NCBI GenBank assembly: GCA_029786595.1
Contig: JAFLXO010000005.1
Location: 4,652 to 59,980 of the forward strand
Length of the DNA stretch: 55,329 bases
Direction: 5' to 3'
DNA from: Nitrososphaerota archaeon
Lineage (GTDB): Archaea; Thermoproteota; Nitrososphaeria; Conexivisphaerales; UBA164
Shown here: positions 1 to 55,329 of the stretch, piece by piece
Position numbering within the stretch: position 1 is the first letter of the stretch
Layout of the letters: each line of letters starts with the position of its first letter
Notes under the pieces: model-generated
Databases searched by the model: none
Told to the model about the DNA's origin: nothing
What the model saw: the letters and a program-made list of their open reading frames with translations, nothing else
Position numbers and translations under genes: made by a program

Positions 1-1027
1 ATACGCGCATCTGCGAGCGCGATGGTGTTCCATTCTTTTTTGCTTCAATTGGGCCATGACCTTTCAGTCATGGATACCAAATTCCTTAAGTTCGTTCTGT
101 GTAGCGTAATATTCGCTTCAATTGGGCCATGACCTTTCAGTCATGGATACGCGCATCTGCGAGCGCGATGGTGTTCCATTCTTTTTTGCTTCAATTGGGC
201 CATGACCTTTCAGTCATGGATACTCGTTTTTCTATTGTCTGATTTTACAGTGTAAACGTGCTTCAATTGGGCCATGACCTTTCAGTCATGGATACTTAAC
301 TCGAACCCATGCCCCATATCGCAAATTAATTGCTTCAATTGGGCCATGACCTTTCAGTCATGGATACTGTATCGCCTGAGGAGAGCCCAGACTCGTAAAA
401 GGTGCTTCAATTGGGCCATGACCTTTCAGTCATGGATACTACATTGACGGGGTAGGGGTTGGTGTTGGTATATGTGCTTCAATTGGGCCATGACCTTTCA
501 GTCATGGATACTTTAATATTCCAGTCGAGGACTGGTTCAACGGCTTAGTTGCTTCAATTGGGCCATGACCTTTCAGTCATGGATACTGCCCACATCCAAT
601 AAGCTAAATCCTCGATGGATAAGCCTGCTTCAATTGGGCCATGACCTTTCAGTCATGGATACTTTACCCTCTCCATTAGCACCCAGCACCCCGATAATCA
701 GCTTCAATTGGGCCATGACCTTTCAGTCATGGATACAGCATATGAAAAAGCGTGCTAGGGATAAGGCTTTAAAGCTTCAATTGGGCCATGACCTTTCAGT
801 CATGGATACCACGGTGTAGCTGATATCCACCGTAGTTGGTGCGGACGCTTCAATTGGGCCATGACCTTTCAGTCATGGATACTGGCTTACACGGAATTAA
901 GCAGTGGGCAGACACGGGGGCTTCAATTGGGCCATGACCTTTCAGTCATGGATACGAATTGGAGCTGTCTAAGGAACATCTTAGTGATTTAGCTTCAATT
1001 GGGCCATGACCTTTCAGTCATGGATAC
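1..1027 (-). CRISPR. CRISPR array, 36-bp repeat (minus strand GTATCCATGACTGAAAGGTCATGGCCCAATTGAAGC); 14 complete repeats plus a partial one at 1-4, 14 spacers of 36-40 bp; truncated by the window start
   Basis: Identical repeats start at 42, 115, 188, 260, 332, 404, 476, 551, 627, 701, 774, 847, 920 and 992. Internal hairpin CCATGAC/GTCATGG; the 3' ATTGAAGC end is typical of type I-G repeats; AT-rich leader and cas2 lie on the right. Confidence 0.99.
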
Positions 1028-1329
1028 GACAATATATTATTTTACGCTGAGTTTTCGAGCACCTTCTTTATCGCTTAGAGTTTATGTTTTTTATAAGTTT
1101 GCCTATTTATTAAGTGTCTTTTAGTTTCCATGCCTTGCCATCTTCTATTAACATGAAACAAAATTATCCTATATGAGTTTAGCTATCCACAGTTCTTCGA
1201 GAGGTCCAGAGAGTGCTCTTTAGGCCGAGCGCGCTCGATTGCATAGCTTTCTATCGATACCGATGCATACACCACACCGGGCGGCCAGCGGCTATGAAGC
1301 GCGAGCTATTCCATCGGTACCGGGCCCCT
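1028..1329 (-). promoter_or_regulatory. CRISPR leader
   Basis: Non-coding, AT-rich next to the last repeat, lying between the cas2 stop and the array; TATA-like tracts near 1090-1112. Confidence 0.85.
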
Positions 1330-1614
1330 TCAGATTATCACGGGCTTCCGTTCAAGAGTCTGTTTTCGGTGTCCTATAAACTCTATTGCCTTGTCCTTCT
1401 GTGAATTTCCCAAATTCACCAATAGGACCGAATCCGCTAACTTATTGATAGTAGATATGATATCCGTGGCCATCAACACCTTTTCCTTTCCCGATAGTTC
1501 ACACAGAAATACTGAAAACTGTAAGGGATCTCCATAACCGCACATGAGGTTATACATCATACGCAACCTCTTGCTGTCTGAGATGTCATACGCTACAAGG
1601 TACTTATTTCGCAT
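1330..1614 (-). CDS. cas2: CRISPR-associated endoribonuclease Cas2
   Basis: YLVAYDISDSKRLR and LQFSVFLCEL motifs; 94 aa; follows cas1. Confidence 0.97.
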   Translation of the reverse strand: MRNKYLVAYDISDSKRLRMMYNLMCGYGDPLQFSVFLCELSGKEKVLMATDIISTINKLADSVLLVNLGNSQKDKAIEFIGHRKQTLERKPVII

Positions 1615-1618
1615 AGTT

Positions 1619-3310
1619 TTACCTCGTGCAGAATTCAGGATACTCCTTTATTTCTCCTGTAATACACCTGCCTAACAGTCGGGCCTGTACCTCCAGTACC
1701 CTGCGATAGCTGACCTTATAGCCAAACACTGGGTGGGTAACGAGAGATTCAAGCCTTCTTTCGAAAGCAGCTATTACCTTTCTTCGGCCACCTGGTAGGA
1801 GTGAGAAGGCATTTCCCCTCTTGATAAAGTCCCCTTCTGATATTTCTTTGTTATTTATAACTTCCAGCGTTACAGAATCAGCTATTATAGGGCGAAATTC
1901 TTCCATCATATCCAGGGCAAGGGACGGTTTTCCGTACTTCGGCTGATGGTAAAAGCCACAAAGAGGGTCAAACCCGACGGCCTGTAATATTACAGATGCC
2001 TGGGTAGCAAGCAGGGCATATGTAAAGGAAAGTATAGCGTTGATGGGGTCGGTCGGCGGTCGTCTGTTCCTCTCCTTGAATCTGAATCCAGTAACCTCCT
2101 TCTGCTTTAGCATACCATCAAACTGGGAAAAGTATATCCTTGAGGCTTCGCCCTCGATTCCGAGCAATTCGGATATCGAAGAGGCCCCACTGCAAGCATC
2201 AATGCATTTTTTAAGGCCATCTAGAGCGATTCGACTTGGAGATGTGTGGTTGCGCCGGAGCATCGTCCTACAATTCTTAATTTTTCCAGTAACAAAGTGC
2301 TTGGAGAGGGCCAGCGATTTGATTCTGTTATCTGCAACACGAAACTGAGCCTTTCTGAGGTCAATGTTCTTATGGTTCAGCCCAGTCGTCATTCCTATGA
2401 ACCAGCCGCCATATGTAAAGTAGCAAAGGGGTATCCCCCGCTTAAGCAAATCGCCTATAACCTGCGTCGTAATCTGCACGTTCCCAAACACGTAGACAGC
2501 CGAAGTTTCAATAAAATGAACGCTAGATAAAACCTGTCCGTCCTTTGAAACCTGGAGGTTGTTACCCTTCTTAGAAAGGACAGCGCCCTGTTCTTGAACA
2601 TAGACCGGCATCGTATCGTCCCTCGCGGGGTACAGCCTGCGTATTTCAACATCCTTCACCGGCGGGGAAGGGGGAAACTTCGAGAGGAAACCTATTTCGT
2701 CAGGCAGGCATATACCTACCAAGGAACATCTAGGGCACTTGGGGCTATCTACAAGCGGTGGAGGGGGCTTCTTCAGAAGGGTGACCTCCCTTGCCTGTTC
2801 TAGCAGAGATAAGGTCTTTGAAACGAGGTTCGCGTCAATAGCCACCCTCACCCTTTTATTTGAGGCCGCGTAATAGATCTCCCCTTCCTTGCAAATATAT
2901 CCGCAGTCCCTGAGAATCAGGGCCTGTGCACAAACCTGTACCTGATCTGCTTCCCACGATGTCTGTGGAGCCCCCGGAGCATGCCCTTTCTTGAAGTCCA
3001 CCGGCACAACGTTACCAGCAGACTCTTCAACAAGGTCCATTTTAGCTATGAGCCCAAGGCGCTGGCTGGACAGCATCAGGGACCGAAATTTATGCGAAGA
3101 GTCAGGCGTTTGTGGTGGTGAATGATTTGATTTCGGCTCCAAATCTACGTTCCTGTGCACCAGATGGCCCTCCAGTGTATCCACGCTTTCGATAAACTCC
3201 CCCTCAACGAGCTCCAGGAAGAAGAGCCTTGGACAGTATGCAAATTCGTTAAGCATTCTGGCAGGCATAAGAGATTGATTCCCGCCATCCGATGGACCTT
3301 TATTTGGCAT
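1619..3310 (-). CDS. cas1: Cas4-Cas1 fusion (probable start 3310; ORF track extends to 3364)
   Basis: N-terminal Cas4 (YCPRLF, DFKKG, QVCAQ, KCPRCSLVGIC) fused to Cas1 (LLGIEG..SRIYF, RNRRPPTDPINAILSF, SLALDMMEEFRP). Confidence 0.97.
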   Translation of the reverse strand: MPNKGPSDGGNQSLMPARMLNEFAYCPRLFFLELVEGEFIESVDTLEGHLVHRNVDLEPKSNHSPPQTPDSSHKFRSLMLSSQRLGLIAKMDLVEESAGNVVPVDFKKGHAPGAPQTSWEADQVQVCAQALILRDCGYICKEGEIYYAASNKRVRVAIDANLVSKTLSLLEQAREVTLLKKPPPPLVDSPKCPRCSLVGICLPDEIGFLSKFPPSPPVKDVEIRRLYPARDDTMPVYVQEQGAVLSKKGNNLQVSKDGQVLSSVHFIETSAVYVFGNVQITTQVIGDLLKRGIPLCYFTYGGWFIGMTTGLNHKNIDLRKAQFRVADNRIKSLALSKHFVTGKIKNCRTMLRRNHTSPSRIALDGLKKCIDACSGASSISELLGIEGEASRIYFSQFDGMLKQKEVTGFRFKERNRRPPTDPINAILSFTYALLATQASVILQAVGFDPLCGFYHQPKYGKPSLALDMMEEFRPIIADSVTLEVINNKEISEGDFIKRGNAFSLLPGGRRKVIAAFERRLESLVTHPVFGYKVSYRRVLEVQARLLGRCITGEIKEYPEFCTR

Positions 3311-4799
3311 AATCGTTTTTCCTGGACAACGGCATAAACATACCCAGGCCAAAGTGCGCGTCATGGCCCACGGCTATAGGTGCTTTTACAGGATGATCAA
3401 ATGTGATCTTAAACCCATATCCCGGCCTTTCTAGGCCATTTCTCTTATGATCCCTTATGAACTTGTACCACTGGTATTGCCGCCCATTGTTAACGCTGTA
3501 GGTTAATAGAGGCTCGACCTTAACGGGACGTGGATAGCCATGGTTATTCAGCTCCCTGATCAGTTCGCCTACCACCCACTCATAATAGTCCCCGCGTCCC
3601 TTTCTGTAGTGCCTCGGAGGTACGAACGGTGAAACGCTCTCCAATATGTTTGAACTCGGAAGGCTTCGCTGTGATGGTACCATCCTGACGTCCGGTTCTT
3701 TATAGTTTAGGAACCGGAGCCTGTCGATCCCGTAAATGGCGTTGACCTCTTCGGCTGTAAAGGGTTCCCTGCATCTGATAGCGACATGGTCGAGCCACCC
3801 ATTGCGGTCTTCGTCGAACGGAAGGATATATGCGTGAACATGTCCCTTGAGCGGTTCACCATCTGGCGTTTTTCCGCTAAATCGAGGTGATGGTTGTTTG
3901 CCGCCGGTGGTTCTCTTGTAGGAGCCCATAAGGTATGAATGGAACCTTGAGGCCAGCGCCACTGTCTGGGTTACTGGGATGGGAAGGGAGGTAGTTAGCA
4001 TGTATATGACTTCATTGATTTGCTTTTGCCTAGTCGTCTTTTTCAAGTGGATAACCTCAGGTATTTTTAATTGATATTTCACGGATAAAAATCCGGAGAA
4101 TTCCAGCAGGTTTGCTTTCTTTGTCTCGTAGGTTGACCTAGTAATCTCATCCAGCCAGTTCGTGTGTTCTCGTACGAATTCGGGTTTAGTACACGCCACA
4201 TCCACGGTGCGATAGCCGCGTTCGGTTCCCACGCTGGAAGGATAGCTATTGGGAGCGAGTTTGTCTCCATCAAGCGGGTACACAAGCGTAGCCGAAACCC
4301 AACTCTCCGAACGCCCAAAATAGTTCATTAAAGATAGCAACTCCCTGAGGTCCATGATCGACTGTTGGGTCAGCCGTTCCTGAATTAGGCTTAGACTCCA
4401 TGCCATAACCGCTTTATCCAATGGATCCACGGATACAAATGGATCGAATATAAGGTCCGAGGGCCTGTAGTTGTCAGTTTTGGGCACAGGCTTCTTCTGG
4501 AAGGTTCTGATGCAGGCTTCTTTATATCGTGGCAACTGATATATCGGGTGCTCTAACGCAAGCATCCTCAGCACGGGTTCAACTCTTTCGGGAGGCCATT
4601 CAGGCCGCTTTCTCTTCCATATATCGTAGAGCGCCCTTATCAGCCTGTACTGTGAAGGGGGCCATTCAGGCACCCCATCATTGACATGCTTTTTCCAGGG
4701 CGTCGTATGATACCTTCCGGCGATGAACTGAAATTCGATCGCGAGAAACTGTTCATTAGTTGTCTGCGCTGGCATCGTCTTGATCACTGGACGATTCAT
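3300..4799 (-). CDS. csb2: Type I-G Csb2 (Cas5/Cas6 fusion RAMP)
   Basis: GRYHTTPW..H..EWPPS.YRL.RAL N-terminus, YFGRSESWV, HAYILP, C-terminal G-rich loop GHDAHFGLGMF. Confidence 0.93.
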   Translation of the reverse strand: MNRPVIKTMPAQTTNEQFLAIEFQFIAGRYHTTPWKKHVNDGVPEWPPSQYRLIRALYDIWKRKRPEWPPERVEPVLRMLALEHPIYQLPRYKEACIRTFQKKPVPKTDNYRPSDLIFDPFVSVDPLDKAVMAWSLSLIQERLTQQSIMDLRELLSLMNYFGRSESWVSATLVYPLDGDKLAPNSYPSSVGTERGYRTVDVACTKPEFVREHTNWLDEITRSTYETKKANLLEFSGFLSVKYQLKIPEVIHLKKTTRQKQINEVIYMLTTSLPIPVTQTVALASRFHSYLMGSYKRTTGGKQPSPRFSGKTPDGEPLKGHVHAYILPFDEDRNGWLDHVAIRCREPFTAEEVNAIYGIDRLRFLNYKEPDVRMVPSQRSLPSSNILESVSPFVPPRHYRKGRGDYYEWVVGELIRELNNHGYPRPVKVEPLLTYSVNNGRQYQWYKFIRDHKRNGLERPGYGFKITFDHPVKAPIAVGHDAHFGLGMFMPLSRKNDYAK

Positions 4800-5859
4800 C
4801 GGGACTCCCCTCAGAAGTTACTTCGACATTTTTTTCTGAAACCTTCCACTCAGATTTTAGTCGGGTTGGAGAGTCGCTGAAAAGCGAGTATGATCTGCAT
4901 GCCGCGATGAGCTGTTTTAGCTCCCCCAGTGGGTCCGGAAATTTATAGCCTGTCGATTCGACCACCGTAAAGTCACATGAAGTCCTTAGGCGGAGTCCCC
5001 TGTTAAGGAACCCCCTAACCTTGTATAAAGTTAGCAGGTAGAGCAATTTCCCTATGCTGTCCTTCTTGCTTTCGTTTCCATCAGCTATCATATCAGCATA
5101 GCTCCTGATGAGTGAAAGGTCAATGTTGAAGTAGGCCCTTATGCTTTTTGCGGTGTATTCGGTCCTAGAATATGGAACCATCTGAGAACCGTCCTTGACC
5201 TTTACTTTGTCGACCGGCGCCAGTTCACCGGACGAATCGAACGGATTCTTCTTCAAGCCTCCCGATTCTACAGGACGTACATCTTCCGCTTCGATAAATG
5301 CAGAAACTGCCCTTGGCATCTTTATCTTCCCATCTTCTATGTTGGAAAAGAAAACTCCATGCAGCAGGGTGTTTGGATCATATTTGAATAGGACCTGAGC
5401 TATCTTCTTCCAGTTTGGCAAGGATTTCCTATCATACTCGAACTCATCTTTCAACTCGTCCCCGAAGTGCTTTTCAGAACCATCGCGCTTGCCTACAAGA
5501 ATGAAGTGTGAATTAAGTCGGTGCGGTTCCGTTAGACTGCTTGTATGAGTAAGAAGTGGAGCTGTATCATTTTTATCTTTTTTTATTTGAATGATGGAGA
5601 CCACGTATGGCAGCCCCTGAAGTTCCTGTATAATATTGTAACCATCGGGCCCCACGATAGTTTCTTCAAGCCTGTTTGCCATCGATTGCGATGACTCGAC
5701 GAGCAGCATCTTAGTCCCATCCGGGCGTTCATATGTAGCCGCTCCAATATTTGGAAATCCCGTAGGCTGGAATCGGTCGCCCTGCAATGGTTTTAGTTCC
5801 ACAGAAAAGATATATCTTTCCCCTTGAGGTAAATTCAAGCCTTCCTTGTCTTCAACCAA
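4756..5859 (-). CDS. csb1: Type I-G backbone protein Cas7 (Csb1)
   Basis: RFQPTGFPNIGAA, LLVESSQSMANRLE, EPHRLNS, DPNTLLHGVF and LRLRTSCD motifs. Confidence 0.95.
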   Translation of the reverse strand: MVEDKEGLNLPQGERYIFSVELKPLQGDRFQPTGFPNIGAATYERPDGTKMLLVESSQSMANRLEETIVGPDGYNIIQELQGLPYVVSIIQIKKDKNDTAPLLTHTSSLTEPHRLNSHFILVGKRDGSEKHFGDELKDEFEYDRKSLPNWKKIAQVLFKYDPNTLLHGVFFSNIEDGKIKMPRAVSAFIEAEDVRPVESGGLKKNPFDSSGELAPVDKVKVKDGSQMVPYSRTEYTAKSIRAYFNIDLSLIRSYADMIADGNESKKDSIGKLLYLLTLYKVRGFLNRGLRLRTSCDFTVVESTGYKFPDPLGELKQLIAACRSYSLFSDSPTRLKSEWKVSEKNVEVTSEGSPDESSSDQDDASADN

Positions 5860-5927
5860 GGTCTATCGTATATTATGGAGCCCCCAGTTATATATAGTTT
5901 TAACATTAAATAATTGAACGGCCATGG

Positions 5928-8054
5928 TCAGTACGATGATGGGAACGATATCAGCCTGTTAGCGTGTTGTAGAAAGCGCCTCCGATCAACCGGTATGAGC
6001 ATAGCGGCGGCAAGGCGCTTCCCTTCTATTTTATCCGGATCGAACCCTGAAACTTTGGCTTGAGAATAGGCTAGCCTCCTGCGGACGGCCTCGCAAGCGT
6101 CATATATCCTGCCTGCCGAAAGGAGCTGTGTAATTTCGTACCTACCTTTGATTTGCACACCTCCGGGGAGTTCGCTTGGCATAAATGCAGTTTTGATGAG
6201 CACGTAGGTGGGTAATACAGGCCGTTGTTGCATTGGGGTGAGCCACCTGCCCTGAATTTCCCGTATTCTGTGCCTGTCCCATTTTAGGCTGATTAGCCCA
6301 AGTAAAAGATCTTCAAGCAGTTCATCATCGGTTTCTGCTAGCATAAATGACATTACATCCTGTGGATCAACTACTAAATCACCTTCAAGACTGGCGGGTT
6401 TTCCTTCGCCCGTCTTATCCATAAATATCCGTTTCTGCAGGACGTTCAGAAGGCGGTCGGACAAGCTGTTTCCATACCACGCAATTGAACTGCTACTGTC
6501 AATCCACTTATTTTCATCGACTGGCAAGATGTTTGCTGAAATGGGAGCCCTTGGCGACAGTGAGGCTAGTGATGCGGCCAGTCTGAGTTCAACGGAGTCC
6601 TCTAACTGTTGAAGCCACTCCAGCCATTTTAAACTCAGAAAACGAGGGGGCTTGCTTGGTACATCCCTTCCTTTTATCCTGTAGGGACCATTTTCAAAGC
6701 GACGCACAAGCGACCCTAGGCCGGTTACGACATTCACCATGCCTTGATCCTGTTCGAACGCACGATGGACAGAAGCGTTTAGATTAGCCACTTCATTCTG
6801 TATGGAGGCAGGCGCAGATCCCACCCTCAGGTTTCTGTTAAGTTCATTTAAAAATGGAAGCACTTCCTTAATGGTATCAGCCATGCTCCTGTGCCTGACA
6901 TCTACCGTTCCAAGTGGTACCGCCAGCCGCGCGTCCCCTCTTCTGACGTAGAGGCCATATTTCGAGAACCTGTTTACCCCTACGTCCACTCCAAGAGAGG
7001 AAATCGCATATGAGAATTCCAAGGAGGTTCTCGCGTCCCTCAGACCAAAACCAGGTTGCCTTATACTTGTTCGGCCCTCCTTAAAGAAGGATCTGATTTC
7101 ATCGTATGTGGCATGTTCTACCCATATAGGTGCCCATATTTCATTTCCCTTCGCGGCGTCCTCTGCGACCGTTTCTCCACCCGTAGGAACTGATTCCACC
7201 GTAAATGGAAAGGCCGAAAGCGCCTTTCCACTCCTCTTCGTTAAACCCCCTGAGAGCATGATCAAGCCTTCAAACATCAATATTATATCCCATGGATTAA
7301 CCGGGGTGACGTCCTTGGCTTCCTGGTCAGGCATGCTAAGCTGGTTGATTCCACCTACTCTTTCTGGGTCATAAAAGCCTGATTTTAATTTCGACCCAGC
7401 TGCTGTATTTGGCGCTAACCCGTATAGAGCATGTCTTAGTAACTCCCCTTGCTCAGTTGAAGTAAACCCCTCAAACGTTGATTCCAAGGCCCTTATGAAG
7501 ACCAACGAAAGCTCTAGCCGTCCGTCGTTCCCGCCGCTTCCAAGCAGCGGGGCATATTGTATTTTGTTACCTATTACGCAGACTGCGTCGATCCATTCCA
7601 CAGCTGATTCTGAAAGATTGTTGCGGCACCACCTGATTGTAATATCTTTATTGCCGCCTTCCTTTTTTGTTTTCCCTTTGTTTTTACCCTCTTTTTCATC
7701 TTTGGCTTTCTTTATTTCCTTGTCCGATATAGCCCGGAATATCCTTTCAATGTCATCCCGATATATATCAAATCTCTTATCACGATTTACCATTATCCAA
7801 TTTATTTCTTTGTCCAGTTTGAAGAAGCCACTCCCGTTGTTCCATGGCGATAGGATGGATGTTGGGCTGTATTCTTTTAGTAGAAAGGCTTCAATATCAG
7901 AGCTGCTGAAGGTCGTCTCTATCCTGAAGGCGTCATCAATCCACCACCCCGTGACGTTCGGGTCCTTTTGCTCGGCCACCAGCCTGAATACCCCCAAGGC
8001 TTTAAGATAGGAAGCTAATGGCTCGGTCCTGCAACCTTTCAGGTCGATTATCAA
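5928..8054 (-). CDS. csx17: Type I-G large subunit Cas8g (Csx17)
   Basis: L.GCR.EPLASYLKALGVFRLVAEQKDP, SPWNNGSGF, LLGSGGNDGRLE, NPWD.ILMFEG, FPFTV and EIWAPIW motifs. Confidence 0.95.
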   Translation of the reverse strand: MIIDLKGCRTEPLASYLKALGVFRLVAEQKDPNVTGWWIDDAFRIETTFSSSDIEAFLLKEYSPTSILSPWNNGSGFFKLDKEINWIMVNRDKRFDIYRDDIERIFRAISDKEIKKAKDEKEGKNKGKTKKEGGNKDITIRWCRNNLSESAVEWIDAVCVIGNKIQYAPLLGSGGNDGRLELSLVFIRALESTFEGFTSTEQGELLRHALYGLAPNTAAGSKLKSGFYDPERVGGINQLSMPDQEAKDVTPVNPWDIILMFEGLIMLSGGLTKRSGKALSAFPFTVESVPTGGETVAEDAAKGNEIWAPIWVEHATYDEIRSFFKEGRTSIRQPGFGLRDARTSLEFSYAISSLGVDVGVNRFSKYGLYVRRGDARLAVPLGTVDVRHRSMADTIKEVLPFLNELNRNLRVGSAPASIQNEVANLNASVHRAFEQDQGMVNVVTGLGSLVRRFENGPYRIKGRDVPSKPPRFLSLKWLEWLQQLEDSVELRLAASLASLSPRAPISANILPVDENKWIDSSSSIAWYGNSLSDRLLNVLQKRIFMDKTGEGKPASLEGDLVVDPQDVMSFMLAETDDELLEDLLLGLISLKWDRHRIREIQGRWLTPMQQRPVLPTYVLIKTAFMPSELPGGVQIKGRYEITQLLSAGRIYDACEAVRRRLAYSQAKVSGFDPDKIEGKRLAAAMLIPVDRRRFLQHANRLISFPSSY

Positions 8055-10429
8055 TTTAGCCCCCCGCTCGCCCTGCCATCAGCGGCTCTTAGCAAGGCTT
8101 CATAGAATGCAAGCCTAAATGGACCGTATCTTTTAAGCAGTGTGCCGGTTCTTGAACGCCAGCTGCTCTGGCCGAACCCCATAATCGAGAGGTTTAATAT
8201 TGTTCCTGGCATGGAAAACCCGTTAACGGTCAAGCTTGGCACATAATCCCCATCCCAGACACCTAGTGCGAATTTTTCGTTTTTTTCGGGCACCAATTCG
8301 CCTGGCACGGATCTTACCGTCAGTCTCACTTTTCCATGGTGGGCGGCTGCTAAATATGCCACCAGATCATTTGAAAGGCCGTTCTCAAGAATTAGCAGTG
8401 CCGAGACAAGTTCGTGTCTGAAATACTTTCTTTTATCAGGATATGTTTCATTTTGGTTATGCCATTTATCCTTTGGAGCCTTGGCGTATAATTTATCCGG
8501 CGATGGCTTATCCTTCATTTTTGCCTGGAAAGCAGGATGCGCCTTGCCTGCATCGTGCCACATAGCAGCCGCTATAAGGTCTTCTTTTGATGTTTTGACA
8601 CCGACTTCTTCACATAGCTCTCTGGTCTTCTGTGCTACTTCCAACAAATGTTCAGAAATGAGCTTCCATCCTCCCGCCGAGGAAGGATCGCTTGGGTATC
8701 CCCCTAGCGTACTTTCACCAACAGAAAGATCCTCGACTGGTGGCTTGGATGAAGGGTCCCACCCAGTGAGCGTGCTGTAACCCCCCTCTGTAGCGTCCAG
8801 CATAACCACCATGCCCGGGTACCAGGCTACAGGCTTCCTCCATTCCCCTTCTAACGGGTCAAAGTCAAGGGCATTGTGCTTCTCTGACCACTGCCTGACT
8901 TCATCAACAGGAGCTGGACAGAGCTCTTCCCGGCTAGGTTGCACAACGGGCTTCCTTTGTCCCTTCCAGAAATCCTTTGGCTGGCGCCGCCAAAAGACAT
9001 ATGCTAGGTAATCGTTCCCGCTGCGTATGAACCTTGATACATCGGTATTCCTTCCCATGAGGTCCGGCGTGGTATCAAAGAGTTCAATTATATCCTTACG
9101 CCTTATGACATCTCTATGTTTGAACTCTAGCTCAAGCTTGCTCATCTGTATTGGCGACACTTCTGTAAACCCCTTAAGGCGCTCTTCTGCCTCCCTGATT
9201 GCGCTTTCACTATATGGCGCATATGAATTCCTTTGCCCGCCTGGAAGGCGGATCAGGTAGACCGTTGACCTGCTATCGTTGCCCTCCCTGTTACATCTGC
9301 CCATCCTTTGGATAATTGAGGCCAGCGGAGCGAGCTCGGTAAACATTGTTACCGCTGAAATATCCATACCTGCCTCGATCACCTGCGTGCTTACAACTAT
9401 TAGATTGCTGGTCTTATCCAGCAGACGCTTGAGCTTTAGCTGTCTATCCGCAGGCCTGAAGTGTGAATGTAACAGCATTACAGCAGGGCCATCGCGTTTC
9501 CTCAATATACCATCTAGGGCTCTGTAGAGGCCGAGGCTCCTACTAACGGTGTTCAAGACCACTAAGGTCTTTGTACCCATTATATGCCTACTGATTATCT
9601 CTTCGGCGAGCTTGTCATAGTCCTTGGTTGTGCTTTGAGCATATGCCAGCTTTTTAGGAGCAAACATACGCTTTTGTAGCTCGGTAGACATCGGGTCCGA
9701 AAGGTCCGAAGTATCCAACTCAAGCGTTTCTATACCTTCACCATTAAAGTCTCTAGTTGTGAGCCATTTTTTTCGGAGGGTGGCGCTCATCCAAATACTT
9801 TCGGTTTGAGCTTCAGTGCCTATCTGCCTCCTGAAGGCCTCCAATTGGATGGATGTAGCTAATCCGCTATCCATCAATTGGACTTCATCAAACACCCACC
9901 TACAGTCATTATTAAGTAACCCGAATTGCATTGGCCACCTGAACCTGCTCATGGCGTAGCCACGGTTAAGAGCGCGGGAAAGAAGCATATCCTGCGTGCC
10001 TATTATTACAATGTCATCTTCTGGATAGATATCCCAATCGTTCGCCTCTTCACCACCCATAAGAGTGACTATTGACACCTTTTTCTTGCCGTGGTCAATT
10101 AAATCGGTGGCCTTGGTTAGGTTACTTAGCCATTGTTGTATGTTATCTCTAGTCTGTTCAACCAATGTGCGCAACGGTAGGCAGTAAACCAGTCTTCTGG
10201 GTGTTGAATTTCTCACCCCTCCGTCATCGGTATACCTGCGTTGCCACAACCATGAAAGGAAAATGGCTGCAGTTTTACCCCCACCCGTAGGTATACTTAT
10301 CAAATCATACTTCCTTTTGGATAACATTACCTGATATTTGAACGGGTTTTTGCCCTCAGTAGCCTGATAGAAAAAATTCCTGAAATTTTTATCGGCTACA
10401 TCCTCACTCATTGTGTATCTGCATTCCAT
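8051..10429 (-). CDS. cas3: Type I-G Cas3 helicase with C-terminal HD nuclease
   Basis: PTGGGKT, DEVQ, MSAT, STQVIEAGMD, QRMGRCNR, then an HD domain (EHL, WHDAGKAH, RHE, HHG, AD.RAS) at the C-terminus as in type I-G. Confidence 0.97.
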   Translation of the reverse strand: MECRYTMSEDVADKNFRNFFYQATEGKNPFKYQVMLSKRKYDLISIPTGGGKTAAIFLSWLWQRRYTDDGGVRNSTPRRLVYCLPLRTLVEQTRDNIQQWLSNLTKATDLIDHGKKKVSIVTLMGGEEANDWDIYPEDDIVIIGTQDMLLSRALNRGYAMSRFRWPMQFGLLNNDCRWVFDEVQLMDSGLATSIQLEAFRRQIGTEAQTESIWMSATLRKKWLTTRDFNGEGIETLELDTSDLSDPMSTELQKRMFAPKKLAYAQSTTKDYDKLAEEIISRHIMGTKTLVVLNTVSRSLGLYRALDGILRKRDGPAVMLLHSHFRPADRQLKLKRLLDKTSNLIVVSTQVIEAGMDISAVTMFTELAPLASIIQRMGRCNREGNDSRSTVYLIRLPGGQRNSYAPYSESAIREAEERLKGFTEVSPIQMSKLELEFKHRDVIRRKDIIELFDTTPDLMGRNTDVSRFIRSGNDYLAYVFWRRQPKDFWKGQRKPVVQPSREELCPAPVDEVRQWSEKHNALDFDPLEGEWRKPVAWYPGMVVMLDATEGGYSTLTGWDPSSKPPVEDLSVGESTLGGYPSDPSSAGGWKLISEHLLEVAQKTRELCEEVGVKTSKEDLIAAAMWHDAGKAHPAFQAKMKDKPSPDKLYAKAPKDKWHNQNETYPDKRKYFRHELVSALLILENGLSNDLVAYLAAAHHGKVRLTVRSVPGELVPEKNEKFALGVWDGDYVPSLTVNGFSMPGTILNLSIMGFGQSSWRSRTGTLLKRYGPFRLAFYEALLRAADGRASGGLN

Positions 10430-10437
10430 CGATATAT

Positions 10438-10719
10438 TTAAAGTATTTTAGTGCGCTCTTTTGTCGCATAATGTATCAGGTCTTTTCCAGATCCCTTGCC
10501 CCAACCTTTATCATCTTCTTATCTCCTCCGCCACCTTTCCATTACATCCGGCCGGTAATTTTCAATTCTTTTATTCCAGCCCTTTCCTAACTTTTGTTTG
10601 ATGAGTTCTCTAATGTCCTGTTCAAATTCCCTAATTTCATGAGACAGCTTATCTTGTTCTGAAGGCTCTAATTCAGATCCTATTTCATTTAGCGTTTTTG
10701 TTTGCTGAAATGCCTGATA
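10438..10719 (-). pseudogene. Disrupted fragment resembling the N-terminal half of a Swt1-like HEPN domain
   Basis: Manual translation EIREFEQDIRELIKQKLGKGW...ERWRRR*EDDKGWG...KDLIHYAT; in-frame stop, no start codon, no RxxxxH motif. Confidence 0.4.
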
Positions 10720-10858
10720 ATTTATTGATCCAGTTCAGCTACGCATAATCCCGTACCTTAGCCGTTAATCATTGATTGATATGTGAATGTCCTGAATGGC
10801 CGTCCCTTTGTTATGGCTCCTAGCCAACCGGGGAGCCGCCATCGGAGGCTGATGAAAA

Positions 10859-11065
10859 ATGAATAAAGGGAAGAATGGTAACAAAGGAAATATGATAACG
10901 ACAAAGAAAACCGTAGAAATAGACCGTGATGGCACCGGGTATAAACTTACTGTGAAGAAGAATTTCGAATCTTATGCGCGGAAGCTGAAGGATATGGCAA
11001 AGGCTGGATTGGCGGAAGTGGCGGTGGCATCAGACCATTTGTGCCTTGCGGGATCCGAGATTTGA
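10859..11065 (+). CDS. Small basic hypothetical protein (doubtful)
   Basis: 68-aa ORF with ATG and purine-rich upstream sequence; no recognised motif. Confidence 0.3.
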   Translation: MNKGKNGNKGNMITTKKTVEIDRDGTGYKLTVKKNFESYARKLKDMAKAGLAEVAVASDHLCLAGSEI

Positions 11066-11300
11066 AAATGAAGGCATAAACAAACGCAGGCACAGAGAAC
11101 TAGGAGGAGTTAAATGCCGACGGCTAAGAGCTTCCCACACCGCTTTCGGATCGTTTGCAGCTTATTTCCTGATTCAACCACACACAGCTAGCAATGTATC
11201 CCCCCGTTGGTGTCCCCACAGGCATGAACACCTTCTCGCATTTTATGCATGATTACACCGGATCAGTTACGCTTATATTGTGCACCGCCATTTTATTTCC

Positions 11301-11786
11301 ATGCAGCTGGGCAGACTGAGGGCAGACGAAATAAAGGAAGCTACGAAAATGATGCTCGAAGCCCTTAAGGAAAATTACATTACTGATGTGGAAATAGAAA
11401 TGAACATAGCGCTTGAATCCGGCTCCGTGAGCAGTGAGGCCGGATCGATAATAGAGCAGCAATTGAGTAGCTTGATTGCTGACAACAATGCGGCAGTCTT
11501 TGCTGCAAGGATGGATGGCATCCTGGCTGGCTACGCAATTGTTGTTATAGAAGGCGATGTAGCTGATTTCTGGGACCTCGTGGTTAAAAAAGAGTACAGG
11601 AAGATAGGCATCGGGAGATCCTTAATAGTGGAAGTGGAAAATTTTGCAAAGGGCCGAGGCTGCAGGGCAATCAAGCTTGACGTAAACATGAAAAACGATG
11701 TTGCAATAAAGCTGTACGAAGATCTCGGGTACAGGAAGCTATCTATTATGATGATGAAAGGGGACAGGATAAATGGCATACCATAG
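11301..11786 (+). CDS. GNAT family N-acetyltransferase
   Basis: LVVKKEYRKIGIGRSL acetyl-CoA motif A and N..AIKLYEDLGY motif B. Confidence 0.92.
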   Translation: MQLGRLRADEIKEATKMMLEALKENYITDVEIEMNIALESGSVSSEAGSIIEQQLSSLIADNNAAVFAARMDGILAGYAIVVIEGDVADFWDLVVKKEYRKIGIGRSLIVEVENFAKGRGCRAIKLDVNMKNDVAIKLYEDLGYRKLSIMMMKGDRINGIP

Positions 11787-13023
11787 GATAGTCGCTGCAG
11801 GATACGTTTACGCTTTTGATACAGAAAAATTCAGCGGCACAAGGCATCCAGAGCTCAAATCTTACAGGACCGCAAAAGAGTGCCTGCCTTCCCAGGAGCT
11901 GTTTGCCTTCATGCATTCCATCCTGATAAACTTCGGGGAAGAGTACCTGAATATGGCAGAGCTAAACGGCTTTGAGGGCGTTCACAGGGCATATAACAGG
12001 GAACATGGGCTGGAAGGTGATGCATACGTTTTTATGAGGGACTTTAAGATTGGTCTGGCCTCGGTAGTGGTCCTGATAACGCTGCAGGAAAAGGAACTAT
12101 CTGCTGAAAGCATAATAGGCCTTCAGGCAGGTGGCTCCTGGCAGATAGAAGGCATGGACATTGACGGCTACATAGCGGCTCTTATGGATAGCATTAAGAA
12201 AAGGGTAAAGTACAGTGAAAAATATGTAACAGTTTTCCTAAAGGAAAATGAGCGGGTTGATGATCGGGAGCTTTACGGACTCATAGAGCTTGACCCTGGC
12301 TACGAGGGCGCAAGCTTGGGGACCGTGCACAAGACAGTTTCAAAGGATGCTTCAATGATAGATGGAATAAGGCTTTTCTATTCAAGAGACAGCATGGTAT
12401 TGTTCTTCTATGATGACCCGGTAAAAAGGTTCACTGAAATCACCAACCTAAAAATAACGGACTATGCGGCGCAAATAGAGGGTCGGTTTCAATCCTGCGG
12501 CCACGCCGGAAGCCCAGTCAGTCCAATCGTGCCGGTTTTCCTTGATTACCTTGTGGAAATCGAGCCTCTAAGGCTGCAGCACCTTATGCTTTCAGCATAT
12601 GGTGTAAGGATGAAGGCTGGTGGTAAGAGCAAGGATGAGATGGCCAAGCTAAAGGAGGACGCAACGCTCATGCTAGACTTTTACCACGTTATCTCCGCTT
12701 CGATGTACAGGGGGGTAAAGGAGGCGATGAAAATTGGACAGGAAAACATGGGAATAAATGATTTGAAGATCATATTTGACGAGAAGATGAACCTGACGGC
12801 GGAGTCCATTGAAATGAAGCATCAGCTTGTTCTTGAAAAGTGGAACAGGCTTTTCACCTACACTTTGGCAGCTGTGGGCTTTGCTTCAGTCATGGCGGAG
12901 TTTCTGCTCGCCTACCTTAAACTGGAAGGACCAGCAGGAACAGCGCTTATCCTTGTCTCCAGCACTCTGCTTTTCATCTTTATTGTGTGGATCATTCTTT
13001 TCATGGTGCTGAAAAGGAAATGA
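11773..13023 (+). CDS. Hypothetical protein: large soluble domain, long helix and two C-terminal TM helices (CorA-like topology)
   Basis: 416 aa; overlaps both neighbours; two hydrophobic C-terminal segments; no GMN motif. Confidence 0.75.
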   Translation: MAYHRIVAAGYVYAFDTEKFSGTRHPELKSYRTAKECLPSQELFAFMHSILINFGEEYLNMAELNGFEGVHRAYNREHGLEGDAYVFMRDFKIGLASVVVLITLQEKELSAESIIGLQAGGSWQIEGMDIDGYIAALMDSIKKRVKYSEKYVTVFLKENERVDDRELYGLIELDPGYEGASLGTVHKTVSKDASMIDGIRLFYSRDSMVLFFYDDPVKRFTEITNLKITDYAAQIEGRFQSCGHAGSPVSPIVPVFLDYLVEIEPLRLQHLMLSAYGVRMKAGGKSKDEMAKLKEDATLMLDFYHVISASMYRGVKEAMKIGQENMGINDLKIIFDEKMNLTAESIEMKHQLVLEKWNRLFTYTLAAVGFASVMAEFLLAYLKLEGPAGTALILVSSTLLFIFIVWIILFMVLKRK

Positions 13024-13856
13024 AAGGTAGGATACAGGCACTTTCGGCGCTAAGCGCAGCGCTTTACGGCCTGTGGGGAGCCATCGCAGCAGTGTCCCTG
13101 AGGGCCGGCATGACCGCTGCATCAACGGGCCTTCTCATCTTCGCCTTTTCATCCATAATTAGCTGTGCAGTTTTGGGGGGGCGACTGACAGTGCCAAGAA
13201 TGAAATGGGTTTTGGCCGGAATCCTTTTCGCCGCGGCAAATTACATTTTATTTAGCATAATGAGCTTTAGCTATCTTTCCTCAGCCTATGTGTTTGTGCC
13301 TTCGTCGGTGCTCATATTTTTTATAATTTCTGCCTGGAAATCAAGGCCCAGGGGCAGGGAAGCATTCAAATTTTCCCTCGCACTAATGTTCATAGTTGCG
13401 GGAATGGCGGTTTCACAGATAACCGGAACGGAGAAAATTAACATTGCTGACCTTGGACTGGGGCTCATGGTTGCCTTTCTGTACGGCATCTCATCCTATC
13501 TCACAGCATATGCATCAAAACCAAAGGCCGAAATGACACAGACGTTCTGGATAACGCTTTCAGAAATGGCAGTTTTTTTGCCCCTTTTTGCCATCACGGG
13601 AATCAGGCTCACATATCAGGGCATACTGCTTAGCGCGATTGCAGCCCTGTCAATAAGTGCAGGGCTCTACCTTGAACTCTTTTCCTACAACGCATTAACT
13701 GGAAATAGGTTTGCGCTGATGAACATGGTCAATGTGCTGACTAACCTTGATTCCATGTTTGTGGCTGTTGCGTCAATCCTGCTAGGAAGCTTCACCAGTT
13801 TTAGCATCTTCGGGCTCGTACTTGTATTCATAGGGGCCAGCTTCTTTTTAAAGTAG
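13020..13856 (+). CDS. DMT/EamA-like membrane transporter
   Basis: About ten hydrophobic segments in two halves; ATGA overlap with the upstream stop supports a start at 13020. Confidence 0.75.
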   Translation: MKGRIQALSALSAALYGLWGAIAAVSLRAGMTAASTGLLIFAFSSIISCAVLGGRLTVPRMKWVLAGILFAAANYILFSIMSFSYLSSAYVFVPSSVLIFFIISAWKSRPRGREAFKFSLALMFIVAGMAVSQITGTEKINIADLGLGLMVAFLYGISSYLTAYASKPKAEMTQTFWITLSEMAVFLPLFAITGIRLTYQGILLSAIAALSISAGLYLELFSYNALTGNRFALMNMVNVLTNLDSMFVAVASILLGSFTSFSIFGLVLVFIGASFFLK

Positions 13857-14085
13857 CTCAGGGAGTAGACGAATTGTTTGTTCTTTCATAAAATTAAATG
13901 CTTGCACAAGAAAAATCACGATATATGGAGAAGCTTGAGAAGGTTAAACAGTGTTGACAACGCAGGCGAACATAAGGGAAGACACAATGAAATCGCTGAT
14001 CGCAATGGATGCGAAGTGCGAGCTTACTGCTAACGGTATAAATTATTGGCCCCGTTCAGTGACGGGTTAGATAATCAGCAACTTT

Positions 14086-14153
14086 GCTCGTTCACCATAT
14101 TGTTATGATGACACAAGGAGGTGAACAAGCCAAAATTAGAGATAAATTTGGGA
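14086..14153 (+). repeat. Diverged ~70-bp repeat, second copy at about 28421-28487; probably the end of an unidentified IS
   Basis: gctcgttcaccatattgttatg..acaaggaggtgaacaagccaaaattagagataaatttggga versus gcttgctcaccgtagtattatg..acaaggaaatgaacaagccaaaattggatacaaattggga. Confidence 0.6.
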
Positions 14154-14331
14154 ATCTAGACATCAAGTTTAACATTAAATAACCTTAATAAATGATATGA
14201 TAGATTGGTTTTCTGTGGCGATAAAGCATGCCCTCCCCCAAATGCCGATTACCACTATATTATAGGGCTGCTCCGTACAGCACCGTGTTTGTAGGCGATC
14301 CTGAGGCCAGCGCCGGCACAGCTCAGCCTTA

Positions 14332-14446
14332 CCTTACTGTAAAAGGCGAAGCTGGAAAATTCGTCGGCGTACGCATGTAGCTGCGGCCAAACGCCGTATC
14401 CATGTAAGGCAGCGTGGGGATCCTATCCGCGGAATGGCGTCTCACC
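14332..14446 (-). mobile_element. Orphan degenerate left end of an ISNCY-family element
   Basis: Aligns with 19718-19832 including a degenerate terminal repeat (aatggcgtctcac versus aatagcgtcccaca). Confidence 0.75.
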
Positions 14447-14491
14447 CCGCTAGGGGGACAACCTTTTAAAGGCCGAGCTCCTATTGTTGTC

Positions 14492-15202
14492 ATGGTACGG
14501 AAACTTGTCACAACTGTGATAATCATAGTTGTACTGATAGGCGCCGTCATAGTGGGATACCCTTATCTGCAGGCCTTACTGCAGCCTTCTACATCCACCA
14601 GTTCAACCCAGCCTCCCGTCGAATTCCATCCGATCCCGCTCAACTTTAACAACTCTCTTGCAAGCATCATAGGGAACTTTTCCGCTGTATCGTTCTCGAT
14701 GAACTACACTGCCGGCCCGATCAACATAACCGATATGCACATAGCATACAGCGTTTCTAATCTTGCGGCCGGCAAGGTTTTGAACGTTACATACTCATCG
14801 CCGCAGGGCTCGGGCGAATTTCCCATCTATTTCCAGAACGGTGCCTTTGTCAACTTTAACTTTGCCAACGTAGGCAACTCCTCCTATAGGATAGCAACCG
14901 AGCTGTGGTTCATTATGGCGGCCGGGGTATTGCGTTCAATTGGCCTTAACAGCACCAACCTGCCCATAAATACAACCAAGTCAGAGTTCATAGGCCCCAC
15001 CGCGATGGTCGTGACCACATATAGCGGAGCCATTGCCTCCTCGAATACCGCCTTCTCGATTGTCCAGTATTCAGTGGCCGTTCCCCTCATAAACACCACG
15101 GTTGTAGTGCCCGTTGGCCTCCAGCTGATGGGGGAGAGCAGCGGCCAGCCCATAAGCGTCTCATTCAGTGTGACGTCATTAACCTACACGGGGAGTGGCT
15201 GA
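14492..15202 (+). CDS. Membrane-anchored S/T/N-rich surface protein
   Basis: N-terminal TM helix (MVRKLVTTVIIIVVLIGAVIVG), many N-x-S/T sequons; TATA-like TTTTAAA about 25 bp upstream supports the 14492 start. Confidence 0.8.
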   Translation: MVRKLVTTVIIIVVLIGAVIVGYPYLQALLQPSTSTSSTQPPVEFHPIPLNFNNSLASIIGNFSAVSFSMNYTAGPINITDMHIAYSVSNLAAGKVLNVTYSSPQGSGEFPIYFQNGAFVNFNFANVGNSSYRIATELWFIMAAGVLRSIGLNSTNLPINTTKSEFIGPTAMVVTTYSGAIASSNTAFSIVQYSVAVPLINTTVVVPVGLQLMGESSGQPISVSFSVTSLTYTGSG

Positions 15203-15208
15203 TAAAAG

Positions 15209-15661
15209 ATGGGCGGCGGCAAAGAGAAGGAGGACCCGATAGTTAAGTACGGGAGGAGGAGGATGAATGCGAAGTTCTTTGGCATGGTTGTAGCCGGGCT
15301 TATAATTTTGGTAATCCTGGGCGTGTTCGCGTTTAACTTTATACATGGTATCCCATATAATTCCTCGGCCCTGCACCCCGGGGTGTATATAGTCGTGGAA
15401 AGGGCCCAGCTCATAAATTCCAGCAGCACATATTCCCTGTATACGACCGTTAAGAACGCAGGCACGATCCCCATAAGCTCAGTAAGCCTTTCCATTTCAG
15501 GGGCCACTGTGGGATCCCTTTCATCCATAGCGCCCGGCGCATCGGCCTCGGGCACCTTTCCCCTGAGAGGTATAAGCAGCGGAGGAGCGTATTTTATCGT
15601 ATATACGGCAACTTCGACAAACGGGTCGGTGTATCAGGAAAACTACCCGTTGATAACCTGA
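15209..15661 (+). CDS. Small membrane-anchored, pilin-like surface protein
   Basis: Basic N-terminus, one TM helix, TVKNAGT..I motif and a beta-rich Ig-like C-terminus. Confidence 0.7.
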   Translation: MGGGKEKEDPIVKYGRRRMNAKFFGMVVAGLIILVILGVFAFNFIHGIPYNSSALHPGVYIVVERAQLINSSSTYSLYTTVKNAGTIPISSVSLSISGATVGSLSSIAPGASASGTFPLRGISSGGAYFIVYTATSTNGSVYQENYPLIT

Positions 15662-15834
15662 CACATATTTATCCATCAAAGGGCACCCAGTCGCCATATA
15701 AGGCCGCACGGGGCCTGTCGCTTGATGTGGTTCGCCATATGTAGAGCCCTTTTAGCCGGCTGGTTTTATTTACTGCTAAAAAAATGGTAAGAGAAGGGGT
15801 GTTTCCTTCCTCGTCATTGCCATATATCGCTGGC

Positions 15835-16146
15835 CTATCCCTTCCAGAAGCCCACTGCAAGCCCTATTATGAAGAAGATCGGCACGCCTACAAGCAGCTG
15901 GGGGGCGACCTTGCTTACATAGGCTATTATCGTGGGCGCCTTGCTCATCAGCAGGGCGGTGTTGATGCCGGGCAGGTTTATGCCTATGTAGCCGGCGATG
16001 ACAAGCCCCACTATGGCAAGTATCACTGATGTTATCGCCTTCTTGATGGCAACCCCGAACAGGAGGCCATCTACAAGGGCCAGCACTATGGATATGATGG
16101 AATTCAGATTGGTGGGTATGGTCAGAACCAATTCGGTACCTATCAT
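15835..16146 (-). CDS. Small membrane protein (FUN14-like)
   Basis: GLLFGVAIKK and C-terminal GLAVGFWKG pattern; hydrophobic. Confidence 0.7.
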   Translation of the reverse strand: MIGTELVLTIPTNLNSIISIVLALVDGLLFGVAIKKAITSVILAIVGLVIAGYIGINLPGINTALLMSKAPTIIAYVSKVAPQLLVGVPIFFIIGLAVGFWKG

Positions 16147-16451
16147 ATGAGGCCTTATTTAAGCCGATATGATGGGCTGGTGCTCCAGCCTCCCTCAAGC
16201 CCATCAGGCCTGACCACGAGTTTGAACTACCAGCGCCTGAATGCCCCCAGTTCCTTCATCTTCCTGATCAATTCATAACTGCGCTCCATAACGGCGCCTG
16301 GGTCCTGCCCCTTGAGGTTGCACCTCATCGTATAGCCGCATAATCCAGGGAACCTCGGGTTGCCCTCAACGTTTGAGTTCGTCATAGCAGCTAGCAAATC
16401 ACTATCCCAACAAATACATAAGCGTGTAAAACAACATATAAAAAAGGACCA

Positions 16452-16847
16452 TCAGACATTCCGCTTGCTATTCATTATAAGGATGCCGCTGATCGATGAC
16501 GGGATCATTGGAATGGCCAGAAGTAGGATGAATATAATAGCCAGGGGAAAGGAAATGTATGTGCTACCATATGCAACGACCGTGTGGATGATATCATACA
16601 GTACCAGAACTGGCAGCAGGCCTGTTATCAATACCACTAAGCCTCCCCTTTTCGTGTTTGATTTCTTGATTAAAATTAATAATCCAGCAAAAACTCCTAT
16701 GCCAGCCATTAGCATGGGGGATGCATCGTAGAATGCGACGAGCAGAAAAGATAATCTAGAAAAACCCTCGGTGACTACGAGCGCGGATATTCCTACAAAA
16801 AGATCGAGGAGTACCGCAATGATGCCGAGCAAAATGGCTATCCTCAA
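16452..16847 (-). CDS. Hypothetical membrane protein (about 4 TM)
   Basis: Hydrophobic 131-aa ORF overlapping the upstream gene stop. Confidence 0.7.
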   Translation of the reverse strand: MRIAILLGIIAVLLDLFVGISALVVTEGFSRLSFLLVAFYDASPMLMAGIGVFAGLLILIKKSNTKRGGLVVLITGLLPVLVLYDIIHTVVAYGSTYISFPLAIIFILLLAIPMIPSSISGILIMNSKRNV

Positions 16848-17245
16848 TCTTTTGCCGCCTCACCCTTTGAAGAAGAGAGCTGCTGCCCCAGGAAATACGC
16901 TATAAAGGCTATTAGCCAGAATAAAGCCATTAATAGGGAATAAATGGGGTTCTGATTTGATATAAATGCAAATTCCCGTCCCGATTCTCCTGCAATTGCA
17001 ATTGATACAAAATCCAATATGGCAAACGCAATAGGCCCCCGTAGCCTTGAAAGCGCCGCCATAATGATTATGATCAATCCCACCGCAGCCAGCACGTATC
17101 CCATTGCGTAGTGAACCCCAATGTTGCTGGGCCCGTATGGCGGGGTCGCATAAATGCTTGCCATCATGCCCAGCACGAACTGCATGGAGAGCGGGGCAAT
17201 CCCAATAATGAAGGAATATCTGGCTTTGTTTAGCCATCCTGGCAT
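16844..17245 (-). CDS. Hypothetical membrane protein (about 4 TM)
   Basis: Hydrophobic 133-aa ORF with conserved-looking QFVLGM and H..MG; TATA-like sequence upstream. Confidence 0.75.
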   Translation of the reverse strand: MPGWLNKARYSFIIGIAPLSMQFVLGMMASIYATPPYGPSNIGVHYAMGYVLAAVGLIIIIMAALSRLRGPIAFAILDFVSIAIAGESGREFAFISNQNPIYSLLMALFWLIAFIAYFLGQQLSSSKGEAAKD

Positions 17246-17389
17246 GGAGCTGTTATTTGTCCATTAAATATAAGCGCTGGATTTACTGATGTTTAGGAAA
17301 CCAGTGGGCGGACCCCCGTCATGGGGGTTTTCTGAGCATTAAAATACGCACGATTATCAGGCTAAAATTTTTTACGATATAACCGGCGC

Positions 17390-19105
17390 CTAGCCCTGGC
17401 CTACTATATCGTTAACGCTTACAAACTTGCCGAAGCGCTGCAGTTTTTTGCCTATGATCGCCGTATCGTTGGGCTTGATGTTTGTAGCTTCAAGTTCTTC
17501 CGTAGCGTTAAATACGTCCTTCACCGCGCCATCCAGCACTATCTTTCCCTTGTTAACGACTATCGCCCGCCTGCAGAACCTGGCTACGAAGGTCATATCA
17601 TGCGTTATCACTATTATGGTGTGACCGTTTTTGTTGAGCCCTGAAAGGAACTGAAGGATGACGTCGGCCTGTGGAAAGTCCTGCCCAGTCGTGGGCTCAT
17701 CTATTATTATGACGTTGGGGCCCATGGCTAATATCGAAGCTATCGCAACCTTCTGCCGCCATCCCTTGCTCAATACAAATGGGTTTTCCTCCAGATATGT
17801 GGGTGGGATTCCGGTGATCTCCATGGATGTTTTGACCCTCTTTTCTATTTCCCCTGGATCAATTCCCAGATTTTTTGGGCCGTAGGAGATCTCCTGATTT
17901 ATGGTCTGCTCAAATAGCTGGTGATCCGGATTCTGGAATATATAGCCCACATTCGAGGCTATTTTCCCTATCCTTTCGTGGGTGACGTCGACCCCATCTA
18001 TTACCACCTTCCCTTCCGTCGGCTTGAGTATCCCTGCCATCAGCTTCGCTATGGTCGTCTTTCCAGATCCGTTCTGCCCTATTATGGCCAGAAATTCCCC
18101 CCTGTTTATGGATAAATTAACTTCTTCCAGAGCCTGAGTGCCATCGGGATATGTAAACTTGATGCCCTTTAATTCAATGATCTTCCTGGATACGTCTTCG
18201 TAGGATGGCCTTTCCTCCTGAGGAGGCAGGTCGCTCTCCTTTATCCTAGGTAAGGCCTTGTCCAATTTAGAAAGGAACTCCTCAAGGGAAAGGGAAATCG
18301 GAGGCTCCACGAGCTTCTTATCCATAAAGTATCTTTCAATGAGATTGAACTCTGGAGGATATATGCCATGGGAGATCAGCTCCCTTGGATTTTCGAAGAA
18401 CTCCATGGGTGGCAGATCCCTCGTAATTACGCCGCCTTCAATTAGCAGGACGCGGTCAGCAAGCTTCATCAGCCTGTCGAACCTGTGCTCGGCTATTATC
18501 ACGGTCATGTCATAGCCGCGCTTGATGTTGGATATCACATCGAGGACTTCGGCCTTACCGATTGGGTCTATCTGGCCTGTCGGTTCGTCCAGCACGAGTA
18601 TGGGCGGCCTCATGGCTATCACGGAGGCTATGGCCACCCTCTGTTTCTGGCCCCCGCTAAGCTCGTATGGCGCCTTGCTTAGGAATTCAAGAGGTAGGTC
18701 CACCATCTGCATTGCCCAGTCGATCCTGTCGTGTATATCGCTCCTTGGGAGGCCGGCGTTCTCCATGGAGTACGCGATCTCCTCCTCCACGGTCATCGTA
18801 AGGAACTGGCTTTCCGGATCGGAAAAGACATAGCCTACCTTCCTGGAAAGCGCAGCGAAATCGGCCTCCTTCGTGTTGATTCCGTCGATGAGCACCTTCC
18901 CCTCCATAACCCCCCTCAGGGTGTTAGGGATTATTCCGTTCATGCACATCAGCAGCGACGTCTTCCCGGCGTCGTTGGGCCCGGCCAGCACTACGAACTC
19001 CCCCTTCTTGATGGAGATATTTATGTTGTTGAGCGTCTTGTTGGCCCTTTCCAGGTACTTCCAGCTGACGTTTTCGAACTTGATTATTTCATCCATCTTT
19101 ATCAT
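17390..19105 (-). CDS. ECF transporter ATPase, fused double ABC domain (EcfA-A')
   Basis: Two NBDs: GPNDAGKT/LSGGQKQR/LDEPT and GQNGSGKT/LSKGWRQK/IDEPT. Confidence 0.95.
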   Translation of the reverse strand: MIKMDEIIKFENVSWKYLERANKTLNNINISIKKGEFVVLAGPNDAGKTSLLMCMNGIIPNTLRGVMEGKVLIDGINTKEADFAALSRKVGYVFSDPESQFLTMTVEEEIAYSMENAGLPRSDIHDRIDWAMQMVDLPLEFLSKAPYELSGGQKQRVAIASVIAMRPPILVLDEPTGQIDPIGKAEVLDVISNIKRGYDMTVIIAEHRFDRLMKLADRVLLIEGGVITRDLPPMEFFENPRELISHGIYPPEFNLIERYFMDKKLVEPPISLSLEEFLSKLDKALPRIKESDLPPQEERPSYEDVSRKIIELKGIKFTYPDGTQALEEVNLSINRGEFLAIIGQNGSGKTTIAKLMAGILKPTEGKVVIDGVDVTHERIGKIASNVGYIFQNPDHQLFEQTINQEISYGPKNLGIDPGEIEKRVKTSMEITGIPPTYLEENPFVLSKGWRQKVAIASILAMGPNVIIIDEPTTGQDFPQADVILQFLSGLNKNGHTIIVITHDMTFVARFCRRAIVVNKGKIVLDGAVKDVFNATEELEATNIKPNDTAIIGKKLQRFGKFVSVNDIVGQG

Positions 19106-19109
19106 CCTA

Positions 19110-19368
19110 TCATATTAGAAAGCTGGTAAGCGAACCCGTGATTTTGAACCAGCCAAAATAGTAGTCGCCCATAACTATCAGCACAAGTAAGGCTATCAGG
19201 ATCGCTATGATAGCTACATCCAGGGCCTTGATTTTATATTCGCTCAGGATATAGTCGGTCCTGTTTGTCTTAACGGTCTTCCTGCCGAACATGACGAAGC
19301 CCCTGGCGTCCAGGGCAAGGGACACATCCTCAGCCCTTCTGAGCGCCACCGCAAATACGGGCACAACG
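19110..19368 (-). pseudogene. 3' remnant of an ECF T component (EcfT/CbiQ), fused in frame to a transposase fragment
   Basis: VPVFAVALRRAEDVSLALDARGF T-component motif followed by the terminal TM helix; the 5' part is replaced. Confidence 0.85.
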
Positions 19369-19832
19369 TACATGCCGGACACCATTGAGAACAGGTCCAG
19401 CATGTTGGCGAACACCCTGTTAGACTCGCCTACAAGCTGCTTGATCAGCAGCAGCTTCACCTTTTGCTCCAAGGTCAGGGACCCCGGCCTGCCCCTCCTG
19501 TCAGCTTCATGGTAGACCCTTATGGTTGTCGCAGCTTCGTGTATGAGCGGCTCAAGCGACCTCATAGCCTCCTTTATCCTCCTGGCGAAACGCTGTTCGT
19601 AAGTCATCCAGTCCCTCTCCTTCTGCGGATGTGATTTGAGGTACTCGGCCCTGATGTAATCGTCTTTGTATGTCCTTCAGCTTTGACTGGATGTCGGCGC
19701 CGTGCAGCTCAACCATGCCTTACTATAAAAAGCGAAGCTAAAAAATTCGTCCGTCCATACATGTAGCGACGGCCAAACGCCGTACCCATGTACGGCGGCA
19801 TGTGGATCCTATCCGCGGAATAGCGTCCCACA
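19369..19832 (-). mobile_element. Left end and 5' fragment of an ISNCY-family transposase (frameshifted, truncated)
   Basis: RDWMTYEQRFARRIK..RGRPGSLTLEQKVKLLLIKQLVGESNR; terminal repeat AATAGCGTCCCACA at 19819-19832 is identical to 33516-33529. Confidence 0.8.
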
Positions 19833-19929
19833 CCCTAAAAACCCATTTGTTATGCGAGCTAGCCAGTTGGCTAATTCTATTTGATTTTATGATTTCAAGA
19901 TATACCTATGAATATTAGTTTGACCGTCC

Positions 19930-20911
19930 TTGACAGGTAGGTACTGGGTTAAATATAATAAATAAGGAAATAGGAAGCTGGAAAATAAAATAGTTGCGGT
20001 ATTTGTCAGCACCGACCTCCTGGTTGACCATGATAAACAGTTGGAACGCATGAACGATGGTAAGAACGGCAGGCCCTATAGTTACTCAAATGCGCTGATG
20101 CTCATAACGCTTGCTGTCAGGGAATACTTTGGCCTGCCCTACAGGCAGACTGAAGGGTTTGCTAAGATGCTTGGCGGAATATGAGGAGCAAGGATACCGT
20201 TATATACCCAGATCTGTAGGAGGCAGAAGGAGCTCAATGTGCCCCTTGGTGTGAAATATGACAAGCCGGTTGATATAGCAATTGATTCAACCGGAATTAA
20301 GGCGTTCAACAGGGGCGAATAGATCAGGCAGAAGTGGGTTGTCAGGAGGGGGTGTATAAAGCTGCATATAACCTGCGACATAGACAACCACCTGATAACC
20401 AGCGTGGAGGTGACGGACGAGCATGATTCCGATGGAAAGGAGTTCGGTGGGTTGGGCTAAAAGGATGTCGTTTGAAGGATAGGCAGGGTGTTCGGCGATT
20501 CCGTATACGATTCCAGGGCTAATTTCTATACCGCTGTAAATGCAGGTGCCGAGCCGGTGATCAAGCCGAAGATGAACTCCACCGGAAGGTCAAGAGGATC
20601 CTATACCAGAGCACAGACAGTAAGGGAGTTCCTGTCAGACCCGAAGGCGTGGAAGAAGAAACACATGTATGGACAGAGGTGACAAGTGGATACCGTATTT
20701 TCCTCATTGAAGAGGATGCTAGGGAAACACTTCACATCAATACTGAGCTCAGGGATATTCAACGAAATCGTGTCCAAAGTGTTCGTGTACAACGTCGTGA
20801 AGGCCAACAGAAATGGATGCAGGTTATAGAACAAATACATCTATATGGTCTCTAGAGGACCCCCTTTGATCCAAATATCAAGAATAAGATCATAAATTAT
20901 GCAACAAAGGA
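19930..20911 (+). mobile_element. IS5-family (IS903/ISH1-like) transposase pseudogene with right terminal repeat
   Basis: GRPYSYS, LPYRQTEG, AIDSTGIK, KLHI, GDSVYDS and FSSLKR motifs broken by stops; ends TTATGCAACAAAGGA; left boundary approximate. Confidence 0.85.
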
Positions 20912-20944
20912 ATTATTTATAAATGATTATAAACAACTAGTGAT

Positions 20945-22084
20945 ATGCAAAACTTTGCAAAATATAGTGCAAAAGATACTATAACAGAATTAAAAAATAG
21001 ACATGCTGTAAATCGAAATATGGCATTACAACTTTTAAGCAGTGATATCAAATGGCTATTGTCAACGGCATCACAATTAAGAGATCTTGGCCATGGTAGG
21101 ACAATTACATATTCAAGGAAGGTATTTCTAGCCATAACAAACCTCTGCAGTGATAGGTGTGCCTATTGTGGTTATAGAAAGGAACCTGAGGAAGGTGGAG
21201 GGTATATAGGTGAAGAGGAAGTAATCAAGCTAATTCAGGCTGGCAGGTCGCTTGGTTGCACAGAAGCGCTGATAATGGCCGGTGAAAGGCCAGAAAGCAA
21301 ATATGCACAAGCAAGGGCATTTTTGAGAAAAAAAGGGGTTAACTCTACCGTAGACTATGCTTACCATATTGCAGAGCTTACGCTGAATTACGGCCTTATA
21401 CCACACATAAATGTGGGTGTGTTATCGGCAAATGAAATGAAAAAACTTAAGGAGGTTTCAGCGAGCATAGGCCTGATGCTTGAATCCACATCACTAAAGC
21501 TTCTTGAGCCGGGTGGTGTTCATCGCTTCTCACCGAGCAAGAATCCGAGGCTGAGGACCAGAATGATGGAAATTGCTGGAAAATTACGAATACCGTTCAC
21601 AACAGGCATAATTTTGGGCATAGGAGAGAGGCCGAAGGACATAATTGATTCTATTTTTGTTATAAAAAGGCTCAATGAAAAGTTCGGGCATGTTCAGGAA
21701 GTAATTATTCAGCCATTTAGGCCTGAAAAAGGTACCCCCATGGAAAAAACCCAAGGCCCATCACCGGAGATGGTTCAGAGGGTTATAGCTGTTGCCAGAA
21801 TTGTACTTGGGCCAAATATGAACATTCAGTCCCCACCGAACTTGGTTCCTGATTGTAAAAGCATTGTTGATGCAGGGGCCAATGATCTGGGCGGCATTTC
21901 ACCTCTCACTAAAGATTATGTTAATCAGGATTATCCATGGCCTGGCATTGAAGCCTTATGCAAAGAATGCCATCGTAGTGGCTTTATCCTGAAAAATCGG
22001 CTCCCCATTTATCCGGAGTTTGCAAGTAGGGAAGGTTTCATGAGTGGGCGAATTACGGCTTTACTTAACAGGAGGGCGAACTGA
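20945..22084 (+). CDS. cofG: FO synthase subunit CofG (radical SAM)
   Basis: ITYSRKVF..TNLCSDRCAYC, GCTEAL..GERPE, PFTTGI, GHVQEVIIQPF, IQSPPNL, DLGGISP.T.D.VN. Confidence 0.95.
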   Translation: MQNFAKYSAKDTITELKNRHAVNRNMALQLLSSDIKWLLSTASQLRDLGHGRTITYSRKVFLAITNLCSDRCAYCGYRKEPEEGGGYIGEEEVIKLIQAGRSLGCTEALIMAGERPESKYAQARAFLRKKGVNSTVDYAYHIAELTLNYGLIPHINVGVLSANEMKKLKEVSASIGLMLESTSLKLLEPGGVHRFSPSKNPRLRTRMMEIAGKLRIPFTTGIILGIGERPKDIIDSIFVIKRLNEKFGHVQEVIIQPFRPEKGTPMEKTQGPSPEMVQRVIAVARIVLGPNMNIQSPPNLVPDCKSIVDAGANDLGGISPLTKDYVNQDYPWPGIEALCKECHRSGFILKNRLPIYPEFASREGFMSGRITALLNRRAN

Positions 22085-23299
22085 ATGAAAATTGGCCTGT
22101 TTGAGGATGAAGAGCGCGCTAGGGCTGTCGAAAAAGCACTTGCTGGACAGGACCTTAACGGTTTGGAGGTGGAAACGCTGCTGAAATCACGTGGCCATGA
22201 CCTGTTTCTGCTCGGCCTCGCAGCAGACCATCTGAGGAAAATCACGGTTGGTGACACGGTAACGTACGTGGTTAACAGGAACATAAATTACACGAACGTA
22301 TGTATACTGAACTGCGAATTTTGCGCTTTCAGCAGAAATTACAGGAGCCCCGAAGGGTTCTTCATACCTGTCGATGAAATTGTCAGGATGGCAGAAGAGG
22401 TTTGGAAGCTCGGCGCAACTGAAGTATGCATCCAGGGCGGTCTCCCCCCAAAAATGGATTGGGGGTTTTATCCCCGGGTCCTCAGGGCCATAAAGTCAAG
22501 GGTCCCGGAAATGCACCTGCATGCCTTCTCACCCGAAGAGATATGGTACGGCTCAAAGCTTTCCGGGATGAAGTACAGGGACTTTATCAGGATGCTGAAG
22601 GAAGCAGGGCTTGACAGTGTGCCGGGCACATCCGCGGAAATTCTTGACGATTCTGTGAGGCGGGAAATATCCCCTGGCAGGCTGAGCGCCGATGAGTGGA
22701 CCAGCATAATGCGGGAGGTTCACAGTCTGGGCATACCATCTACAGCCACGATAATGTACGGGCATGTGGAAAGTGAAGCGCAGAGGGCCGGGCACATTGT
22801 AAAGCTCAGGGAGCTGGAAAAGGAAAGCCCCGGGTTCACGGAGTTTGTGCCCCTGAGCTTCATACCCTACAGAACGCGGCTGCTAAAAAGGGTCAACGGG
22901 CCCCCGAGTGCCGCTGAAGTGATTGCGCTGTATGCGACATCGAGGCTGGTGCTTAATAAGTACATAAGGAACATACAGGTCTCATGGGTAAAGGAGGGCC
23001 CAAGGTTCGCTCAGATGCTGCTGAACTTTGGCGCAAACGATTTTGGCGGCACCCTGATAAACGAAAGCATTTCCTCGGAAGCGGGTGCGGGGCACGGGCA
23101 GTTTTTGTCGCCGGCCGAAATAAGGAGGCTCATTGTTGAGGCTGGAAGGAGGCCCGCGCAGCGGGATACAGTGTACAGGATAATCAAGGAGTTTGATGGC
23201 GTTTATGATGCGAGCCCGGTACCCCTTGAATCGATAAACTACGATGACTCCAGGTTTGGCAATTATAGCACAACGGTCAGGAAATGGCGGTACAAGTGA
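22085..23299 (+). CDS. cofH: FO synthase subunit CofH (radical SAM)
   Basis: VTYVVNRNINYTNVC..C.FCAF, EVCIQGG, HAFSPEE, PGTSAEIL, NIQVSWVK, NDFGGTLINESIS; adjacent to cofG. Confidence 0.95.
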   Translation: MKIGLFEDEERARAVEKALAGQDLNGLEVETLLKSRGHDLFLLGLAADHLRKITVGDTVTYVVNRNINYTNVCILNCEFCAFSRNYRSPEGFFIPVDEIVRMAEEVWKLGATEVCIQGGLPPKMDWGFYPRVLRAIKSRVPEMHLHAFSPEEIWYGSKLSGMKYRDFIRMLKEAGLDSVPGTSAEILDDSVRREISPGRLSADEWTSIMREVHSLGIPSTATIMYGHVESEAQRAGHIVKLRELEKESPGFTEFVPLSFIPYRTRLLKRVNGPPSAAEVIALYATSRLVLNKYIRNIQVSWVKEGPRFAQMLLNFGANDFGGTLINESISSEAGAGHGQFLSPAEIRRLIVEAGRRPAQRDTVYRIIKEFDGVYDASPVPLESINYDDSRFGNYSTTVRKWRYK

Positions 23300-23997
23300 A
23301 GGTCATAATCACTGAGCTTATGGATTATGAAGGCTGGATATCCCGCCTCGGAAATGACAGGGAGTGGAAGGTTCAGGCGGTGCAGCACAGGCTTTATTCA
23401 GAACTGCAGGAAGCAGTGGCAGGAGAGGGGGGTTTCCTTGTACCAGCTACCTTCCATCATATGCTGATCATAGCCAACGGCATTGAAGAGGATGGCTACA
23501 GAAGGATATTTGACACGATGAATGTGGTTTCACCCGTACCATACAGGGCCTCAAGCGGGTCAGGCAGCACCCCTGTAGGTGCTATAAGGGAAGCGTTTGG
23601 GGGCATTGGCACGCTTGCCCCGCGTGAAACCCGTTTCGGGGTGCCGGATTTCAGCAACATTGTTGCGGCGCACTTCGATGTAAACTCGTACCTGAAAAAA
23701 CTTGAAGCTGGAACCCTTGTTGAGGGAATATCTGAAGTGGATAAGCTTGCAGGTTCAGTTAACATTCTGTCCAAAGAACTCGGGGGCATATCTGTATACC
23801 TAGGCGGGGACAACGTTATAATGTTTGCCGGTGAAGATTCGCTTGGCAAGTTGCAGAGCATTAAACTGTATGGGTCGAAGGTGGGAATCGGGGTTGCCGG
23901 CAATGCCAGGAGTTGCATGAGGCTGGCCGCAGAAGCGCTGCATTTTCTGAGAAGGAACAGGGGGCAGGTTGTGAAGGTCATTTATGATAAGCCTTGA
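23284..23997 (+). CDS. gch3: GTP cyclohydrolase IIa (GTP cyclohydrolase III)
   Basis: YEGW...LGNDREWKVQ, HFDVN, YLGGDN and KVGIG motifs. Confidence 0.88.
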   Translation: MAVQVKVIITELMDYEGWISRLGNDREWKVQAVQHRLYSELQEAVAGEGGFLVPATFHHMLIIANGIEEDGYRRIFDTMNVVSPVPYRASSGSGSTPVGAIREAFGGIGTLAPRETRFGVPDFSNIVAAHFDVNSYLKKLEAGTLVEGISEVDKLAGSVNILSKELGGISVYLGGDNVIMFAGEDSLGKLQSIKLYGSKVGIGVAGNARSCMRLAAEALHFLRRNRGQVVKVIYDKP

Positions 23998-25030
23998 CCT
24001 GGCCGGCGCTTTTACGGGGAAGGACCTGGAGTTTGAAGAAAACGTTACAATAGAAGTCAACGACGGCATAATAACGGACGTTTATAAGAGGAGGAACAGG
24101 GGGCTGGACCTGATAGCAATGCCATCCCCGGTCAACTCCCACATGCATACAGGAGACTACGCATTTCCCGAGGCGGGAAACTGGCTTGGGATTGAGGAAC
24201 TGGTTGCACCCCCGAACGGCCTCAAGCATATGCTCCTTAAAGATACTGGAACTGAAACAGTAAGGAAGGCTAGGGTGGAGGCACTCGAGTTGAGCTGGGC
24301 TTCAGGGGTTGCTGCGGTGGCTGACTTCGTGGAGGGAAACCCTGATGAAGCCAGGGTGCCTGCGGTGCCAAGGCACATAATTCTCGGGAGGCCGGGAAAA
24401 TGGTCCGGGCGAATGGATGGCCTGGGCCTGCCAGACGTCATATCCTATAATACGGATGCGCTGAGGGAAATTTCCGCCGAATTCAGGGATGTGCCAGTTC
24501 TGGTCCATGTATCGGAAACCAGGCGGCTGCATGAAATGAATGATTTTAAAATTGCAATGGATGCGCTGGCCCCGACGGCGATAGTGCACGGCACGCACCT
24601 GACTAGGGAGGAGATCAGGGAACTGGCAGGAAGAGGGGTAGGCGCTGTGCTGTGCCCTAGGTCCAACGCCTGGTTTTCGGTGGGAAATCCGGATATAGCA
24701 GGCATGCTGGACGAAAACGTGCTGCTGGCTCTGGGAACCGATAATGCCGGATGGATAAAGCCTGACATGTGGAGAGAAATTGAGGCAGCCGCGCTGCTGC
24801 TCAGGTCTCAAAAACCCTCATTTAATGACCCTGTGGAAATAATAAAGATGGCAACGCTAAATCCGCTTAAAATTTTCGGGCTTGAAGATACATCCATAAG
24901 TAAGGGAAACAGGGCGTCATTTATACTTATTAATTCCGGGCCCCTAGCTATTGAGAGGTCAAGGGATGTGGCATGGTCAGTTATAAAGAGGGCTGGGCCC
25001 GAGTCGGTATCTAAAATTGTGGTGGGATAG
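23984..25030 (+). CDS. Metal-dependent amidohydrolase/deaminase (SsnA/cytosine deaminase-like)
   Basis: NSHMHTGD, HVSE, VHGTH, CPRSN and LGTDN motifs. Confidence 0.9.
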   Translation: MISLDLAGAFTGKDLEFEENVTIEVNDGIITDVYKRRNRGLDLIAMPSPVNSHMHTGDYAFPEAGNWLGIEELVAPPNGLKHMLLKDTGTETVRKARVEALELSWASGVAAVADFVEGNPDEARVPAVPRHIILGRPGKWSGRMDGLGLPDVISYNTDALREISAEFRDVPVLVHVSETRRLHEMNDFKIAMDALAPTAIVHGTHLTREEIRELAGRGVGAVLCPRSNAWFSVGNPDIAGMLDENVLLALGTDNAGWIKPDMWREIEAAALLLRSQKPSFNDPVEIIKMATLNPLKIFGLEDTSISKGNRASFILINSGPLAIERSRDVAWSVIKRAGPESVSKIVVG

Positions 25031-25032
25031 CA

Positions 25033-25686
25033 ATGAACGTGCCCTATATAACCATATTTTCAACCATGACGGTTGATGGACGGATAGCAAGCTATGTTGG
25101 ATACTCAAAACTGAGCTGTAAATATGACCTGTTGAGGCTTCACCGGTTAAGGGCGGAAAGCGACGCTGTGATGGTCGGTGCAGCCACGGTAATAGCAGAC
25201 AATCCGTCTCTGAGGCTGAAGTATTTTAATGGCAAGGACCCTGACCGCATAATTGTTGACGGCCTGCTAAGGTCGTCTGTAAATTCCAGGGTCTACACGG
25301 AAAACCCTCAGAAGACCGTGATAATGACTACAGGTTTGGCTCCAGAAGCTGCAATCGGCGCCCTGATGGCAAGAGGGGTCAGGGTGGTTGTTGCGGGCAC
25401 GGGCCCGCAAATTGACATGAAGGTTCTGGCCGGCAGGCTGTGGGAAATGGGCTACAGGAAGGTTATGGTTGAAGGCGGCGGCAGGCTTAATTGGTCGCTG
25501 ATAAGTTCTGGCATGGTTGATGAAGTCAGGATAACAGTTTCACCTTACATATTCGGGGCGGGAAGGAGCATTTTTGACGGCGAAGGTTTCAGGACTACCC
25601 TGGACGGACCTGTGCTAAAACTGAAGAGTTCGCAGATATGCGAATGCGGAAATGAAATACATGCCATATATTCTGTGGACCACTAA
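25033..25686 (+). CDS. arfC: 2,5-diamino-6-ribosylamino-4(3H)-pyrimidinone 5'-phosphate reductase (RibD C-terminal family)
   Basis: MTVDGRIA, HRLRAESDAVMVGA.TV..DNPSL, VMVEGGG.LNWS. Confidence 0.88.
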   Translation: MNVPYITIFSTMTVDGRIASYVGYSKLSCKYDLLRLHRLRAESDAVMVGAATVIADNPSLRLKYFNGKDPDRIIVDGLLRSSVNSRVYTENPQKTVIMTTGLAPEAAIGALMARGVRVVVAGTGPQIDMKVLAGRLWEMGYRKVMVEGGGRLNWSLISSGMVDEVRITVSPYIFGAGRSIFDGEGFRTTLDGPVLKLKSSQICECGNEIHAIYSVDH

Positions 25687-25707
25687 ATTTTGCCAAAGTT
25701 TAGCTAA

Positions 25708-26325
25708 CTATAGTATGAACGATGAGTTAATTTGTACAAAAGGATTAACGAAATGAGGCTTGCCCTTGCCGTAAATTTTCACAAATTCCCTTATTTTTTC
25801 GATATCTTCTTCAGAAAGCCAAGGATATTTTACAGTCCTGTAAATGGTTTCCGGTAAGGCCGAGGCTATTTTTACAGATTCTACAAGCGAGTCAGCGTTG
25901 AACCTTGTCCTCACCACATATTCGTATTTTTCTCTTTCAAAAGGCGGGGCTTTGATGTCTATTGCGAAACCGTCCACCTTGTCTGAAAGTGATCTTAGCC
26001 CTTCCGGCATAGACCCATTTGTGTCAACTCTCATTAACAGGTCTGGCCGTTTTTGCCTGATTAGTTCAACAAGATTGATAAGTTTTTGCCTGTGTAGTGT
26101 AGGTTCACCACCGGTCACAACTACCATATCTATTATAAAATTGTTTTCCAATTCCCATATCAATCTTTCAACCGGTAGTTCTTGAAAAGTGCCTTGGGCG
26201 ATCTCCCAGTTATGACATTCCCTGCACCTGTAATTGCAGTAAGGCAAGTATATATTTAGTGTCATGTATCCGGGATGATCTATACCAGAAGCCAGTGTAC
26301 CAGCCACAGGTGGCAAGTCATTCAT
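25708..26325 (-). CDS. nrdG: Anaerobic ribonucleotide reductase activating radical SAM protein
   Basis: CNYRCRECHN, VTGGEPT, DTNGS, IDIKAP; directly downstream of nrdD. Confidence 0.9.
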   Translation of the reverse strand: MNDLPPVAGTLASGIDHPGYMTLNIYLPYCNYRCRECHNWEIAQGTFQELPVERLIWELENNFIIDMVVVTGGEPTLHRQKLINLVELIRQKRPDLLMRVDTNGSMPEGLRSLSDKVDGFAIDIKAPPFEREKYEYVVRTRFNADSLVESVKIASALPETIYRTVKYPWLSEEDIEKIREFVKIYGKGKPHFVNPFVQINSSFIL

Positions 26326-28365
26326 TTAGAAGTCACCGGATGCGAATGTATCAACATCGCTCTCCGTTAGTATGCCACGTGTAACCCAGTCACCCCTTCT
26401 TGTATCTTGCCAAACGTTTTCTTCACCTTCGTACAAACCAAGGGTTGAGTCCTTCACCTTAATCCTCTTTGCTATGGGCCTGAAATATCCAATCACCCTT
26501 GAATATATTACAGTATTTTGACTTTTACATGATGGACAGGTCAGGTATTCCCCAACAAACTTGCGCTTGCAGTCGTTGCAAACGGTGAGTGTGGGCGTAA
26601 GGGTTGCATACTTGACGGGGTAGTTAAAAAACATGGATCTGATGAGCCTTTTTTTAGATTCAGCTGGCAATTTCTCACCCAGAAACAGGTGTAACACTGA
26701 ACCGCCGGTCGCATAATTCTGCGTTATGGCTGATGTATAAACTAGCTTTGATATGCTCTTGCAGCTGAACGGTGGCTGGAATCCTGATGTAAGTAAGGGC
26801 CTTTCTTCAGAGATTGAGACGAAAATTTTCCTTTTTTTAAAAGATTCAGACCTGCTGGTATAAATTTCCCTGTAAAGTTTGAAATTATTACAGCTTTCAT
26901 TTGTAAGGCACCTTGCAAATTCAAGATCTTTTCTTGCTAGGTAACCTGCTGCTGTTTCCATCGGAGCATACTCAAAGTTCCATGCAATACCGTCTTTTCT
27001 CTGAAATTCTTTTATTTTTTCGAGCATATGACCTGCAACAATCTTGGCTAAATGCAACCCTTCTTCGCTCAAAATTCCATCATTTATCCCAAAACTGATG
27101 AGACCTTCGTGACCTCCCCCCAGCGAAATCGTATTAAAATAAGTGTTAAGTGACCTGTCAACATAATAAAAGAAGGTAGGATAAAGATCCTCGTGTTCCA
27201 GAATAAACTTCCTCTTTTTGTTCAGCACTGTTCTTGCCTTTTCAAGAAGAATGTCCAGATGGTTCAGCAGTCCATCAAGATCACCACTATACAGGTAACC
27301 CAATCTGTTAAAGTTAATGGTAATCACGCCTATAGAGCCGACACCGGACACATTTCCAAATATCGAGCCCGTGTGAGATACTTTAGTTAGCTCCTCGAGG
27401 TCTACTTGAAATCTGCAGCAAAACGACCTCTGTAGCTTGGGATTTCTGATCTCAAGGTTTTCTACCTTAGCGCGCCATTTTTCATCTTTGAACGGCTCGC
27501 TTACATAATTTTCTACGTATATCCCACCGAAATTGTCCATGAGGTCCAGCAGGACATTAAATACCTCTGAATCCCAATCAAAGTCATCTGCAATGTAAAC
27601 TGTAATGAGAGGGAAAGTCCACGGTTTGCCTTCAGCATCGCCCTGACTCATAACCTCAAAGAATGCCTGATTAACCTCATCATATATTTCTTTGGGAATT
27701 TCGCCAAAGGTAACAGTGCTGAAACTGTATTTGTTTCCTATGGTCACTGGTTCTTCAGTAAGGGCCGGTGCTGGACCGCCCAATGTAACTGTAACGTTGG
27801 TAAATGGGGAATTGCCACTCCTAAAATCCAGGTTCACATTATAAACAAAGGACTGAAATGCGTTCTTTATGTCGCTGTAGGTTAATTCTCTTTTTTGCCT
27901 CTCATACCATACATATGCAGCAGCTGCCGTTGTAAGATCGTTTAATGCTACTGCTCCAGAAATCTCCTGACTTACCTTTAGTATAAAATTAGCACTCTGA
28001 TCCAGAAACGTTTTGAGGTGCTTTGGGGGGTTCGATTTTATTGAAAAACCATTAAGCGACTGAAGGCCGTGCTTCATTATATCTAATGCTGAAAAACCCG
28101 CACAGTAAGGGCTAAGCATGCTCATCTGGTGGTGATACCACCATCCTTCATCGTGAAGAAGCCTTTCATCTTCAGACAGCATCTTATCCAGATAATATTC
28201 TTTTTGAATGAAGGCTGATATAATTCCAGACATTGCAGGCAAACTGTATATTAAATTTGCATTATGCCTGCTTAGTTCATCTTTAGTTAAATAATTTTCG
28301 ATCAAGGAAAAAATCCTTTCTTCAGATGATAGTGAATTCGTATGCATGTTGGATGGATTATCCAT
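26326..28365 (-). CDS. nrdD: Class III anaerobic ribonucleoside-triphosphate reductase, no N-terminal ATP cone
   Basis: PYCAG, TFPLIT, SFCCR, GSIGVITIN, TGGSVLH, CNDC/CPSC zinc site and YSRVIGYFRP glycyl-radical motif. Confidence 0.95.
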   Translation of the reverse strand: MDNPSNMHTNSLSSEERIFSLIENYLTKDELSRHNANLIYSLPAMSGIISAFIQKEYYLDKMLSEDERLLHDEGWWYHHQMSMLSPYCAGFSALDIMKHGLQSLNGFSIKSNPPKHLKTFLDQSANFILKVSQEISGAVALNDLTTAAAAYVWYERQKRELTYSDIKNAFQSFVYNVNLDFRSGNSPFTNVTVTLGGPAPALTEEPVTIGNKYSFSTVTFGEIPKEIYDEVNQAFFEVMSQGDAEGKPWTFPLITVYIADDFDWDSEVFNVLLDLMDNFGGIYVENYVSEPFKDEKWRAKVENLEIRNPKLQRSFCCRFQVDLEELTKVSHTGSIFGNVSGVGSIGVITINFNRLGYLYSGDLDGLLNHLDILLEKARTVLNKKRKFILEHEDLYPTFFYYVDRSLNTYFNTISLGGGHEGLISFGINDGILSEEGLHLAKIVAGHMLEKIKEFQRKDGIAWNFEYAPMETAAGYLARKDLEFARCLTNESCNNFKLYREIYTSRSESFKKRKIFVSISEERPLLTSGFQPPFSCKSISKLVYTSAITQNYATGGSVLHLFLGEKLPAESKKRLIRSMFFNYPVKYATLTPTLTVCNDCKRKFVGEYLTCPSCKSQNTVIYSRVIGYFRPIAKRIKVKDSTLGLYEGEENVWQDTRRGDWVTRGILTESDVDTFASGDF

Positions 28366-28519
28366 CCAACTAAAAAAACATTTTGGTTCCGTTTTAGTGA
28401 CTGGTTAGAATAAAAAGCAAGCTTGCTCACCGTAGTATTATGTCCGACAAGGAAATGAACAAGCCAAAATTGGATACAAATTGGGATGATATAGACCTCG
28501 GCCTAGGTTTACCAATACC

Positions 28520-29368
28520 TCCTTTGTTGCACAAATTTGACAAGGTTGCATAATTATGACGGCCAGAATACAACAGGAAGCTGGTTAATGAGGTAGTTGA
28601 CGTGTTTGTCAGCACAGACCTGACCGGGAGAAGCAGGTGAACAAGGATAAGAGGGGCAAACCGTACAGCTATCCTGATGCGCTGATACTTGCTGTTAGGG
28701 AATGGCCTGCCGGCAGACGGAGGGATTTGCTAAGATTCTCGGGGAGCAAGGATACCGTCATATGCAGGAAGCAGAAGGAGCCCAAGTACTTCTTGATGCG
28801 AAATAAACTGGTTGATATAGCAATAGATTCCACAGGCATTAAGGCATTCAATAGAGGGATCAGGCAGAAGCGTGACAGGAGGGGTGGGTAAAGCTGCGAC
28901 AAAGCCAACTAGCAGTGTTCAAGTAACTGACGGGAAGGAGTTCGGCAAGCTTGCTGCAAAGAACACGGCGGGAAAGATAAGCAGGGTTTTGGCGATTCAG
29001 CATATGATTCAAGGGCTATCTTCAATTACGCCGTAGGCGCTGAGCCTGTTATCAAACCAAGGATGAACTCCACAGGCAAGGGATCCTATATAAGGGCAGT
29101 GAGGGAGTTCCTGTCAGACCCGCAGGCATGGAAGAAGAAGCACAGGTAGGGTGGCAGGTAGAGACGGTGTTTTCCTCATTGAAGAGGATGGTAGGGGGAA
29201 CACTTCACATCAATACTGAGCTCAGGGATATTCAATGAAATCATGTGTTCACGTACAATATGGCTAACAGAAATGGGGACAGACTATAGGGGACAGACAC
29301 TAAAGATCATTAGGGGACCCTTTTGATGCAAATATAAAGAGTAAGATCATAAATTATGCAACAAAGGA
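28520..29368 (+). mobile_element. Decayed IS5-family element with both terminal inverted repeats
   Basis: TCCTTTGTTGCACAA ... TTATGCAACAAAGGA; internal sequence homologous to 19930-20911 with many small deletions; no clear target duplication. Confidence 0.9.
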
Positions 29369-29403
29369 TTGCGAACAAAACCTTTGATAACAATTTAATT
29401 ATT

Positions 29404-30159
29404 TTATATTCTGATAAAAATCGCTGGGTTTAATATGACATATAACATGGCCAAACCGGCAATTGATGACATCACTGCGAATGCCCAGTCATTTTTAGCT
29501 AGCTGAAAACGGTAAAGCAGTGTTGGCCTATCAGACATACCGTATCCTCTTACAGTCATTGCATCAGCCAGTTCCTCGCTCCTTCTTATTGTCATCACCG
29601 TGAGGGGCATCAGCAAGGGCACCAGAGCCCTTACCTGCTTCACAGGGTTTTTGAAAGTAAATTCGATACCGTGCGACATCCGGGAATGAATTATCTCCTG
29701 CAGGTCAATCAATATTACAGGTATGAATTTAACCGCTGCGGCAAACACGAAGGTCATATCGCGGGGCATACGCGCAAACCTCCCCATGGCTTCCAGCTCC
29801 TCGAGCAATATGACGGCGCTGATCAACGATATTGACGCCATCATATTAATAAATTTCAACATGGAGACTAAGGCCAATCCCCACCCATCTGCAAGAAACA
29901 CCAGCAGGAACAGCAGAATTGAAAATATGAATGCCGACCGCAGGATTATTATCTCCCTGTGTATTGAGTTTGCAATTGCTGCAAATGCCATCACTGATGC
30001 CAGTATAATCAGTGCGGCAAACACGTTATTTGCAATTAATGAAGCGAATACTGCAATAACCGGGAAAATCGGCCTTACGAAAGGATTCCTTCGATGAACA
30101 ACGCTGTTAATTGGCCTCTGTATGAACGCCTCATAAAAACCACTCATTATAAAACTCAT
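29404..30159 (-). CDS. ecfT: ECF transporter T component (EcfT/CbiQ)
   Basis: Hydrophobic N-terminus; KFIP..LQEI..SR..G and RRSEELADAMTVRGY coupling motifs. Confidence 0.92.
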   Translation of the reverse strand: MSFIMSGFYEAFIQRPINSVVHRRNPFVRPIFPVIAVFASLIANNVFAALIILASVMAFAAIANSIHREIIILRSAFIFSILLFLLVFLADGWGLALVSMLKFINMMASISLISAVILLEELEAMGRFARMPRDMTFVFAAAVKFIPVILIDLQEIIHSRMSHGIEFTFKNPVKQVRALVPLLMPLTVMTIRRSEELADAMTVRGYGMSDRPTLLYRFQLAKNDWAFAVMSSIAGLAMLYVILNPAIFIRI

Positions 30160-31628
30160 TCTTCATCGTCTCCTGCAGGTGCCCAATCAGCATCATTGAT
30201 GAATTCTCTCGTCTCTTCAACACGAGCCGCTACAACATGTATAATCCTCGGGTGTATAAATCGCTTGACGAATTCTGTATCATGGGTTGCTACTATAATC
30301 GTCTTTCCGGAGTCAACCAGGAATGACAGTAGGCGCGCCATACCAGCTTTATTCATAGGATCCTGCCCCACGGTGGGTTCATCAAGCGCAAGAACCGGCG
30401 GATCCCAGGCCAGAGACGATGCTATGCATACCCTTTTCTTTTCACCCCAGCTTAAGGTGATCGGCGATCTGTCCAGGAGGTGTTCAATGTTAAGCGCCTT
30501 GGCCACGGCTATCGCCCTCAACTTGGGGTTTTCGACGCCGAAGTTTTTTGCTCCTGTCTCTATTTCATAAATTACCTTTTCAGTAAAAAGCTGGTGGTCC
30601 GGGTTCTGCATGACCAGACCGACATTTCTTGAAAGTTCAGTAACTCTTGCCTTCCTTGTGTCAACACCACATACCAGAACCCTTCCATCGCTTGGCCTGT
30701 ACACTCCGTTGAGCAGGCGCAGCAACGTTGATTTTCCACTTCCGTTTGGCCCAACCAGGAAAGTCAATTCCCCAGGCATTATCTCAAAGCTCGCGTCTTT
30801 AACTGCATAATTGCCGTTTGGATGCCTGTAATATGCATGGTCAAACCTTACTCCCGCTTCACAGCTGCTTTCTGGCATTAAACGATCAAGCCGCACATCC
30901 AATTCCTGGGATGTCTGAAAATGGCTTAAGGCTCCATCAACGTTGCCATAATAGGACGCTCTGCCATTCTCCAGTATGAGCGCCCTATCAGCGATTTTCC
31001 CAAGGAGTTCGACCCTGTGCTCCACTATTATGCTGAATACCCCGAACTGAACGCTGAGCTCCCTTATGATTCTGAGTATCTTCCTTGCGGCCCACGGGTC
31101 CAGGAAGCCCGTTGGCTCATCCACTATAAGTATCTTCGGCCTAAGCACAATAGCGCCGGCTAGCGCTACCCTCTGCTTCTGTCCATCGCTGAGCTCAAGG
31201 GTCGGCCTCCATTTAAGGTCAGAAATTTTCATGGCTGAAAGTGCCCAGTCAACCCTCCTTACCATTTCCTCAAACTCAAAACCGAAGTTCTGCATAGAAA
31301 ATGCCACGTCTTCGCGCACAACTGTAGAAACTATTTGGTTATCAGGATTTTGCGAAACGTAGCCCACAGATCTAACTACTTCATCCATTGGCATTTCAGC
31401 TACTGCCCTGCCCCCTACAGCAATGCTGCCCTTCCATTCTCCGCCGTAAACATGCGGTATCAACCCCACTATAGCTTTCATAAGGGTTGATTTGCCGCAT
31501 CCGCTCGGACCCGCAATTAGTAGCATTTCCCCCTTATTGCCTTCAAGATTTACACTATTCAGAATCCATTCTTCAGCATCAGGATATCTGTACCAGAAAT
31601 CCTTCACGTTTAGAACGCTATCGATCAT
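30156..31628 (-). CDS. ECF transporter double-domain ATPase
   Basis: GPSGCGKST/LSDGQKQR/VDEPT and GPNGSGKST/LSWGEKKR/LDEPT. Confidence 0.95.
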   Translation of the reverse strand: MIDSVLNVKDFWYRYPDAEEWILNSVNLEGNKGEMLLIAGPSGCGKSTLMKAIVGLIPHVYGGEWKGSIAVGGRAVAEMPMDEVVRSVGYVSQNPDNQIVSTVVREDVAFSMQNFGFEFEEMVRRVDWALSAMKISDLKWRPTLELSDGQKQRVALAGAIVLRPKILIVDEPTGFLDPWAARKILRIIRELSVQFGVFSIIVEHRVELLGKIADRALILENGRASYYGNVDGALSHFQTSQELDVRLDRLMPESSCEAGVRFDHAYYRHPNGNYAVKDASFEIMPGELTFLVGPNGSGKSTLLRLLNGVYRPSDGRVLVCGVDTRKARVTELSRNVGLVMQNPDHQLFTEKVIYEIETGAKNFGVENPKLRAIAVAKALNIEHLLDRSPITLSWGEKKRVCIASSLAWDPPVLALDEPTVGQDPMNKAGMARLLSFLVDSGKTIIVATHDTEFVKRFIHPRIIHVVAARVEETREFINDADWAPAGDDEE

Positions 31629-31678
31629 CGTGTACCGGATGCGCCAGTGAAATTAAACCCAACTGACGAAGCGTATTT

Positions 31679-32614
31679 TTAAATGCTTCTAGTCCTATCG
31701 GTCCTTTTTGCGGCATCAATGAGCGCGGGCATCATGACGTTCCCACCCCCTGCCAGCAACGTAACTGGCAAAAGGCTTTCGCCTCCCCCGAATGGAAGGC
31801 CAATGTCAGCGCTAGGAAATAAGAAGCGGGTTATCGATAAAGCTTTCAGGGAATCCCATACAGATGCAGGGGACCTTCCTTCCCAGGGGGTGCCCTTTAT
31901 AGGGGTGAACGTTGAAATCGATAAGCTGGTCAGGTTCCTGAACTGTCTGTGAAAATGAATTGATTCAATGAGATCCCGGTAGTCACCCAGGCCATTCATT
32001 ATTATTGACTTGAACTCCAGCCCTTCCTCATTTACAGTTTTCATGAAATCAATTCTCCTCTCCAGGCTGTCTCCTGGTTTCGCTTCACTGAAAGCAACCC
32101 TGTTGATCGTTTCAAGTGAGCAAACTATGCGAAATACCCCTTTCGACTTTAGCCACTTCATGATATCCCTGGACAGAGATGGGCCCACTGATATTTCAAG
32201 CGGAAGATCCGTAACTTCCCTTACAGCCATTACGGCTTTTCTTACAAGGTTGTCAAAACCCAAGAGGTTTGTGCCACCAACAAGGTGAATAAATTTGACA
32301 TTCATTTTTTTTATTGCCTCAGCATACTCCTGCAGTTTTTCTACTGATAATAACTCCCTTTCCTGATTTATTTTAGGGTCGGTGCTGGAAGCAGAACAAT
32401 ACCTGCATAACGGGTTTAATACGCAGGGAGCTATCATGCCCAGATGAGCGGCAACAACCAGGTCTTTGCCCAGAGTTTTATTCCTCAATTCAGAAGCAGC
32501 TGAAAACAGGGACAGCCAACGCTCCGGCGAATTGGTCAGAAGGTATAGATTCACGGAATCCTCCAAGCTGGCCTTCCCCATCAAATGTTTGTCAAGCGCT
32601 TCTTCAAAGTTCAT
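31679..32614 (-). CDS. BioB/HcgA(HmdB)-like radical SAM protein with a CX5CX2C motif; possibly truncated by a premature stop
   Basis: C-VLNPL-C-RY-C; LVGG, CSLETIN, KPGDSLE.R, F.PIKGTPW as in biotin-synthase-like TIM barrels. Confidence 0.85.
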   Translation of the reverse strand: MNFEEALDKHLMGKASLEDSVNLYLLTNSPERWLSLFSAASELRNKTLGKDLVVAAHLGMIAPCVLNPLCRYCSASSTDPKINQERELLSVEKLQEYAEAIKKMNVKFIHLVGGTNLLGFDNLVRKAVMAVREVTDLPLEISVGPSLSRDIMKWLKSKGVFRIVCSLETINRVAFSEAKPGDSLERRIDFMKTVNEEGLEFKSIIMNGLGDYRDLIESIHFHRQFRNLTSLSISTFTPIKGTPWEGRSPASVWDSLKALSITRFLFPSADIGLPFGGGESLLPVTLLAGGGNVMMPALIDAAKRTDRTRSI

Positions 32615-33180
32615 TTACTCATACCCCCTCCGAACCACCTTCCATAAGCCTGTATGGCTGCGTATGCCCCAATAGTTCCCAGCACAAATGGCACAGGACC
32701 GTTGAACGCTATGTAAGTGTACAGAAGCGCCAGCGTGGCTACATTGTGGAGCACTGCAACTGGCAGAAAAATGAAAAGCCCCACAGTTACACCTATCCCT
32801 CTGCCAAGCATCAAAAAGCCTCCTGCCAGTGACAGGCAAAGAGCTCCACACCTCCCCTTTAATCCGTGTCCAACTATAACAACCGCTTCAGCGCCAATTG
32901 TGGCGCCAATCCACTCAAAGATCACTGGCGGAAATCCTGACATGAATAGCATTAGAATGCCGGTCACGAGAGTTGTGATCCCTATTGCCCCAATTTTTTG
33001 CACTCGCAGGTATGTTATAGCAGCCATAAAAGCGACCGGGAAGGCGACTATTGGCCTTTCGGCGCCAGGAATAAAAGTGATTCTGCCGGCAAAGTACTGG
33101 AGCACAAATTGCATGGCGGAAAATACAGCAATAACCGAAAGGTCGCGTGCTGAAAAATAACGTTTTTTATAACTTTGCAT
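32611..33180 (-). CDS. ECF transporter substrate-binding S component (substrate unknown)
   Basis: FSARDL..IAVF.A N-terminus, about five or six TM segments, first gene of the ECF operon. Confidence 0.8.
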   Translation of the reverse strand: MQSYKKRYFSARDLSVIAVFSAMQFVLQYFAGRITFIPGAERPIVAFPVAFMAAITYLRVQKIGAIGITTLVTGILMLFMSGFPPVIFEWIGATIGAEAVVIVGHGLKGRCGALCLSLAGGFLMLGRGIGVTVGLFIFLPVAVLHNVATLALLYTYIAFNGPVPFVLGTIGAYAAIQAYGRWFGGGMSK

Positions 33181-33213
33181 GCTTGATCGGCAATGATTAA
33201 GCTAGGCCTTTAT

Positions 33214-33259
33214 TTAACATTAATGTTTATTATTAGTAGAAACTAAACATATATGTTTA
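33214..33259. promoter_or_regulatory. Two tandem 16-bp palindromic operators upstream of the S-component/radical SAM/ECF operon
   Basis: TTAACATTAATGTTTA (33214-33229) and the perfect palindrome TAAACATATATGTTTA (33244-33259), starts 30 bp apart. Confidence 0.65.
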
Positions 33260-33300
33260 ATAAATATAACATAAATTATCATCACATTAGTTCAACCCTT

Positions 33301-33529
33301 AATGGATCATAGAAGCACATGATGAAGGAGCAAGTGTAGAATACAATGGATTATCTTGAAAAGTACCACCAGAGAAGAAATCCAGAGGCGGGCTTTGCTG
33401 CTGACAAGAAGATGCTGGGATGGGGTGTAGCGCAGAGGAGGGAGGACAGGATCTACAGTGCGCTGTTCTGCGTCGGGCTCTGGCACAACCTATTCAACAT
33501 GGGTCGCTAGGGAATAATAGCGTCCCACA
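33301..33529 (+). mobile_element. 3' fragment and right end of an ISNCY-family transposase
   Basis: YLEKYHQRRNPEAGFAADKKMLGWGVAQRREDRIYSALFCVGLWHNLFN* followed by terminal repeat AATAGCGTCCCACA. Confidence 0.8.
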
Positions 33530-33644
33530 GCCGCCACCGGCAACAAATAGAAAAGCGAATAGAGGCGATGTACTCATATTACCTCCATTGTAAACATTGT
33601 TGCCCATCCAGTAGATGGGAATGTGCCGAGATGGGAGTGTGTTA

Positions 33645-33835
33645 TTATATCACCCCCTTCTCCGCATACCTTCGGAACGCTTCGGCGTTCCTTGCCGAGA
33701 AGAAGGACCTGAACTCCATCGCTTCGTACGCCCGGACCATTTCGGCCTCCGGCTCGTCGGGCGGGAACGGCGGCGCGTACTTGGGATAGATCCTAACCAA
33801 CTCCTGCGCCGGGTAGTTGAGTTCCTCTTGAAATG
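33645..33835 (-). pseudogene. GC-rich 3' gene remnant, possibly the C-terminus of a B12-dependent radical SAM protein
   Basis: Startless frame ...PDEPEAEMVRAYEAMEFRSFFSARNAEAFRRYAEKGVI*; family call weak. Confidence 0.3.
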
Positions 33836-33933
33836 TAACTATAGCTGGGGGCCTGTACCGGTGCAGGCCGTGGGAATTGTGATACCTTATATAAAGGGCG
33901 GAGGAACTTATAAATCTCGATCGGTGTGTCTAC

Positions 33934-34752
33934 TCACTCTTTCCTGCCTTCCACCCTCCCCCTAGCCCATGTGACCCTGAACCCCTTGCAAGTATGCACC
34001 TTGCCCTTCCGGAACCAGCCAAGGCTGTTCGCTAATGCAGCCGTCCGGCCCACCACTATCACACATGGAGGCTTGAGCGCCAGGCTACGCCTATCGCTTG
34101 TGGCTTCGCCTAATGTGAAGAGCGTGATGCGCTGTCGTTCGGTCGTCGCCCATTGAATCGCAGCTACAGGTGTATCCCGGCTCAGGCCACCGCGGATGAG
34201 TTCCATACAGCTCCGGCCCAAGGTGGATGCACCCATCAGGATGACGAGGGTGTCGACATTTGAGGCAATCTCTGAGAGCTTAACCCGCGGCGCCCTCTTT
34301 GATGAAGCTTCACGGGTCGTCGTGATGGCTACGGAGGAAGATATGTCTCTGTGTGTAAGCGGTATGCCGGCATAAAGTGGCGCAGCAATAGCTGAGGAAA
34401 TTCCTGGCACGACCTCGAAGTCAATCCCTTTCCTCTTCAACGCCTCTGCTTCTTCTCCACCCCGGGAGAAGATGAAAGGGTCGCCGCCTTTAAGGCGAAG
34501 GACATTCTGTGCTCGCCTTGCTTCCCCAATCAGTATGTCATTTATCTCCGATTGCTGGAGCTTGCGCTTCCTAGGTGGCGACTTGCCCACGCATCGCCTC
34601 CTAGCATGTTTAGGTAGTAGCTGCAGCACTTCGGCACTGACAAGGCGGTCATACAGCACTACATCCGCCTTCTTTATGACCTCCAGCGCCCTCAGGGTAA
34701 GCAGCTTTGGGTCCCCTGGTCCAGCACCCACGATATAGACCTTACCCTTCAC
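33934..34752 (-). CDS. cobA: Uroporphyrinogen-III C-methyltransferase
   Basis: VGAGPGDP.LLTLRA, YDRLV, RLKGGDPFIF.RGGEE, VPGISS. Confidence 0.96.
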   Translation of the reverse strand: MKGKVYIVGAGPGDPKLLTLRALEVIKKADVVLYDRLVSAEVLQLLPKHARRRCVGKSPPRKRKLQQSEINDILIGEARRAQNVLRLKGGDPFIFSRGGEEAEALKRKGIDFEVVPGISSAIAAPLYAGIPLTHRDISSSVAITTTREASSKRAPRVKLSEIASNVDTLVILMGASTLGRSCMELIRGGLSRDTPVAAIQWATTERQRITLFTLGEATSDRRSLALKPPCVIVVGRTAALANSLGWFRKGKVHTCKGFRVTWARGRVEGRKE

Positions 34753-35437
34753 CTGTGTTCACCTCCGCCGGCTGTTTATACTGAACGACATCTCCTATTA
34801 GCTTGTTTGCGTACAGAACTGCTTCATTAAACGCATTACATTTTAGCAAGTGGGAGATCCTCTTGCTACGGATGATCCTGTAGATGAGCTTTCTGCGTTC
34901 AGCCGGGTTCGGAACATGTGCTTTTATCGCCTCCTTGATTAGCCCTTGCAGCTGCACCTGCAGGACATCCTCGGAGGTTATGTCCTTTGCTAGACGCTCC
35001 TTTATTAGCTTGGCCATAGCAGGGCTCAGTCCGCCCGTGGCCACTGCTATCTTGATGTCGCCGACGACCGCGACGGCCGGCATCGTGAAGTCGCCCATCG
35101 CTGCGGCGTCAAGCACGTTCACGAGCTGGCCCTCCGCGTGTGCGAGCTTCACTAGCTGGACGTTGAACTCGCGGTCACGGATGGTCGATATCACGAAGGC
35201 GGGCTTAATGGCTTTGATAATTCGAAGGCATTCCCGGTGTCCGGCCTTGACTAGGCGGACCTTATGTGGACCCAAGTTCGTCAGGCTAGGGATAAAACGT
35301 TCCGCAATGACGGAAACCCTTGCTCCCTGCTCTACGAGTGACTTCACCCTGAGCTCCGACTCCTCTCCCCCTCCTAACACGACCACCATCCCTGCCTCGG
35401 TGTTCAGATCGACAAGCATCTTATTCAACTCCTGCAA
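34742..35437 (-). CDS. sirC: Precorrin-2 dehydrogenase/sirohydrochlorin ferrochelatase (SirC/CysG N-terminal)
   Basis: VVLGGG, VNV.D...DFTMPA, IAVATGG.SPAMAK. Confidence 0.88.
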   Translation of the reverse strand: MQELNKMLVDLNTEAGMVVVLGGGEESELRVKSLVEQGARVSVIAERFIPSLTNLGPHKVRLVKAGHRECLRIIKAIKPAFVISTIRDREFNVQLVKLAHAEGQLVNVLDAAAMGDFTMPAVAVVGDIKIAVATGGLSPAMAKLIKERLAKDITSEDVLQVQLQGLIKEAIKAHVPNPAERRKLIYRIIRSKRISHLLKCNAFNEAVLYANKLIGDVVQYKQPAEVNTGEG

Positions 35438-35614
35438 ACGTCACACTGGTGGTCAATATTGTTTCTTCCCGCGTCCGAATAATAGCAGAAGATATATTGC
35501 AGGCTACTAGAGATGGAGTGAAGCGTGGAGATGACTTGTCAGTATCGCCACGGCCGGCACCCCCGTGTCGGTGGGCAAAGAGAGCCAGAACCCTTAAATG
35601 GAGGGCAGCTGAAA

Positions 35615-35863
35615 TCATAGCTTCTCGATCGTCACCTTCCATATATGCGGACTTATTTCTTCGATGGAAATCTGCCTCAGGCCATCCCTCTTCGCTATGC
35701 CTTGTATTGTGGTAAGGGAGGGCGGGCTGTCAAGAACCACCTCCAACACGTCTCGCGATGATAATTCCTTTAATTTCTTCATCGTCAACAGTTGAGGGTA
35801 AGGACATGAATACCCCTTCAAATCGAGGGTGTGTTTTCTCCTGGGTTGCCATCGTTCAGCCAT
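35615..35863 (-). CDS. tusA: TusA-family sulfur carrier
   Basis: LDLKGYSCPYP motif, 82 aa. Confidence 0.88.
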   Translation of the reverse strand: MAERWQPRRKHTLDLKGYSCPYPQLLTMKKLKELSSRDVLEVVLDSPPSLTTIQGIAKRDGLRQISIEEISPHIWKVTIEKL

Positions 35864-35866
35864 CTC

Positions 35867-37384
35867 CTATATCTTCGCCCCCAAGTTTATATTCCTTCGA
35901 TAGAATTCCCTAAATGTCTCCCCATCCGACTTGTCTCGGAGGAACTTTGATACAAGTTCCTCCACAGCTGTGCTGACCTTATCCGCCTCGATACCTCTTA
36001 TGATGGGCCTCGCAAAGGAGGAGTTGGCGCCCAGTCCGCCCCCAACATATATATTGTAGCCTACATGCATGTTACCGCCGTCTCTGTAGGATACGGCCTG
36101 AAGACCTATGTCGGCCACCGGATGCCTTGCGCATGCGTGGGGGCAACCGCTGATGAATATGTTTATATTCATATCCTTCAGGCTCGTGGGAAATGTCTTC
36201 TCCATATGTTTTACTATATCATCGGTCCTGCCTTCTATGCTCTCTGGCGCCTTACTGCAAAATCCGCCGGCGCAGGAGAGGGCGGTCCAACTGAAAGGCG
36301 ACGCCTTGAGTGACAATCCTATCTTCTCCATTTTATCTATAACGATCGTTACGTTCTTCCTTTCAATTCCCGATAGTATTAGGTTCTGGAAGGGGGTTAG
36401 CCTTATTTCTGGCCGCCCGAACCTTTCAGCGATGGACGCGATCTGAAACATCTGCTCGCACGTTAATACTCCACCTTGAACGGGAAAATTAACATAATAA
36501 CGGTCCCCTTGTTTCTGTCGGTTGACCCCAATATGCTCCGTGCCGCTCGTCGGCGGAGGCCCCTGGGCATAGATCTCCAGCCCATGGCTCACCTTTTCCA
36601 TAAGCGCGCTCCTCAGCCTGCCAGCGCCCCATTCCTCCACAAGGAATTTGAACCTGGCCGTTGACTTACTCGCCCTCCTCCCGTGTCCTCTGAATATCTC
36701 AAGAAGAGCTACCGCTACGTCGAAGACGGCCTCCGGTTCTATGAAAAGCTCGAGTGGCTTTGCCATCTTTGCAGGGCTCCCGCATCCCCCCCCTACAAAG
36801 GCTACAAAGCCCGTCCTTCCCCCTTCCTTTTTTGTGGCTACGAAGCCGACGTCCTGTATCTCAGGGAAGGTGCAGTTAAGGTGGCACCCCGAAACTGATG
36901 CCTTGAACTTATGCGGAAGGTTCATGAAGTCACGGTTACCAAGGAAGAACGATTTCAATTCCCTTATCAGCGCAGTAGCATCGAAGATTTCTTCCCTATC
37001 TATTCCAGCGACGGGGCAACCCATTATGTTCCTCACGTCTCCGTACCCAACGATGGACCTTGCCTGGCCGCACTGGTCCGTTGAGAGACCCAGAGTTTGT
37101 AACTTGCTGAATATTTCTATTGATTCTTCGGCGTCAATCCAGTGCGTCTGGATGTCCTGGCGCGTCGTTATCTCCGCATACCCCCTGCCATACGTCTTAA
37201 CTATTCCAGCGACGCCCATAAACTGATCAAGGGTCATAATTCCACCCGGGACGCACACCCTCAGGAAATGAACGGACCCCCTCTTTGCTTCGCTACCCAG
37301 CGCGTACTTGTCTGCAAATGCAAGTATATCTTCAACGCTCATATCCTTAGCCAAGGGTATGATTCCGGGGTATGACAGTGTCAT
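35867..37384 (-). CDS. Ferredoxin-dependent siroheme nitrite/sulfite reductase
   Basis: ITTRQDIQ.H, VRNI.GCP.AG, LPHKFK.SVSGC, C....C and ISGCPHAC siroheme/[4Fe-4S] motifs; clustered with tusA and siroheme genes. Confidence 0.93.
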   Translation of the reverse strand: MTLSYPGIIPLAKDMSVEDILAFADKYALGSEAKRGSVHFLRVCVPGGIMTLDQFMGVAGIVKTYGRGYAEITTRQDIQTHWIDAEESIEIFSKLQTLGLSTDQCGQARSIVGYGDVRNIMGCPVAGIDREEIFDATALIRELKSFFLGNRDFMNLPHKFKASVSGCHLNCTFPEIQDVGFVATKKEGGRTGFVAFVGGGCGSPAKMAKPLELFIEPEAVFDVAVALLEIFRGHGRRASKSTARFKFLVEEWGAGRLRSALMEKVSHGLEIYAQGPPPTSGTEHIGVNRQKQGDRYYVNFPVQGGVLTCEQMFQIASIAERFGRPEIRLTPFQNLILSGIERKNVTIVIDKMEKIGLSLKASPFSWTALSCAGGFCSKAPESIEGRTDDIVKHMEKTFPTSLKDMNINIFISGCPHACARHPVADIGLQAVSYRDGGNMHVGYNIYVGGGLGANSSFARPIIRGIEADKVSTAVEELVSKFLRDKSDGETFREFYRRNINLGAKI

Positions 37385-37406
37385 ATTATATACTTTTCCG
37401 CAAATC

Positions 37407-37566
37407 TCCTTTGTTGCATAACTCTCTCGGCTACTCGCATTTGGCTATACTAGGGCCCCGCATGATGACCCCATCGCTTCAAGCAAGCGAGCATATTCTT
37501 CACCAACCTACCTGGGCAGTGAACCGTTGCGGTGCGCCTCCACCACGTTGTACGTGTAGATCTTAG
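37407..37566 (-). mobile_element. Right end and extreme 3' fragment of an IS5-family element
   Basis: Terminal repeat TCCTTTGTTGCATAA at 37407-37421; minus frame KIYTYNVVEAHRNG matches KVFVYNVVKANRNG of the 20.8-kb copy. Confidence 0.75.
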
Positions 37567-37620
37567 TCATATATATATTAATGAGCGAGCGATGGTATTC
37601 CGAACGGGCGTATAGGTCTC

Positions 37621-38796
37621 TTGTACGATGATATAATGCGTTATGAGGAACGCGTGCTGGGGGATTTGGTTGCCATCGGCTCTGATCTCTCCAGCGCTGG
37701 CGGTTACGAGCGATGTGCGGGCCTGATAAAGGAAGAGGTCGAAGGTTTGGGGTATTCCGCGGAAATTATGCCCAGCAGCAGCGGCGCGCCAAGGCCCAAC
37801 GTCAAAGTCGAGATAGCTGGAGCCGGCCCTATTCTGTTAGCATCCCACTTCGATACCGTGCCCATCGGCCCTGGCTGGACTACAGATCCATTGAGGTTAG
37901 TTAAAACTGGTGATAAATTATACGGAAGGGGTTCAGCTGATGATAAGGGGGCCGTTGCCGTGATGCTGGGAACGCTCAAATCGATCGATGGTGCCTCACG
38001 GTTAAAAACTGGGCTGACGCTCTGCTTTACCGCCGACGAAGAGGTAGGCGGCGCCAGGGGGCTCGGGGACCTGATCAACAGGCTGAACGGGCTGCCGGCC
38101 TTCGCCATCATAGCCGATGCGGGGAGCGGCAAGGTTTCCTGTGGCGCCAGCGGGATAGTGAACGGGGAGATAATAATCAGGGGGAAACAGGGCCACGCCG
38201 GATATCCGCATCTGGCAAGGAATCCAATACAGAAGGTCCCCGTAGTTCTGGGGGCCCTGGAAGAGCTTTCAGCCAGGCGGGAGCGCCTGCGGTCCTCCTT
38301 GAATTCACCGGAAGGCCAGCCACACCGGAAGGTCTGGGGCAGGCTATCGCCCACCATTATAAGCGGAGGTTTCAAGAACAATGTAATCCCCCCGAGCGTC
38401 ACCATTACCTTCGATATGAGGCTCCTGCCAGAGGAAGATATGAATTCAGCCATGGCCGAATTGAGGGGCACAATAGAAAAACTGGCAAAGGCTGGATTGG
38501 TGGATGTGGAGCTCGGGCCATTCGAAGGAGGAGGGAACTACCATACCGATCCAGGCCATCCGCTGGTCAGGGAATTTCTTAAGGTTGCAGAGGCCCAGGG
38601 CTGCGGCAGGGGATGTGTAGGGGAGCTGGTCGGCAACGATGGAAGGTATACTAGTAGAAAGGGCATACCGACGGTAGGCCTGGGCGTGATAGATTATGAC
38701 AGCAACATTCATGGGCCCGACGAGTTCGTCAGATTGAGCACAATGGAAAGGATAACCAGGATATTCAAACACTTCTTGTCAAACCCTCTAAATTAG
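37621..38796 (+). CDS. M20 family metallopeptidase/deacylase (ArgE/DapE-like)
   Basis: SHFDTVP, LYGRGSADDKG, ADEEVGG, GKQGHAG, NIHGPDE. Confidence 0.93.
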   Translation: MYDDIMRYEERVLGDLVAIGSDLSSAGGYERCAGLIKEEVEGLGYSAEIMPSSSGAPRPNVKVEIAGAGPILLASHFDTVPIGPGWTTDPLRLVKTGDKLYGRGSADDKGAVAVMLGTLKSIDGASRLKTGLTLCFTADEEVGGARGLGDLINRLNGLPAFAIIADAGSGKVSCGASGIVNGEIIIRGKQGHAGYPHLARNPIQKVPVVLGALEELSARRERLRSSLNSPEGQPHRKVWGRLSPTIISGGFKNNVIPPSVTITFDMRLLPEEDMNSAMAELRGTIEKLAKAGLVDVELGPFEGGGNYHTDPGHPLVREFLKVAEAQGCGRGCVGELVGNDGRYTSRKGIPTVGLGVIDYDSNIHGPDEFVRLSTMERITRIFKHFLSNPLN

Positions 38797-38904
38797 GACG
38801 CAAGATCAAGTTTCAATCCTGCCAGGGCTCGATCGAAATCTGGCATTACGCCCATGTGTAACAGCGGTTTCTCTCCTACGATATCAGGCAACAGCATCCA
38901 TCCT

Positions 38905-39690
38905 TTAAAGCCCATTTTGCAGCATCTCTACTGCTATGTCATTGCCTAAAATATCTCTTTTCTTCATACTTTCAATATGCTCGTTTAAGGTTTCCTTCTC
39001 CTCCTCATTTGCGTATAGCAGGAATAGTTTTTTTAATCCCACCAGTTTGTTCGCTATGATCATATCCGCTGCCAGATCATCGATATCTAATGAGTGAAGG
39101 AAATAGGAGCCGCGGATTTTACCTATTTTATTAAACAGATCGCTATATTTGGCTGACACTGGGAAGGATAATACGAATGAACCATTTCTTTGATAATATC
39201 GCAGTTTCTCCGTATTCACAAATATGCTTTCTACTTCTATGCTCTTTCCAACATCATTTTCATCTAACAGGCCTTTTATATTATCATATTGCATGGCTCT
39301 ATTGATGATCTCAAGCTCTTTCAATGAATTAAAATTTTTTCCATTGAACTGCTCTACAAGGCTTTCATATATAACGGCATCATAGTGCTTATTTTCCTTT
39401 AATGCAGAGTAAACTATTTTCATTGCCGCGCAATCGGAGTGAGGCATCAGTTTAATCCTTTTAACGCCCCCCTGTTTAATCATCCTTACTATGGAATTTC
39501 TTAATTCCTTTACATTGGCCCCCGCATTTCTCATTATGACAAACTTTTCATCATCATCAATTGCATCATCTATTGCATCCTGAATCCTGTAATCCATGCA
39601 ACTTATTATCAGATTCATTTTATCATTCATTATTATGCGGAATATCCATTTTTCATCGTATAAAAAGGCGCTGTTAACCTGATCGCGCAA
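38905..39690 (-). CDS. Beta-class carbonic anhydrase-like protein with a C-terminal extension (true start probably near 39630)
   Basis: SCMDYR, RNAGA and HSDC zinc-ligand motifs. Confidence 0.8.
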   Translation of the reverse strand: MRDQVNSAFLYDEKWIFRIIMNDKMNLIISCMDYRIQDAIDDAIDDDEKFVIMRNAGANVKELRNSIVRMIKQGGVKRIKLMPHSDCAAMKIVYSALKENKHYDAVIYESLVEQFNGKNFNSLKELEIINRAMQYDNIKGLLDENDVGKSIEVESIFVNTEKLRYYQRNGSFVLSFPVSAKYSDLFNKIGKIRGSYFLHSLDIDDLAADMIIANKLVGLKKLFLLYANEEEKETLNEHIESMKKRDILGNDIAVEMLQNGL

Positions 39691-40023
39691 TGCCAGCGAT
39701 CAACAGATTCCAAATAGGATTGGTTGGCATCTATCACTGCCCACCAGGGCCGGGCCGGTTACGGGCGTGAGCCTGAATCCCATAAGATGGGGATAAGATT
39801 ATACAGATATAAGCTTATACATGTTCGGGTCCTGCTGACTTTTGGGAATGAGCCCATCGAAAGCCTGGGGATTAAGGAATATATATCAAGCCATGGCGCT
39901 TTTAAACTAAGATATGCCATAACTGACGACCCTCTTCGGAACGAGAAATAGCCAGTGGCAGCCCGTCATCATCTTTTTAAGCCCGTTTTGCCCAAGAAAA
40001 GGTGTATGCCTTTTGGTGTCAGA

Positions 40024-40596
40024 ATGAGGAGGAAGGGCGTTAGCCGAATCACGACTGCATTTGCGGTGGCGATAATAATCATAATCATCGCTGTAGCCGG
40101 ATTTATTATATTTAGTGCTGGTGGGCTTGGCAACATTGGAATCGGAACTGGTGGAAACGGCGGCGGAGCCAATTCAAACGTGCCAGCGCAAATAGTTATT
40201 ACTTCAACTAATCCCACACTGGAACAAAGCATTGCGCCTGCTGGAGTCGATCTTCTTTATTATAAGCCGCTTGTATTACAACCGAACACGAATTATACGT
40301 TCCCAATAACGATTACTGTAGAAAACAGCGCAGGCGAAGTATTGAACACGTCCATTGTAATTACACCAGTGAATTGTACCTTCATTTATCCAAAAGATAA
40401 TATTTTATACTACGTATCTCCGTCTTCGGGCGTTTCTCCGTTTAATGCAACTTTGGTAATTGTTACGGGAAGCACAGTAAATTTTGGGCAAACAACTGAT
40501 GGTGATATTAGCTTGAGCTTTACACTATCCACTGCTATGGTAAAGAATCCAAATATATATAATATTCTTATTGCAAATTCAAGTTACAAATCATGA
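40024..40596 (+). CDS. Archaeal type IV pilin-like protein
   Basis: Class III signal peptide-like MRRKG/VSRI followed by a hydrophobic helix and a T/N-rich beta domain. Confidence 0.75.
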   Translation: MRRKGVSRITTAFAVAIIIIIIAVAGFIIFSAGGLGNIGIGTGGNGGGANSNVPAQIVITSTNPTLEQSIAPAGVDLLYYKPLVLQPNTNYTFPITITVENSAGEVLNTSIVITPVNCTFIYPKDNILYYVSPSSGVSPFNATLVIVTGSTVNFGQTTDGDISLSFTLSTAMVKNPNIYNILIANSSYKS

Positions 40597-40617
40597 TCAT
40601 AGTAATTAAATTACTCG

Positions 40618-42687
40618 TTAAGTATTAGGGCTTGTAGCACCCATATACCCACCGTTTGTATTAAAAACCGCATTAGCATAAGATATACCTGTATTGCCGA
40701 TTGGATTGTTCACAGTATATGAATAATACCCATTACTAGCGGTTACAGTGTAGCCGGTCGCTAAATGCCCGCCGCCGCCATTATCGAAATATACAGTTAT
40801 TGTTTGCCCGCCCAGCCCTGCGCCATTATCGGATGTAGTTAGATATCCGTAAATCGTGTATGTACCAACGCCGGTGGTGAAGCCGGCACTCAATCCAGTT
40901 GGCGTGTAGTATGCCGCCGTAACGCTGGCCGTACCACCGGAACCAACTGATACAGAAGAAGGCGCACTGTATACACTCAAACCGTATTGTGAGTTACTAT
41001 AGGAAATCGAATATGTGCCCGGCGGCACCCAAGCTACGGCATCACTCCCACCACTATATACTAACTGTTTCCCGTTAGAAAGCGTAGCGGTAGAAATTGC
41101 GGTCGCCCCAGTGCCATAATCCTGCGATGAGTAGAATATTTCACCATCTTCACCAAAGTTCGCGCCGATCGAAGTTGGTGAGTATATGTTGAACTGGTAT
41201 GGATTGCCGCCCGAAACACCAGTCCACGATGAAAAATACCAATTTGTAGATGGGTACGCCGTCACCGTCACCAGCGTGCTCTCATTATACCAGCCACCGC
41301 CAGATACAGAACCAGAGCCAGAGTTCACATACGCATTCACGTAAAGCTGTGTGGTGTATGAAGCCGTGATGGTGGTGGAACCGTAGATGGTTTGCGAACC
41401 GCTCGAAGGATTCGGATTCACATACTGCACTCCGGAGCCGCCGCTGAAAGAGCTCCCGAAAGTATAGGTTATCGTGCTTCCGTAGTTGACCGTAACGCTG
41501 TAAGGCGTGGTTCCAGAACCGTAGTTCGTGGATACAGGTGCACCGCTGACCGGATTTGACTGGAACGTGACTGAATAGGAGTTAATGCCAAAGTTCGCGT
41601 ATATAGAGTTGGGCCCGTTCATGGTGACAGAATAGGTTGAACCAGTATTGCCGTTAGACCAATCGATGAAGTGCCATCCGCCTGCTGGAGATTCTGAGGC
41701 TGTTGCAGTGGAGCCAGCGTTGTACCAGCCGGAGCCGGATACGGAGCCTGAGCCGCTGGCTATGCCCACGGTAAAGTAGTACTGGAGCTGGTATGCTGCG
41801 GTTATGGATCCGCTGCCGGTTACTGTGAACGAGCCTGATTGCGAAGATGATAATCCGGTTGTGCTTTCCCATACATATTGCGCTCCTGAGCCGCCGGAGA
41901 CAGGGGATATCCATGAGAATGAGTGGGTTGTACCCTCCTGCCAGGTGAAGCTGATTGGCAATTGTGAATATGTGTACGGGTTGCCATCCACTGTTAGCAC
42001 TGTGCCGCTTGCGCTTGAACTCATTCCTGTTTGTGCGAATGTTACTGTTGCGTATATTGGGTTGAATGTGGCGGCTTCTGTTATGTTAGACCACATGTAC
42101 ACGGAGAACGTCTGATCCGAACCGCTGTAGCTGTACTGCCCCGTCCCTGTCCAGCCGCCCCACGAATAATACTGCGCCGGGGCGGCGGTCAGCGTGACCT
42201 TATCGCCGTAGGTGTAATAATATGTGCCTGGCGCTGGGGTGGTGGACCCGCCAGGGGTAGAAGTGATGGTGAGAGCGTATATATCAACGGTCGGGTTGTT
42301 TATGTCGAAGGGGACGTACCATTCGTTTCCGTAGGACGTCAAAATCGCATACCGGTACGGCGTCTGCAACGTAAAGTTGTAGCTGGAGCCCGGGTACAGC
42401 GTTATGGATTCGTTGATAAACGTGGGCGGGCTGCCGGTGTTCGGGTTCCATACCATTATCTGCGTTATCCTGGCCGTGTACTGCCCGCCGTTCGTGACCT
42501 CAAGGGTGGAGCCGCTGATGGCCATGGACAGGTACTCGGCGTCCTTGTAATGTAACAGGTTCGTAACTTGCTGCTCCTGATACAGGCTGCTGAAGATGCC
42601 CACGGCGAAGAACGAAATGGCCAGCACACACGCTACGGCGATCAACAGCACAAGCAGGCCGGCGAGCATGGAGGAGACAGCCTTCAT
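40618..42687 (-). CDS. Large pilin-like adhesin with repeated InlB-B/Flg_new-like beta modules
   Basis: MKA/VSS class III-like signal; repeated GSGSVSG.GWYN....T.TA.P...W.F..W modules; S/G/T/Y-rich. Confidence 0.85.
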   Translation of the reverse strand: MKAVSSMLAGLLVLLIAVACVLAISFFAVGIFSSLYQEQQVTNLLHYKDAEYLSMAISGSTLEVTNGGQYTARITQIMVWNPNTGSPPTFINESITLYPGSSYNFTLQTPYRYAILTSYGNEWYVPFDINNPTVDIYALTITSTPGGSTTPAPGTYYYTYGDKVTLTAAPAQYYSWGGWTGTGQYSYSGSDQTFSVYMWSNITEAATFNPIYATVTFAQTGMSSSASGTVLTVDGNPYTYSQLPISFTWQEGTTHSFSWISPVSGGSGAQYVWESTTGLSSSQSGSFTVTGSGSITAAYQLQYYFTVGIASGSGSVSGSGWYNAGSTATASESPAGGWHFIDWSNGNTGSTYSVTMNGPNSIYANFGINSYSVTFQSNPVSGAPVSTNYGSGTTPYSVTVNYGSTITYTFGSSFSGGSGVQYVNPNPSSGSQTIYGSTTITASYTTQLYVNAYVNSGSGSVSGGGWYNESTLVTVTAYPSTNWYFSSWTGVSGGNPYQFNIYSPTSIGANFGEDGEIFYSSQDYGTGATAISTATLSNGKQLVYSGGSDAVAWVPPGTYSISYSNSQYGLSVYSAPSSVSVGSGGTASVTAAYYTPTGLSAGFTTGVGTYTIYGYLTTSDNGAGLGGQTITVYFDNGGGGHLATGYTVTASNGYYSYTVNNPIGNTGISYANAVFNTNGGYMGATSPNT

Positions 42688-42716
42688 AACACAGCATGCT
42701 GGGATGGCTTAAAAGG
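42685..42716 (-). promoter_or_regulatory. Shared element promoter, copy 1 (adhesin)
   Basis: Minus strand CCTTTTAAGC-CATCCCA-GCATG-CTGTGTT-ATG. Confidence 0.75.
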
Positions 42717-42735
42717 CGCGGATGGTGATCGGAAA

Positions 42736-43018
42736 GATGTTTTACATAACCGCTCAACGCCGCTCCTCAGCAGGCAAAGGGTTGGGCTGTGCCCACACCG
42801 CCGGCCATTATTTTTTTACAAACCATGCACAGGGTGGACAGGACCGGGCGGAGCCCTCGTCAAGAAGGAATACATGGACTATCATCTAAAGCAACACTAG
42901 GGCCAGCCTGCGTTTTCCTACCGGATACCTACTTCACATATGGGTTTGAACTTCATGCCCAATATCCTTAAGTGCAATTATTAAAATAACGCCATGTTAA
43001 TTTTATTAAGCGAGCGTC
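42736..43018 (+). repeat. Internally deleted copy of the replicase locus
   Basis: 42736-42847 matches about 48299-48410; 42848-43018 matches 51162-51333 including GALVKKEYM..HLKQH*. Confidence 0.9.
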
Positions 43019-43387
43019 GTAGAATAAAGCCCACAGCCCTTTTTTGCCAACATCATTTAATAAATTTTAGAGGCTTGCCAAGATAAAATTGTTACTTTTA
43101 ATAAGCTGCATTGGTCATTTCAAATGCTTATAATGCTTATTTTTAGCGTTAAAACATCGAACTTTTGAATAATTAAACAAAACACGCTTTATTTCAAATA
43201 ACGTTATTTGAATTCGAGTTCACATAAGTTGATTGACGAACTGCAACTACGCAGATGATGGACATTAAAAACATCCTTTTATAAAAGGATCCTTAACAGG
43301 CAAAGCACGCCCACCGTTAACCTCCGTTTGTTTAAAACCGATATCGCTAATAACGTTTTTAAGCACCCTTAATTTAATTAGCTAGCT

Positions 43388-43951
43388 ATGAGTTATGAAC
43401 CGTACGTGCTTTATTACGGGAGCAATTTTTTTAACAGGGCGAAAAAGGTTTATTCAATAGGCATGCTGGACAAGCCGTTTGGAAAGATCCTTAAAAAATA
43501 CGGAGAAAACTCAACGTTTTTGAATAGAGAGCAGGCTTCTCAGCTGCTCGATTCGTTTTCAAGACAAAGCTCGATAACTGTTTCTAACGCGCAGATCATG
43601 AAAAATCTGTTGGAGGTTCTTTTCCTTCCTACTTCTCTATTGTACAGTTATTTTAAGAAGCTTTCTTTTGCGGAAGCACACGAATTAGATGATCTTATTG
43701 TAATGGAGTTCATGGGGTCCCAGACAAAGCCTTTCAAGCTTACTCCGCTTTTAATTTACATGTGGTTCTTAATCCCAAAATCCGAAGAGGGATACACGCA
43801 TTCTATCAATTTGATGAAGAGAATAAAGGACGATGTAGGGGTCCCCCCAATCGATAAGGAGGAATGGGACGATCTAAAACCATTGATCGAAAAATTCTCC
43901 AGAGCGCTGCCTGTTCGCGGGTCAGCGGAAAACCTGTGGGAAAAGCTTTAA
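43388..43951 (+). CDS. Hypothetical cytoplasmic protein
   Basis: 187-aa ORF with TTTTTAAG about 25 bp upstream; no recognised motif. Confidence 0.75.
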   Translation: MSYEPYVLYYGSNFFNRAKKVYSIGMLDKPFGKILKKYGENSTFLNREQASQLLDSFSRQSSITVSNAQIMKNLLEVLFLPTSLLYSYFKKLSFAEAHELDDLIVMEFMGSQTKPFKLTPLLIYMWFLIPKSEEGYTHSINLMKRIKDDVGVPPIDKEEWDDLKPLIEKFSRALPVRGSAENLWEKL

Positions 43952-44579
43952 GATCGATTCCTTGTTTTAAATCGTTAAACGTATAAGGCCGCTTATCGTA
44001 CGGCCTGTTTAATCTGAAAGCATAGCAGGATTTTGTCCTCCAGCCTTGAGCTGACCATGGATCTTAAATTACCTTGGATTACCCTTCTTTTTCGTTTTTT
44101 AAAACGCCCGATCAAAGGCGCATTAAGGGTACAGTCAGCGTACTTGGCGGCGTAGCCTACCAATGCAAGCATTTTGACGTCCTCCCCTTGTAAGCCTTGG
44201 CGGCCATGTACCTTCCGTAAAGCCATATCATTAAAAAAAGCAGGAAGGGCTCTAGGAACGGCATAAAAAACAGTATTATATCTAAAATTGTACCCGCTAT
44301 GCCAGGGGATATGGCCTGCAGCTAATGGAATTTAATTTCTTTATCTTTCTGCCCCTCATTTTTGAACGATGTTATGCCCGTAAGCCGGATTAGGATGTAT
44401 ACGAAATACACATTATGTTGCCTTTCCATACATGTTAATTTTATTTTATTTATTAATAATGAACATCACTGCGGCGCAGGATAACTAGCTAAAAGATCAG
44501 AACGGTATCTAAAAAATTACCTGTTTCATTAAGCTTTTTGAAAGCGTCTGCGTATAAGACCGTTTGAAATTTCTTAAAT

Positions 44580-45320
44580 TCAAACGGTAACTTTCTGCTG
44601 CAGATTGGAGGTCTGCCCGTCGAGATAAATCGCATAGTAGCTAACATATACGCTCTGGCCAGAACTAAGTGACGTGACGTTTGACAGTGTCCCAGTGTAG
44701 CTCTGCCCAGGTTTAAGGTCTGTCAAATCTATCTGATAGGTTTGTCCGCCAGAGATCAAATGCGCCTGCGCGTACATTATTTCATCAGTGCCATTGTTAT
44801 AAAAGGTAACAGCCCAGGTTGCCAAAGAGCTGCCGGATGTCAAGCTTATTTTATCGCTTTTAACAAGAAATGAATCATTAACGGGACCCAGCTCAGTCAG
44901 GGTTATAGATTTATTGAAGCTTTGATAGGCACCGTTTGTAAAGTATATTTTTATATTGGACGTATACTGTTGACCGTAGTAAACAGTTATAGAAGGTCCA
45001 GTTGTATACGCTGCTATCATACCAGCGCTGACCGGGCCAACATATATCATTGTTTGAAGAAGGGCTGTGCCGTTATAGAGTTCCGAAGTAATGTTTTCAA
45101 TGCTAATTGTACCTGTATTTTTTACAGTTATTGTCTGTGCAGCATTAGACGTAGTAGCCGCTAAAGTATCGTTTAAAATTTCTGCCGAATATGAAACCGC
45201 TGGTTGGCCGTTTGAGCCTTTATTATTCAAGCTTCCTGATCTGTATGTATTTTCAACGAATGCTGCCGCTATTAAAACCAGCACAACCACTATTATAATA
45301 GTTAATGTCTTAACTTTCAT
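44580..45320 (-). CDS. Membrane-anchored surface protein with two pilin/Ig-like domains
   Basis: N-terminal TM helix; duplicated TVKNTGT / TFYNNGT modules; many sequons. Confidence 0.8.
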   Translation of the reverse strand: MKVKTLTIIIVVVLVLIAAAFVENTYRSGSLNNKGSNGQPAVSYSAEILNDTLAATTSNAAQTITVKNTGTISIENITSELYNGTALLQTMIYVGPVSAGMIAAYTTGPSITVYYGQQYTSNIKIYFTNGAYQSFNKSITLTELGPVNDSFLVKSDKISLTSGSSLATWAVTFYNNGTDEIMYAQAHLISGGQTYQIDLTDLKPGQSYTGTLSNVTSLSSGQSVYVSYYAIYLDGQTSNLQQKVTV

Positions 45321-45517
45321 ACGACCAATTTTATTTTGGGATATTTAAAAATTTTTTGCCCCTTTGGGCCTTGGAAAACGGTTGCAGATTATCAGCCCAG
45401 CGCGGGCCTGGGTTAGAACGGCGCAGATCAGCCCCATCCAATATACGCATATCCGGGGCACAGCGTTCAAAGGACACGGTCTATCGATCGATCAAGCAAA
45501 CAAATGATGTACGGAAA

Positions 45518-45637
45518 TTTACCGCTAAATTGAAGGTGTAAAAATCAGAGGAGGGGGTTATGTAAAACATTATCAGGATGTTTTACATGACCCGCTGAAC
45601 GCCGCTCCTCAGCAGGCAAAGGGTTAGGCGGTGCCCA
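45518..45637 (+). repeat. 120-bp direct repeat (left copy) containing a 16-7-16 palindrome
   Basis: Four mismatches versus 48240-48359 by manual alignment; GGGTTATGTAAAACAT-TATCAGG-ATGTTTTACATGACCC at 45555-45593. Confidence 0.95.
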
Positions 45638-46243
45638 GAGGATGCTCCAAAAAACGCTTAGGTAGGTAAAAACGTTTGCAAATCGTTGAGCTGCGCCAAA
45701 TATCAAGAGTTTCAATGCTATCAATGGTTTTCCATTTTCCATTGCTCTAACTTTTTTGCCCTATTTAACCCCCTACTCCTATTTCCCTTTGCCTCGGGGA
45801 GCAAGATGTAATTTTAATGAAAGGATGAGGTAATTATACGGAGCTTGAATGGGGATGGAAAGTCAGAAGAAGGGAGTATGGAAAAGCGTTGATATCCTTG
45901 ATACCTTGATGTTTGGGCTGCGCCCGCCTTCTGGCACAGTACCATATACCGTGTATTCTTCTTATTATTGATCGTCCTATTGATATTATGCGCCGAGTAT
46001 GCCCTATATTTTTCAGGGCGGCGGTGCGCGAGCTTGGGACATATGCCCTGTAGCTATCACGCCGCTGGTGATAGAAGACCTTTACCGTCAGACCTGAAAT
46101 ATGTCTGAGGCCTTCAATAGTGAAGGTGTGTACGGGCCTTAGGTAATGGCTGCTCCAGAACATGCGTTAAATTTTTTTACAAACCTCAAACCAACTCGCC
46201 AGTTAATGAAGCATTTATATAAGAATGGATATATATAGGAATT

Positions 46244-46963
46244 ATGTGCTTAGGTAACGGTCAAGAAGCACTTCATCAGAATGTATCTGACGGGGAATTT
46301 TTTAATAAAATTGATGTAACAAAGGGGGAACTTGAAAGGAAGTTGGAAAAGTACAAGGCAGAGGAGGTTTATGCTTACATAGTACAATCTGTTGAATATG
46401 ACGGGTCAAAATTTTTACAGGCTGCCACAGGGCCGAACTTTGAAGGAGGGATAATAACTCTGTGTACATGTAAGCATAGGATGCGAGCCAGCAGTAGAAA
46501 GGTGAAAGAAGGATGGAAGTCAACCTGGATAGCGGGCTTTACGGGCCAACGCTTATTCAGGGATGGGCGGAATTATCTGTTCTATCTGATGCGCGTGGGG
46601 GAAGCGTTTCCGTCACAGAAAGCCCTTTGGGACAGCCTGGATACACATACACGGGAAGTGAAGAACGCTCTACATAACCCACTGGGCGACCTGTATCAAC
46701 CCAAGCCGTCCCCTGAATTTAAGAGTGAATATGAATGGGGCAGTTACTATGAACCCTGCAAGGACCATGATCACCGTAAGGATGGTATATGGAAAGGCGA
46801 TATAGATTATAAAGGTTTACACCCTTCCCTATTGCTCGGGGAAAAGGATAACAGCTACCTGTGGTTTGATAAGAGTAGGGCCCCAAGCTACAAAGGCGAC
46901 GGAAAGCAGTTCCGGCAGAAGAAATTCAATAGCTTGGAGGCATTCCTCAGGGAGCTCAGATAA
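46244..46963 (+). CDS. Nmad2-like protein (nucleotide modification associated domain 2)
   Basis: YAYIV...GPNFEGG.ITLCTCKH.MR...WIAGF...LFYLMRV...N..GD.Y...H..D pattern; TTTATATA upstream. Confidence 0.75.
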   Translation: MCLGNGQEALHQNVSDGEFFNKIDVTKGELERKLEKYKAEEVYAYIVQSVEYDGSKFLQAATGPNFEGGIITLCTCKHRMRASSRKVKEGWKSTWIAGFTGQRLFRDGRNYLFYLMRVGEAFPSQKALWDSLDTHTREVKNALHNPLGDLYQPKPSPEFKSEYEWGSYYEPCKDHDHRKDGIWKGDIDYKGLHPSLLLGEKDNSYLWFDKSRAPSYKGDGKQFRQKKFNSLEAFLRELR

Positions 46964-46977
46964 TCTGTGTCACGGAC

Positions 46978-47643
46978 ATGTCATGCATACTGATCAATGT
47001 CGGGTCCGGAGGGTCTAATCCGAACGGCAGGGGGAGAATATTTGATGACGGAACCTATGAATACCTGCCACTTCCGGAGCAGGAAAGGACCAGTGAGAAA
47101 ATTCCCACTTACAGGGACATCGGGTTCGAAAAGGTAAAATTCCCTGATATTGCAGTTCACCTTGACCCTGAATTCGAGACCTATACATATGGTCATGTCA
47201 TAAGGGGGTTCGGGGACGTAAGGCTCTTCGTGGGTCTCAAAGCCGGCGGCATGCTCGTCTTTTACTCGACCCTTCAGAATGGCCACCATTGGGCACCATA
47301 CATAATAGGGTACTTCTTCGTTGACCGGGCCATAGATTGCAGGAATTTTCAGGCCTCGGATATCTTCGCTCTCAGATCCGAGGGCTTTCAGAATAACGCC
47401 CATCTGAAGAGGATTGACCCTCAGGTTGATTTTCTGGTCAAAGGCGATGATAACTCCAGATTGCTGAAGAAGGCCTTTCGGATGACAGAAACAACGGAGC
47501 CGCTCGCCCTGCGAAAATCATTGAGAAACCTTCTATTCACGCCTAGCGGGCGGGCAATTGGCGACAGAAAACCATGGTACAGGTGGACGCTGATCTGTAA
47601 AAACCCTTCAGAACTCCTACAGGTCATTGCAGAAGACAGTTAA
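46978..47643 (+). CDS. Nmad3-like protein (nucleotide modification associated domain 3)
   Basis: INVG, GRIF.DGTYEYLPLPE, PTY.D, VHLDPEF...TYG, LVFYSTL, IIGYF.V and NNAH.KR motifs. Confidence 0.82.
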   Translation: MSCILINVGSGGSNPNGRGRIFDDGTYEYLPLPEQERTSEKIPTYRDIGFEKVKFPDIAVHLDPEFETYTYGHVIRGFGDVRLFVGLKAGGMLVFYSTLQNGHHWAPYIIGYFFVDRAIDCRNFQASDIFALRSEGFQNNAHLKRIDPQVDFLVKGDDNSRLLKKAFRMTETTEPLALRKSLRNLLFTPSGRAIGDRKPWYRWTLICKNPSELLQVIAEDS

Positions 47644-48239
47644 TATTAGCTTTCCGATTTCATTAACGCATCATTGATGTTTACATCCATGATCGAACAT
47701 AAAGGTTCTAGGTACTTCTGGACATCCAAGGGCGAAGATTGAACATTACCAGTACTCCGAACTAGAATGACCATCTAATCATGCCATAGAAATCGATTCT
47801 TTATTATATAGGGAATGCAGCCATATTGAACCTCATCCACATAAATACAATAATAATAAATCTGGAATATTTGAAAGACAGAAAGCCCTATTTCTTAAGT
47901 TTATAAACTGAGTTGGTTACGAATTAGACTTTGCTTTTGAGAATACCCAGAGGGCACCGTGGGCAGTGCTGCCGACGTAGCTGCTAATTTTTATTTTCTG
48001 CGTTTGGGGGAGCTATAATAAGCTTCATATATATATTGAGCGAGGAACTCAAGCTACTTGGAGTCAGGAAATTTCCTATGACTTCAAAAAGCATATGTAA
48101 TAAAATAGACACATATAAATCATTACTTTACCTTTTTGCAGTTGAATCAAAATTTGGGTCTTTGTTATCTGTGATGATCGCCATGTTCGATGCATAGGAA
48201 GGCAATATCGGAGGAGAGTAATATGGTTTTATGGTGAGG

Positions 48240-48410
48240 TTTACCGCTAAATTGAAGGTGTAAAAATCAGAGGATAGGGTTATGTAAAACATTATCAGGA
48301 TGTTTTACATGACTCGCTCAACGCCGCTCCTCAGCAGGCAAAGGGTTAGGCGGTGCCCACACCGCCAGACATTATTTTTTTGAAAACCATGGACAGGGCG
48401 GACAAGACGG
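48240..48410 (+). repeat. 120-bp direct repeat (right copy, 48240-48359) plus an extension shared with 42736-42847
   Basis: Manual alignment with the 45518 and 42736 copies; palindrome at 48277-48315. Confidence 0.95.
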
Positions 48411-48494
48411 CGCCCAGTATTAATGCTATCAATGTCCTTCCAAATATTTTTCTAAAAACCCCTGACATGGTTGGTTTTCTGGGTAGGGATCAAG

Positions 48495-48701
48495 CGTGTC
48501 AACCCTGTCAACCCTGTCATGGGGTTGGTATACTGTTACCCCCTAACCTTTACTCACCCTATATAAGCTCCCTTTTTTTCTCTTGGTTTGTGTTTAAAAA
48601 CCGCTGTTTTTACATGTGGAATAAGGGGTTTAAATAGGGCAGTGGAAATTTAAGGGGCTACAATATGGCACCCCCCTGACAGCCCTGACAGGGGTGACAC
48701 G
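48495..48701. other. Putative replication origin: inverted triplets of 9-bp-spaced TGTCA iterons flanking an AT-rich core
   Basis: CGTGTCAACCCTGTCAACCCTGTCATGGGG (48495-48524) is an imperfect inverted repeat of CCCCCTGACAGCCCTGACAGGGGTGACACG (48672-48701); immediately upstream of the replicase. Confidence 0.7.
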
Positions 48702-48733
48702 GTCATCCGAACCCCAAGGGCGACCCTGTCATG

Positions 48734-48766
48734 CCTTTTAAGCAAATTTTTGCATGCGTGCGCATG
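48734..48766 (+). promoter_or_regulatory. Shared element promoter, copy 2 (replicase)
   Basis: CCTTTTAAGC-AAATTTTT-GCATG-CGTGCGC-ATG; implies a true start at 48764. Confidence 0.75.
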
Positions 48767-51214
48767 TCGGCCAAGATCGATTTTGACATGGGCCTCAACG
48801 TCATCCCGCTCGAACAGGGGAAAAAGACCCCCGCCGTGGATTGGAAGAATTTTCAAACGCGCCATCTCTCTCAGGAGGAGTTTAATGAGTGGTTCGGGCA
48901 GGACCCGAACCGTAACCATGCGGTGATAGGCGGCGTCACATCCCACAACCTCGTGGTGCTCGATTTTGAGGCGTGGAATGATTTTGTGGCCTTCTTCCCG
49001 GAGTGGGAGAGGCTGGCGAAGACCACCCGCGTCGTGAAGACGCCCCATGGCGGCGCCCATGTATATTATTATACACAGGAGGAGGTCCAGCGCAGGATCA
49101 AGGTGTTTGGCGACAAACATCAGGTTGACGTGTGCGGGTGGGGCGGCTATGTATGCGGGATCGGCACGGTCATCGACCATGCGCTGTGCGACAAAAAGAA
49201 GTGCCACATAGATTCCGGCAAGAGCACGTACGAAGCCGTCGGGACCATGGACATTTCGGTAGTCGGAAAGGGGCTCCTCGCATCTTTCCTTGATCGAGGC
49301 CGGAGGCTGGGCTGGCAGGTTGAGGTGCTGAAGGACACCAGGCCCGAGAGGGACACCTTTGATCACCTGCTCACCGTGGATGGCCGGCTGAACGGCCTCT
49401 TCAACGGCGACATTGAAGGATATGCGTCCCGCTCTGAGGCTGAATTTGCGCTCGTCATAAGGCTGATCAGCTACGGCTTCAGCGATGAGCAGATCAACCG
49501 AATAATGAAAGATTCAAGGATAGGCAAGTGGAACGAGTCCGAACAGTATGCCGAATACACGCTGCGGAAGGCGCACGAATGGATCGTGCGCGATCGCTCC
49601 GTGACTGCGGACGAATCGCCGTCCCTCCTAGGCCTCGGCAACCCCTCGGACGCGGCCGACCACGTCCTCGAGCGCTTTCATATCATCACCACGGACGACG
49701 GCCTGTACGTATACGACGAAGGGCTGGGGATGTACAGGCAGGGGATGGAGAAGGCGATCCAGGCGTGGGCCGAGCAGCAGGCCCGTGTTTCAGGCGGCAA
49801 TATATCACTTCGTTACATTGCTGAAATGTTTGGCCACATACAGCGCAGGACCTATGAGCGCGATATAGCGGACAACACGGATGTGTTCCACCTGAAAAAC
49901 GGCATACTGAACATGAAGACCGGTGAATTTATCGACCACACGCCCGATAAGGCGTATTTCTCCGCAATCCAGCTTCCGGTGAAGTACGACCCGAAGGCGA
50001 AGTGCCCGCTGATATTGAAGTTCATTTCTGAAATCGTCTACCCCGAAGACATCGCCGTCATTCAGGAGTTCACAGGCTACATGTTCTACCGTGGATATCC
50101 GGTGGCAGCTGCGCTGCTGCTCGTGGGCGGCGGCAGCAACGGCAAGTCCACACTGATCAGCCTGATCAAGGCCCTTCTGGGGCCATCGAACATCGCCACG
50201 TGCAGCCTTCAGGAGCTGGAGTACAACCACTTCGCCAAGGCCGACCTCGTGGGCAAGCTTGCTAACCTCTTTGCTGACCTGTCCGACGTGGCGCTGAAGT
50301 CCACGGGGGTGTTCAAGATGCTCACCGGCGGCGACCCGATCACCGCTGAGCGAAAGTACGGCCAGCGGTCCCCGTTCGTGAACTATGCAAAGCTCGTTTT
50401 CAGCGCGAACAAGGTTCCGATGGCATACGACGACAGCGATGCGTTCTTCCGGCGTTTCATCATCGTCAAGTTCCCGATGACGTTCAACAAAAGGACCGCC
50501 GACGCCCGGCTGCTTGAGAAGCTCACGACCGAGGAGGAGCTGTCCGGCCTCCTGAACTGGGGGCTTGAAGGCCTGCGGCGCCTCATGGACAACGGGTTCG
50601 TGTTCTCGAATTCCAAGAGCGTAGAGGAGATAAAGGACGAATACATCAGGATGTCAAACCCTGTGGAGGCGTTTTTCATGGACATGGTGGAGGAGGACCC
50701 GGAGAAGCGCATCGCCAAGGCTGACCTCTATCAGGCGTATGTAAGCTACTGCAAGGCGAGGAAGCTGGCGCCCGTAACTATGCCCACCTTCTTCCTGAAC
50801 GTGAAGAAGAACGGCCGCAACTACAGCGAGACGAGGTTAACATCCGAAGAGAACGGAAGGAAGGTGCGGTACAGCGCCTTTCTGGGGATCGCGCTGAAGT
50901 CCAGCGGTTCAGGTGAGCGGCCTTTAGATGCTACTCCCGTAGTACAACCGGCAAAGGATACGGAACCCGAAGCGGCTAAACCGGAGGCTAGGTCAGAGGC
51001 TAGGTCAGAGGCCAAGCCAGAGGCCAAGTTGGAGGCCAAGCCGGCAGACGAGAGGGCCGCGGAGGCGCCCGATACAGCGCCAGCGAAAACTGATAGCGCC
51101 CCGGGCTTTGATGTGGTCAACGACGTTGCCGCAGGCGTGCAGATATACCGGTGCAGGGAGTGCGGGGCCCTTGTCAAGAAGGAATACATGTCCGACCACC
51201 TGAAGCAGCACTAG
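48764..51214 (+). CDS. Plasmid/virus replicase: AEP primase-polymerase, helical domain, D5/P4-family SF3 helicase and C-terminal C2H2 finger
   Basis: VVLDFE, KTPHGGAHVYY, GGYV (prim-pol); SRSEAEFAL; LKNGILN; GSNGKST Walker A; KLVFSANK, AFFRRF; CRECG...HLKQH. Confidence 0.93.
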   Translation: MSAKIDFDMGLNVIPLEQGKKTPAVDWKNFQTRHLSQEEFNEWFGQDPNRNHAVIGGVTSHNLVVLDFEAWNDFVAFFPEWERLAKTTRVVKTPHGGAHVYYYTQEEVQRRIKVFGDKHQVDVCGWGGYVCGIGTVIDHALCDKKKCHIDSGKSTYEAVGTMDISVVGKGLLASFLDRGRRLGWQVEVLKDTRPERDTFDHLLTVDGRLNGLFNGDIEGYASRSEAEFALVIRLISYGFSDEQINRIMKDSRIGKWNESEQYAEYTLRKAHEWIVRDRSVTADESPSLLGLGNPSDAADHVLERFHIITTDDGLYVYDEGLGMYRQGMEKAIQAWAEQQARVSGGNISLRYIAEMFGHIQRRTYERDIADNTDVFHLKNGILNMKTGEFIDHTPDKAYFSAIQLPVKYDPKAKCPLILKFISEIVYPEDIAVIQEFTGYMFYRGYPVAAALLLVGGGSNGKSTLISLIKALLGPSNIATCSLQELEYNHFAKADLVGKLANLFADLSDVALKSTGVFKMLTGGDPITAERKYGQRSPFVNYAKLVFSANKVPMAYDDSDAFFRRFIIVKFPMTFNKRTADARLLEKLTTEEELSGLLNWGLEGLRRLMDNGFVFSNSKSVEEIKDEYIRMSNPVEAFFMDMVEEDPEKRIAKADLYQAYVSYCKARKLAPVTMPTFFLNVKKNGRNYSETRLTSEENGRKVRYSAFLGIALKSSGSGERPLDATPVVQPAKDTEPEAAKPEARSEARSEAKPEAKLEAKPADERAAEAPDTAPAKTDSAPGFDVVNDVAAGVQIYRCRECGALVKKEYMSDHLKQH
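50981..51040 (+). repeat. Five imperfect 12-bp tandem repeats encoding a (P/S/L)EA(R/K) linker
   Basis: ccggaggctagg tcagaggctagg tcagaggccaag ccagaggccaag ttggaggccaag. Confidence 0.85.
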
Positions 51215-51395
51215 GGACGGCCTGGATTTTCCCACTGGATATATACTTCACATAAGGGTTTGAACTCCATGCCCAATATCCTTATGTGCAATTATTGGCA
51301 TAATGTCATGTTAACTTGATTGAGCGAAGCGTCCAATTTGTCTTGAAATGGATTTCAGGTAAAAATATATAAATTTAATTATGTATTAGGCATCA

Positions 51396-52763
51396 ATGAA
51401 TCTGAAAATAGTAGCCGCTGTATTGATAGTTCTAACAGTAATAGGCTTCTCTGCATTCGCGTATGACCAGTTCTATGTCATACCTTCTCAACAGACGCAG
51501 TTGAACAACGCTGAGGCCAGTATATCTGCCATGGCACAGAGCCTGAGTTCCATGACCGCTGAATTCCAGTCTATAAATTCAAGCCTTTTGAACCTCAGCA
51601 ATGGCCTTTCTGGCGAGCAGTCCGTTATAACCCTACTCAATTCAAGCATAACTTCAGAGAATTCTCAGCTGATAAGCCTGGAGCAGAATCTGATGGAAAC
51701 ACCAAGGATAGGTATAGTCAACCCAGTTTCATTTGAGCAGGCGCCAATCCTGGCAGCGATGAGCGTCCAGGCTTCTGTTAAAATAGATGGATACACGTTC
51801 TGGCTTGGCACTATAGGAAATCACCAGGTAGTAGAGGTAAGGAGCGGAGAGAAGGAATTTGCTTCAGAGCTGGCTACGGTCCTCATGGATACGCATTTCA
51901 ACATTGTCGCAAACATAATGTCCGGAATAGCAGGCTCAAGGAATCCAAATCTCAAAACTGGCGACGTGCTGATAGGCGCGTTCGTGGTAAACCCTGACGC
52001 CATTAAATACTCCTATGACGGAACGCAGATACCCTATACCACCGAAATGGTTACAACGCCAAACTCACTGATAAACGGCACAATAATAACTGGCTACGGA
52101 CAGACCGGCGCTACCCCAAGCGATGCCTCCACATACGGTTATGGCCCGGGAGATAATAATTCGTCATTTCCCTATATCGCAGACTTTGTGGCATCTGCAG
52201 GCCTAGTGCAGATCGCAGAAGGGGCCTCTGGAATACTGGGCTCCACCAGCAATTCATACATAACCGGTAATCCCAATGCAACCGGCACGTCGCCTGCCAA
52301 TGAAATGATCGGCGTTATAAGTTCGTCATCTCACTGGACCAATCCGGTGTCCATCAACGGTGTGCAGAATGCGCTTTACCAGACCGATGCTGGGGAAAAT
52401 GAGGGATTTGGGTTCGCATATGCCAATACGCAACTGGGCATTCCATGGGTCGTGGTCAGGGGCATATCCAACTCTCACTTTGTGCTTAACGTCTTCAAAG
52501 GCACGCTGGCTGCGGACAGGGCTGCGAATGTGACAGTTTACATCATAGATCACTTTAATATGAACGGCATGCTGTATCAGCCTGCAACATTTTCGATGCT
52601 ATCGGGCAATTCCAACGCAGCGATGCACGGGTACATAGTCGCTGATTCAGCAACCTATAATATGACCAATATAACAGTAACTCAGGTGCAGTACACCGCT
52701 CAGAACGGGTCGATCATAACCATAACGAACCCCAATATGTTAGAATATACAGGTCCCAACTGA
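51396..52763 (+). CDS. Membrane-anchored extracellular MTA/SAH nucleosidase-like (PNP_UDP_1) protein on a coiled-coil stalk
   Basis: N-terminal TM, heptad S/L/N stalk, RIGIV...EQ, SGIAGS.NP.L..GDV.I, ENEG.GFA, IPWVVVRGISN. Confidence 0.85.
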   Translation: MNLKIVAAVLIVLTVIGFSAFAYDQFYVIPSQQTQLNNAEASISAMAQSLSSMTAEFQSINSSLLNLSNGLSGEQSVITLLNSSITSENSQLISLEQNLMETPRIGIVNPVSFEQAPILAAMSVQASVKIDGYTFWLGTIGNHQVVEVRSGEKEFASELATVLMDTHFNIVANIMSGIAGSRNPNLKTGDVLIGAFVVNPDAIKYSYDGTQIPYTTEMVTTPNSLINGTIITGYGQTGATPSDASTYGYGPGDNNSSFPYIADFVASAGLVQIAEGASGILGSTSNSYITGNPNATGTSPANEMIGVISSSSHWTNPVSINGVQNALYQTDAGENEGFGFAYANTQLGIPWVVVRGISNSHFVLNVFKGTLAADRAANVTVYIIDHFNMNGMLYQPATFSMLSGNSNAAMHGYIVADSATYNMTNITVTQVQYTAQNGSIITITNPNMLEYTGPN

Positions 52764-52779
52764 GAAGGCATACCGGCCC

Positions 52780-52803
52780 CTTCTTTCTTTTTTTATTTTT
52801 TTT
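52780..52803 (+). terminator. Oligo-T archaeal terminator
   Basis: Long T-rich tract directly after the stop of 51396-52763. Confidence 0.6.
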
Positions 52804-52970
52804 ATATATATGTATATAACCTCTTACCGTTTTTACATCAGGCTCCAATGCCTTTTGTTGCGTAATCCCCTCAGCCACTCAGCTGTATCAAGGGCTCTGT
52901 ATAATCCCCCAACAGCCGTGCAAACATCTTCCTGATCCTCCTATCTGAGCAGGGTTCCATTGCGGTGTGC

Positions 52971-53002
52971 CCTTTTAAACCTCCTTCGCATGTGCCATCA
53001 TG
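52971..53002 (+). promoter_or_regulatory. Shared element promoter, copy 3 (SSB-like gene)
   Basis: CCTTTTAAAC-CTCCTTC-GCATG-TGCCATC-ATG. Confidence 0.75.
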
Positions 53003-53326
53003 GTCAACATAGAAGACGTATACGGCCAGTCCGAATACCTGAAGGCGCAGGACCTGCCGCCAAAGCCTGTAAAGTATGTGATTGAGGACGTTTATGTGCG
53101 AACCTTCTATCAGCAGGGAGTTTCGACCACAAAGGTGGTCCTGAAACTGAGGGGGGAGAAGAGGAGTTTTATCGTCAATAGGACCAACGCAGGCATCCTT
53201 TCGGGCATGTTCGGCAGGGAAACCGACGGCTGGAAGGGGAAGGAGATAACGGTTGCGAAGCAGCTCATCAGGGCCTCGGACGGCGCAGAGGTGTTCTCGG
53301 TGGTGGTGCAGCGTGCGGCGCAGTAA
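53000..53326 (+). CDS. Phage-type putative ssDNA-binding (OB-fold-like) protein
   Basis: S.YLKA.DL, K.VL...G.K...VN.TNA..L..MFG.ETDGWKGK.I pattern common in phage replication modules; function inferred. Confidence 0.7.
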   Translation: MVNIEDVYGQSEYLKAQDLPPKPVKYVIEDVYVRTFYQQGVSTTKVVLKLRGEKRSFIVNRTNAGILSGMFGRETDGWKGKEITVAKQLIRASDGAEVFSVVVQRAAQ

Positions 53327-53465
53327 AGCGGCGCTGAAAAAACTGTTCCACAGGAGGAAAAGGAGGCCGGCCGCATTGATTTTTCCAAGCGTGGGATAAA
53401 ACCATGAGGCTCGGCGGCTGGCGGCGGGTATTATACATGATAAGGTGTTTACCGATTAAAGATAT

Positions 53466-53540
53466 ATCGTACTATTATAGTACTTGATAGTACGATTGCC
53501 CATGTCCATAGTACTACCTAGTACTATATCGAACTATATC
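53466..53540. repeat. Helically phased (TA)GTAC(TA) array with a 10-bp inverted repeat
   Basis: GTAC at 53469, 53480, 53490, 53511, 53521 and GAAC at 53531; ATCGTACTAT/ATAGTACGAT inverted pair. Confidence 0.7.
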
Positions 53541-53676
53541 CATAAAAATCGACACCGCTCAGGTGGTTGCGCGGCGATAAAAAAGCTGATTAGCAATTAT
53601 GGTTGAATAAATTCGATAGCCTACGGCCACAAGCAGTGTGATGGGAGAGTGCCTCTCTGGCCCCGCGCTTGCCTTG

Positions 53677-53708
53677 CCTTTTAAACGGTGCTGGCATGCC
53701 TTCTCATG
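53677..53708 (+). promoter_or_regulatory. Shared element promoter, copy 4 (T2SS-F gene)
   Basis: CCTTTTAAAC-GGTGCTG-GCATG-CCTTCTC-ATG. Confidence 0.75.
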
Positions 53709-55329
53709 AAGCTTCCCTTTTACGGTTGGCGGCTGTACTTTTTATCGGTGGTTCCCTTATTCGCCATAGTCTTTATCGGGCTGTCGCTCATGCGATTTGG
53801 GCGCACGGGGTACGTGGGGCTTGCCTCAGCTACAATGATCGGCACCGGGATCGGCCTGCTGATCGGCGGGTTCGTATACTATCTTGATGAAATGAAGCGG
53901 GGAAGCATCGCCCTGCCACCTCGCCCGAAAATCAAACGCGTCAGGCCGACCAGGCGCAACAAACACCTCGACCGTCTGGCCGGCCGGCTTGCAAGGGGGT
54001 CGTCAGGCGAAATAATCAAAGCCGGGGTGGGCTATACGCCCAACGCATTCTATTACAGGTACATCACCTACGGCGCCTGGTCCTTCATGGCCGCAATCCC
54101 TCTGTCCTTTGCCCTGGCATTCCTCCTGAAGACCCCCCTTCCGCTGGCCCTGCTGGCGGTCCCCCTCTTCGTCGTGTTCATGGCGCCGGGCATTACGCTA
54201 AAGTCCACCGCCGGCGACCGGAGGAGGGCGATAGACGACGAGCTCCCCTTTTTCGCGCTGTACATGTCAACCATGGCCGACGCCGGGGTGTCCCTGTACG
54301 ATGCCCTTAGGCGGCTGATAGGGCGCGGCGTCTTCAAGTATATAGAACGTGACGCTATCTACCTCCGGCAGTCCGTCGAGTTCCTCGGGCAGGATCAGCT
54401 TTCAGCGATAGACATGCTTGCGAAGGAGCACCCGTCCAAGTCGATGAGGGACCTGCTCTACGGCTATTCCTCGGAGCTCAGGTCGGGCGGGGACATCGCT
54501 GGGTACTTCACCGGCAGGGCCGAGTCCCTTCTCAGGTGGCTCGAATTCCGCTTCTCGAAGTACGGCGACTCAGTTTCCGACCTGGGCGAGATGATGACCG
54601 CCATGTTCTTCATAATGCCCACCCTGGTGATCGCTTCGGCGTTCATCTCCCCGGCCGCTTCGATAACCCTCGTGTGGGTGATGACGGTGCTTGTGATCCC
54701 GGTCATGGGGGTGGTGATCATATTCCTGATCCGTTCGGCCCAGCCGAAGACGGGCGATGCATACGTGGGGAACGTCCGCAACGGCGTCATAGCAGGGGCC
54801 GTTTCCGGGTCCATAATGGCCTTCCTGCATGTCCCGCTCTGGGCTCCAGTGGCGGCCGGGCTGGTGGCGGGCTCCCTGGCCTTCAGCCTGCCGGTGTACA
54901 TGCAGAAGAGGGCCGCCGACGCCGAAGAAAGGAGCCTTGAGGGGTTCGTGCGTGATGTAACCGAATATCGCAAGTCGGGGTATGGCATGGCCCGGACGAT
55001 AGGGAAGCTGGCCGCCGAGGGCAGGTATACGAAGGAGTTCACTGCGGTGCTGAAGGGCGTGGCCGTCTCCCTCTCGCTCGGCTCCCGCCTTTCGGAGGTC
55101 GTTGTGAAAGGGGCCTCCTGGGCCACCCGCGAGCTGTTCTTCCTCCTTGGCGAGGTGGACGATTCCGGCGGGGGATCGCCAAGGGAGCTTGAACTGGTAC
55201 ATGAGTTCATGGAACAGTTCACGAACGCCAAGGCGATGGTCAAGTCCCGCATGAAGATCTACGAGCTGCTGACCATGGCAACCCCTCCGAGGCTCGGCAT
55301 TCTGATCTTTGTCAGATCCACCTTCATGA
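53706..55329 (+). CDS. Type IV pilus/Tad assembly platform protein (T2SS-F, TadB/TadC/ArlJ-like), 3' truncated by the window; absent from the ORF track
   Basis: Manual translation MKLPFYGWRL..., frame still open at the window end; IDDELPFFALYMSTMADAGVSLYDAL, HPSKSMRDLLYGYSSELRSGGD and a second T2SS-F-like repeat FVRDVTEYRKSG. Confidence 0.88.
   Translation, partial: MKLPFYGWRLYFLSVVPLFAIVFIGLSLMRFGRTGYVGLASATMIGTGIGLLIGGFVYYLDEMKRGSIALPPRPKIKRVRPTRRNKHLDRLAGRLARGSSGEIIKAGVGYTPNAFYYRYITYGAWSFMAAIPLSFALAFLLKTPLPLALLAVPLFVVFMAPGITLKSTAGDRRRAIDDELPFFALYMSTMADAGVSLYDALRRLIGRGVFKYIERDAIYLRQSVEFLGQDQLSAIDMLAKEHPSKSMRDLLYGYSSELRSGGDIAGYFTGRAESLLRWLEFRFSKYGDSVSDLGEMMTAMFFIMPTLVIASAFISPAASITLVWVMTVLVIPVMGVVIIFLIRSAQPKTGDAYVGNVRNGVIAGAVSGSIMAFLHVPLWAPVAAGLVAGSLAFSLPVYMQKRAADAEERSLEGFVRDVTEYRKSGYGMARTIGKLAAEGRYTKEFTAVLKGVAVSLSLGSRLSEVVVKGASWATRELFFLLGEVDDSGGGSPRELELVHEFMEQFTNAKAMVKSRMKIYELLTMATPPRLGILIFVRSTFM

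Follow-up and report, generated by a model that had tools for sequence, protein, structure and literature searches.

Does a chromosomal locus in which a plasmid-type replicase lies close to type IV pilus and adhesin genes constitute one integrated mobile element, with a pilus of its own, as an earlier note on this DNA had proposed? The window analysed here is a stretch of 55,329 nt on a chromosomal contig of 60 kb, and the region under study is its part from 39.7 to 55.3 kb (Table 1). The host is an uncultured, non-ammonia-oxidising thaumarchaeon represented by a Conexivisphaerales-type metagenome-assembled genome (MAG) from acid-mine habitats, which is 82.7% complete with 4.2% contamination, consists of 110 contigs and has a GC content of 47.5%. 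Contigs of this MAG are designated C, genomes of relatives G and metagenome loci L, each with a number; X13 is a run. The contig stops within the UpsF-like platform gene, at position 55329, so that the borders of the element are undefined: we infer the left border of the region, and the right one is lost at the contig end. Our preferred reading, held with slightly better than even confidence, is that we have here the left and middle portions of an integrated mobile-element region, mosaic in make-up and of the kind of the thaumarchaeal integrative-conjugative and cryptic integrated elements.

Table 1. Features of the region under study, in positions of the window.
Position	Strand	Feature	Basis
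39734..39951	.	Left edge of repeated module; 75-aa ORF of doubtful reality	blastn
39955..40596	+	Pilin-like protein, 213 aa; no family match
40618..42687	-	Adhesin, 689 aa: class III signal (convincing from its sequence), pilin-like N-domain (BasB/BasC-like), three Flg_new_2 (InlB B-repeat) domains
42736..43013	.	Remnant A: half palindrome with 99-nt and 166-nt copies, primpol-related
43388..45320		Cargo segment 1: 187-aa ORF (+), 77-aa ORF (-), 246-aa membrane-anchored CARDB-like protein (-)
45420..45691	.	Repeat B: 120-nt copy (97%) of 48240-48359
46244..47643	+	Cargo segment 2: Nmad2-like gene and Nmad3 gene
48240..48413	.	Repeat C: palindrome and core, directly upstream of the origin region
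48463..48731	.	Putative origin/operator: two inverted iteron arrays and single motifs	repeat finder and sequence reading
48731..51214	+	Replicase, 827 aa: primpol, D5_N, SF3 helicase (DUF5906), winged-helix domain
51162..51327	.	Primpol 3' end and 113 nt downstream, copied in remnant A (83% identity)
51396..52763	+	455-aa membrane-anchored PNP_UDP_1/MTA-nucleosidase-like protein, variable cargo
53000..53326	+	108-aa predicted OB-fold protein, SSB-like	weak evidence, predicted fold
53688..55328	+	UpsF-like platform protein of type IV pili, cut by contig end (of ~625 residues, 1-547 are present)

Replicase, putative origin and pilus-related genes

The prim-pol/SF3 helicase and the iterons of the putative origin, two of the parts named in the earlier note, are both present. 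The replicase matched the Pfam families Prim-Pol (8e-13), D5_N (8e-12) and DUF5906 (6e-21) and scored 194.7 bits against the NCBIfam primase_Cterm P4 family (TIGR01613; cut-off 108.7). Its N-terminus resembles the solved pRN1 ORF904 domain (1rni; E 2.6e-16), with the LDFE, HGG.H and D motifs lined up with the ORF904 catalytic positions, and its tail is of low complexity with a CxxC at the C-terminus. A PHROGs search gave matches limited to the replicase, together with weak ones to families of unknown function. The iterons upstream of the replicase gene form two inverted arrays of three repeats with a 9-nt period. The left array (TGTCA, 48497-48519) is where TRF reports TGTCAACCC in 2.6 copies, and the right one (inverted TGACA, 48677-48699) was found by reading the sequence; a 157-nt spacer with TATA-like boxes separates them, and lone motifs occur at 48463 and 48727. 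Both arrays are conserved in C20 and G002:C171, C40 retains the left one only and stops before the right one, and in G011 both arms are altered together, to TAGCA/TGCTA. The replicase may bind these iterons and replicate an excised or ancestral plasmid form, and the co-varying inverted arrays offer a testable origin/replicase specificity pair.

The gene described previously as phage-type and SSB-like was recovered as a 108-aa ORF with no Pfam or NCBIfam match and a weakly predicted OB fold. The top structural matches of its AF2 model (pLDDT 67) were RPA, Rim1, LEF-3, PriB, SSB and PrgE, with VIA Z values of 5.0-5.9 that are all below the guide value of Z 8, and a Foldseek search of the PDB gave a best E of 0.047, the others being equal or weaker. 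In BFVD the model matched uncharacterised Caudovirales proteins (E 1e-6); the SSB label, judged from the model, is plausible but not established. In the sub-clade of the window the UpsF-type gene is always directly preceded by this gene, and in G018, the only complete genome, homologues of it lie 11 kb from one UpsF gene and 64 kb from the other. No relative turned up when metagenomes were scanned with the 108-aa profile.

The TadB/C-like platform gene was also confirmed (Pfam T2SSF, 3e-07) and is UpsF-like: against the NCBIfam UpsF equivalog (cut-off 400 bits), the cut copy in the window scored 334.8 bits and its full-length sister on C27 391. The BasF score of the region was 232.8 bits against a cut-off of 1300, below family level. 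The best T2SSF match in G055, presumably a Nitrosocaldus genome, was 23% identical to the window platform (E 1e-11). As for the class III signal peptide proteins claimed earlier, the adhesin carries the motif MKA/VSSMLAGLLVLLIAV and its N-terminus resembles BasB (E 2.7e-9), with a BasB family score of 37.1 bits that is below family level (cut-off 230). The 213-aa protein, with no NCBIfam match, likely starts near 40021, giving MRRKG/VSRITTAFAVAIIIIII, and its class III signal (RRKG/VSRITTAFAV) is plausible from the sequence. The 246-aa and 455-aa proteins have N-terminal membrane anchors only. The adhesin and the pilin-like gene form a pair that is divergent from, and upstream of, the primpol gene. 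The GC contrast seen by eye was real: the core genes are GC-rich (52-60%; primpol 57.4%, UpsF 60.5%, 108-aa gene 55.4%, adhesin 52.2% and ~54% in its 5' part) compared with the GC-poor genes between them (36-49%).

The proposal that this region builds a Tad-like pilus was not upheld, as no secretion ATPase, prepilin peptidase or UpsA-type pilin was found in the region up to the contig end within the platform gene. Additionally, there was no VirB4 or VirD4 among the 20 ORFs scanned from 33.9 kb to the contig end, no RHH/CopG match among the 15 ORFs scanned at 39.7-55.3 kb, and no tyrosine integrase, tRNA (tRNA scan) or att repeat in the window, which lacks the right end of the element; the direct repeats in the window are internal gene-end or intergenic copies. 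Elsewhere in the MAG there are integrases (C75, C41, C92, C49), a HerA/TrwB-like 781-aa ORF (C44), one secretion ATPase of the clade, which is intein-bearing and FlaI/BasE-like (C87), and UpsA-like pilins (C51). PF19044 gave a single 15-bit match in the whole MAG, Peptidase_A24 a 22-bit match only (C99), and on C27 the sister UpsF has a ParB_N gene at a distance of 4 kb. The platform and the adhesin may depend on partners, namely a secretion ATPase, UpsA-like pilins and a prepilin peptidase, that are encoded on the same element past the contig end or in the host, and together these parts would make an adhesive Ups-like pilus bringing cells into contact for DNA exchange.

Repeats, cargo and copies of the modules in the genome

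Besides the contig of the window, at least five contigs of the MAG carry these modules, with 67-90% identity and in at least three different flanks. Copies were found of the primpol (C20, 88%; C89, 85.5%), the adhesin (C15, 84.7%; C20, 83.2%), the 108-aa gene (C89, 90%; C27, 87%) and UpsF (C27, 84.3%; C35, 82.1%), and the 213-aa protein has paralogues at 67% (C20) and 69% (C15). Similarity to C20 and G002:C138 begins at the left edge of the module, just past the CA-like gene, and that to C15 begins at 39943; the M20/CA-like flank left of the region is also duplicated (C40, G002:C171).

The genes between the modules differ from copy to copy, in agreement with the earlier claim of cargo accumulation. 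Cargo segment 1 (GC ~41%) has no PADLOC match and no paralogue in the MAG, and its 187-aa and 77-aa ORFs have no family match. In cargo segment 2 the Nmad3 match was clear (2e-18) and the Nmad2 match weak (1.9e-4; 21.5 bits, under the cut-off of 26.1). The place of the 455-aa gene is taken by an unrelated 455-aa ORF in C89, the gene is inverted in G011, and a contig of X13 bypasses it by linking 51211 to 52969. Sister copies hold DISARM-like, RM, PDC-S01 and HamB-like genes, and the inserts of C27 and C35 are flanked by duplicates of the UpsF 3' end; PADLOC found no match for any of the 7 window proteins tested.

In remnant A, a 99-nt copy of the stretch upstream of the primpol gene is joined to 166 nt copied from the primpol 3' end and the sequence downstream; neither the origin nor the primpol body is included, and C20 carries a remnant at 92% identity to it (17196-17647). 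Repeat B takes in the palindrome, which has an 11-bp stem, and about the first 45 nt of the shared core. An Rfam search of 38.5-55.3 kb (E up to 1) gave four chance-level miRNA/sRNA matches, far below the gathering score, and therefore the 45-nt core and the palindrome fit no known RNA family. Small ORFs with a common N-terminus, at 42789-42971 and 48353-48637, were rejected as genes because in comparison with C20 their DNA is ~78-87% conserved and their protein ~50%. Remnant A and repeat C bracket 5.57 kb that are missing from the C20 copy, and 113-nt repeats flank this segment. Should remnant A and repeat C represent a tandem, a circle of ~8.3 kb could be drawn (48315-51327 joined to 43013-48314), which would be of plasmid-like size; in the contigs of four runs on 37500-55329, which drop rare forms, there was no joint removing 42857-48426 and no back-joint of a circle. 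Cargo would come and go as related copies in the same host recombine, and this could leave duplicated gene ends, namely the 3' ends of primpol and UpsF and the 113-nt repeat.

A rival reading is an assembly or binning artefact, with a chimeric contig or with strain variants collapsed into one bin and taken for copies, so that the gene order would exist in no one cell. Besides the contamination and fragmentation of the MAG, there are 222 directed ORF pairs of at least 70% identity on 55 contigs, many contig pairs at 85-99% identity, and breaks of contigs at repeats (G001:C65 terminates at remnant A, and the first 106 nt of C20 match window 33427-33532 at 100% identity). Given the 4.2% contamination and the 222 pairs, some copies may come from co-binned strains and not from one genome. 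An artefact is nevertheless very improbable as the explanation of the region. Contigs of runs from four studies covered 30/30 bins of 37500-55329, and Logan contigs of independent runs spanned the junctions primpol/455-aa, 455-aa/108-aa and 108-aa/UpsF, indicating that the gene adjacency is real. Furthermore, the gene order recurs in C89, G011 and G024, and window 33340-42678 has a collinear counterpart in the sister-species MAG G001. The MAG has purA, purB and PRT once only, on C40, which speaks against a complete second genome in the bin.

In addition, the 83 CRISPR spacers of the MAG's three arrays were compared with the window, all contigs of the MAG and all fetched loci. None matched the region or its sister contigs C20, C89, C27, C35 and C40; the matches fell on C42, C28, C86, C8, C45, C49 and C23.

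Linkage of replicase and pilus platform among relatives

The primpol gene shares a contig with a UpsF-type gene in four other genera (G011, G024, G003, G005). In C89, G011:C147 and G024:C46 the UpsF-type gene directly follows a primpol or a fragment of one, and the two genes are 6 kb apart in G003:C25 and 20.6 kb apart in G005:C8. In G005:C8 a TraG-P-loop ATPase, a T2SSE ATPase and a Pilin_N gene lie in the interval between them, the adhesin pair is divergently upstream of the primpol as in the window, and an adhesin homologue of this genome adjoins UpsF; two pairs of att-like direct repeats were found in the 74 kb around this island, neither of them flanking it. The UpsF clade is patchy (8/61 relatives), and a primpol match is found in 5/8 of its members, always on the same contig, compared with 7/53 other relatives, a count in which kin are not independent. 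Both UpsF-clade genes of G018 lie in islands with Pilin_N, DUF932, TFIIB (island 1), TraG/TrwB-like and methylase/defence genes. The multi-copy modules, the patchy clade and the primpol/UpsF linkage give partial support to the mobile element proposed earlier, against the lack of an integrase, att sites and VirB4/VirD4 in the window.

These data can also be read with the Ups-like pilus/DNA-exchange locus as the property of the host, lying in a hypervariable island that is a hot spot of insertion, where primpol plasmids, defence cassettes and transposons land without forming one element. We consider this appreciably less probable than our preferred reading, and still the most serious of its rivals. 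Pilus loci of the same clade do occur without a primpol: G018 (two copies) and G006 gave no match to the window primpol, and the metagenome loci L115, L116 and L138 have none although at least 9 kb of their upstream sequence is available. Such loci indicate that the pilus module is not bound to the replicon of the window. Among the 36 metagenome loci of the clade, obtained by a scan with the UpsF alignment, the usual layout (18/36) has UpsF directly preceded by one pilin gene or by two; a primpol occurs in 2/36, and in 2/5 of those with at least 6 kb upstream, one of the two being the G003 contig itself. L115 is collinear with G003 across the pilus locus and has RHH, PIN and TnpB genes in the place of the primpol, and the DprA and dNMP-kinase genes adjoining its pilus suggest a cellular role in DNA uptake. 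In L138, housekeeping-type genes begin ~1.6 kb upstream of the pilus locus (isocitrate/isopropylmalate dehydrogenase and an MFS transporter, ~1.6-5 kb upstream). Moreover, the primpols beside UpsF come from different lineages, with 35-70% identity to that of the window, and the neighbours are defence islands.

Several observations nonetheless oppose a host-owned pilus. In the sub-clade of the window (UpsF at 66% identity or more: C66, C89, G011, G024), 4/4 loci with at least 1.3 kb upstream have a primpol or a fragment of it directly upstream and no pilin there. The primpol, the 108-aa gene, UpsF and the adhesin diverge alike between copies (79-90%; the 213-aa protein, 67-69%), and the adhesin pair stands divergently beside the primpol in both C20 and G005. 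UpsF-type genes are present in multiple copies (3-4 in the MAG and 2 in G018) and the ATPase is single, in addition to the patchiness of the clade. A further reading, which seems to us rather unlikely, is that the adhesin pair, the origin, the primpol, the OB-fold gene and UpsF form a self-replicating, ATPase-less element that reprograms the host pilus: every copy would supply a platform protein and a tip adhesin of its own and borrow the cell's single Ups-type ATPase, pilins and peptidase to make element-specific mating pili and achieve the element's transfer, and the gene-end duplications would be scars of cassette capture through which defence and surface cargo is loaded.

Comparison with known elements and implications

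The pRN1-family plasmids of Sulfolobales, which are small extrachromosomal circles with CopG and PlrA genes, share with the window a primpol homologous to ORF904 followed by an SF3 helicase. Unlike them, the region is chromosomal, its helicase part is of the D5/P4 type, no CopG/PlrA-type genes were found in the window and no circular form was found in the contigs. The Ups pili of Sulfolobales, encoded by upsX-E-F-A-B, mediate UV-induced aggregation and DNA exchange together with the Ced system. The platform in our region falls just under the UpsF equivalog cut-off, and UpsA-like pilins are encoded in the MAG; in contrast to the Ups locus, there is no adjoining UpsE, the pilins are not adjacent and the genes upstream are the primpol, the 455-aa and the 108-aa genes. 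The multi-copy platform behind a replicase and a predicted OB-fold gene, and the large Flg_new_2 adhesin with its putative pilin N-domain, are further differences from Ups pili, and with respect to the Bas (bindosome assembly) system the BasF and BasB scores of the window are both below family level.

The element cannot be called undescribed, as the earlier note had supposed, since thaumarchaeal integrative-conjugative elements (ICEs) with AEP(primpol)-S3H replicases, TadC, FlaI, PilT, prepilin peptidase and pilins have been published (Krupovic 2019; Abby 2018), with NCAV2-E1/ICE-1 of Ca. Nitrosocaldus cavascurensis and NitIsl-E3 as examples. As described there, the ICEs resemble our region in their chromosomal integration, in the fused replicase (NCAV2-E1, NitIsl-E3), in the combination of a TadC-type platform with pilin genes, matched here by the UpsF-like gene and the BasB-like adhesin, in their mosaic of unrelated cargo and defence genes, and in the TFIIB and TraG-like genes of the related G018 island. 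By the same accounts, the window differs from them in that up to the contig end a VirB4/VirD4 pair, a FlaI/PilT ATPase, a prepilin peptidase, TFIIB-ParB, an integrase and att sites were not found, and in the UpsF type of its platform protein; moreover, the Conexivisphaerales-type host order is not among the four orders named in the available part of Krupovic 2019. The same source attributes VirB4/TrbE and VirD4/TraG homologues to the Sulfolobus conjugative plasmids of pNOB8 type, which are archaeal and self-transmissible, some of them integrating; neither kind of homologue was found in the window.

Taken as our preferred reading has it, the region is an incompletely assembled example of the integrated conjugative-type elements known for the phylum, and the window as it stands is a fragmentary example and not a new principle. 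If the linkage is real, primpol-plus-pilus elements would extend from ammonia-oxidising thaumarchaea to deep-branching acidophilic lineages of the Conexivisphaerales type, and it would be a Ups-type platform, not a VirB-type apparatus, that is paired with a plasmid replicon. Such a pairing would bear on how DNA is exchanged in archaea without known conjugation ATPases.

Composition of the region and its replicase

The region combines a pRN1-type primase-polymerase/SF3 helicase gene (primpol), iteron arrays, an SSB-like gene, a platform gene and an adhesin with a class III signal, which confirmed the observation of the earlier note that these features lie together. The alternating GC content also held: primpol (57.4%), the UpsF-like platform gene (60.5%), the 108-aa gene (55.4%) and the adhesin (52.2%, its 5' part ~54%) lie among interleaved genes of 36-49% GC.

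Features of the window; from the 213-aa protein on, features follow their left-to-right order across 39.7-55.3 kb
Feature	Position	Strand	Description
CRISPR array and type I cas genes	1-736 / 1619-10429		Left flank
CofH-like, GTP cyclohydrolase III and RibD genes			Left flank
NrdD, ECF transporter, sirohaem, sulfite-reductase and M20 peptidase genes			Left flank
Carbonic-anhydrase-like gene	38905-39690		GC only 36%
213-aa protein		+	First gene of the region
689-aa adhesin		-	Three Flg_new_2 repeats, BasB/BasC-like N-domain
Remnant A	42736-43013		Between adhesin and cargo segment 1
Cargo segment 1			187-aa, 77-aa and 246-aa CARDB-like ORFs; ~41% GC
Repeat B	45420-45691		Between cargo segments 1 and 2
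Palindrome copy	45552-45596
Cargo segment 2	46244-47643		Nmad2-like (below cut-off) and Nmad3 genes
Repeat C	48240-48413		Followed by the iteron region
Palindrome copy	48277-48319
Left array	48497-48519		TGTCA x3, 9-nt period
Right array	48677-48699		Complement TGACA x3, 9-nt period
Primpol-helicase			827 aa; right of the iteron region
455-aa PNP_UDP_1 protein			Membrane-anchored; between primpol and 108-aa ORF
108-aa ORF			Between 455-aa and UpsF-like genes
UpsF-like T2SSF gene			Last gene; runs off the contig

The replicase N-terminus aligned to the solved primpol domain of pRN1 ORF904 (1rni, E 2.6e-16), with LDFE, HGG.H and a subsequent D falling on ORF904 residues that we take to be its catalytic positions, and the rest of the protein matched D5_N/DUF5906, a P4-type SF3 helicase, and a winged helix. 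Upstream of primpol, the two arrays are separated by a 157-nt spacer with TATA-like boxes. Both are retained in contig C20 of the source MAG and in contig C171 of the relative G002, and C40 of the MAG has the left array only, its contig stopping before the right one. In the relative G011 both arms are altered, to TAGCA/TGCTA, a joint change that is expected if one protein binds both arrays. The prim-pol replicase with iterons was borne out, and the arrays could serve as origin, as autoregulatory operator or in both roles.

The 108-aa gene belongs to a narrow family (12 clusters at 90% identity in a collection of 5.8 billion proteins) whose profile matches 6 of the 36 genomes of the order. With a middling AF2 model (pLDDT 67), its top VIA-align matches were RPA, Rim1, LEF-3, PriB, SSB and PrgE at Z 5-5.9, under the guide value of Z 8, and Foldseek against PDB gave E 0.047 or weaker. 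Unnamed Caudovirales proteins (E 1e-6) and DUF669 proteins (E 2e-3) were matched in BFVD, and the language-model atlas likewise returned unnamed phage proteins. These phage-protein and OB-type structural matches make the label 'phage-type SSB-like' a fair one, but the weak scores leave it unproven.

Copies, mosaicism and cargo

Every core module has paralogues in the MAG, at 67-90% identity. C20 has the pilin-like gene and the adhesin in one contiguous stretch with the origin and primpol; on C89, primpol is accompanied by a 455-aa ORF unrelated to that of the window, by the 108-aa gene and by UpsF. C27 and C35 carry the 108-aa gene (only its 3' end on C35), UpsF and then defence cargo, and on C15 the pilin-like gene and the adhesin occur together with a 1019-aa ORF, its HamB-like helicase partner and the 108-aa gene. 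Part of this multi-copy signal could reflect strain mixture, although purA, purB and PRT of C40 are single-copy in the MAG, which counts against it.

Compared with C20, the window has an extra 5.57 kb (42857-48426) with 113-nt direct repeats on both sides. At its start the insert duplicates the primpol 3' end. This pattern fits tandem or recombined element copies and the subsequent loss of one origin-primpol body. C20 has a 92% identical counterpart of remnant A at 17196-17647. UpsF 3'-end duplicates flank inserts of ~3.4 kb in C27 and ~2.6 kb in C35, and in G011 the 108-aa gene is immediately preceded by a primpol fragment, which itself follows 20 kb of RM-type cargo. Furthermore, in a contig from a metagenome run of a different study (X13), 51211 is joined to 52969 with 16 other letters between; since this junction leads from the stop codon of primpol to a point shortly ahead of the 108-aa gene, the missing 455-aa PNP-like gene is dispensable cargo. 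The insert and the gene-end scars flanking cargo support the proposal that the element accumulates cargo.

None of the cargo proteins in the window matched a known defence family (PADLOC). The Nmad2-like/Nmad3 pair, from families that Pfam describes as 'nucleotide modification associated', has no further partner gene in its cassette. The island after UpsF on C27 (L009 1629-11946) holds DISARM-like DrmA/DrmB/DrmC with a methylase, ParB_N with PRTase-III-A, and an Mrr-type enzyme; that on C35 (L010 2150-10273) holds PDC-S01, a type IIG RM gene and a GmrSD/NsnA-like gene. The HamB-like helicase and 1019-aa partner of C15 lie at L011 1430-6783. A palindrome with an 11-bp stem (ATGTAAAACAT..ATGTTTTACAT) and ~40 nt of conserved flank was found in at least five places, including G000:C66:2454-2528, C20:21337-21411 and G001:C65 (L098 7053-7126, in a relative), one copy being ~1.4 kb away from the CRISPR array. 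Its window copies precede a 45-nt core, also present at 42751, C20:3868, C20:17341 and C40:211. Palindrome and core matched no RNA family; the palindrome could be a recombination or regulator-binding site.

Pilus genes and their link to the replicase

Against NCBIfam UpsF (cut-off 400) the platform protein scored 334.8 bits in the window and 391 bits for the full-length C27 sister, with BasF and FlaJ scores far below, pointing to a UpsF-like protein. The adhesin N-terminus, MKA/VSSMLAGLLVLL, is closely like the RRA/ISEMLAVIIML of a small pilin-like protein encoded on C51; the UpsA-like pilins of C51, C1 and C34 have KA/ISPIIATIILI. The 213-aa protein has an RRKG/VSRITTAFAV motif and matched no family. 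Three UpsF-type genes of the MAG are full or nearly so, and a fourth is a contig-end fragment (C66, C27, C35, C89). Only one secretion ATPase in the MAG belongs to the matching clade; it is encoded on C87 and interrupted by an intein, and Peptidase_A24 gave only a sub-threshold match. This ATPase is a 991-aa ORF (L014 1073-4048, minus strand), its intein, with a LAGLIDADG domain, being inserted within the T2SSE domain.

UpsF-clade genes (at least 48% identity) were present in 8 of 61 relatives, G000 included, and were not found in either same-genus MAG (73-74% complete). A primpol match occurred in five of these eight genomes, always on the same contig, and in 7 of the 53 others, counts that come from kin genomes and are not independent. 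G011 and G024 resemble the window in having primpol or a fragment of it directly upstream of the platform gene. In a ~25-kb stretch of G005 an adhesin pair diverges from primpol, and the same stretch carries a TraG-P-loop ATPase, a T2SSE ATPase, Pilin_N, UpsF, another adhesin and DUF932. The two UpsF-clade genes of the complete genome G018 are surrounded by Pilin_N, DUF932, TFIIB or TraG/TrwB-like, methylase and defence genes, with 108-aa homologues 11 kb and 64 kb away.

G018 and G006 gave no match to the window's primpol. Among 36 metagenome loci of the clade (~50% identity), pilin-pilin-UpsF was the usual order (18/36) and primpol was present in two, one being the G003 contig itself. The metagenome contig L115 is collinear with G003 across the pilus locus, with RHH, PIN and TnpB genes replacing the primpol module, and at L138 housekeeping-type genes begin ~1.6 kb upstream of the pilus locus. 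The pilus locus can therefore exist without this replicon, but within the window's own sub-clade the two are tightly linked, a primpol gene or fragment being present in all four loci with enough upstream sequence. Additionally, in L115 (12427-15465) the UpsF-type gene is separated from the adhesin by DprA (DNA_processg_A) and two dNMP-kinase-like genes, which hints that DNA uptake or processing may be tied to this pilus clade.

Borders and comparison with described elements

The window is G000:C66:4652-59980; its right edge coincides exactly with the end of the contig, which rules out a rightward extension, in a MAG of 1.61 Mb (110 contigs, 47.5% GC, 82.7% completeness, 4.2% contamination); the stretch was found in mine-tailings, mine-drainage and sediment metagenome runs from seven studies. 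Leftward, the contig carries ordinary chromosomal genes, and only an approximate left border, near 39734, can be set, from the point at which the sister copies become similar. The CRISPR array (36-nt repeat, 72-73-nt period) extends beyond the left end of the window; after it come a Cas4-Cas1 fusion, a GSU0053-family gene and a Cas3 helicase-HD gene. Spacers of the MAG had no target in the region and matched other bin contigs (C42, C28, C86 and others). The M20 peptidase and carbonic-anhydrase-like genes form a 2.1-kb block with second occurrences on C40, where PRT, purB and purA separate it from the primpol upstream region, and on G002:C171, where it directly adjoins primpol. Window 33427-33532 is 100% identical to C20:1-106, contigs of G001 break at 33340, and 19.4-37.5 kb (19380-37574) is wholly absent from the C40 version of the neighbourhood, so the plastic region may be much larger than the flagged stretch.

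The integrase, att sites, VirB4/VirD4 and secretion ATPase sought as signs of a mobile element were absent from the region in the window scan, as were tRNA genes. Thaumarchaeal integrative-conjugative elements have been described, with primpol-S3H replicases in NCAV2-E1 and NitIsl-E3 (Krupovic et al. 2019, PMC6563490) of the type found here; ICE-1 carries an AEP-S3H fusion and an integrase (Abby et al. 2018, PMC5797428); and archaeal type IV pilus loci are modular and subject to duplication and horizontal transfer (Makarova et al. 2016, PMC4858521). A literature search on pili or mobile elements of Conexivisphaerales, Conexivisphaera or Gagatemarchaeaceae turned up no report of such an element. 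The reading as an undescribed prim-pol element that builds its own Tad-like pilus is partly supported, by cargo gain and sub-clade linkage, and weakened by pilus loci without primpol, by the missing integrase, att sites and ATPase, and by the earlier descriptions of its kind. The region is a fragmentary, mosaic further example of an already described kind.

Follow-up and report, generated by a model that had tools for sequence, protein, structure and literature searches.

According to the parts of the two reports available to us (Krupovic et al. 2019, PMC6563490; Abby et al. 2018, PMC5797428), thaumarchaeal ICEs combine a TadC-like platform, a FlaI-type ATPase, pilins, a tyrosine integrase, a primase-helicase and methylases, and the former report also describes VirB4/VirD4-type ATPases. 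It further states that TFIIB homologues are present in every thaumarchaeal ICE described, in most cases immediately before a ParB-like gene, and the latter notes that they 'could alter the promoter specificity'. The same parts of these papers contain no promoter motif: the word 'promoter' is absent from the main text of PMC6563490 and occurs once, speculatively, in PMC5797428.

Shared cis signals are known from other archaeal systems. In the SIRV2 rudivirus, one highly similar promoter-containing sequence precedes many unrelated early genes and a dedicated regulator is suspected; the consensus of SIRV2 and other archaeal viruses is a strong canonical promoter with a purine-rich BRE and TTTAWATA (accessible text of Bhoobalan-Chitty et al. 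2024, PMC11065993). In the UV-inducible ups/ced systems of Sulfolobus, a short cis motif is common to the pili and DNA-transfer genes, with involvement of a truncated TFB paralogue. This hexanucleotide lies upstream of the core promoter (-46 to -39), is chromosomal and stands before 214 host genes (available part of Le et al. 2017, PMC5817253). For Thermococcus, a BRE, a TATA box and a promoter-proximal element are described in the accessible part of PMC5316973.

In the ICE family analysed here, the replication, pilus, integration and methylation genes of the element itself stand behind one unusual, stereotyped promoter; the passengers use ordinary host promoters. The gene kit and a TFIIB-like candidate next to a ParB-like gene have parallels in the accessible descriptions of thaumarchaeal ICEs, which report no such promoter motif. 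The element was studied in a stretch of 55,329 nt from a Nitrososphaerota archaeon (GCA_029786595.1, JAFLXO010000005.1:4652-59980), referred to as the window. The assembly is a mixed-strain MAG of 1,609,299 bases in 110 contigs and is 82.7% complete. The left end of the element was placed by similarity breaks alone, since similarity to the host-gene contig C40 ends at 39709 and similarity to the element contigs C20 and C15 begins at 39734 and 39943, respectively. On the right, the element continues beyond the contig end, and no tRNA was found in the window.

Features of the element in the window. Positions are counted from the first nucleotide of the window.
Feature	Position	Strand	Remarks
Approximate left end of element	39710..39734	.	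similarity breaks
Adhesin gene, 689 aa, pilin-like N-terminus, InlB B-repeat (Flg_new_2) domains	40618..42687	-	PF18998, E 1.1e-15
Promoter motif and start codon, large pilin-like adhesin gene	42685..42716	-	CC-TTTTAA-GC, N7, GCATG, N7, ATG 42687
Direct repeats bounding and splitting the cargo block	42751-42849, 45593-45691, 48315-48413		
Cargo block between adhesin and replicase promoters (insertion relative to sister contig C20)	42856..48314	.	direct repeats
Promoter motif and start codon, replicase gene	48734..48766	+	N8 spacer; ATG 48764
Replicase gene, 816 aa, primase-polymerase/D5-type helicase	48764..51214	+	Pfam Prim-Pol, D5_N, DUF5906
Cargo gene, PNP_UDP_1 phosphorylase superfamily, 455 aa	51396..52763	+	host-type A/T-rich promoter
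Promoter motif and start codon, 108-aa OB-fold (SSB-like) gene	52971..53002	+	ends in the gene's ATG
OB-fold, SSB-like protein gene, 108 aa	53000..53326	+	no Pfam family; weak OB-fold matches
Promoter motif and start codon, T2SS-F/TadC-like platform gene	53677..53708	+	ends in the gene's ATG
T2SS-F/TadC-like membrane platform gene, running past the contig end	53706..55329	+	PF00482, E 2.9e-7

The gene labels adhesin, replicase and T2SS-F, which had been assigned in a sequence-only reading of the window, were upheld by Pfam (Flg_new_2 repeats; Prim-Pol with D5_N and DUF5906; T2SSF). The label 'SSB-like' is weakly supported: the AF2 model has a pLDDT of 67, and its best Foldseek match is PrgE, an OB-fold protein of plasmid pCF10 (E 0.012). 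The N-terminus of the adhesin resembles the class III signal peptides of pilin genes on contigs C1, C34 and C51, with a weak Pilin_N match. These pilin-like genes, the T2SSF gene of the window and a T2SSE gene on C87 correspond to the pilins, the TadC-like platform and the FlaI-type ATPase of thaumarchaeal ICEs. A tyrosine integrase carrying a motif variant is located on C75. VirB4/VirD4-type ATPases lie beside motif-bearing ATPase and methylase genes in the relative G029 and occur also in G018 and G003, while this incomplete assembly yielded a T4CP fragment on C3 only and no VirB4-like match.

The cargo block encodes a 187-aa protein and CARDB-like, Nmad2 and Nmad3 proteins, and the promoters of these genes are host-type or other, all without the box described below. 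On the sister contig C20 there is no cargo between the adhesin and replicase genes. Both are adjacent there, divergent and about 500 bp apart, which bears out the proposal that the motif ties the distant adhesin to the replicon. Upstream of the replicase, a 94-aa ORF sits in a repeat and looks non-coding.

The sequence-only reading had described four copies of a spaced promoter motif. All four window sites are exactly as claimed, each ending in the ATG of the named gene, and the motif matched in 0 of 100 dinucleotide-preserving shuffles of the window. The four copies are real. In these element promoters TTTTAA lies at -27..-22 (or -28..-23) from the ATG. Across the whole assembly the exact pattern has 5 matches, all before element genes; besides the window sites there is one on C87, before a T2SS-E/FlaI-type (pilus/VirB11-type) ATPase gene. 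Dropping the ATG condition adds a sixth site on C62, before a DUF932 gene. A relaxed pattern gave 23 matches in 5 of the 36 genomes of the host's order, and a reversed-pattern control gave none in all 36. The 5 motif genomes span two host families; the other 31 contain no copy. Among 365 genomes of the class outside the order, 6 single matches stand against 30 control matches, which is noise level.

The motif is specific to the element and not equally common before host genes. In a host set of 793 ATG ORFs, taken from crude longest-ORF gene calls in the mixed-strain MAG, RYATR occurs at -12..-8 in 7, thus at chance level, and CATG at the box position in none. The TATA variant CCTTTTAA was found at -29/-30 in 2 of these ORFs, both without the box. 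As a tetramer, CATG has an ordinary frequency in the genome (observed/expected 0.89).

The consensus derived from sister copies and relatives is KK-CC-TTTTAA-RC, N7/8, RYATR (mostly GCATG), about 7 nt, a pyrimidine and ATG. The description of a GCATG pentamer exactly 7 nt before the start codon is true for the window sites, but GCATG is only the commonest form of a degenerate box. Moreover, the distance from box to ATG varies (7, 8, 10 or 11 nt), and it is the distance to TATA that is constant, with the box 7 or 8 nt after TTTTAANN. Conservation was assessed in 41 unique element promoters from 20 protein families. RYATR is present 7-8 nt after TTTTAANN in 29 promoters and absent from 12, CC is present in 39, and 14 of the 20 protein families of this one ICE family have at least one such promoter. 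Within the promoters of the commonest spacing (n=29), the box positions are A(-10) in 29, T(-9) in 26, Y(-11) in 27 and R(-8) in 24; C(-29) and R(-21) each occur in 28. Spacers differ among all motif copies, while the motif positions stay fixed.

In replicase orthologues (88% and 70% protein identity), CCTTTTAA and its spacing are preserved; the box reads ACATG or ATATG, and the spacers differ. Sister copies of the adhesin keep the TATA part and have GTATG or GCATA as box, and a truncated 54-aa adhesin copy on C20 has lost it. In the SSB-like family RYATR is found in 6/6 unique promoters of the set, including one from another host family (G018). The T2SS-F promoter, in contrast, is not a conserved backbone feature as had been supposed, since 0/3 sister copies of the same assembly possess it. 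The ~290 bp in which it lies (53411-53704) are missing from C27, C35 and C89, where the T2SS-F gene follows the SSB-like gene after about 90 bp with no promoter between them. Beyond the replication and pilus set, motif-bearing element genes encode an ATPase, an integrase, a methylase, a DUF932 protein and a pilin. Since the promoter precedes replication, DNA-binding, pilus/conjugation, integration, methylation and DUF932 genes of the element, these may form one transcriptional class.

Acquired cargo genes retain host-type promoters. As previously read, the cargo promoters at 43388, 46244 and 51396 lack the motif, and the one at 45320 does likewise; cargo genes inside the element have A-rich BRE/TATA promoters of the host type. 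Among TATA-bearing host promoters, 74 of 117 have at least two A at -35..-33. In the 29 element promoters of the commonest spacing, A occurs no more than 7 times at any of the positions -35 to -30 and CC stands at -29/-28; a purine/A-rich BRE upstream of TATA was not found in them. Host TATA-like hexamers begin at -32..-26, and the TATA position of the element is that of an archaeal leaderless core promoter. A pyrimidine at -1 with the A of ATG as +1 occurs in 29/29 element promoters, compared with 74% pyrimidine at -1 in the host. The host -10 signal is weak (A 47%), with an AT dinucleotide in 13.7% of the TATA-bearing promoters. The motif thus agrees with archaeal core promoters, including those of the host, in where TATA lies, in preferring A/T near -10 and in having a pyrimidine-purine initiator. 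It differs in the invariant A at -10, which is extended to RYATR, and in the replacement of the BRE. Compared with the SIRV2 consensus, it has no A-rich BRE but CC/RC flanks and an added box at -12..-8. Judged from the sequence, the motif geometry (TATA at -30..-23, pyrimidine at -1) fits leaderless transcription, the default layout of the host. Metatranscriptome contigs within 48300-55329, which by their nature cannot reveal starts, cover only the PNP_UDP_1 cargo gene and stem from the version of it in a relative.

An element-encoded TFB variant had been suggested as a possible regulator. A candidate with a TFIIB-core-like fold was indeed found beside the ICE integrase, but on another contig than the window and with no TFIIB sequence match. 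This 208-aa protein, p208, is encoded between the integrase and a ParB-like gene, upstream of the latter. Its AF2 model has a pLDDT of 72, with the first ~20 residues predicted to be disordered. The top Foldseek matches are TFIIB/TFB cores, of which none reaches E 0.001 (best E 7.7e-3). VIA comparisons gave Z 10.1 (rmsd 6.2, 149 aligned) with the human TFIIB core 1c9b_A, Z 9.2 (151 aligned) with 5iy6_M and Z 8.5 (rmsd 6.5, 146 aligned) with Pyrococcus TFB 1ais_B, all below the ~13 under which Z may reflect a common arrangement of helical proteins. The first repeat alone matches cyclin C with Z 10.8 (rmsd 3.4, 95 aligned). In an unbiased search, alignments covering both halves were with TFIIB/TFB or with Pol II/Pol III initiation complexes, as judged by entry titles. 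Hence, p208 is predicted to consist of two cyclin-like repeats forming a TFIIB-core-like domain, subject to the same caution for helical folds.

At the sequence level p208 has no match to the Pfam TFIIB repeat PF00382 at E up to 10, is absent from PF00382 genome scans and has no match in the PDB; hhalign against the host TFBs gave a probability of 2.7%. Neither a zinc ribbon nor a B-reader/linker was found in its 208 residues, nor any Zn-ribbon family at E up to 10. Since zinc ribbon and B-reader define a working TFB, p208 lacks parts of one. TFB3 of Sulfolobus retains the zinc ribbon and lacks the core; p208 is the reverse, core-like and without zinc ribbon. The position directly upstream of the ParB-like gene is that of the TFIIB homologues of thaumarchaeal ICEs, with a similarity at the fold level only, but unlike those in the accessible descriptions p208 is devoid of a zinc ribbon and is not recognised by the Pfam model. 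Strong homologues were found only in three motif genomes out of five; completeness is 74% for G030 and 85% for G032. ICE-like regions of G003 contain distant p208 homologues and no motif, which fits a co-variation of p208 and motif, albeit as a single contrast from a host with 65% G+C. The promoter of p208 itself has the ICE TATA and no box.

We propose that an ICE family of thermoacidophilic Nitrososphaeria uses the motif as its private core promoter, read in part by p208, and assign this full explanation a probability of roughly 0.55. It is very probable that the motif represents an ICE-specific core promoter class. That p208 is its reader is a tentative suggestion. In this promoter, a G/T-rich, A-poor stretch ending in CC would stand where host promoters have the A-rich BRE. 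It would be followed by the TATA box TTTTAA, bound by TBP, by RC and 7-8 variable bases, and by RYATR at -12..-8, where the transcription bubble would begin. After about 7 further variable bases, a pyrimidine-A step would act as initiator, its A at the same time starting the ATG, resulting in a leaderless mRNA. The CC and RC flanks may be read at the TFB-core level by the zinc-ribbon-less p208, which would either license these promoters or silence them for want of an RNA-polymerase-recruiting part. As for the box, the host TFB reader and the polymerase would recognise it while the promoter opens or the start site is selected. We infer leaderless starts, co-regulation and this assignment of proteins to motif parts. 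It is doubtful that such a TFIIB-core paralogue docks with host TBP only on CC-TTTTAA-RC and so silences or licenses the whole backbone, with RYATR setting the leaderless start.

Element-specific cis signals that coordinate replication, transfer and maintenance genes are known from the IncP-1 kor regulon and from phage promoters that phage sigma factors recognise. Bacterial plasmid backbone regulons use bacterial machinery and operators that are longer palindromes, and we know of no demonstrated archaeal counterpart. If the proposal is correct, archaeal conjugative elements own a promoter code, a counterpart of phage sigma or anti-sigma control. TFIIB homologues have long been known from archaeal mobile elements, and the motif and p208 would then be the first case in which one of them is paired with its cis site. 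A homology of TFB and sigma has been argued for (PMC4581349, accessible part).

Following the logic of global plasmid regulons, the box could instead be the operator of an element-encoded HTH/RHH repressor that blocks polymerase recruitment and holds the whole backbone off until it is induced. Such an operator could coexist with the promoter part of our explanation; we consider it rather unlikely. Many archaeal repressors act between TATA and the start site, which suits the position of the box. The box is missing from host promoters, GCATGC is present at 3/4 window sites, one site lies inside a 10-bp palindrome, and relatives encode HTH proteins close to element genes (HTH_45 in G018, HTH_20 in G029). 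For the consensus regulatory sequence that SIRV2 early genes share, repression by a wHTH protein has been suggested (accessible text of PMC11065993). However, just ~5 bases with free flanks are conserved, which is short for a dimeric regulator, and a conserved inverted repeat of ~10 bp or more is lacking, with copies such as GCATA, GTATA and ACATG being non-palindromic. No small DNA-binding protein common to all element copies was found either, the 94-aa ORF being probably no gene. A host TFB paralogue or stress regulator might also read the motif and switch the element on with, for example, DNA damage, resembling the UV-inducible pili and DNA-exchange genes of Sulfolobus. At least three full TFB genes are present in the host (C44, C71, C110), and the Sulfolobus ups pili promoters share their conserved hexanucleotide with involvement of tfb3 (PMC5817253, available part). 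Against such a hijacked regulon, which we regard as improbable, stand the near absence of box and CC-TATA variant from host genes, the 31 genomes of the order without a copy, and the failure of any TFB paralogue to track the five motif genomes.

CATG, a 4-bp palindrome, is a typical methylase site, and the family encodes a small N6/N4 DNA methylase whose gene bears the promoter motif itself. The box might be an epigenetic mark, methylated by this enzyme, by which the element tunes or protects its promoters. Since the degenerate boxes GTATG, GCATA, ATATG and GTATA do not contain CATG, and the tetramer is not unusually frequent in the genome, this is very improbable. That the similarity has no function, as a leftover of promoter-segment duplication or by chance, is hardly credible given unrelated protein families sharing the motif in 5 genomes, fixed positions between differing spacers and empty shuffles and controls in the order. 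The T2SS-F promoter of the window, lying in its ~290-bp insert, nevertheless indicates that promoter-bearing DNA can move.

The pattern CCTTTTAARC, seven bases (eight at the replicase), GCATG, seven bases and ATG was found at all four sites where the sequence-only reading had placed it, namely before the genes for the adhesin, the replicase, the SSB-like protein and the T2SS-F protein, and nowhere else in the window. It did not occur in 100 dinucleotide-preserving shuffles of the window. The genome-wide scan which that reading had asked for covered 1,609,299 bases in 110 contigs (the window spans 4652-59980 on contig C66 and ends with it) and yielded five exact matches in total. The fifth is located on contig C87 before the gene of a 991-aa T2SS-E/FlaI-type ATPase with an intein. 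A sixth copy, on contig C62, comes to light if the final ATG is not demanded; it precedes a DUF932 gene, whose ATG is 10 bases away rather than 7. Since the parts are common singly (CCTTTTAARC 29 times, GCATG-N7-ATG 49 times in the assembly), the rarity resides in their combination.

Motif sites, repeats and cargo genes in the window
Feature	Position	Strand	Remark
Motif site, adhesin	42685-42716	-	pattern search
Motif site, replicase	48734-48766	+	pattern search; first spacer 8 bases
Motif site, SSB-like gene	52971-53002	+	pattern search
Motif site, T2SS-F gene	53677-53708	+	pattern search
Direct repeats, cargo block	42751-42849, 45593-45691, 48315-48413		about 100 bp each
Direct repeat	42848-43013 and 51162-51327		recurs after the replicase; repeats range from about 100 to 170 bp
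19-nt inverted repeat, 7-nt spacer	45552-45596, copy 48277-48319		precedes two direct-repeat copies
Nmad2/Nmad3 gene pair, cargo	46244-47643		nucleotide-modification-associated domains
Phosphorylase-superfamily gene, cargo	51396-52763		455-aa protein

The 36 genomes of the host's order were screened for a relaxed pattern (CCTTTTAAR, one base, seven or eight bases, RYATR, seven bases, ATG) and, as control, for the same pattern read backwards. The relaxed pattern gave 11, 3, 3, 4 and 2 matches in five genomes from two families and none in the other 31, and the control gave none in all 36. A class-wide sample of 401 genomes included 365 from outside the order; these yielded six single matches versus 30 control matches, and hence the matches outside the order are noise. 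In the four motif genomes other than the present assembly, the motif precedes SSB-like, replicase, ATPase, methylase and tyrosine-integrase genes as well as genes for small membrane or pilin-like proteins. In one of these genomes (G029) a single 131-kb contig carries the motif-bearing ATPase and methylase genes along with genes for a VirB4/TraG-like ATPase and for a coupling protein of the TrwB/VirD4 type, and a VirB4-like gene is also present in G018, a further motif genome, and in G003, a complete genome of the same order. This gene kit corresponds to that of the thaumarchaeal integrative conjugative elements (ICEs), for which Krupovic et al. (2019, PMC6563490) list VirB4, VirD4, TadC, FlaI and pilins.

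The assembly itself contains further copies of the element. Contigs C20, C15, C27, C35 and C89 match window positions 39734-55329 at 80-90% identity. Host genes are doubled too (window 38000-39709 versus contig C40, 86% identity), so the bin mixes related strains or species; this mixing is present despite a reported contamination of 4.2%. Among the sister copies the box of the adhesin gene reads GCATG, GTATG or GCATA, and a truncated adhesin copy of 54 aa has lost it. The replicase boxes are GCATG or ACATG. A replicase with 70% identity from a Nitrososphaeria metagenome-assembled genome has the box ATATG, with CCTTTTAAAC and the spacing kept and the spacers different. For the SSB-like gene GCATG, GTATG, GCATA, GTATA or ACATG was found.

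For a consensus, the element-bearing contigs and loci of the five genomes were searched for every CTTTTAA with a start codon ATG 21-25 nt further on, provided that the ORF so opened had 50 aa or more. All rows were retained, which gave 41 unique sequences. RYATR occurs 7 or 8 nt past TTTTAANN in 29 of them and CC precedes the TATA box in 39; a RYATR promoter occurs at least once in 14 of the 20 protein families. Because promoter copies related by descent are not independent, counts are given per protein family and genome, and P values are not. In the 29 sequences of the commonest spacing, strong biases were read at positions outside the selection criteria. The TATA flanks show C at -29 (28/29), R at -21 (28/29) and C at -20 (23/29), and the box shows G at -12 (19/29), Y at -11 (27/29), A at -10 (29/29), T at -9 (26/29) and R at -8 (24/29), with a pyrimidine at -1 throughout (29/29). 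Both spacers and the region 5' of CC carry little information, the latter being poor in A.

The fixed distance of 7 nt between box and ATG, which had been emphasized in the sequence-only reading, is correct for the four window sites but not for the family, where 7, 8 (pilins), 10 (DUF932) or 11 nt are found. The distance between box and TATA is constant. Consequently, the RYATR box is a promoter element anchored to the TATA box and not a translation signal. Two objections led to the rejection of the ATG within the box as an alternative start or transcription start. It stands 10 nt from the start codon in another reading frame, and for a transcription start it is too close to the TATA box (only about 12-17 bp).

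Host promoters differ from this layout. Host gene calls are crude, with longest-ORF starts in a mixed-strain assembly, so that all host numbers are approximate. A simple count of TATA-to-ATG offsets gave a weak signal only, and ORF-anchored profiles were used instead. The profile set comprised 135 of 876 ATG-start ORFs with a TATA-like hexamer at -32 to -21; it is A-rich at -35 to -33, shows TTTWWAAA at -30 to -23 and a pyrimidine at -1 (74%), and weakly prefers A or T at -10/-9 (47% A at -10). As judged from these profiles, the default promoter layout of the host is a predicted leaderless architecture, and the element TATA box is located at the proximal edge of the host range. At least two A residues at -35 to -33 are found in 74 of 117 TATA-bearing host promoters. 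In a contrast set of 793 ATG ORFs, from which contigs with element copies or pilin clusters were left out, RYATR at -12 to -8 precedes seven ORFs (0.9%, chance level), CATG at -11 to -8 precedes none, and CCTTTTAA at -29/-30 precedes two, both of them paralogues that have no box. Avoidance of CATG, taken as a sign of restriction pressure, was dismissed, since its observed/expected ratio in the genome is an unremarkable 0.89.

The adhesin and replicase genes of sister contig C20 point away from each other across about 500 bp; in the window they are separated by about 5.5 kb, which three direct-repeat copies bound and divide. These repeats may serve cargo cassettes, i.e. acquired passenger genes, as sites of recombination or attachment, or may form a replication or regulatory region; Rfam gave no match in window 39000-55329 at E values up to 0.1. 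Host-type promoters with an A-rich BRE and TATA box, or other A/T-rich promoters, precede the cargo-block genes and the phosphorylase-superfamily gene that follows the replicase; none contains the box. Hence, the motif does separate backbone from cargo, as had been supposed. The T2SS-F promoter, which had been counted as a backbone feature, is present in the window, but in none of the three sister copies of the assembly does this gene have a promoter of its own. There it follows the SSB-like gene after about 90 bp, and in the window the promoter is carried on a stretch of about 290 bp (53411-53704) which the sister copies do not have. The T2SS-F gene of motif genome G032 is preceded by an element-type TATA box with a degenerate box. 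A 20-nt segment at the end of the phosphorylase gene (52761-52780) shows 85% complementarity to the window T2SS-F promoter between box and ATG (53687-53706); no element-type TATA box adjoins it on the minus strand, and the complementarity may be due to chance.

A dedicated regulator or basal-factor variant had been suggested as the reader of the motif. PF00382 scans, a check proposed at the outset, revealed TFB genes on contigs C44, C71 and C110 and TFB-like genes on C68 and C86, but none on the element contigs. The C68 type occurs in 35 of 36 genomes and was rejected as a host gene; the C86 type was rejected because it is present in 1 of 36 genomes, namely this assembly, on a virus-like contig. 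The C86 protein (L044:3616-4554, 312 aa) is divergent, with a zinc ribbon and a weak TFIIB repeat; its small contig encodes a DUF5131 protein and an Hjc-type resolvase and has no motif copies nearby. The four further motif genomes revealed no additional canonical TFB. A zinc-ribbon protein beside the VirB4-like gene of G029 was also discarded: its ribbon hits all stay below the threshold, and the present assembly lacks a homologue.

A candidate reader is a 208-aa protein, p208, encoded on contig C75 between the integrase gene of the element (motif variant GCACG) and a gene of about 325 aa. Like several backbone genes, p208 is thus encoded outside the window's contig, in a bin that is fragmented and of mixed strains. 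The p208 gene and its neighbour of about 325 aa also occur as a pair in G029 and G018. In G003 and G022, which have more distant homologues, the second gene shows sub-threshold ParB_N hits. p208 has no match in Pfam or, by sequence, in the PDB, and its profile comparison with host TFBs was insignificant. Its AlphaFold model (11 sequences) is all-helical with a pLDDT of 72. The top Foldseek hits are TFIIB/TFB core domains, including Pyrococcus TFB in TBP-DNA complexes, with about 180-190 columns aligned, a best E value of 7.7e-3 and none below 0.001. VIA-align gave a Z score of 10.1 with the human TFIIB core (rmsd 6.2, 149 aligned) and 8.5 with Pyrococcus TFB (146 aligned); the first half matches cyclin C with Z 10.8 (rmsd 3.4, 95 aligned). 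In an unbiased search of 48,161 representatives every row down to Z 7.3 is a cyclin-fold protein by its title, and the matches to both halves are, by entry titles alone, TFIIB/TFB entries or Pol II/Pol III initiation complexes. Since such Z values in helical proteins can reflect a common arrangement, as the tool warns, the assignment of p208 as TFIIB-core-like, by predicted fold and synteny, is rated as moderately supported. It would be an incomplete TFB, because the zinc ribbon and the reader, which are the polymerase-recruiting parts, are absent. Strong homologues are confined to three of the five motif genomes, the remaining two being 74% and 85% complete, and weak ones occur in G003 and G022; no relative was found on viral contigs, and the ESM Atlas yielded no usable neighbour. 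Seven clusters of p208-like genes were found.

The lead to p208 came from the literature. TFIIB homologues are encoded by all thaumarchaeal ICEs so far described, mostly directly 5' of a ParB-like gene (PMC6563490), Abby et al. considered that they could alter promoter specificity (PMC5797428), and among the regulators that Makarova et al. predicted for archaeal type IV pilus loci they are the most frequent (PMC4858521). G003 (65% G+C) contains two divergent ICE-like regions on its contig C1, at about 1,036-1,056 kb and 602-622 kb (L065, L068), with a VirB4-like protein at 50% identity, a ParB-like protein and a distant p208 homologue. Upstream of their genes are GTTATAAG- or TTTTAAG-type TATA boxes with G/C flanks, and the RYATR (-10) box is absent. 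This would fit a co-variation of factor and promoter, although it is one contrast, in a genome of 65% G+C.

BRE elements are established DNA contacts of TFIIB-family cores, and the downstream TATA flank is likewise contacted by the TFIIB core. We propose that the motif is a composite core promoter private to the ICE family. TBP would bind TTTTAA, and the flanks CC (upstream) and RC (downstream) would be where a TFIIB-family core touches the DNA. RYATR at -12 to -8 would form the upstream edge of the opening region, one helical turn before a pyrimidine-A initiator that presumably doubles as the start codon. p208 may either license the ICE promoters or, as a polymerase-blind decoy, occupy them to silence the element.

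It is also possible, albeit clearly less probable, that the box is a short operator for a repressor of the element, a view that is compatible with the promoter reading. That a host TFB paralogue has been hijacked seems unlikely, since the motif is nearly absent from host genes. A methylation target is still harder to defend given the degenerate box, and mere duplication or chance is hardly credible in view of variable spacers, 14 protein families and five genomes.

We regard the motif as an element-specific promoter class. Among archaeal mobile elements, the closest published parallel comes from rudiviruses, whose early genes share a consensus regulatory sequence; this is a strong promoter with canonical BRE and TATA box, for which a repressor is suspected (PMC11065993). 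In biological terms the Sulfolobus ups/ced system, which combines an upstream hexanucleotide with tfb3, comes closest (PMC5817253). In the main texts of the open-access papers searched, no promoter motif is reported for conjugative elements of archaea. TFIIB homologues on thaumarchaeal conjugative elements and archaeal pilus loci have been noted since 2016-2019, and the accessible text of these papers names no cognate promoter for them (PMC4858521, PMC5797428, PMC6563490). The motif is put forward as the candidate cis partner that has been missing for the TFIIB homologues of archaeal mobile elements. Now available are a cis element with sharp definition, the gene set that it marks and a candidate trans factor, together with a natural mutant series (sister copies with GTATG, GCATA or ATATG, the decayed boxless copy, and cargo promoters as internal controls), which makes the question of promoter specificity directly testable. 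The motif can also sort backbone from cargo genes and, owing to the lack of control hits in the 36 genomes of the order, is a specific probe for finding and joining element fragments in fragmented metagenome bins.

Pfam supports the gene labels of the sequence-only reading, with Prim-Pol, D5_N and DUF5906 in the replicase, T2SSF in the last gene of the window and InlB-type B repeats in the 689-aa adhesin, whose N-terminus is reminiscent of the class III signal peptides that other, pilin-like genes of the assembly encode. The 108-aa SSB-like protein has no Pfam family. AlphaFold models it as a small barrel with a helix (pLDDT 67). Foldseek ranks PrgE first, although this match is weak (E 0.012); PrgE is encoded by plasmid pCF10 and is itself an SSB-like protein with an OB-fold, which makes the label plausible. 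As a regulator of the motif the 108-aa protein was rejected, because only an OB-like fold and no DNA-binding regulator family was recognized. Distant OB-fold relatives (30-45% identity) exist, some of them on viral-class contigs: a metagenome scan with the SSB-like alignment found three distant loci at about 30% identity, of which the two inspected (L048, L049) have no TATA-like promoter 5' of the gene, and five distant loci on viral contigs (L070-L074) have no motif. The intein of the C87 ATPase, a T2SS-E/VirB11-type protein (L003:1073-4048, minus strand), contains a LAGLIDADG endonuclease domain; the G029 orthologue (515 aa) has no intein.

Downstream of the T2SS-F gene, sister copies C27 (L007) and C35 (L008) carry differing defence-type cargo: Mrr, a set of PLD, helicase, MZB and methylase genes, PRTase-CE with ParB_N and ABC transporter genes on the former, and a type IIG-like methylase/endonuclease, GmrSD and AAA_14/DUF4143 on the latter. 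Logan RNA contigs (word share 0.06) cover, within 48300-55329, just two pieces of the cargo phosphorylase gene, which matches two mine-drainage metatranscriptome contigs at 95-99%.

Follow-up and report, generated by a model that had tools for sequence, protein, structure and literature searches.

The window, a stretch of 55,329 nt from a Nitrososphaerota archaeon (GCA_029786595.1, contig JAFLXO010000005.1), holds three related head-to-tail units of one layout, two of them decayed, which run from copy A to copy B, from B to C and from C onward of a repeat that contains a 15-nt core, O (ATGTTTTACATRACY). We propose that O is the lambda-like common core (att) of a family of integrative primase replicons whose units were stacked by repeated integration and subsequently decayed, a reading that we consider evenly balanced between right and wrong.

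Three tandem units at a palindromic repeat

The first-pass annotation had described two direct repeats of 120 bp differing at four positions, and these, copies B (45518-45637) and C (48240-48359), indeed match at 116 of 120 bases (97% over 120 nt; blastn E 7.6e-50) and enclose 2602 bp (45638-48239). The palindrome ATGTAAAACAT-7 nt-ATGTTTTACAT is exact in both, giving 2 matches in the window against 0.00 expected from 100 shuffles. Its arms are perfect over the 11 inner nt, as had been annotated, and imperfect over 16 nt when the outer bases are included (GGGTT.../...GACCC in copy B; ...GACTC in copy C); they surround an asymmetric 7-nt spacer, TATCAGG. Core O is the right arm of this palindrome. 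The third copy that had been placed at the right arm, copy A, starts at 42737, which is the first right-arm base, and reaches further right than B; the extension, to about 48413 in C, is common to A and C and missing in B. All three cores lie in direct orientation on the + strand (42737, 45578 and 48300).

The order within the units is core O, R segment, origin-like inverted iterons, in some a primase-helicase gene, cargo and a P arm, the last composed of a relic of an oxidoreductase-gene promoter, the left palindrome arm and the spacer (Table 1). The replication genes are unevenly preserved: unit 3 has an intact primase-helicase gene and iterons, unit 1 a 3' stump, and unit 2 iterons alone, the primase-helicase gene being absent. 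What had been called a cargo cassette between B and C does contain cargo, but it is not a simple cassette, being a decayed primase-replicon copy with an origin-like block. The tandem accretion suggested at that stage fits the head-to-tail stacking of the units. The inverted-iteron block of unit 2 and the primase stump after copy A had both been missed.

Flank X, ahead of copy A, is the upstream region of a 689-aa pilin/adhesin-like gene. The P' arm of unit 1 is 90% identical to 48299-48408, and the stump matches 51162-51333 at 83% over 42848-43018, with the peptide tail ...VKKEYM.DHLKQH; its deletion junction recurs at C20:17455-17625. The P arm of copy B (L-seg) is 80-82% identical to C66:2452-2628 and C20:21249-21412, which adjoin a full or partial oxidoreductase gene. 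The origin-like block of unit 2 is 80% identical to C29:718-935, beside a tRNA gene, and can be aligned to its counterpart at the G013 primase. In unit 3 the inverted arms (48502-48522 and 48683-48703) are 86% complementary, and the same architecture with different iteron letters is present upstream of the G013 homologue. The intact primase-helicase matches the P4-family primases (TIGR01613, 1.5e-57) and the PHROG DNA primase (4.5e-98), and its translation probably begins at the second Met, near 48764. GC amounts to 0.37-0.49 in the units and is lower there than in the primase (0.57-0.60) or in neighbouring genes. On its right side unit 3 runs past the end of the contig.

The cargo of unit 1 has a GC of 0.37-0.43. 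In unit 2, where an Nmad2-Nmad3 pair had been annotated, Nmad3 is solid and also matches phrog_34025 (5e-13), whereas the Nmad2 assignment is weak, its score lying below the cut-off. A role of the cargo as defence genes was considered and rejected: the unit ORFs have no PADLOC match and no informative NCBIfam match. Likewise rejected were a tRNA or known RNA at the site (ARAGORN 0 genes and Rfam 0 matches in the window) and a small RNA in the R segment, where none of 13 predicted pairs showed a compensatory change in 5 copies and the folding z-scores were -1.5 and -0.5. Within the MAG, the invariant 24-mer has no complementary target beyond one 10-mer, and 0 of the 20 spacers of the adjacent CRISPR array match elsewhere, bar one 20-nt match at E 0.009.

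Table 1. Features of the array in the window and, in the last four lines, the flank combinations found around core O.
Feature	Position	Strand	Remarks
689-aa secreted pilin/adhesin-like gene	40618-42687	-	ORF; Pfam Flg_new_2 1.1e-15; weak N-terminal BasB-like match
Flank X	42688-42736		joined to core at copy A; also at C20:17342, degenerate at C20:3922
Core O, copy A	42737-42751	+	right arm alone, without left arm or spacer
P' arm, unit 1	42752-42847	+	R segment with invariant 24-mer, hairpin-like stretch, T-run, first iteron
Primase 3' stump and downstream region	42848-43039	+	remainder of gene deleted
ORF187, unit 1 cargo	43388-43951	+	
ORF77, unit 1 cargo	43993-44226	-	doubtful
ORF246, unit 1 cargo	44580-45320	-	secreted, CARDB-like
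P arm of copy B (L-seg)	45420-45554		what remains of a lost NADH:flavin oxidoreductase gene: promoter region and about 50 nt at its 5' end
Palindrome B	45555-45593		left arm 45555-45570, spacer 45571-45577, right arm/core O 45578-45593
R segment, unit 2	45594-45637	+	likeness to C stops at 45637
Origin-like block, unit 2	45690-45950		65-nt inverted arms, 71% complementary, 66 nt between; TTGATA-type iterons
Nmad2-like gene, unit 2 cargo	46244-46963	+	weak: 21.5 bits, under cut-off 26.1
Nmad3 gene, unit 2 cargo	46978-47643	+	PF18754 2e-18, 67.4 bits vs cut-off 27
Short P arm of copy C	48240-48276		TATA-like block of oxidoreductase promoter is all that remains
Palindrome C	48277-48315		left arm 48277-48292, spacer 48293-48299, right arm/core O 48300-48315
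R segment, hairpin-like stretch, T-run, unit 3	48316-48389	+	
Origin-like block, unit 3	48390-48720		CCCTGTCA-type iterons in inverted arms around AT-rich stretch with TATA-like boxes
Intact primase-helicase	48731-51214	+	PrimPol + D5_N + DUF5906/S3H (Pfam)
X-O-P'	copy A, C20:17342		degenerate form at C20:3922
P-O-P'	copies B and C		
P-O-Y	C66:2467, C20:21398		also twice in G010
Z-halfO-P'	C40:270		

Flank exchange at the core

Ten copies, 8 in the MAG and 2 in the congener G010, join five different flanks to the same 15-nt core, and the repeats behave as a recombination node, a point in support of the earlier reading. In the five further MAG copies and the two congeneric ones O alone is common and the flanks are swapped, with X, P or Z on the left and P' or Y on the right. 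The left similarity of the X copies stops at the first arm base and the right similarity of the Y copies stops after base 15-16; the breakpoints coincide with both edges of the right arm and spare the 7-bp spacer, a pattern expected of a common core rather than of a spacer crossover. In the X-O-P' copies the left arm is missing and the 7 nt ahead of the right arm differ; a crossover in the spacer, as in dif or loxP, is at odds with these X-flanked copies, which share neither left arm nor spacer. In two P-O-Y copies the gap of the palindrome is one base longer. Full palindromes number 4 in the MAG (B, C, C66:2467 and C20:21398) and 2 in G010, a count that co-binned strains could inflate, as they could that of the copies, with several 80-90% look-alike contigs and 4.2% contamination in the MAG. 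Some of the copies may thus be one locus in co-binned strains, which speaks against O as an att core.

On C20, X-O-P' and P-O-Y form direct repeats 4.07 kb apart (17342 and 21398) that enclose a primase stump, ORF116, MFS fragments and an oxidoreductase gene, and from its layout this segment can be read as attL-element-attR. The reverse strand of the same contig carries X-O*-P'-primase without intervening units, the O there having an 8-nt internal deletion. The repeat is confined to the window's own genus in family-level DNA searches of 17 genomes. A degenerate palindrome pattern gave 0 stretches in metagenome_contigs and 0 in viral_contigs; its 2 matches in genome_contigs (L053 and L054) are not independent of the G010 copies. 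The invariant 24-mer of the R segment had 0 matches in genome_contigs, and a primase protein probe retrieved no relative in metagenome_contigs (15 pattern matches, none confirmed) and nothing in viral_contigs.

Unit 2 in natural populations

The locus is present in samples of mine tailings and drainage. The run data are contigs of public metagenomes alone, with one depth value per contig, so that a gap proves nothing; uncovered stretches in runs X13-X15 were counted only alongside a bridging contig of X15. In X15 depth is 0 over 45638-47105, compared with 140-400 over unit 1 and 76-388 over the primase, and the contig that covers 44425-45637 continues from B into an intact P' extension. The depth of unit 2 is about one quarter of that of unit 1 in X13 and X14 and at par with it in X2. 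This suggests that unit 2, with Nmad2/Nmad3, is polymorphic among populations, and agrees with the variable cargo expected earlier, as the unit is seemingly present in some natural populations and absent from others, judged by contig cover. Its loss could stem from ordinary homologous recombination between the 120-bp repeats, a point against the att-core reading.

An excised circle, named earlier as a check on mobility, did not turn up: no free P-O-P' circle was seen, and a joint in X14 from 45589 to 42748 (which goes back 2842, side 71) was considered as a circle of unit 1 and rejected, because a strain without unit 2, having B and then an A-like P', explains it equally. Nor does unit 1 have doubled depth in X15. 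An empty X-O-Y site, for unit 1 or for the whole array, was not found in the relatives and populations searched; like the missing circle, this counts against O as an att core. X14 also has a new left flank with its junction in or near the palindrome.

Origin of the joints

Based on this arrangement we propose a hypothetical course of events in which (i) each small integrative replicon would combine an origin-like block of iterons with a PrimPol-S3H primase-helicase and cargo that varies, with O as the attachment core; (ii) the free form would carry P-O-P', where P comprises the L-seg with the left arm and spacer, and P' the R segment with the origin behind it; (iii) repeated recombination at O in an occupied site would lead to head-to-tail stacking, with X-O-P' at the outermost left junction (copy A), P-O-P' at the internal ones (B and C) and P-O-Y at the right end; and (iv) older units would decay, unit 1 down to a primase stump and unit 2 by losing its primase while retaining the origin block. 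The recombinase would act in trans or have been lost, because none is encoded nearby: searches with PF00589 and PF16795 found no integrase on C66 (60 kb) or C20 (22 kb), which weighs against the att-core reading and leaves the element integrase invoked earlier without a candidate on either contig. Elsewhere in the MAG there are 8 PF00589 matches on 7 other contigs (C75, C41, C92, C49, C22 with two, C55 and C99) and 0 PF16795 matches. That a site-specific recombinase makes the joints, as well as its identity and the direction of events, we infer. As far as PMC6563490 describes thaumarchaeal integrated elements, the 15-bp core, intergenic target and tandem arrays fit them, and integrase loss after integration is among the findings that PMC8371274 gives for other archaea. 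The copies may also descend from few events, another point against O as att core; the minimum is one exact event at O together with two junctions within or close to the palindrome, those of C40 and of the new left flank in X14.

Ordinary recombination offers a credible though unlikely alternative, in which no dedicated recombinase is involved and promoter and origin modules are shuffled by homologous or microhomology-mediated recombination at a hypervariable spot upstream of a resident primase; the clustering of junctions at O would then be apparent, the copies descending from one or two ancient joints. Copies B and C are 97% alike on either side of O, as a plain duplication would yield, X13 and X14 contain a 460-nt deletion variant flanked by 8-nt microhomology, and the lack of a nearby integrase points the same way. 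Moreover, the origin block of G011 and C15 is joined on its left at the T-run, about 75 nt away from the expected position of O, so not every breakpoint is at O, and G013 has a decayed origin-primase stump without an O-like core upstream of its intact primase. However, 15 nt of identity are too short for efficient homologous recombination, and O is the sole sequence common to otherwise unrelated flanks on both sides. The combination of a short P arm and full P' in C with a long P arm and another continuation in B is what a single circle crossover at or near O would be expected to produce, and on C20 the internal deletion in O coincides with the absence of stacked units, albeit in a single case.

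In all four P-O-Y copies a Zn-ribbon ORF starts 22 nt after the first right-arm base, and the spacer with the inner left arm (AAAAC-(C)TTTATCA) lies about 25-31 nt upstream of its ATG, the putative position of an archaeal BRE/TATA for a leaderless mRNA. The palindrome could hence be primarily regulatory, a promoter/operator of the Zn-ribbon gene (Y) and of a divergent oxidoreductase gene that is bound by a dimeric regulator, perhaps the Zn-ribbon protein, with recombination incidental to it or exploiting the bound protein. A TATA-like block in the L-seg is conserved and precedes the oxidoreductase start by about 25-40 nt, and for the Zn-ribbon protein the match to PF22415, a viral DNA-associated domain, is weak (23.8 bits, under the cut-off of 27). 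We nevertheless regard this reading as improbable: it leaves the stacked units, and the meeting of unrelated flanks exactly at both edges of one arm, unexplained, and no comparable palindrome occurs upstream of 4 distant Zn-ribbon homologues, one of which has an inverted repeat with arms of at least 7 nt that is unrelated and GC-rich. As a conserved operator partner the Zn-ribbon protein was rejected, its distant homologues in 9 of 301 class genomes having no comparable palindrome upstream and unrelated neighbours. The locus was found in 0 of the 20 RNA runs listed.

A further reading, which we hold to be doubtful, sees the junction module (L-seg promoter, palindrome, O and R segment) as a working capture-and-expression platform in trans, at which a recombinase encoded elsewhere, or the Zn-ribbon protein with a host enzyme, would insert P-O-P' circles beside a resident primase replicon and two outward promoters would express the captured genes. 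Captured Nmad2/Nmad3 or secreted adhesin-like genes would then be expressed from the module promoters, inverted cores would also permit inversions, such as the flipped P-O-Y unit on C66, and the locus would function much as integrons or pdif modules do, but in an archaeon and without an integrase.

Tyrosine recombinases use spacers of 6-8 nt. The perfect 11-nt inner arms, a 7-nt asymmetric spacer within that range and units without a recombinase of their own are features of a dif-like site at which, as proposed earlier, host XerA would mobilise the units, as an archaeal counterpart of Xer-dependent elements or pdif modules, but this version is not supported and very improbable, since the archaeal dif is described in PMC8371274, as far as its account of the site goes, as a single copy with 11-nt arms and a 6-nt spacer, whereas the MAG has a 7-nt spacer and 4 full palindromes, the X-O-P' copies lack the left arm and share no spacer, which places the exchange outside it, none of the 4 full-length tyrosine recombinases (on C75, C41, C92 and C49) of the MAG, which is 82.7% complete, reaches the XerA cut-off (NCBIfam NF040815, 220 bits; best 103), and Thaumarchaea are reported to lack xerA in the relevant part of a 2010 paper (PMC2958812).

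Comparison with known systems

If O is an att core, the locus provides a defined 15-bp site and natural recombinant junctions for uncultured acid-mine archaea, in whose lineage no integration system is known to have been studied, and its stacked, decaying replicons would show how a hypervariable island arises next to genes for surface proteins and pili. If the joints come from ordinary recombination, it is an unremarkable variable region.

Taken as a whole, the locus resembles the stacked integrated elements already known, apart from having no recombinase gene in its vicinity. The tandem integrated elements of Thaumarchaeota, to the extent that Krupovic et al. 2019 (PMC6563490) set them out, share with it a short direct-repeat core (median 17 bp, shortest 8, versus 15 nt here), an intergenic target (15 of 68), head-to-tail arrays and a PrimPol-S3H replication protein. 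Unlike those elements, the present locus has neither a cis integrase nor a tRNA target, two of its three units have decayed to about 2.7 kb, and its core serves as one arm of a perfect palindrome with the look of a promoter. The parts of PMC8371274 on lambda-type att sites with a 15-bp common core allow a similar comparison: the attP-, attL- and attR-like sites have only about 15 bp in common, with exchanged flanks to the left and right, whereas the P arm here contains the core a second time, inverted and 7 bp away.

Xer/dif-dependent elements and bacterial pdif modules are recombinase-less segments with palindromic sites of the tyrosine-recombinase type that are moved in trans. The units described here are likewise recombinase-less and bracketed by palindromic sites; in contrast to those systems, the exchange is not in the spacer, the spacer has 7 nt instead of 6, no XerA-grade enzyme was found in the MAG, and the sites, which are directly oriented, are coupled to a replicon module. 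In integron cassette arrays, cargo accretes beside a fixed platform. Cargo accretion is common to both, and the promoters of the junction module could drive captured genes; unlike in integrons, no IntI-type integrase lies next to the array and there are no attC-type folded sites. Where an integron cassette holds a single promoterless ORF, the units here, at 2.7-2.8 kb, carry several ORFs together with origin-like DNA.

Results

The metagenome-assembled genome (MAG) comprises 1.6 Mb in 110 contigs (82.7% complete, 4.2% contamination); the window corresponds to C66:4652-59980. The first-pass annotation correctly described the repeats and the genes they enclose: two 120-bp direct repeats differing at four positions (copies B and C; 116/120 identity by blastn and repeat comparison), inverted arms around a 7-bp asymmetric spacer, and a third copy, A, beginning almost exactly at the right arm, in fact on the arm's first base. 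The palindrome ATGTAAAACAT-TATCAGG-ATGTTTTACAT is exact in B and C, and its pattern matches twice in the window against 0.00 matches expected (100 shuffles). An extension to ~48413 is common to A and C and absent from B. Within the enclosed Nmad2-Nmad3 pair, the Nmad3 assignment is solid (2e-18), whereas Nmad2 falls below the cut-off (21.5 vs 26.1 bits).

The proposed search of this and related genomes uncovered five further copies in the MAG and two in the congeneric genome G010, which differ in their left (P, X, Z) and right (P', Y) flanks (Table). Only ATGTTTTACATRACY, the 15-nt right palindrome arm (O, the proposed core), is common to all classes. The X copies lose similarity at the left boundary of this segment and the Y copies at the right one, and X copies carry CGGAAAG, not the spacer, in the 7 nt before the arm; the exchange points therefore bracket or fall inside the right arm, unlike those of dif/loxP, which are expected in the spacer. 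The palindrome was not found outside this genus in the genome, metagenome and viral contig collections scanned, so the family bearing it is new. Between the MAG and G010, the P-O-Y unit (C66:2266-3815; L013 9719-10313 on G010:C65) is inverted relative to a conserved HFX_2341_N-like neighbour; this would be expected if the palindrome's two inverted cores mediate inversion, but a difference of assembly or another rearrangement would explain it as well.

Repeat classes, flanks and features of the locus (positions without contig name refer to the window)
Feature	Position	Strand	Description
X-O-P' class	A; C20:17342; C20:3922		8 nt inside O deleted in C20:3922; aligned on right arm
P-O-P' class	B; C		Aligned on right arm
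P-O-Y class	C66:2467; C20:21398; G010:C65; G010:C55	reverse (C66:2467)	Aligned on right arm
Z-halfO-P' class	C40:270		Aligned on right arm
Flank X			49 nt upstream of 689-aa pilin/adhesin-like gene
Flank P			Left arm, spacer and L-seg
L-seg			Start (50-130 nt) of a ~650-aa NADH:flavin oxidoreductase gene, with its promoter region
Flank P'			Conserved R segment with invariant 24-mer, then T-run
Flank Y			Zn-ribbon ORF, 55-76 aa, start 22 nt after arm's first base
Copy A	42737		Start of copy
Copy B	45518-45637
Copy C	48240-48359
Primase stump	42848-43039		After A
Second origin-like block	45690-45950		After B
Iteron-rich inverted-repeat block	48390-48720		After C; arms 48502-48522 / 48683-48703
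Primase-helicase	48731-51214		After C; intact, PrimPol/D5_N/S3H
PNP/MTA-nucleosidase-like protein	51396-52763; L069 7047-8345		Secreted or membrane-anchored
Cas4-Cas1 fusion	1619-3364	minus	After CRISPR array
Cas_GSU0053 protein	4756-5859	minus	After CRISPR array
Cas3	8051-10429	minus	After CRISPR array

Each copy opens a unit (unit 1, A-B; unit 2, B-C; unit 3, C onward). Unit 3 combines an intact primase-helicase with an iteron-rich block whose arms are 86% complementary, and unit 1 retains a primase stump (the last ~60 nt of the gene plus downstream region) 83% identical to 51162-51333, with a deletion joint that recurs on contig C20. The DNA after B, earlier seen as unrelated, is instead an origin-like block of the same architecture with 65-nt arms (71% complementary) and iterons different from those of unit 3; it is 80% identical to C29:718-935, beside a tRNA gene, aligns with the origin block of a 70%-identical primase in the related genome G013, and is followed by the Nmad pair and no primase. 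Units 1 and 2 each close with a P arm, so that all three units are arranged as O - R - origin - (primase) - cargo - P. GC is 0.37-0.49 in units 1 and 2 versus 0.57-0.60 in the primase. The oxidoreductase gene beside L-seg is intact on C20 and G010:C55, and its relic beside P shrinks stepwise across copies (full, internally deleted, 130 nt, ~50 nt in B, none in C), a series expected of erosion that starts inside an element and proceeds towards a terminus that is kept.

On the reverse strand of C20 the order is pilin gene - X - O(deleted) - P' - primase, and no stacked unit intervenes. Elsewhere on C20, X-O-P' and P-O-Y copies repeat in direct orientation at a distance of 4.07 kb, with a primase stump and cargo between them. 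G013 has, ahead of its intact primase, an origin-primase stump that decayed independently; stacking and decay in front of this primase family therefore recur.

Several further observations concern these regions. In each of the three origin-like blocks (units 2 and 3; L069 2318-2503 in G013), inverted arms of iterons enclose an AT-rich stretch with two TATA-like boxes; their architecture is alike and their iteron letters differ, which suggests that the replicon variants differ in initiator specificity. The AT-rich centre in unit 3 (48598-48631) holds a short palindrome with an O-like word, TGTTTTTACATG, one T longer than the core. On C29 (L051 500-960) a unit-2-type block lies ~130 nt from the tRNA gene, possibly a relic of a related element integrated there. 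Upstream of the G013 primase (L069, G013:C147, 1500-2210), the decayed remains of an origin arm and 50 nt of primase sequence, 88% identical to the intact gene, precede a 121-aa orphan ORF between 28-nt inverted repeats (89% complementary). Parts of the locus (M20 peptidase, carbonic-anhydrase-like, pilin-like, primase, ORF108 and T2SS-F-like genes) are repeated at 80-91% identity on C20, C40, C15, C27, C35 and C89, either as true paralogous regions or as co-binned strains; the C20 primase copy has two in-frame TAA codons. Downstream of the paralogous ORF108/T2SS-F genes on C27 (L049 1600-12000) and C35 (L050 3100-10300) lie defence-type islands including Mrr, a PLD-helicase-methylase set, a ParB_N and PRTase-CE pair, a type IIG methylase and GmrSD-HNH. 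Both the MAG and G013 encode the nucleosidase-like protein close to the primase. At the window's left end, a CRISPR array with 22 or more repeats (~36 nt; spacers ~36-40 nt) extends from 1030 upstream across an N gap to C66:3966, and the same pair of spacers is present on each side of the gap. Of 20 spacers, none has a match elsewhere in the MAG, and the Cas set looks like type I-U/I-G.

The stretch is present in twenty public runs from seven studies of mine-tailing, mine-drainage and sediment metagenomes, with no RNA run among them. For four of these runs, each from a different study, contigs were aligned to 40500-51500; every contig has a single depth figure, and a gap in coverage proves nothing. 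All four runs cover unit 1. The firmest population evidence is a bridging contig in run X15, where depth is 0 over 45638-47105 against 140-400 in unit 1 and 76-388 in the primase: its match to the window ends at 45637 and the contig continues into an intact P' extension, so that a full P' follows B there. Unit 2 in X13 and X14 has about a quarter of the depth of unit 1 and a 460-nt deletion bounded by 8-nt microhomology. Contigs of X13 and X15 depart from the window at 48108, the Nmad part continuing rightwards into ~2.8 kb unlike it; the module is therefore also present in another context. In X14 a new left flank is attached ~7 nt beyond the left arm, and a single joint leads from 45589 back to 42748.

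Profile searches of the MAG gave eight PF00589 matches, spread over seven other contigs and none on C66 or C20, and no SSV-type matches. None of its four full-length tyrosine recombinases reaches the NCBIfam cut-off for XerA (best 103 bits vs 220); according to Cortez et al. (2010, PMC2958812), Thaumarchaea lack xerA.

Discussion

The most economical reading, in our view evenly poised between right and wrong, is that O serves a family of integrative primase replicons as a lambda-like common core, and that three units of this family are stacked here, the two older ones eroded. Repeated recombination at O would stack the units, and erosion would follow stacking. Our confidence stops there because the integrase is missing, no empty X-O-Y site was seen among the relatives and runs examined, no free circle was seen in those runs (the excised circle proposed earlier was sought in contigs, not reads), and the many copies possibly derive from few ancestral events.

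Not every rearrangement lies at O, since in the related genome G011 and on C15 the origin block's left junction is at the T-run, with neither O nor R segment. A hypervariable region shuffled by ordinary homologous or microhomology-driven recombination is a rather doubtful account of the locus. That the palindrome is primarily regulatory is unlikely, and compatible with the common-core reading; the spacer and inner left arm lie where the BRE/TATA of a leaderless Zn-ribbon gene would be, a placement that is itself inferred. It is similarly improbable that the junction module is a trans-acting capture-and-expression platform. The Xer/dif system first proposed is very improbable, four of its defining features failing as tested.

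Archaeal dif, as outlined in a 2021 review (PMC8371274), has 11-nt arms, a 6-nt spacer and a single copy, whereas here the TATCAGG spacer has 7 nt and the palindrome several copies. The thaumarchaeal integrated elements described in PMC6563490 have a median att of 17 bp (shortest 8), 15 of 68 intergenic, tandem arrays and PrimPol-S3H proteins; on that description, short att, intergenic sites, tandem arrays and PrimPol-S3H match this locus. Its most likely identity, a tandem array of elements integrated at a short att core, is an already known kind of system.

Follow-up and report, generated by a model that had tools for sequence, protein, structure and literature searches.

A divergent Nmad2 and Nmad3 gene pair with predicted PUA-like folds in a repeat-bracketed insert of a Nitrososphaerota archaeon

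Two neighbouring genes on the forward strand were identified in the window, which is the whole stretch of 55,329 nt that was analysed. Gene A (46244..46963) encodes a 239-aa protein related to the Nmad2 family and gene B (46978..47643) encodes a 221-aa Nmad3 protein, both being defined from the ORF list, Pfam, homologue searches and AlphaFold (AF2) models. The TAA stop codon of gene A (46961-46963) and the ATG of gene B (46978) are separated by a spacer of 14 nt on the same strand (46964..46977), as read from the sequence. Two archaeal TATA-like boxes were recognised upstream of gene A by visual reading, without a promoter score: TTTATATAA at 46214..46222 of the forward strand, 22-30 nt 5' of the ATG, and TATATATA at 46230-46237. 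The position of the former suggests a leaderless or short-leader transcript of gene A. This layout, taken from the ORF coordinates and the sequence, agrees with the initial annotation, which described two co-oriented genes 14 nt apart with a TATA-like box of their own. Database searches (E ≤ 1e-3) returned 142 homologues of gene A and 118 of gene B, with close homologues elsewhere sharing 82% and 87% identity, respectively; NCBIfam holds no family for either protein. As the homologues are many and both genes are intact and of full length relative to them, these ORFs are real genes and not chance frames.

The pair lies in an insert of 2,602 nt (45638..48239), which according to the ORF list and genome comparisons contains these two genes and otherwise only non-coding DNA. 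Repeat comparison showed the insert to be bracketed by direct repeats of 120 nt (45518..45637 on the left, with a hairpin of 11-nt stem, and 48240..48359 on the right) that are 96.7% identical to each other. A third, partial copy of the repeat is found together with a primase remnant at 42736..43018: the repeat copy occupies 42736-42844 and the joined remnant (42848-43018) consists of the last 17 primase codons and downstream DNA, with 83% identity to 51162-51333. The intact gene, at 48731..51214 of the forward strand, encodes a primase-helicase (Prim-Pol, D5_N and DUF5906 domains; C-terminal part of P4-family primase type; Pfam and genome search), of which two more copies are located elsewhere in the genome, and is the replication gene of a neighbouring mobile unit. 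The other genes nearest to the pair encode a CARDB protein, an unknown 187-aa protein and, 3.7 kb away, a PNP_UDP_1 nucleosidase-like protein.

Within the genome, the part of the insert that bears the genes occurs only once. Nmad3 was found in none of 40 genomes of relatives of the source archaeon, and two genomes of the same genus (73-74% complete) gave no DNA match to 45640-48370, their flanks being present. In run X13, a 4.9-kb contig contains the pair (about 97% identity) and has a right flank that differs. Since none of the Logan contigs listed spans either repeat, the linkage of the insert to its surroundings rests on the MAG assembly. Neither tRNA genes (ARAGORN) nor Rfam RNA families were detected in the window. 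Matches to the integrase family PF00589, the one recombinase family searched, were obtained on other contigs and not on the contig of the pair (C66). An integron-like cassette array was considered but not taken up as a reading, as there is no such integrase on the contig, each unit has its own promoter and the genes point in both directions. The pair is an accessory, strain-specific insert in a primase-associated, mobile-looking region. The initial annotation had described it as cargo of a mobile element, and the direct repeats and the lack of an Nmad3 match in the 40 relatives bear this out in the form of a mobile-looking, strain-specific insert.

The assignment of gene B is firm. It matches the Pfam Nmad3 model (PF18754) with 67.4 bits (E 2e-18), above the gathering cut-off of 27, residues 4-174 being aligned to profile positions 3-198 of 247, and an Nmad3 profile run on the genome scored it at 66.2 bits. 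All 118 homologues of gene B carry PF18754. Invariant residues of the protein are Y45, H61, D63, P64, F66, T70, Y71, G72, H142 and R202; motif HLDPEF begins at residue 61 and NNAH at residue 139, with H61, D63 and H142 retained in 100% of 25 sequences. Among about 185,000 species genomes, 442 contain relatives of Nmad3. Searches with gene B by tblastn of 72,556 plasmids gave four records (30-32% identity) and a scan of metagenome contigs gave two distant loci only.

Gene A scores 21.5 bits (E 1.9e-4) over residues 62-123 against the Pfam Nmad2 model (PF18753), which is below the gathering cut-off of 26.1. Its nearest bacterial relatives score alike (25.3 bits for L078 and 25.6 bits for P0293). 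By phmmer, gene A alone matches ORFs of two other loci, L034 (6.2e-6) and L041 (8.8e-5), the latter being Nmad2 by Pfam (1.3e-37), and by hand count PF18753 is carried by 55 of the 120 gene A homologues listed. The core motif set of canonical Nmad2 (GxxPN...TLCxCK...W..G...GD) is likewise present in gene A, and P64, N65, T72, C74, C76, K77, W95 and G98 are common to long-form and canonical members. Conserved residues of gene A are Y45, N65, T72, C74, C76, K77, W95, Y114, K140, D149 and D186, and its motif CTCKH starts at residue 74, with C74, C76 and K77 kept in 90-97% of 40 sequences. The gene A branch differs from canonical Nmad2, with which gene A shares 18-27% identity, in being long-form (about 240 aa, of which about 40 form an N-terminal extension) and in possessing an additional conserved region (H177/W183/D186), and the Pfam model scores the branch under its cut-off. 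Because intermediate sequences link gene A to the family and the core motif is kept, its sequence places it in a divergent Nmad2 subfamily and not among the members defined by the model. This long-form Nmad2 comprises 2,069 representative clusters. The earlier assignment of the pair to Nmad2 and Nmad3 was checked with Pfam, to different effect for the two genes, Nmad3 standing as proposed and Nmad2 only as a divergent subfamily; the three motifs singled out in that annotation (CTCKH, HLDPEF and NNAH) do lie on conserved columns.

Coupling of the two families was surveyed in 79 other loci found with the Nmad3 alignment. Nmad2 is directly adjacent to Nmad3 on the same strand in 24 of these, in the order Nmad2-Nmad3 in 20 and Nmad3-Nmad2 in four, and two further loci, both of one Halobacterium genome, encode a fused Nmad2/Nmad3 protein of 523 aa. 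A search for longer homologues returned two proteins only, both of which are Nmad3-Nmad2 fusions (P0239 and P0240, of 447 and 433 aa). Adjacency in both orders and repeated fusion indicate that Nmad2 and Nmad3 are functionally coupled. No third recurring gene family was found in the pair loci, where the immediate neighbours are unrelated enzymes, and of 32 genes that directly adjoin Nmad3 in the same orientation at other loci, none belongs to a family of hypermodification enzymes. Judged by these gene neighbourhoods, the pair is a self-contained module whose stand-alone state, already proposed in the initial annotation, is normal. The pair described here shares this habit of adjacency and fusion with those of other genomes, differing in its archaeal host and in lying next to a primase, within an insert that direct repeats bracket. 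Nmad2 is not obligatory for Nmad3, since three of five whole genomes tested possess Nmad3 with no Pfam-detectable Nmad2 and Nmad3 occurs with a different partner family in four loci. In about 10 loci of Methanobacteriaceae, Nmad3 occurs alone, at a chromosomal site that is conserved. Profile-profile comparison of Nmad2 with Nmad3 gave no similarity. In the ESM Atlas, where only unnamed clusters were matched, a weak cross-hint between Nmad2 and Nmad3 was seen (scores 0.79 and 0.82, below the lead threshold).

The AF2 models of the two proteins have pLDDT values of 90.2 (gene A) and 93 (gene B) and were compared with 48,161 chains, using a tool whose caution line lies at about Z 8. For gene B, the top 22 chains are all of EVE/YTH/ASCH/McrB-N type, and the 18 chains at Z ≥ 5 all belong to the PUA-like (EVE/YTH/ASCH) class. 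The best match is PH1033 (Z 8.4, rmsd 4.3, 135 aligned), with further matches to Rpa0253 (2ar1; Z 8.0) and the EVE domain of VcaM4I (Z 7.6); the best Foldseek match is TgMcrB-N (E 2e-3). Gene B is accordingly modelled as a PUA-like superfamily fold. For gene A only 35 chains reached Z ≥ 2, those at ranks 1-23 being almost all PUA-like, and the best of them (YTH, 4u8t; Z 5.3, rmsd 3.6, 126 aligned) is below the caution line; Foldseek gave a best E of 0.32, and the BFVD viral structures yielded nothing at E ≤ 0.001, with ASCH proteins ranking first (E 0.064). Gene A may also adopt a PUA-like fold, a weak match that rests on the uniformity of the hit list.

Elsewhere, the PUA-like fold accommodates modified mononucleotides or modified bases that are flipped out, and the pockets of YTH and EVE domains are aromatic cages. 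Compared with EVE/YTH/ASCH domains (PH1033, 1wmm; THYN1, 5j3e; VcaM4I, 6yex; YTHDC1; ZmASCH, 5guq), the predicted folds match over most of each domain, weakly so for gene A, whereas profile searches of the solved-structure sequences detected no sequence similarity to them; these searches returned nothing meaningful for either protein (best E 3.9 for gene A, and SARM1 TIR at E 0.017 for gene B). Both proteins of the pair exceed those domains in size by 60-90 residues. Unlike the YTH and EVE cages, their conserved residues are mostly polar (Cys/Lys/Asp in one and His/Asp/Glu/Arg in the other), and two different PUA-like proteins would here act as a pair.

The reading that we favour, and consider somewhat better than evenly probable, is that of a self-contained two-protein module of divergent Nmad2 and Nmad3, each PUA-like (EVE/YTH/ASCH), forming a putative heteromer that binds modified or damaged bases. 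The two proteins would assemble into the heteromer, and its pockets may bind a modified or damaged nucleobase, whether this is part of a nucleic acid or of a free nucleotide. The polar sets that are invariant (C74, C76, K77, D149 and D186 of Nmad2; H61, D63, E65, H142 and R202 of Nmad3) suggest that the module may process its ligand chemically, beyond merely reading it, by analogy with the ASCH amidohydrolase YqfB.

It had been proposed in the initial annotation that the pair may recognise modified viral DNA or attack it. In this explanation the module is a minimal anti-virus unit on a mobile element, whose PUA-like pockets would sense viral DNA that is hypermodified, or modified nucleotides set free in the course of infection, the unit then attacking its target or aborting infection; we regard this as unlikely. 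It is consistent with the accessory, strain-specific nature of the pair next to a mobile-element primase, with a locus (L067) in which type I hsdM and hsdS precede the pair in the same orientation, and with the use of PUA-like modified-base sensors by modification-dependent restriction enzymes, one of which, VcaM4I, is itself among the structural matches. According to two preprints, two defence systems sense m6-dAMP by means of PUA-like sensors (bioRxiv 10.1101/2025.11.05.686725; 10.64898/2026.01.15.699771). As in Metis, PUA-Cal-HAD and the EVE-HNH enzyme VcaM4I, a PUA-like pocket could serve here as a modified-base sensor; those systems are described as coupling the sensor to a clear effector (nuclease, phosphatase or HAD filament), whereas no recognisable effector domain (nuclease, TIR or NTPase) is present in or fused to this pair. 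Further points against the explanation come from the searches. No family of PADLOC-DB 2.0 was matched by either protein at E ≤ 1, and co-occurrence with defence islands, which had been suggested as a check, amounted to convincing defence-type neighbours within three genes in only four of the 24 pair loci (L046, L052, L058 and L067). No viral relative was confirmed among 44 pattern matches of the Nmad3 alignment to a viral contig collection, and 50,697 phage records contained no tblastn match to gene A. The main text of PMC13092281 leaves unspecified which NMAD family belongs to its validated system, and the solo Nmad3 of Methanobacteriaceae occupies a conserved chromosomal site. A defence role for the pair is thus not supported, yet the part of the proposal concerning recognition of a modified base fits the predicted fold.

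Unlikely to the same degree is a housekeeping or repair function, in which the pair would bind or process bases, modified or damaged, from the RNA, DNA or nucleotide pool of the cell itself (for example in salvage or detoxification of modified nucleosides, or in handling of oxidised bases) and the mobile region would have captured a copy. The solo Nmad3 genes of Methanobacteriaceae are located beside those for methionine sulfoxide reductase, a ferritin-like protein, a HIT protein and PolX polymerase, although these neighbours are on the strand opposite to Nmad3 and do not form an operon with it. Pair loci are flanked mostly by ordinary genes of metabolism, and YqfB (9kyf), an ASCH-fold protein acting on a modified nucleoside, is among the weaker matches of the gene B model (Z 2.9). 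The two families are found widely among bacteria and archaea, as the 442 genomes with Nmad3 and the 2,069 long-form Nmad2 clusters illustrate, but their distribution across phyla is patchy, as is typical for accessory genes, and Nmad3 was found in none of the 40 relatives of the source archaeon. That the pair is a functionless, decayed remnant of a larger nucleotide-hypermodification operon is hardly credible. The names of the Nmad families in Pfam stem from association with modification operons, and no modification enzyme adjoins the pair: as the initial annotation had remarked, none is encoded by the nearest genes in the window, and the kinase, aGPT-Pplase, glycosyltransferase or thymidylate-synthase-like neighbours known from phage-type hypermodification operons were not found beside it. 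Both genes are however intact and of full length, with homologues at 87% and 82% identity elsewhere, and the bare pair is the common form, with 24 cases of adjacency and fusions of three kinds. The initial annotation had raised the possibility that homologues always need further genes, and this did not hold; as no third gene is conserved in the pair loci, the pair is not the remnant of a larger operon.

If the favoured module of two PUA-like proteins is taken further, it might represent a new two-subunit enzyme, in which one pocket selects the modified base and the Cys-x-Cys-Lys of Nmad2 together with the His/Asp/Glu/His of Nmad3 do the chemistry, such as excision or removal of the modification. 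The repeat-bracketed unit of 2.7 kb would then be a mobile cassette without an integrase of its own, spreading stand-alone protection or counter-protection among archaea. This extension is speculative and is given a lower probability than the explanations by defence or housekeeping, though a higher one than a remnant.

Nmad2 and Nmad3 are catalogued in Pfam and widespread, yet they are experimentally uncharacterised families, and no relevant paper in the literature searched names either. The archaeal copy alone reveals no new mechanism; it is a clean natural case of the bare pair moving in a small insert. Self-sufficiency, repeated fusion, a predicted fold of modified-base readers and invariant polar residues would together narrow the hypotheses for the function of these families to a testable set.

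Two co-oriented ORFs separated by 14 nt, designated gene A (46244–46963, + strand, 239 aa) and gene B (46978–47643, + strand, 221 aa), are present as described in the initial annotation, within a source genome of 1.6 Mb (110 contigs, 82.7% complete), of which the window covers C66:4652–59980. A candidate archaeal TATA box, read by eye (TTTATATAA), lies 22–30 nt upstream of the ATG of gene A. The motifs CTCKH, HLDPEF and NNAH were also located, on conserved columns of the family alignments. The family calls originally made for the two genes are right, with one qualification for gene A. Gene B is clearly Nmad3, scoring 67.4 bits against PF18754 (cut-off 27), with this domain carried by all 118 homologues found; its closest named homologue is from ‘Nitrososphaerota archaeon’ (87% identity). 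The Nmad2 call for gene A stands only as that of a sub-threshold, divergent member (PF18753; 21.5 bits against a cut-off of 26.1, the match being confined to residues 62–123). Its homology to Nmad2 follows from the ORFs that it matches on its own, one of which (at locus L041) is Nmad2 by Pfam (1.3e-37), and from the presence of PF18753 in 55 of the 120 homologues listed (hand count). Alignment of the long-form and canonical proteins shows a retained core motif (G61, P64-N65, T72-L73-C74-x-C76-K77, W95, G98 and G148-D149). Gene A represents a long form of about 240 aa, possessing an N-terminal extension and an additional conserved H177/W183/D186 region, and has an identity of only 18–27% to canonical Nmad2. 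This branch has many members: when a profile was searched against 1.84 billion representatives, 2,069 clusters matched at E≤1e-3, 346 of them at E≤1e-30. Neither protein of the pair matched anything in PADLOC or NCBIfam.

Confident AlphaFold2 models, built on the family alignments (pLDDT 90.2 with pTM 0.89 for gene A, 93.0 with 0.90 for gene B), were used for a structural search against 48,161 chains. The predicted PUA-like fold of Nmad3 is well supported, with 18 chains reaching Z≥5 and PUA-like readers of modified bases filling all of the first 22 ranks. Among them are EVE proteins (PH1033, with Z 8.4, rmsd 4.3 and 135 aligned; Rpa0253 and 2ar1, with Z 8.0), an EVE domain from VcaM4I, a modification-dependent endonuclease (Z 7.6), and THYN1 in complex with 5mC DNA (Z 7.3), as well as YTH domains (Z 6.6–7.4), ASCH (Z 7.2) and the N-terminal domains of McrB (Z 5.8–6.3); Foldseek agreed weakly (best E 2e-3). 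For Nmad2, only 35 chains reached Z≥2, with ranks 1–23 almost all of the PUA-like class. A PUA-like fold is probable but unproven for this model, and it is graded below that of Nmad3 because its best match reached only Z 5.3 (rmsd 3.6, 126 aligned) and its best Foldseek E was 0.32. Profile searches gave no sequence-level similarity of either family to solved structures, and comparison of the two families gave none between Nmad2 and Nmad3.

Scanning of the Nmad3 alignment against one genome per species identified 442 relatives; ORF calling and an iterated gene A profile were then applied to the best 79 loci to look for Nmad2 neighbours. Nmad2 directly adjoins Nmad3 on the same strand in 24 of these best 79 of 442 loci, the order being Nmad2–Nmad3 in 20 and Nmad3–Nmad2 in four. 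A fused protein of 523 aa (Nmad3 then Nmad2) occurs at two of the 79, both in one Halobacterium genome, and one locus has Nmad2 fragments 5 kb from Nmad3. The remaining 52 have no Nmad2 beside Nmad3, although several of their contigs are too short to judge. A collection of 5.8 billion proteins contained just two homologues longer than gene B, both of them further Nmad3–Nmad2 fusions (447 and 433 aa). That the two genes occur in either order and have fused independently is a classic sign that Nmad2 and Nmad3 act together. All-against-all clustering of four genes on each side identified no third family recurring in the pair loci, and the 32 co-oriented immediate neighbours are a mixture of unrelated enzymes or proteins without a family. 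The module is thus complete with two genes, largely as the stand-alone description had it. Nor is the pair a remnant, in the sense of its homologues always needing further genes that are missing here, since no conserved family was found beyond it. The only fusion seen to a domain other than Nmad3 is P0293 (397 aa), in which DUF6508 (E 8.6e-33) is joined to long-form Nmad2. At the Verrucomicrobiae locus L067 (4911–8714), the Nmad2–Nmad3 pair comes after the type I restriction-modification genes hsdM and hsdS; all share one strand, and their ORFs overlap or abut.

Nmad2 is not an obligate companion of Nmad3. In four loci of Terriglobia, Aenigmatarchaeota and Heimdallarchaeota genomes it is replaced by a family of about 215 aa (members of some 165–230 aa) directly upstream, without a Pfam match (L026:7411–8010, L051:7510–8004, L057:7372–8019 and L059:7315–8004), which looks like a candidate substitute partner. 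About ten Methanobacteriaceae loci (L013, L015, L018, L020, L023, L033, L035, L038, L045 and L080) have Nmad3 alone at one conserved chromosomal site, flanked by genes for a 4HBT thioesterase, a ferritin-like protein, methionine sulfoxide reductase (MsrA), a HIT protein and the PolX polymerase. This neighbourhood has a flavour of oxidative damage but forms no operon. Pfam-detectable Nmad2 is missing genome-wide from three of five whole genomes with solo Nmad3, with the caveat that Pfam models the long-form branch weakly.

The pair are the only credible genes of a 2,602-nt insert (45638–48239), which is bracketed by 120-nt direct repeats (45518–45637 and 48240–48359; 96.7% identical) holding a hairpin with an 11-nt stem. 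A third, partial copy (42736–42844) is joined to a primase gene remnant, its last 17 codons (42848–42900), and downstream DNA to 43018, as if a primase had been deleted at this copy. The joined stretch (42848–43018) is 83% identical to 51162–51333. The region 42736–51333 reads as three units of about 2.7–2.85 kb, between composite repeat copies (42736–42844, 45420–45637 and 48238–48408): a 187-aa gene without an assigned family plus a CARDB gene; the Nmad pair; and a primase-helicase gene (48731–51214; Prim-Pol/D5_N/DUF5906). Repeat pieces and two further primase copies, one 83% identical with two TAA stops and the other 87% identical, were found on contigs C20 (primase at 1101–3512), C89 (primase at 2–1795) and C40 of the source genome, where the gene-bearing part of the insert is single-copy. 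No tyrosine recombinase was found on the contig of the pair and no tRNA gene within the window, and the GC content of the insert deviates slightly from that of the genome (0.44 against 0.475). A 230-nt non-coding stretch in its left part (45699–45926) is 80% identical to an intergenic one (contig C29:718–935) and represents a second dispersed non-coding repeat. Two proteins predicted to be secreted or at the cell surface flank the first unit: one of 689 aa with Flg_new_2 repeats (40618–42687), a near-copy of whose gene adjoins the primase copy on C20, and a 246-aa CARDB protein with a hydrophobic N-terminal segment (44580–45320). Just past the primase, 51396–52763 encodes a 455-aa protein that combines a PNP_UDP_1 (nucleoside phosphorylase/nucleosidase) domain with roughly 100 additional residues at its N terminus; it matches MTA/SAH nucleosidase models weakly, far under their cut-offs, and is 93% conserved in one same-genus genome. 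Purine-phosphorylase domains figure among the defence domains predicted in PMC13092281.

Nmad3 was found in none of 40 relatives (two at genus, 14 at family, 19 at order and five at class level), 19 of which are at least 90% complete. Two same-genus genomes (73–74% complete) match the flanks at 86–99% and have no match to 45640–48370; in one, the primase directly adjoins a homologue of 37.6–39.7 kb. This other placement, together with the multiple copies here, indicates that the primase element is or recently was active in the genus. The insert is present in 12 public runs from three studies (82–95% of sampled words), and contigs from three runs cover it without differences, ending inside the repeats. 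Run X13 yielded a 4.9-kb contig on which the pair is about 97% identical (64 differing letters and 11 gaps across 46059–48108), with unlike sequence beyond 48108. A short contig of this run holds 45381–45637 followed by 19 letters resembling DNA past the right repeat, a weak signal of a would-be empty site; a joint of 45598 to 46059 with 22 nt on each side is similarly weak. Our conclusion is that the pair was acquired recently, as an accessory insert in a mobile region associated with a primase; its initial description as mobile cargo was largely right.

The coupling of the two families, the completeness of the module, its fold class and the polar residues that are invariant suggest that the proteins would form a heteromer in which one or two pockets accommodate a base or nucleotide that is modified or damaged. 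Pure reader domains depend on an aromatic cage, whereas the conserved residues here are polar (Cys/Lys/Asp and His/Asp/Glu/Arg), for which reason the heteromer probably acts on its ligand. The initial annotation had proposed that the pair might recognise or attack modified viral DNA. Such an anti-virus role is possible but not favoured by the lines of evidence examined, and the defence mechanism is unproven. PUA sensors do serve in modification-dependent nucleases, and two newly described systems are reported to sense m6-dAMP with them (10.1101/2025.11.05.686725; 10.64898/2026.01.15.699771). Furthermore, the DefensePredictor paper (PMC13092281) names an NMAD domain among predicted defence domains and in the legend of its validated-systems figure, the family being unspecified in the main text. 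However, neither protein has a match in PADLOC or an effector domain, and no relatives were found in viral and phage collections. Convincing defence-type neighbours occur in only four of the 24 pair loci (129 neighbour proteins), namely type I hsdM-hsdS directly upstream of the pair (L067), PDC-M05A/B (L058), PDC-S26 (L052) and a mad2-like fragment (L046), and in methanogens Nmad3 is kept vertically on the chromosome beside the MsrA, ferritin-like, HIT and PolX genes. The archaeal pair is a further case of an already known but uncharacterised kind of module, of moderate interest chiefly as a compact, experimentally tractable example.
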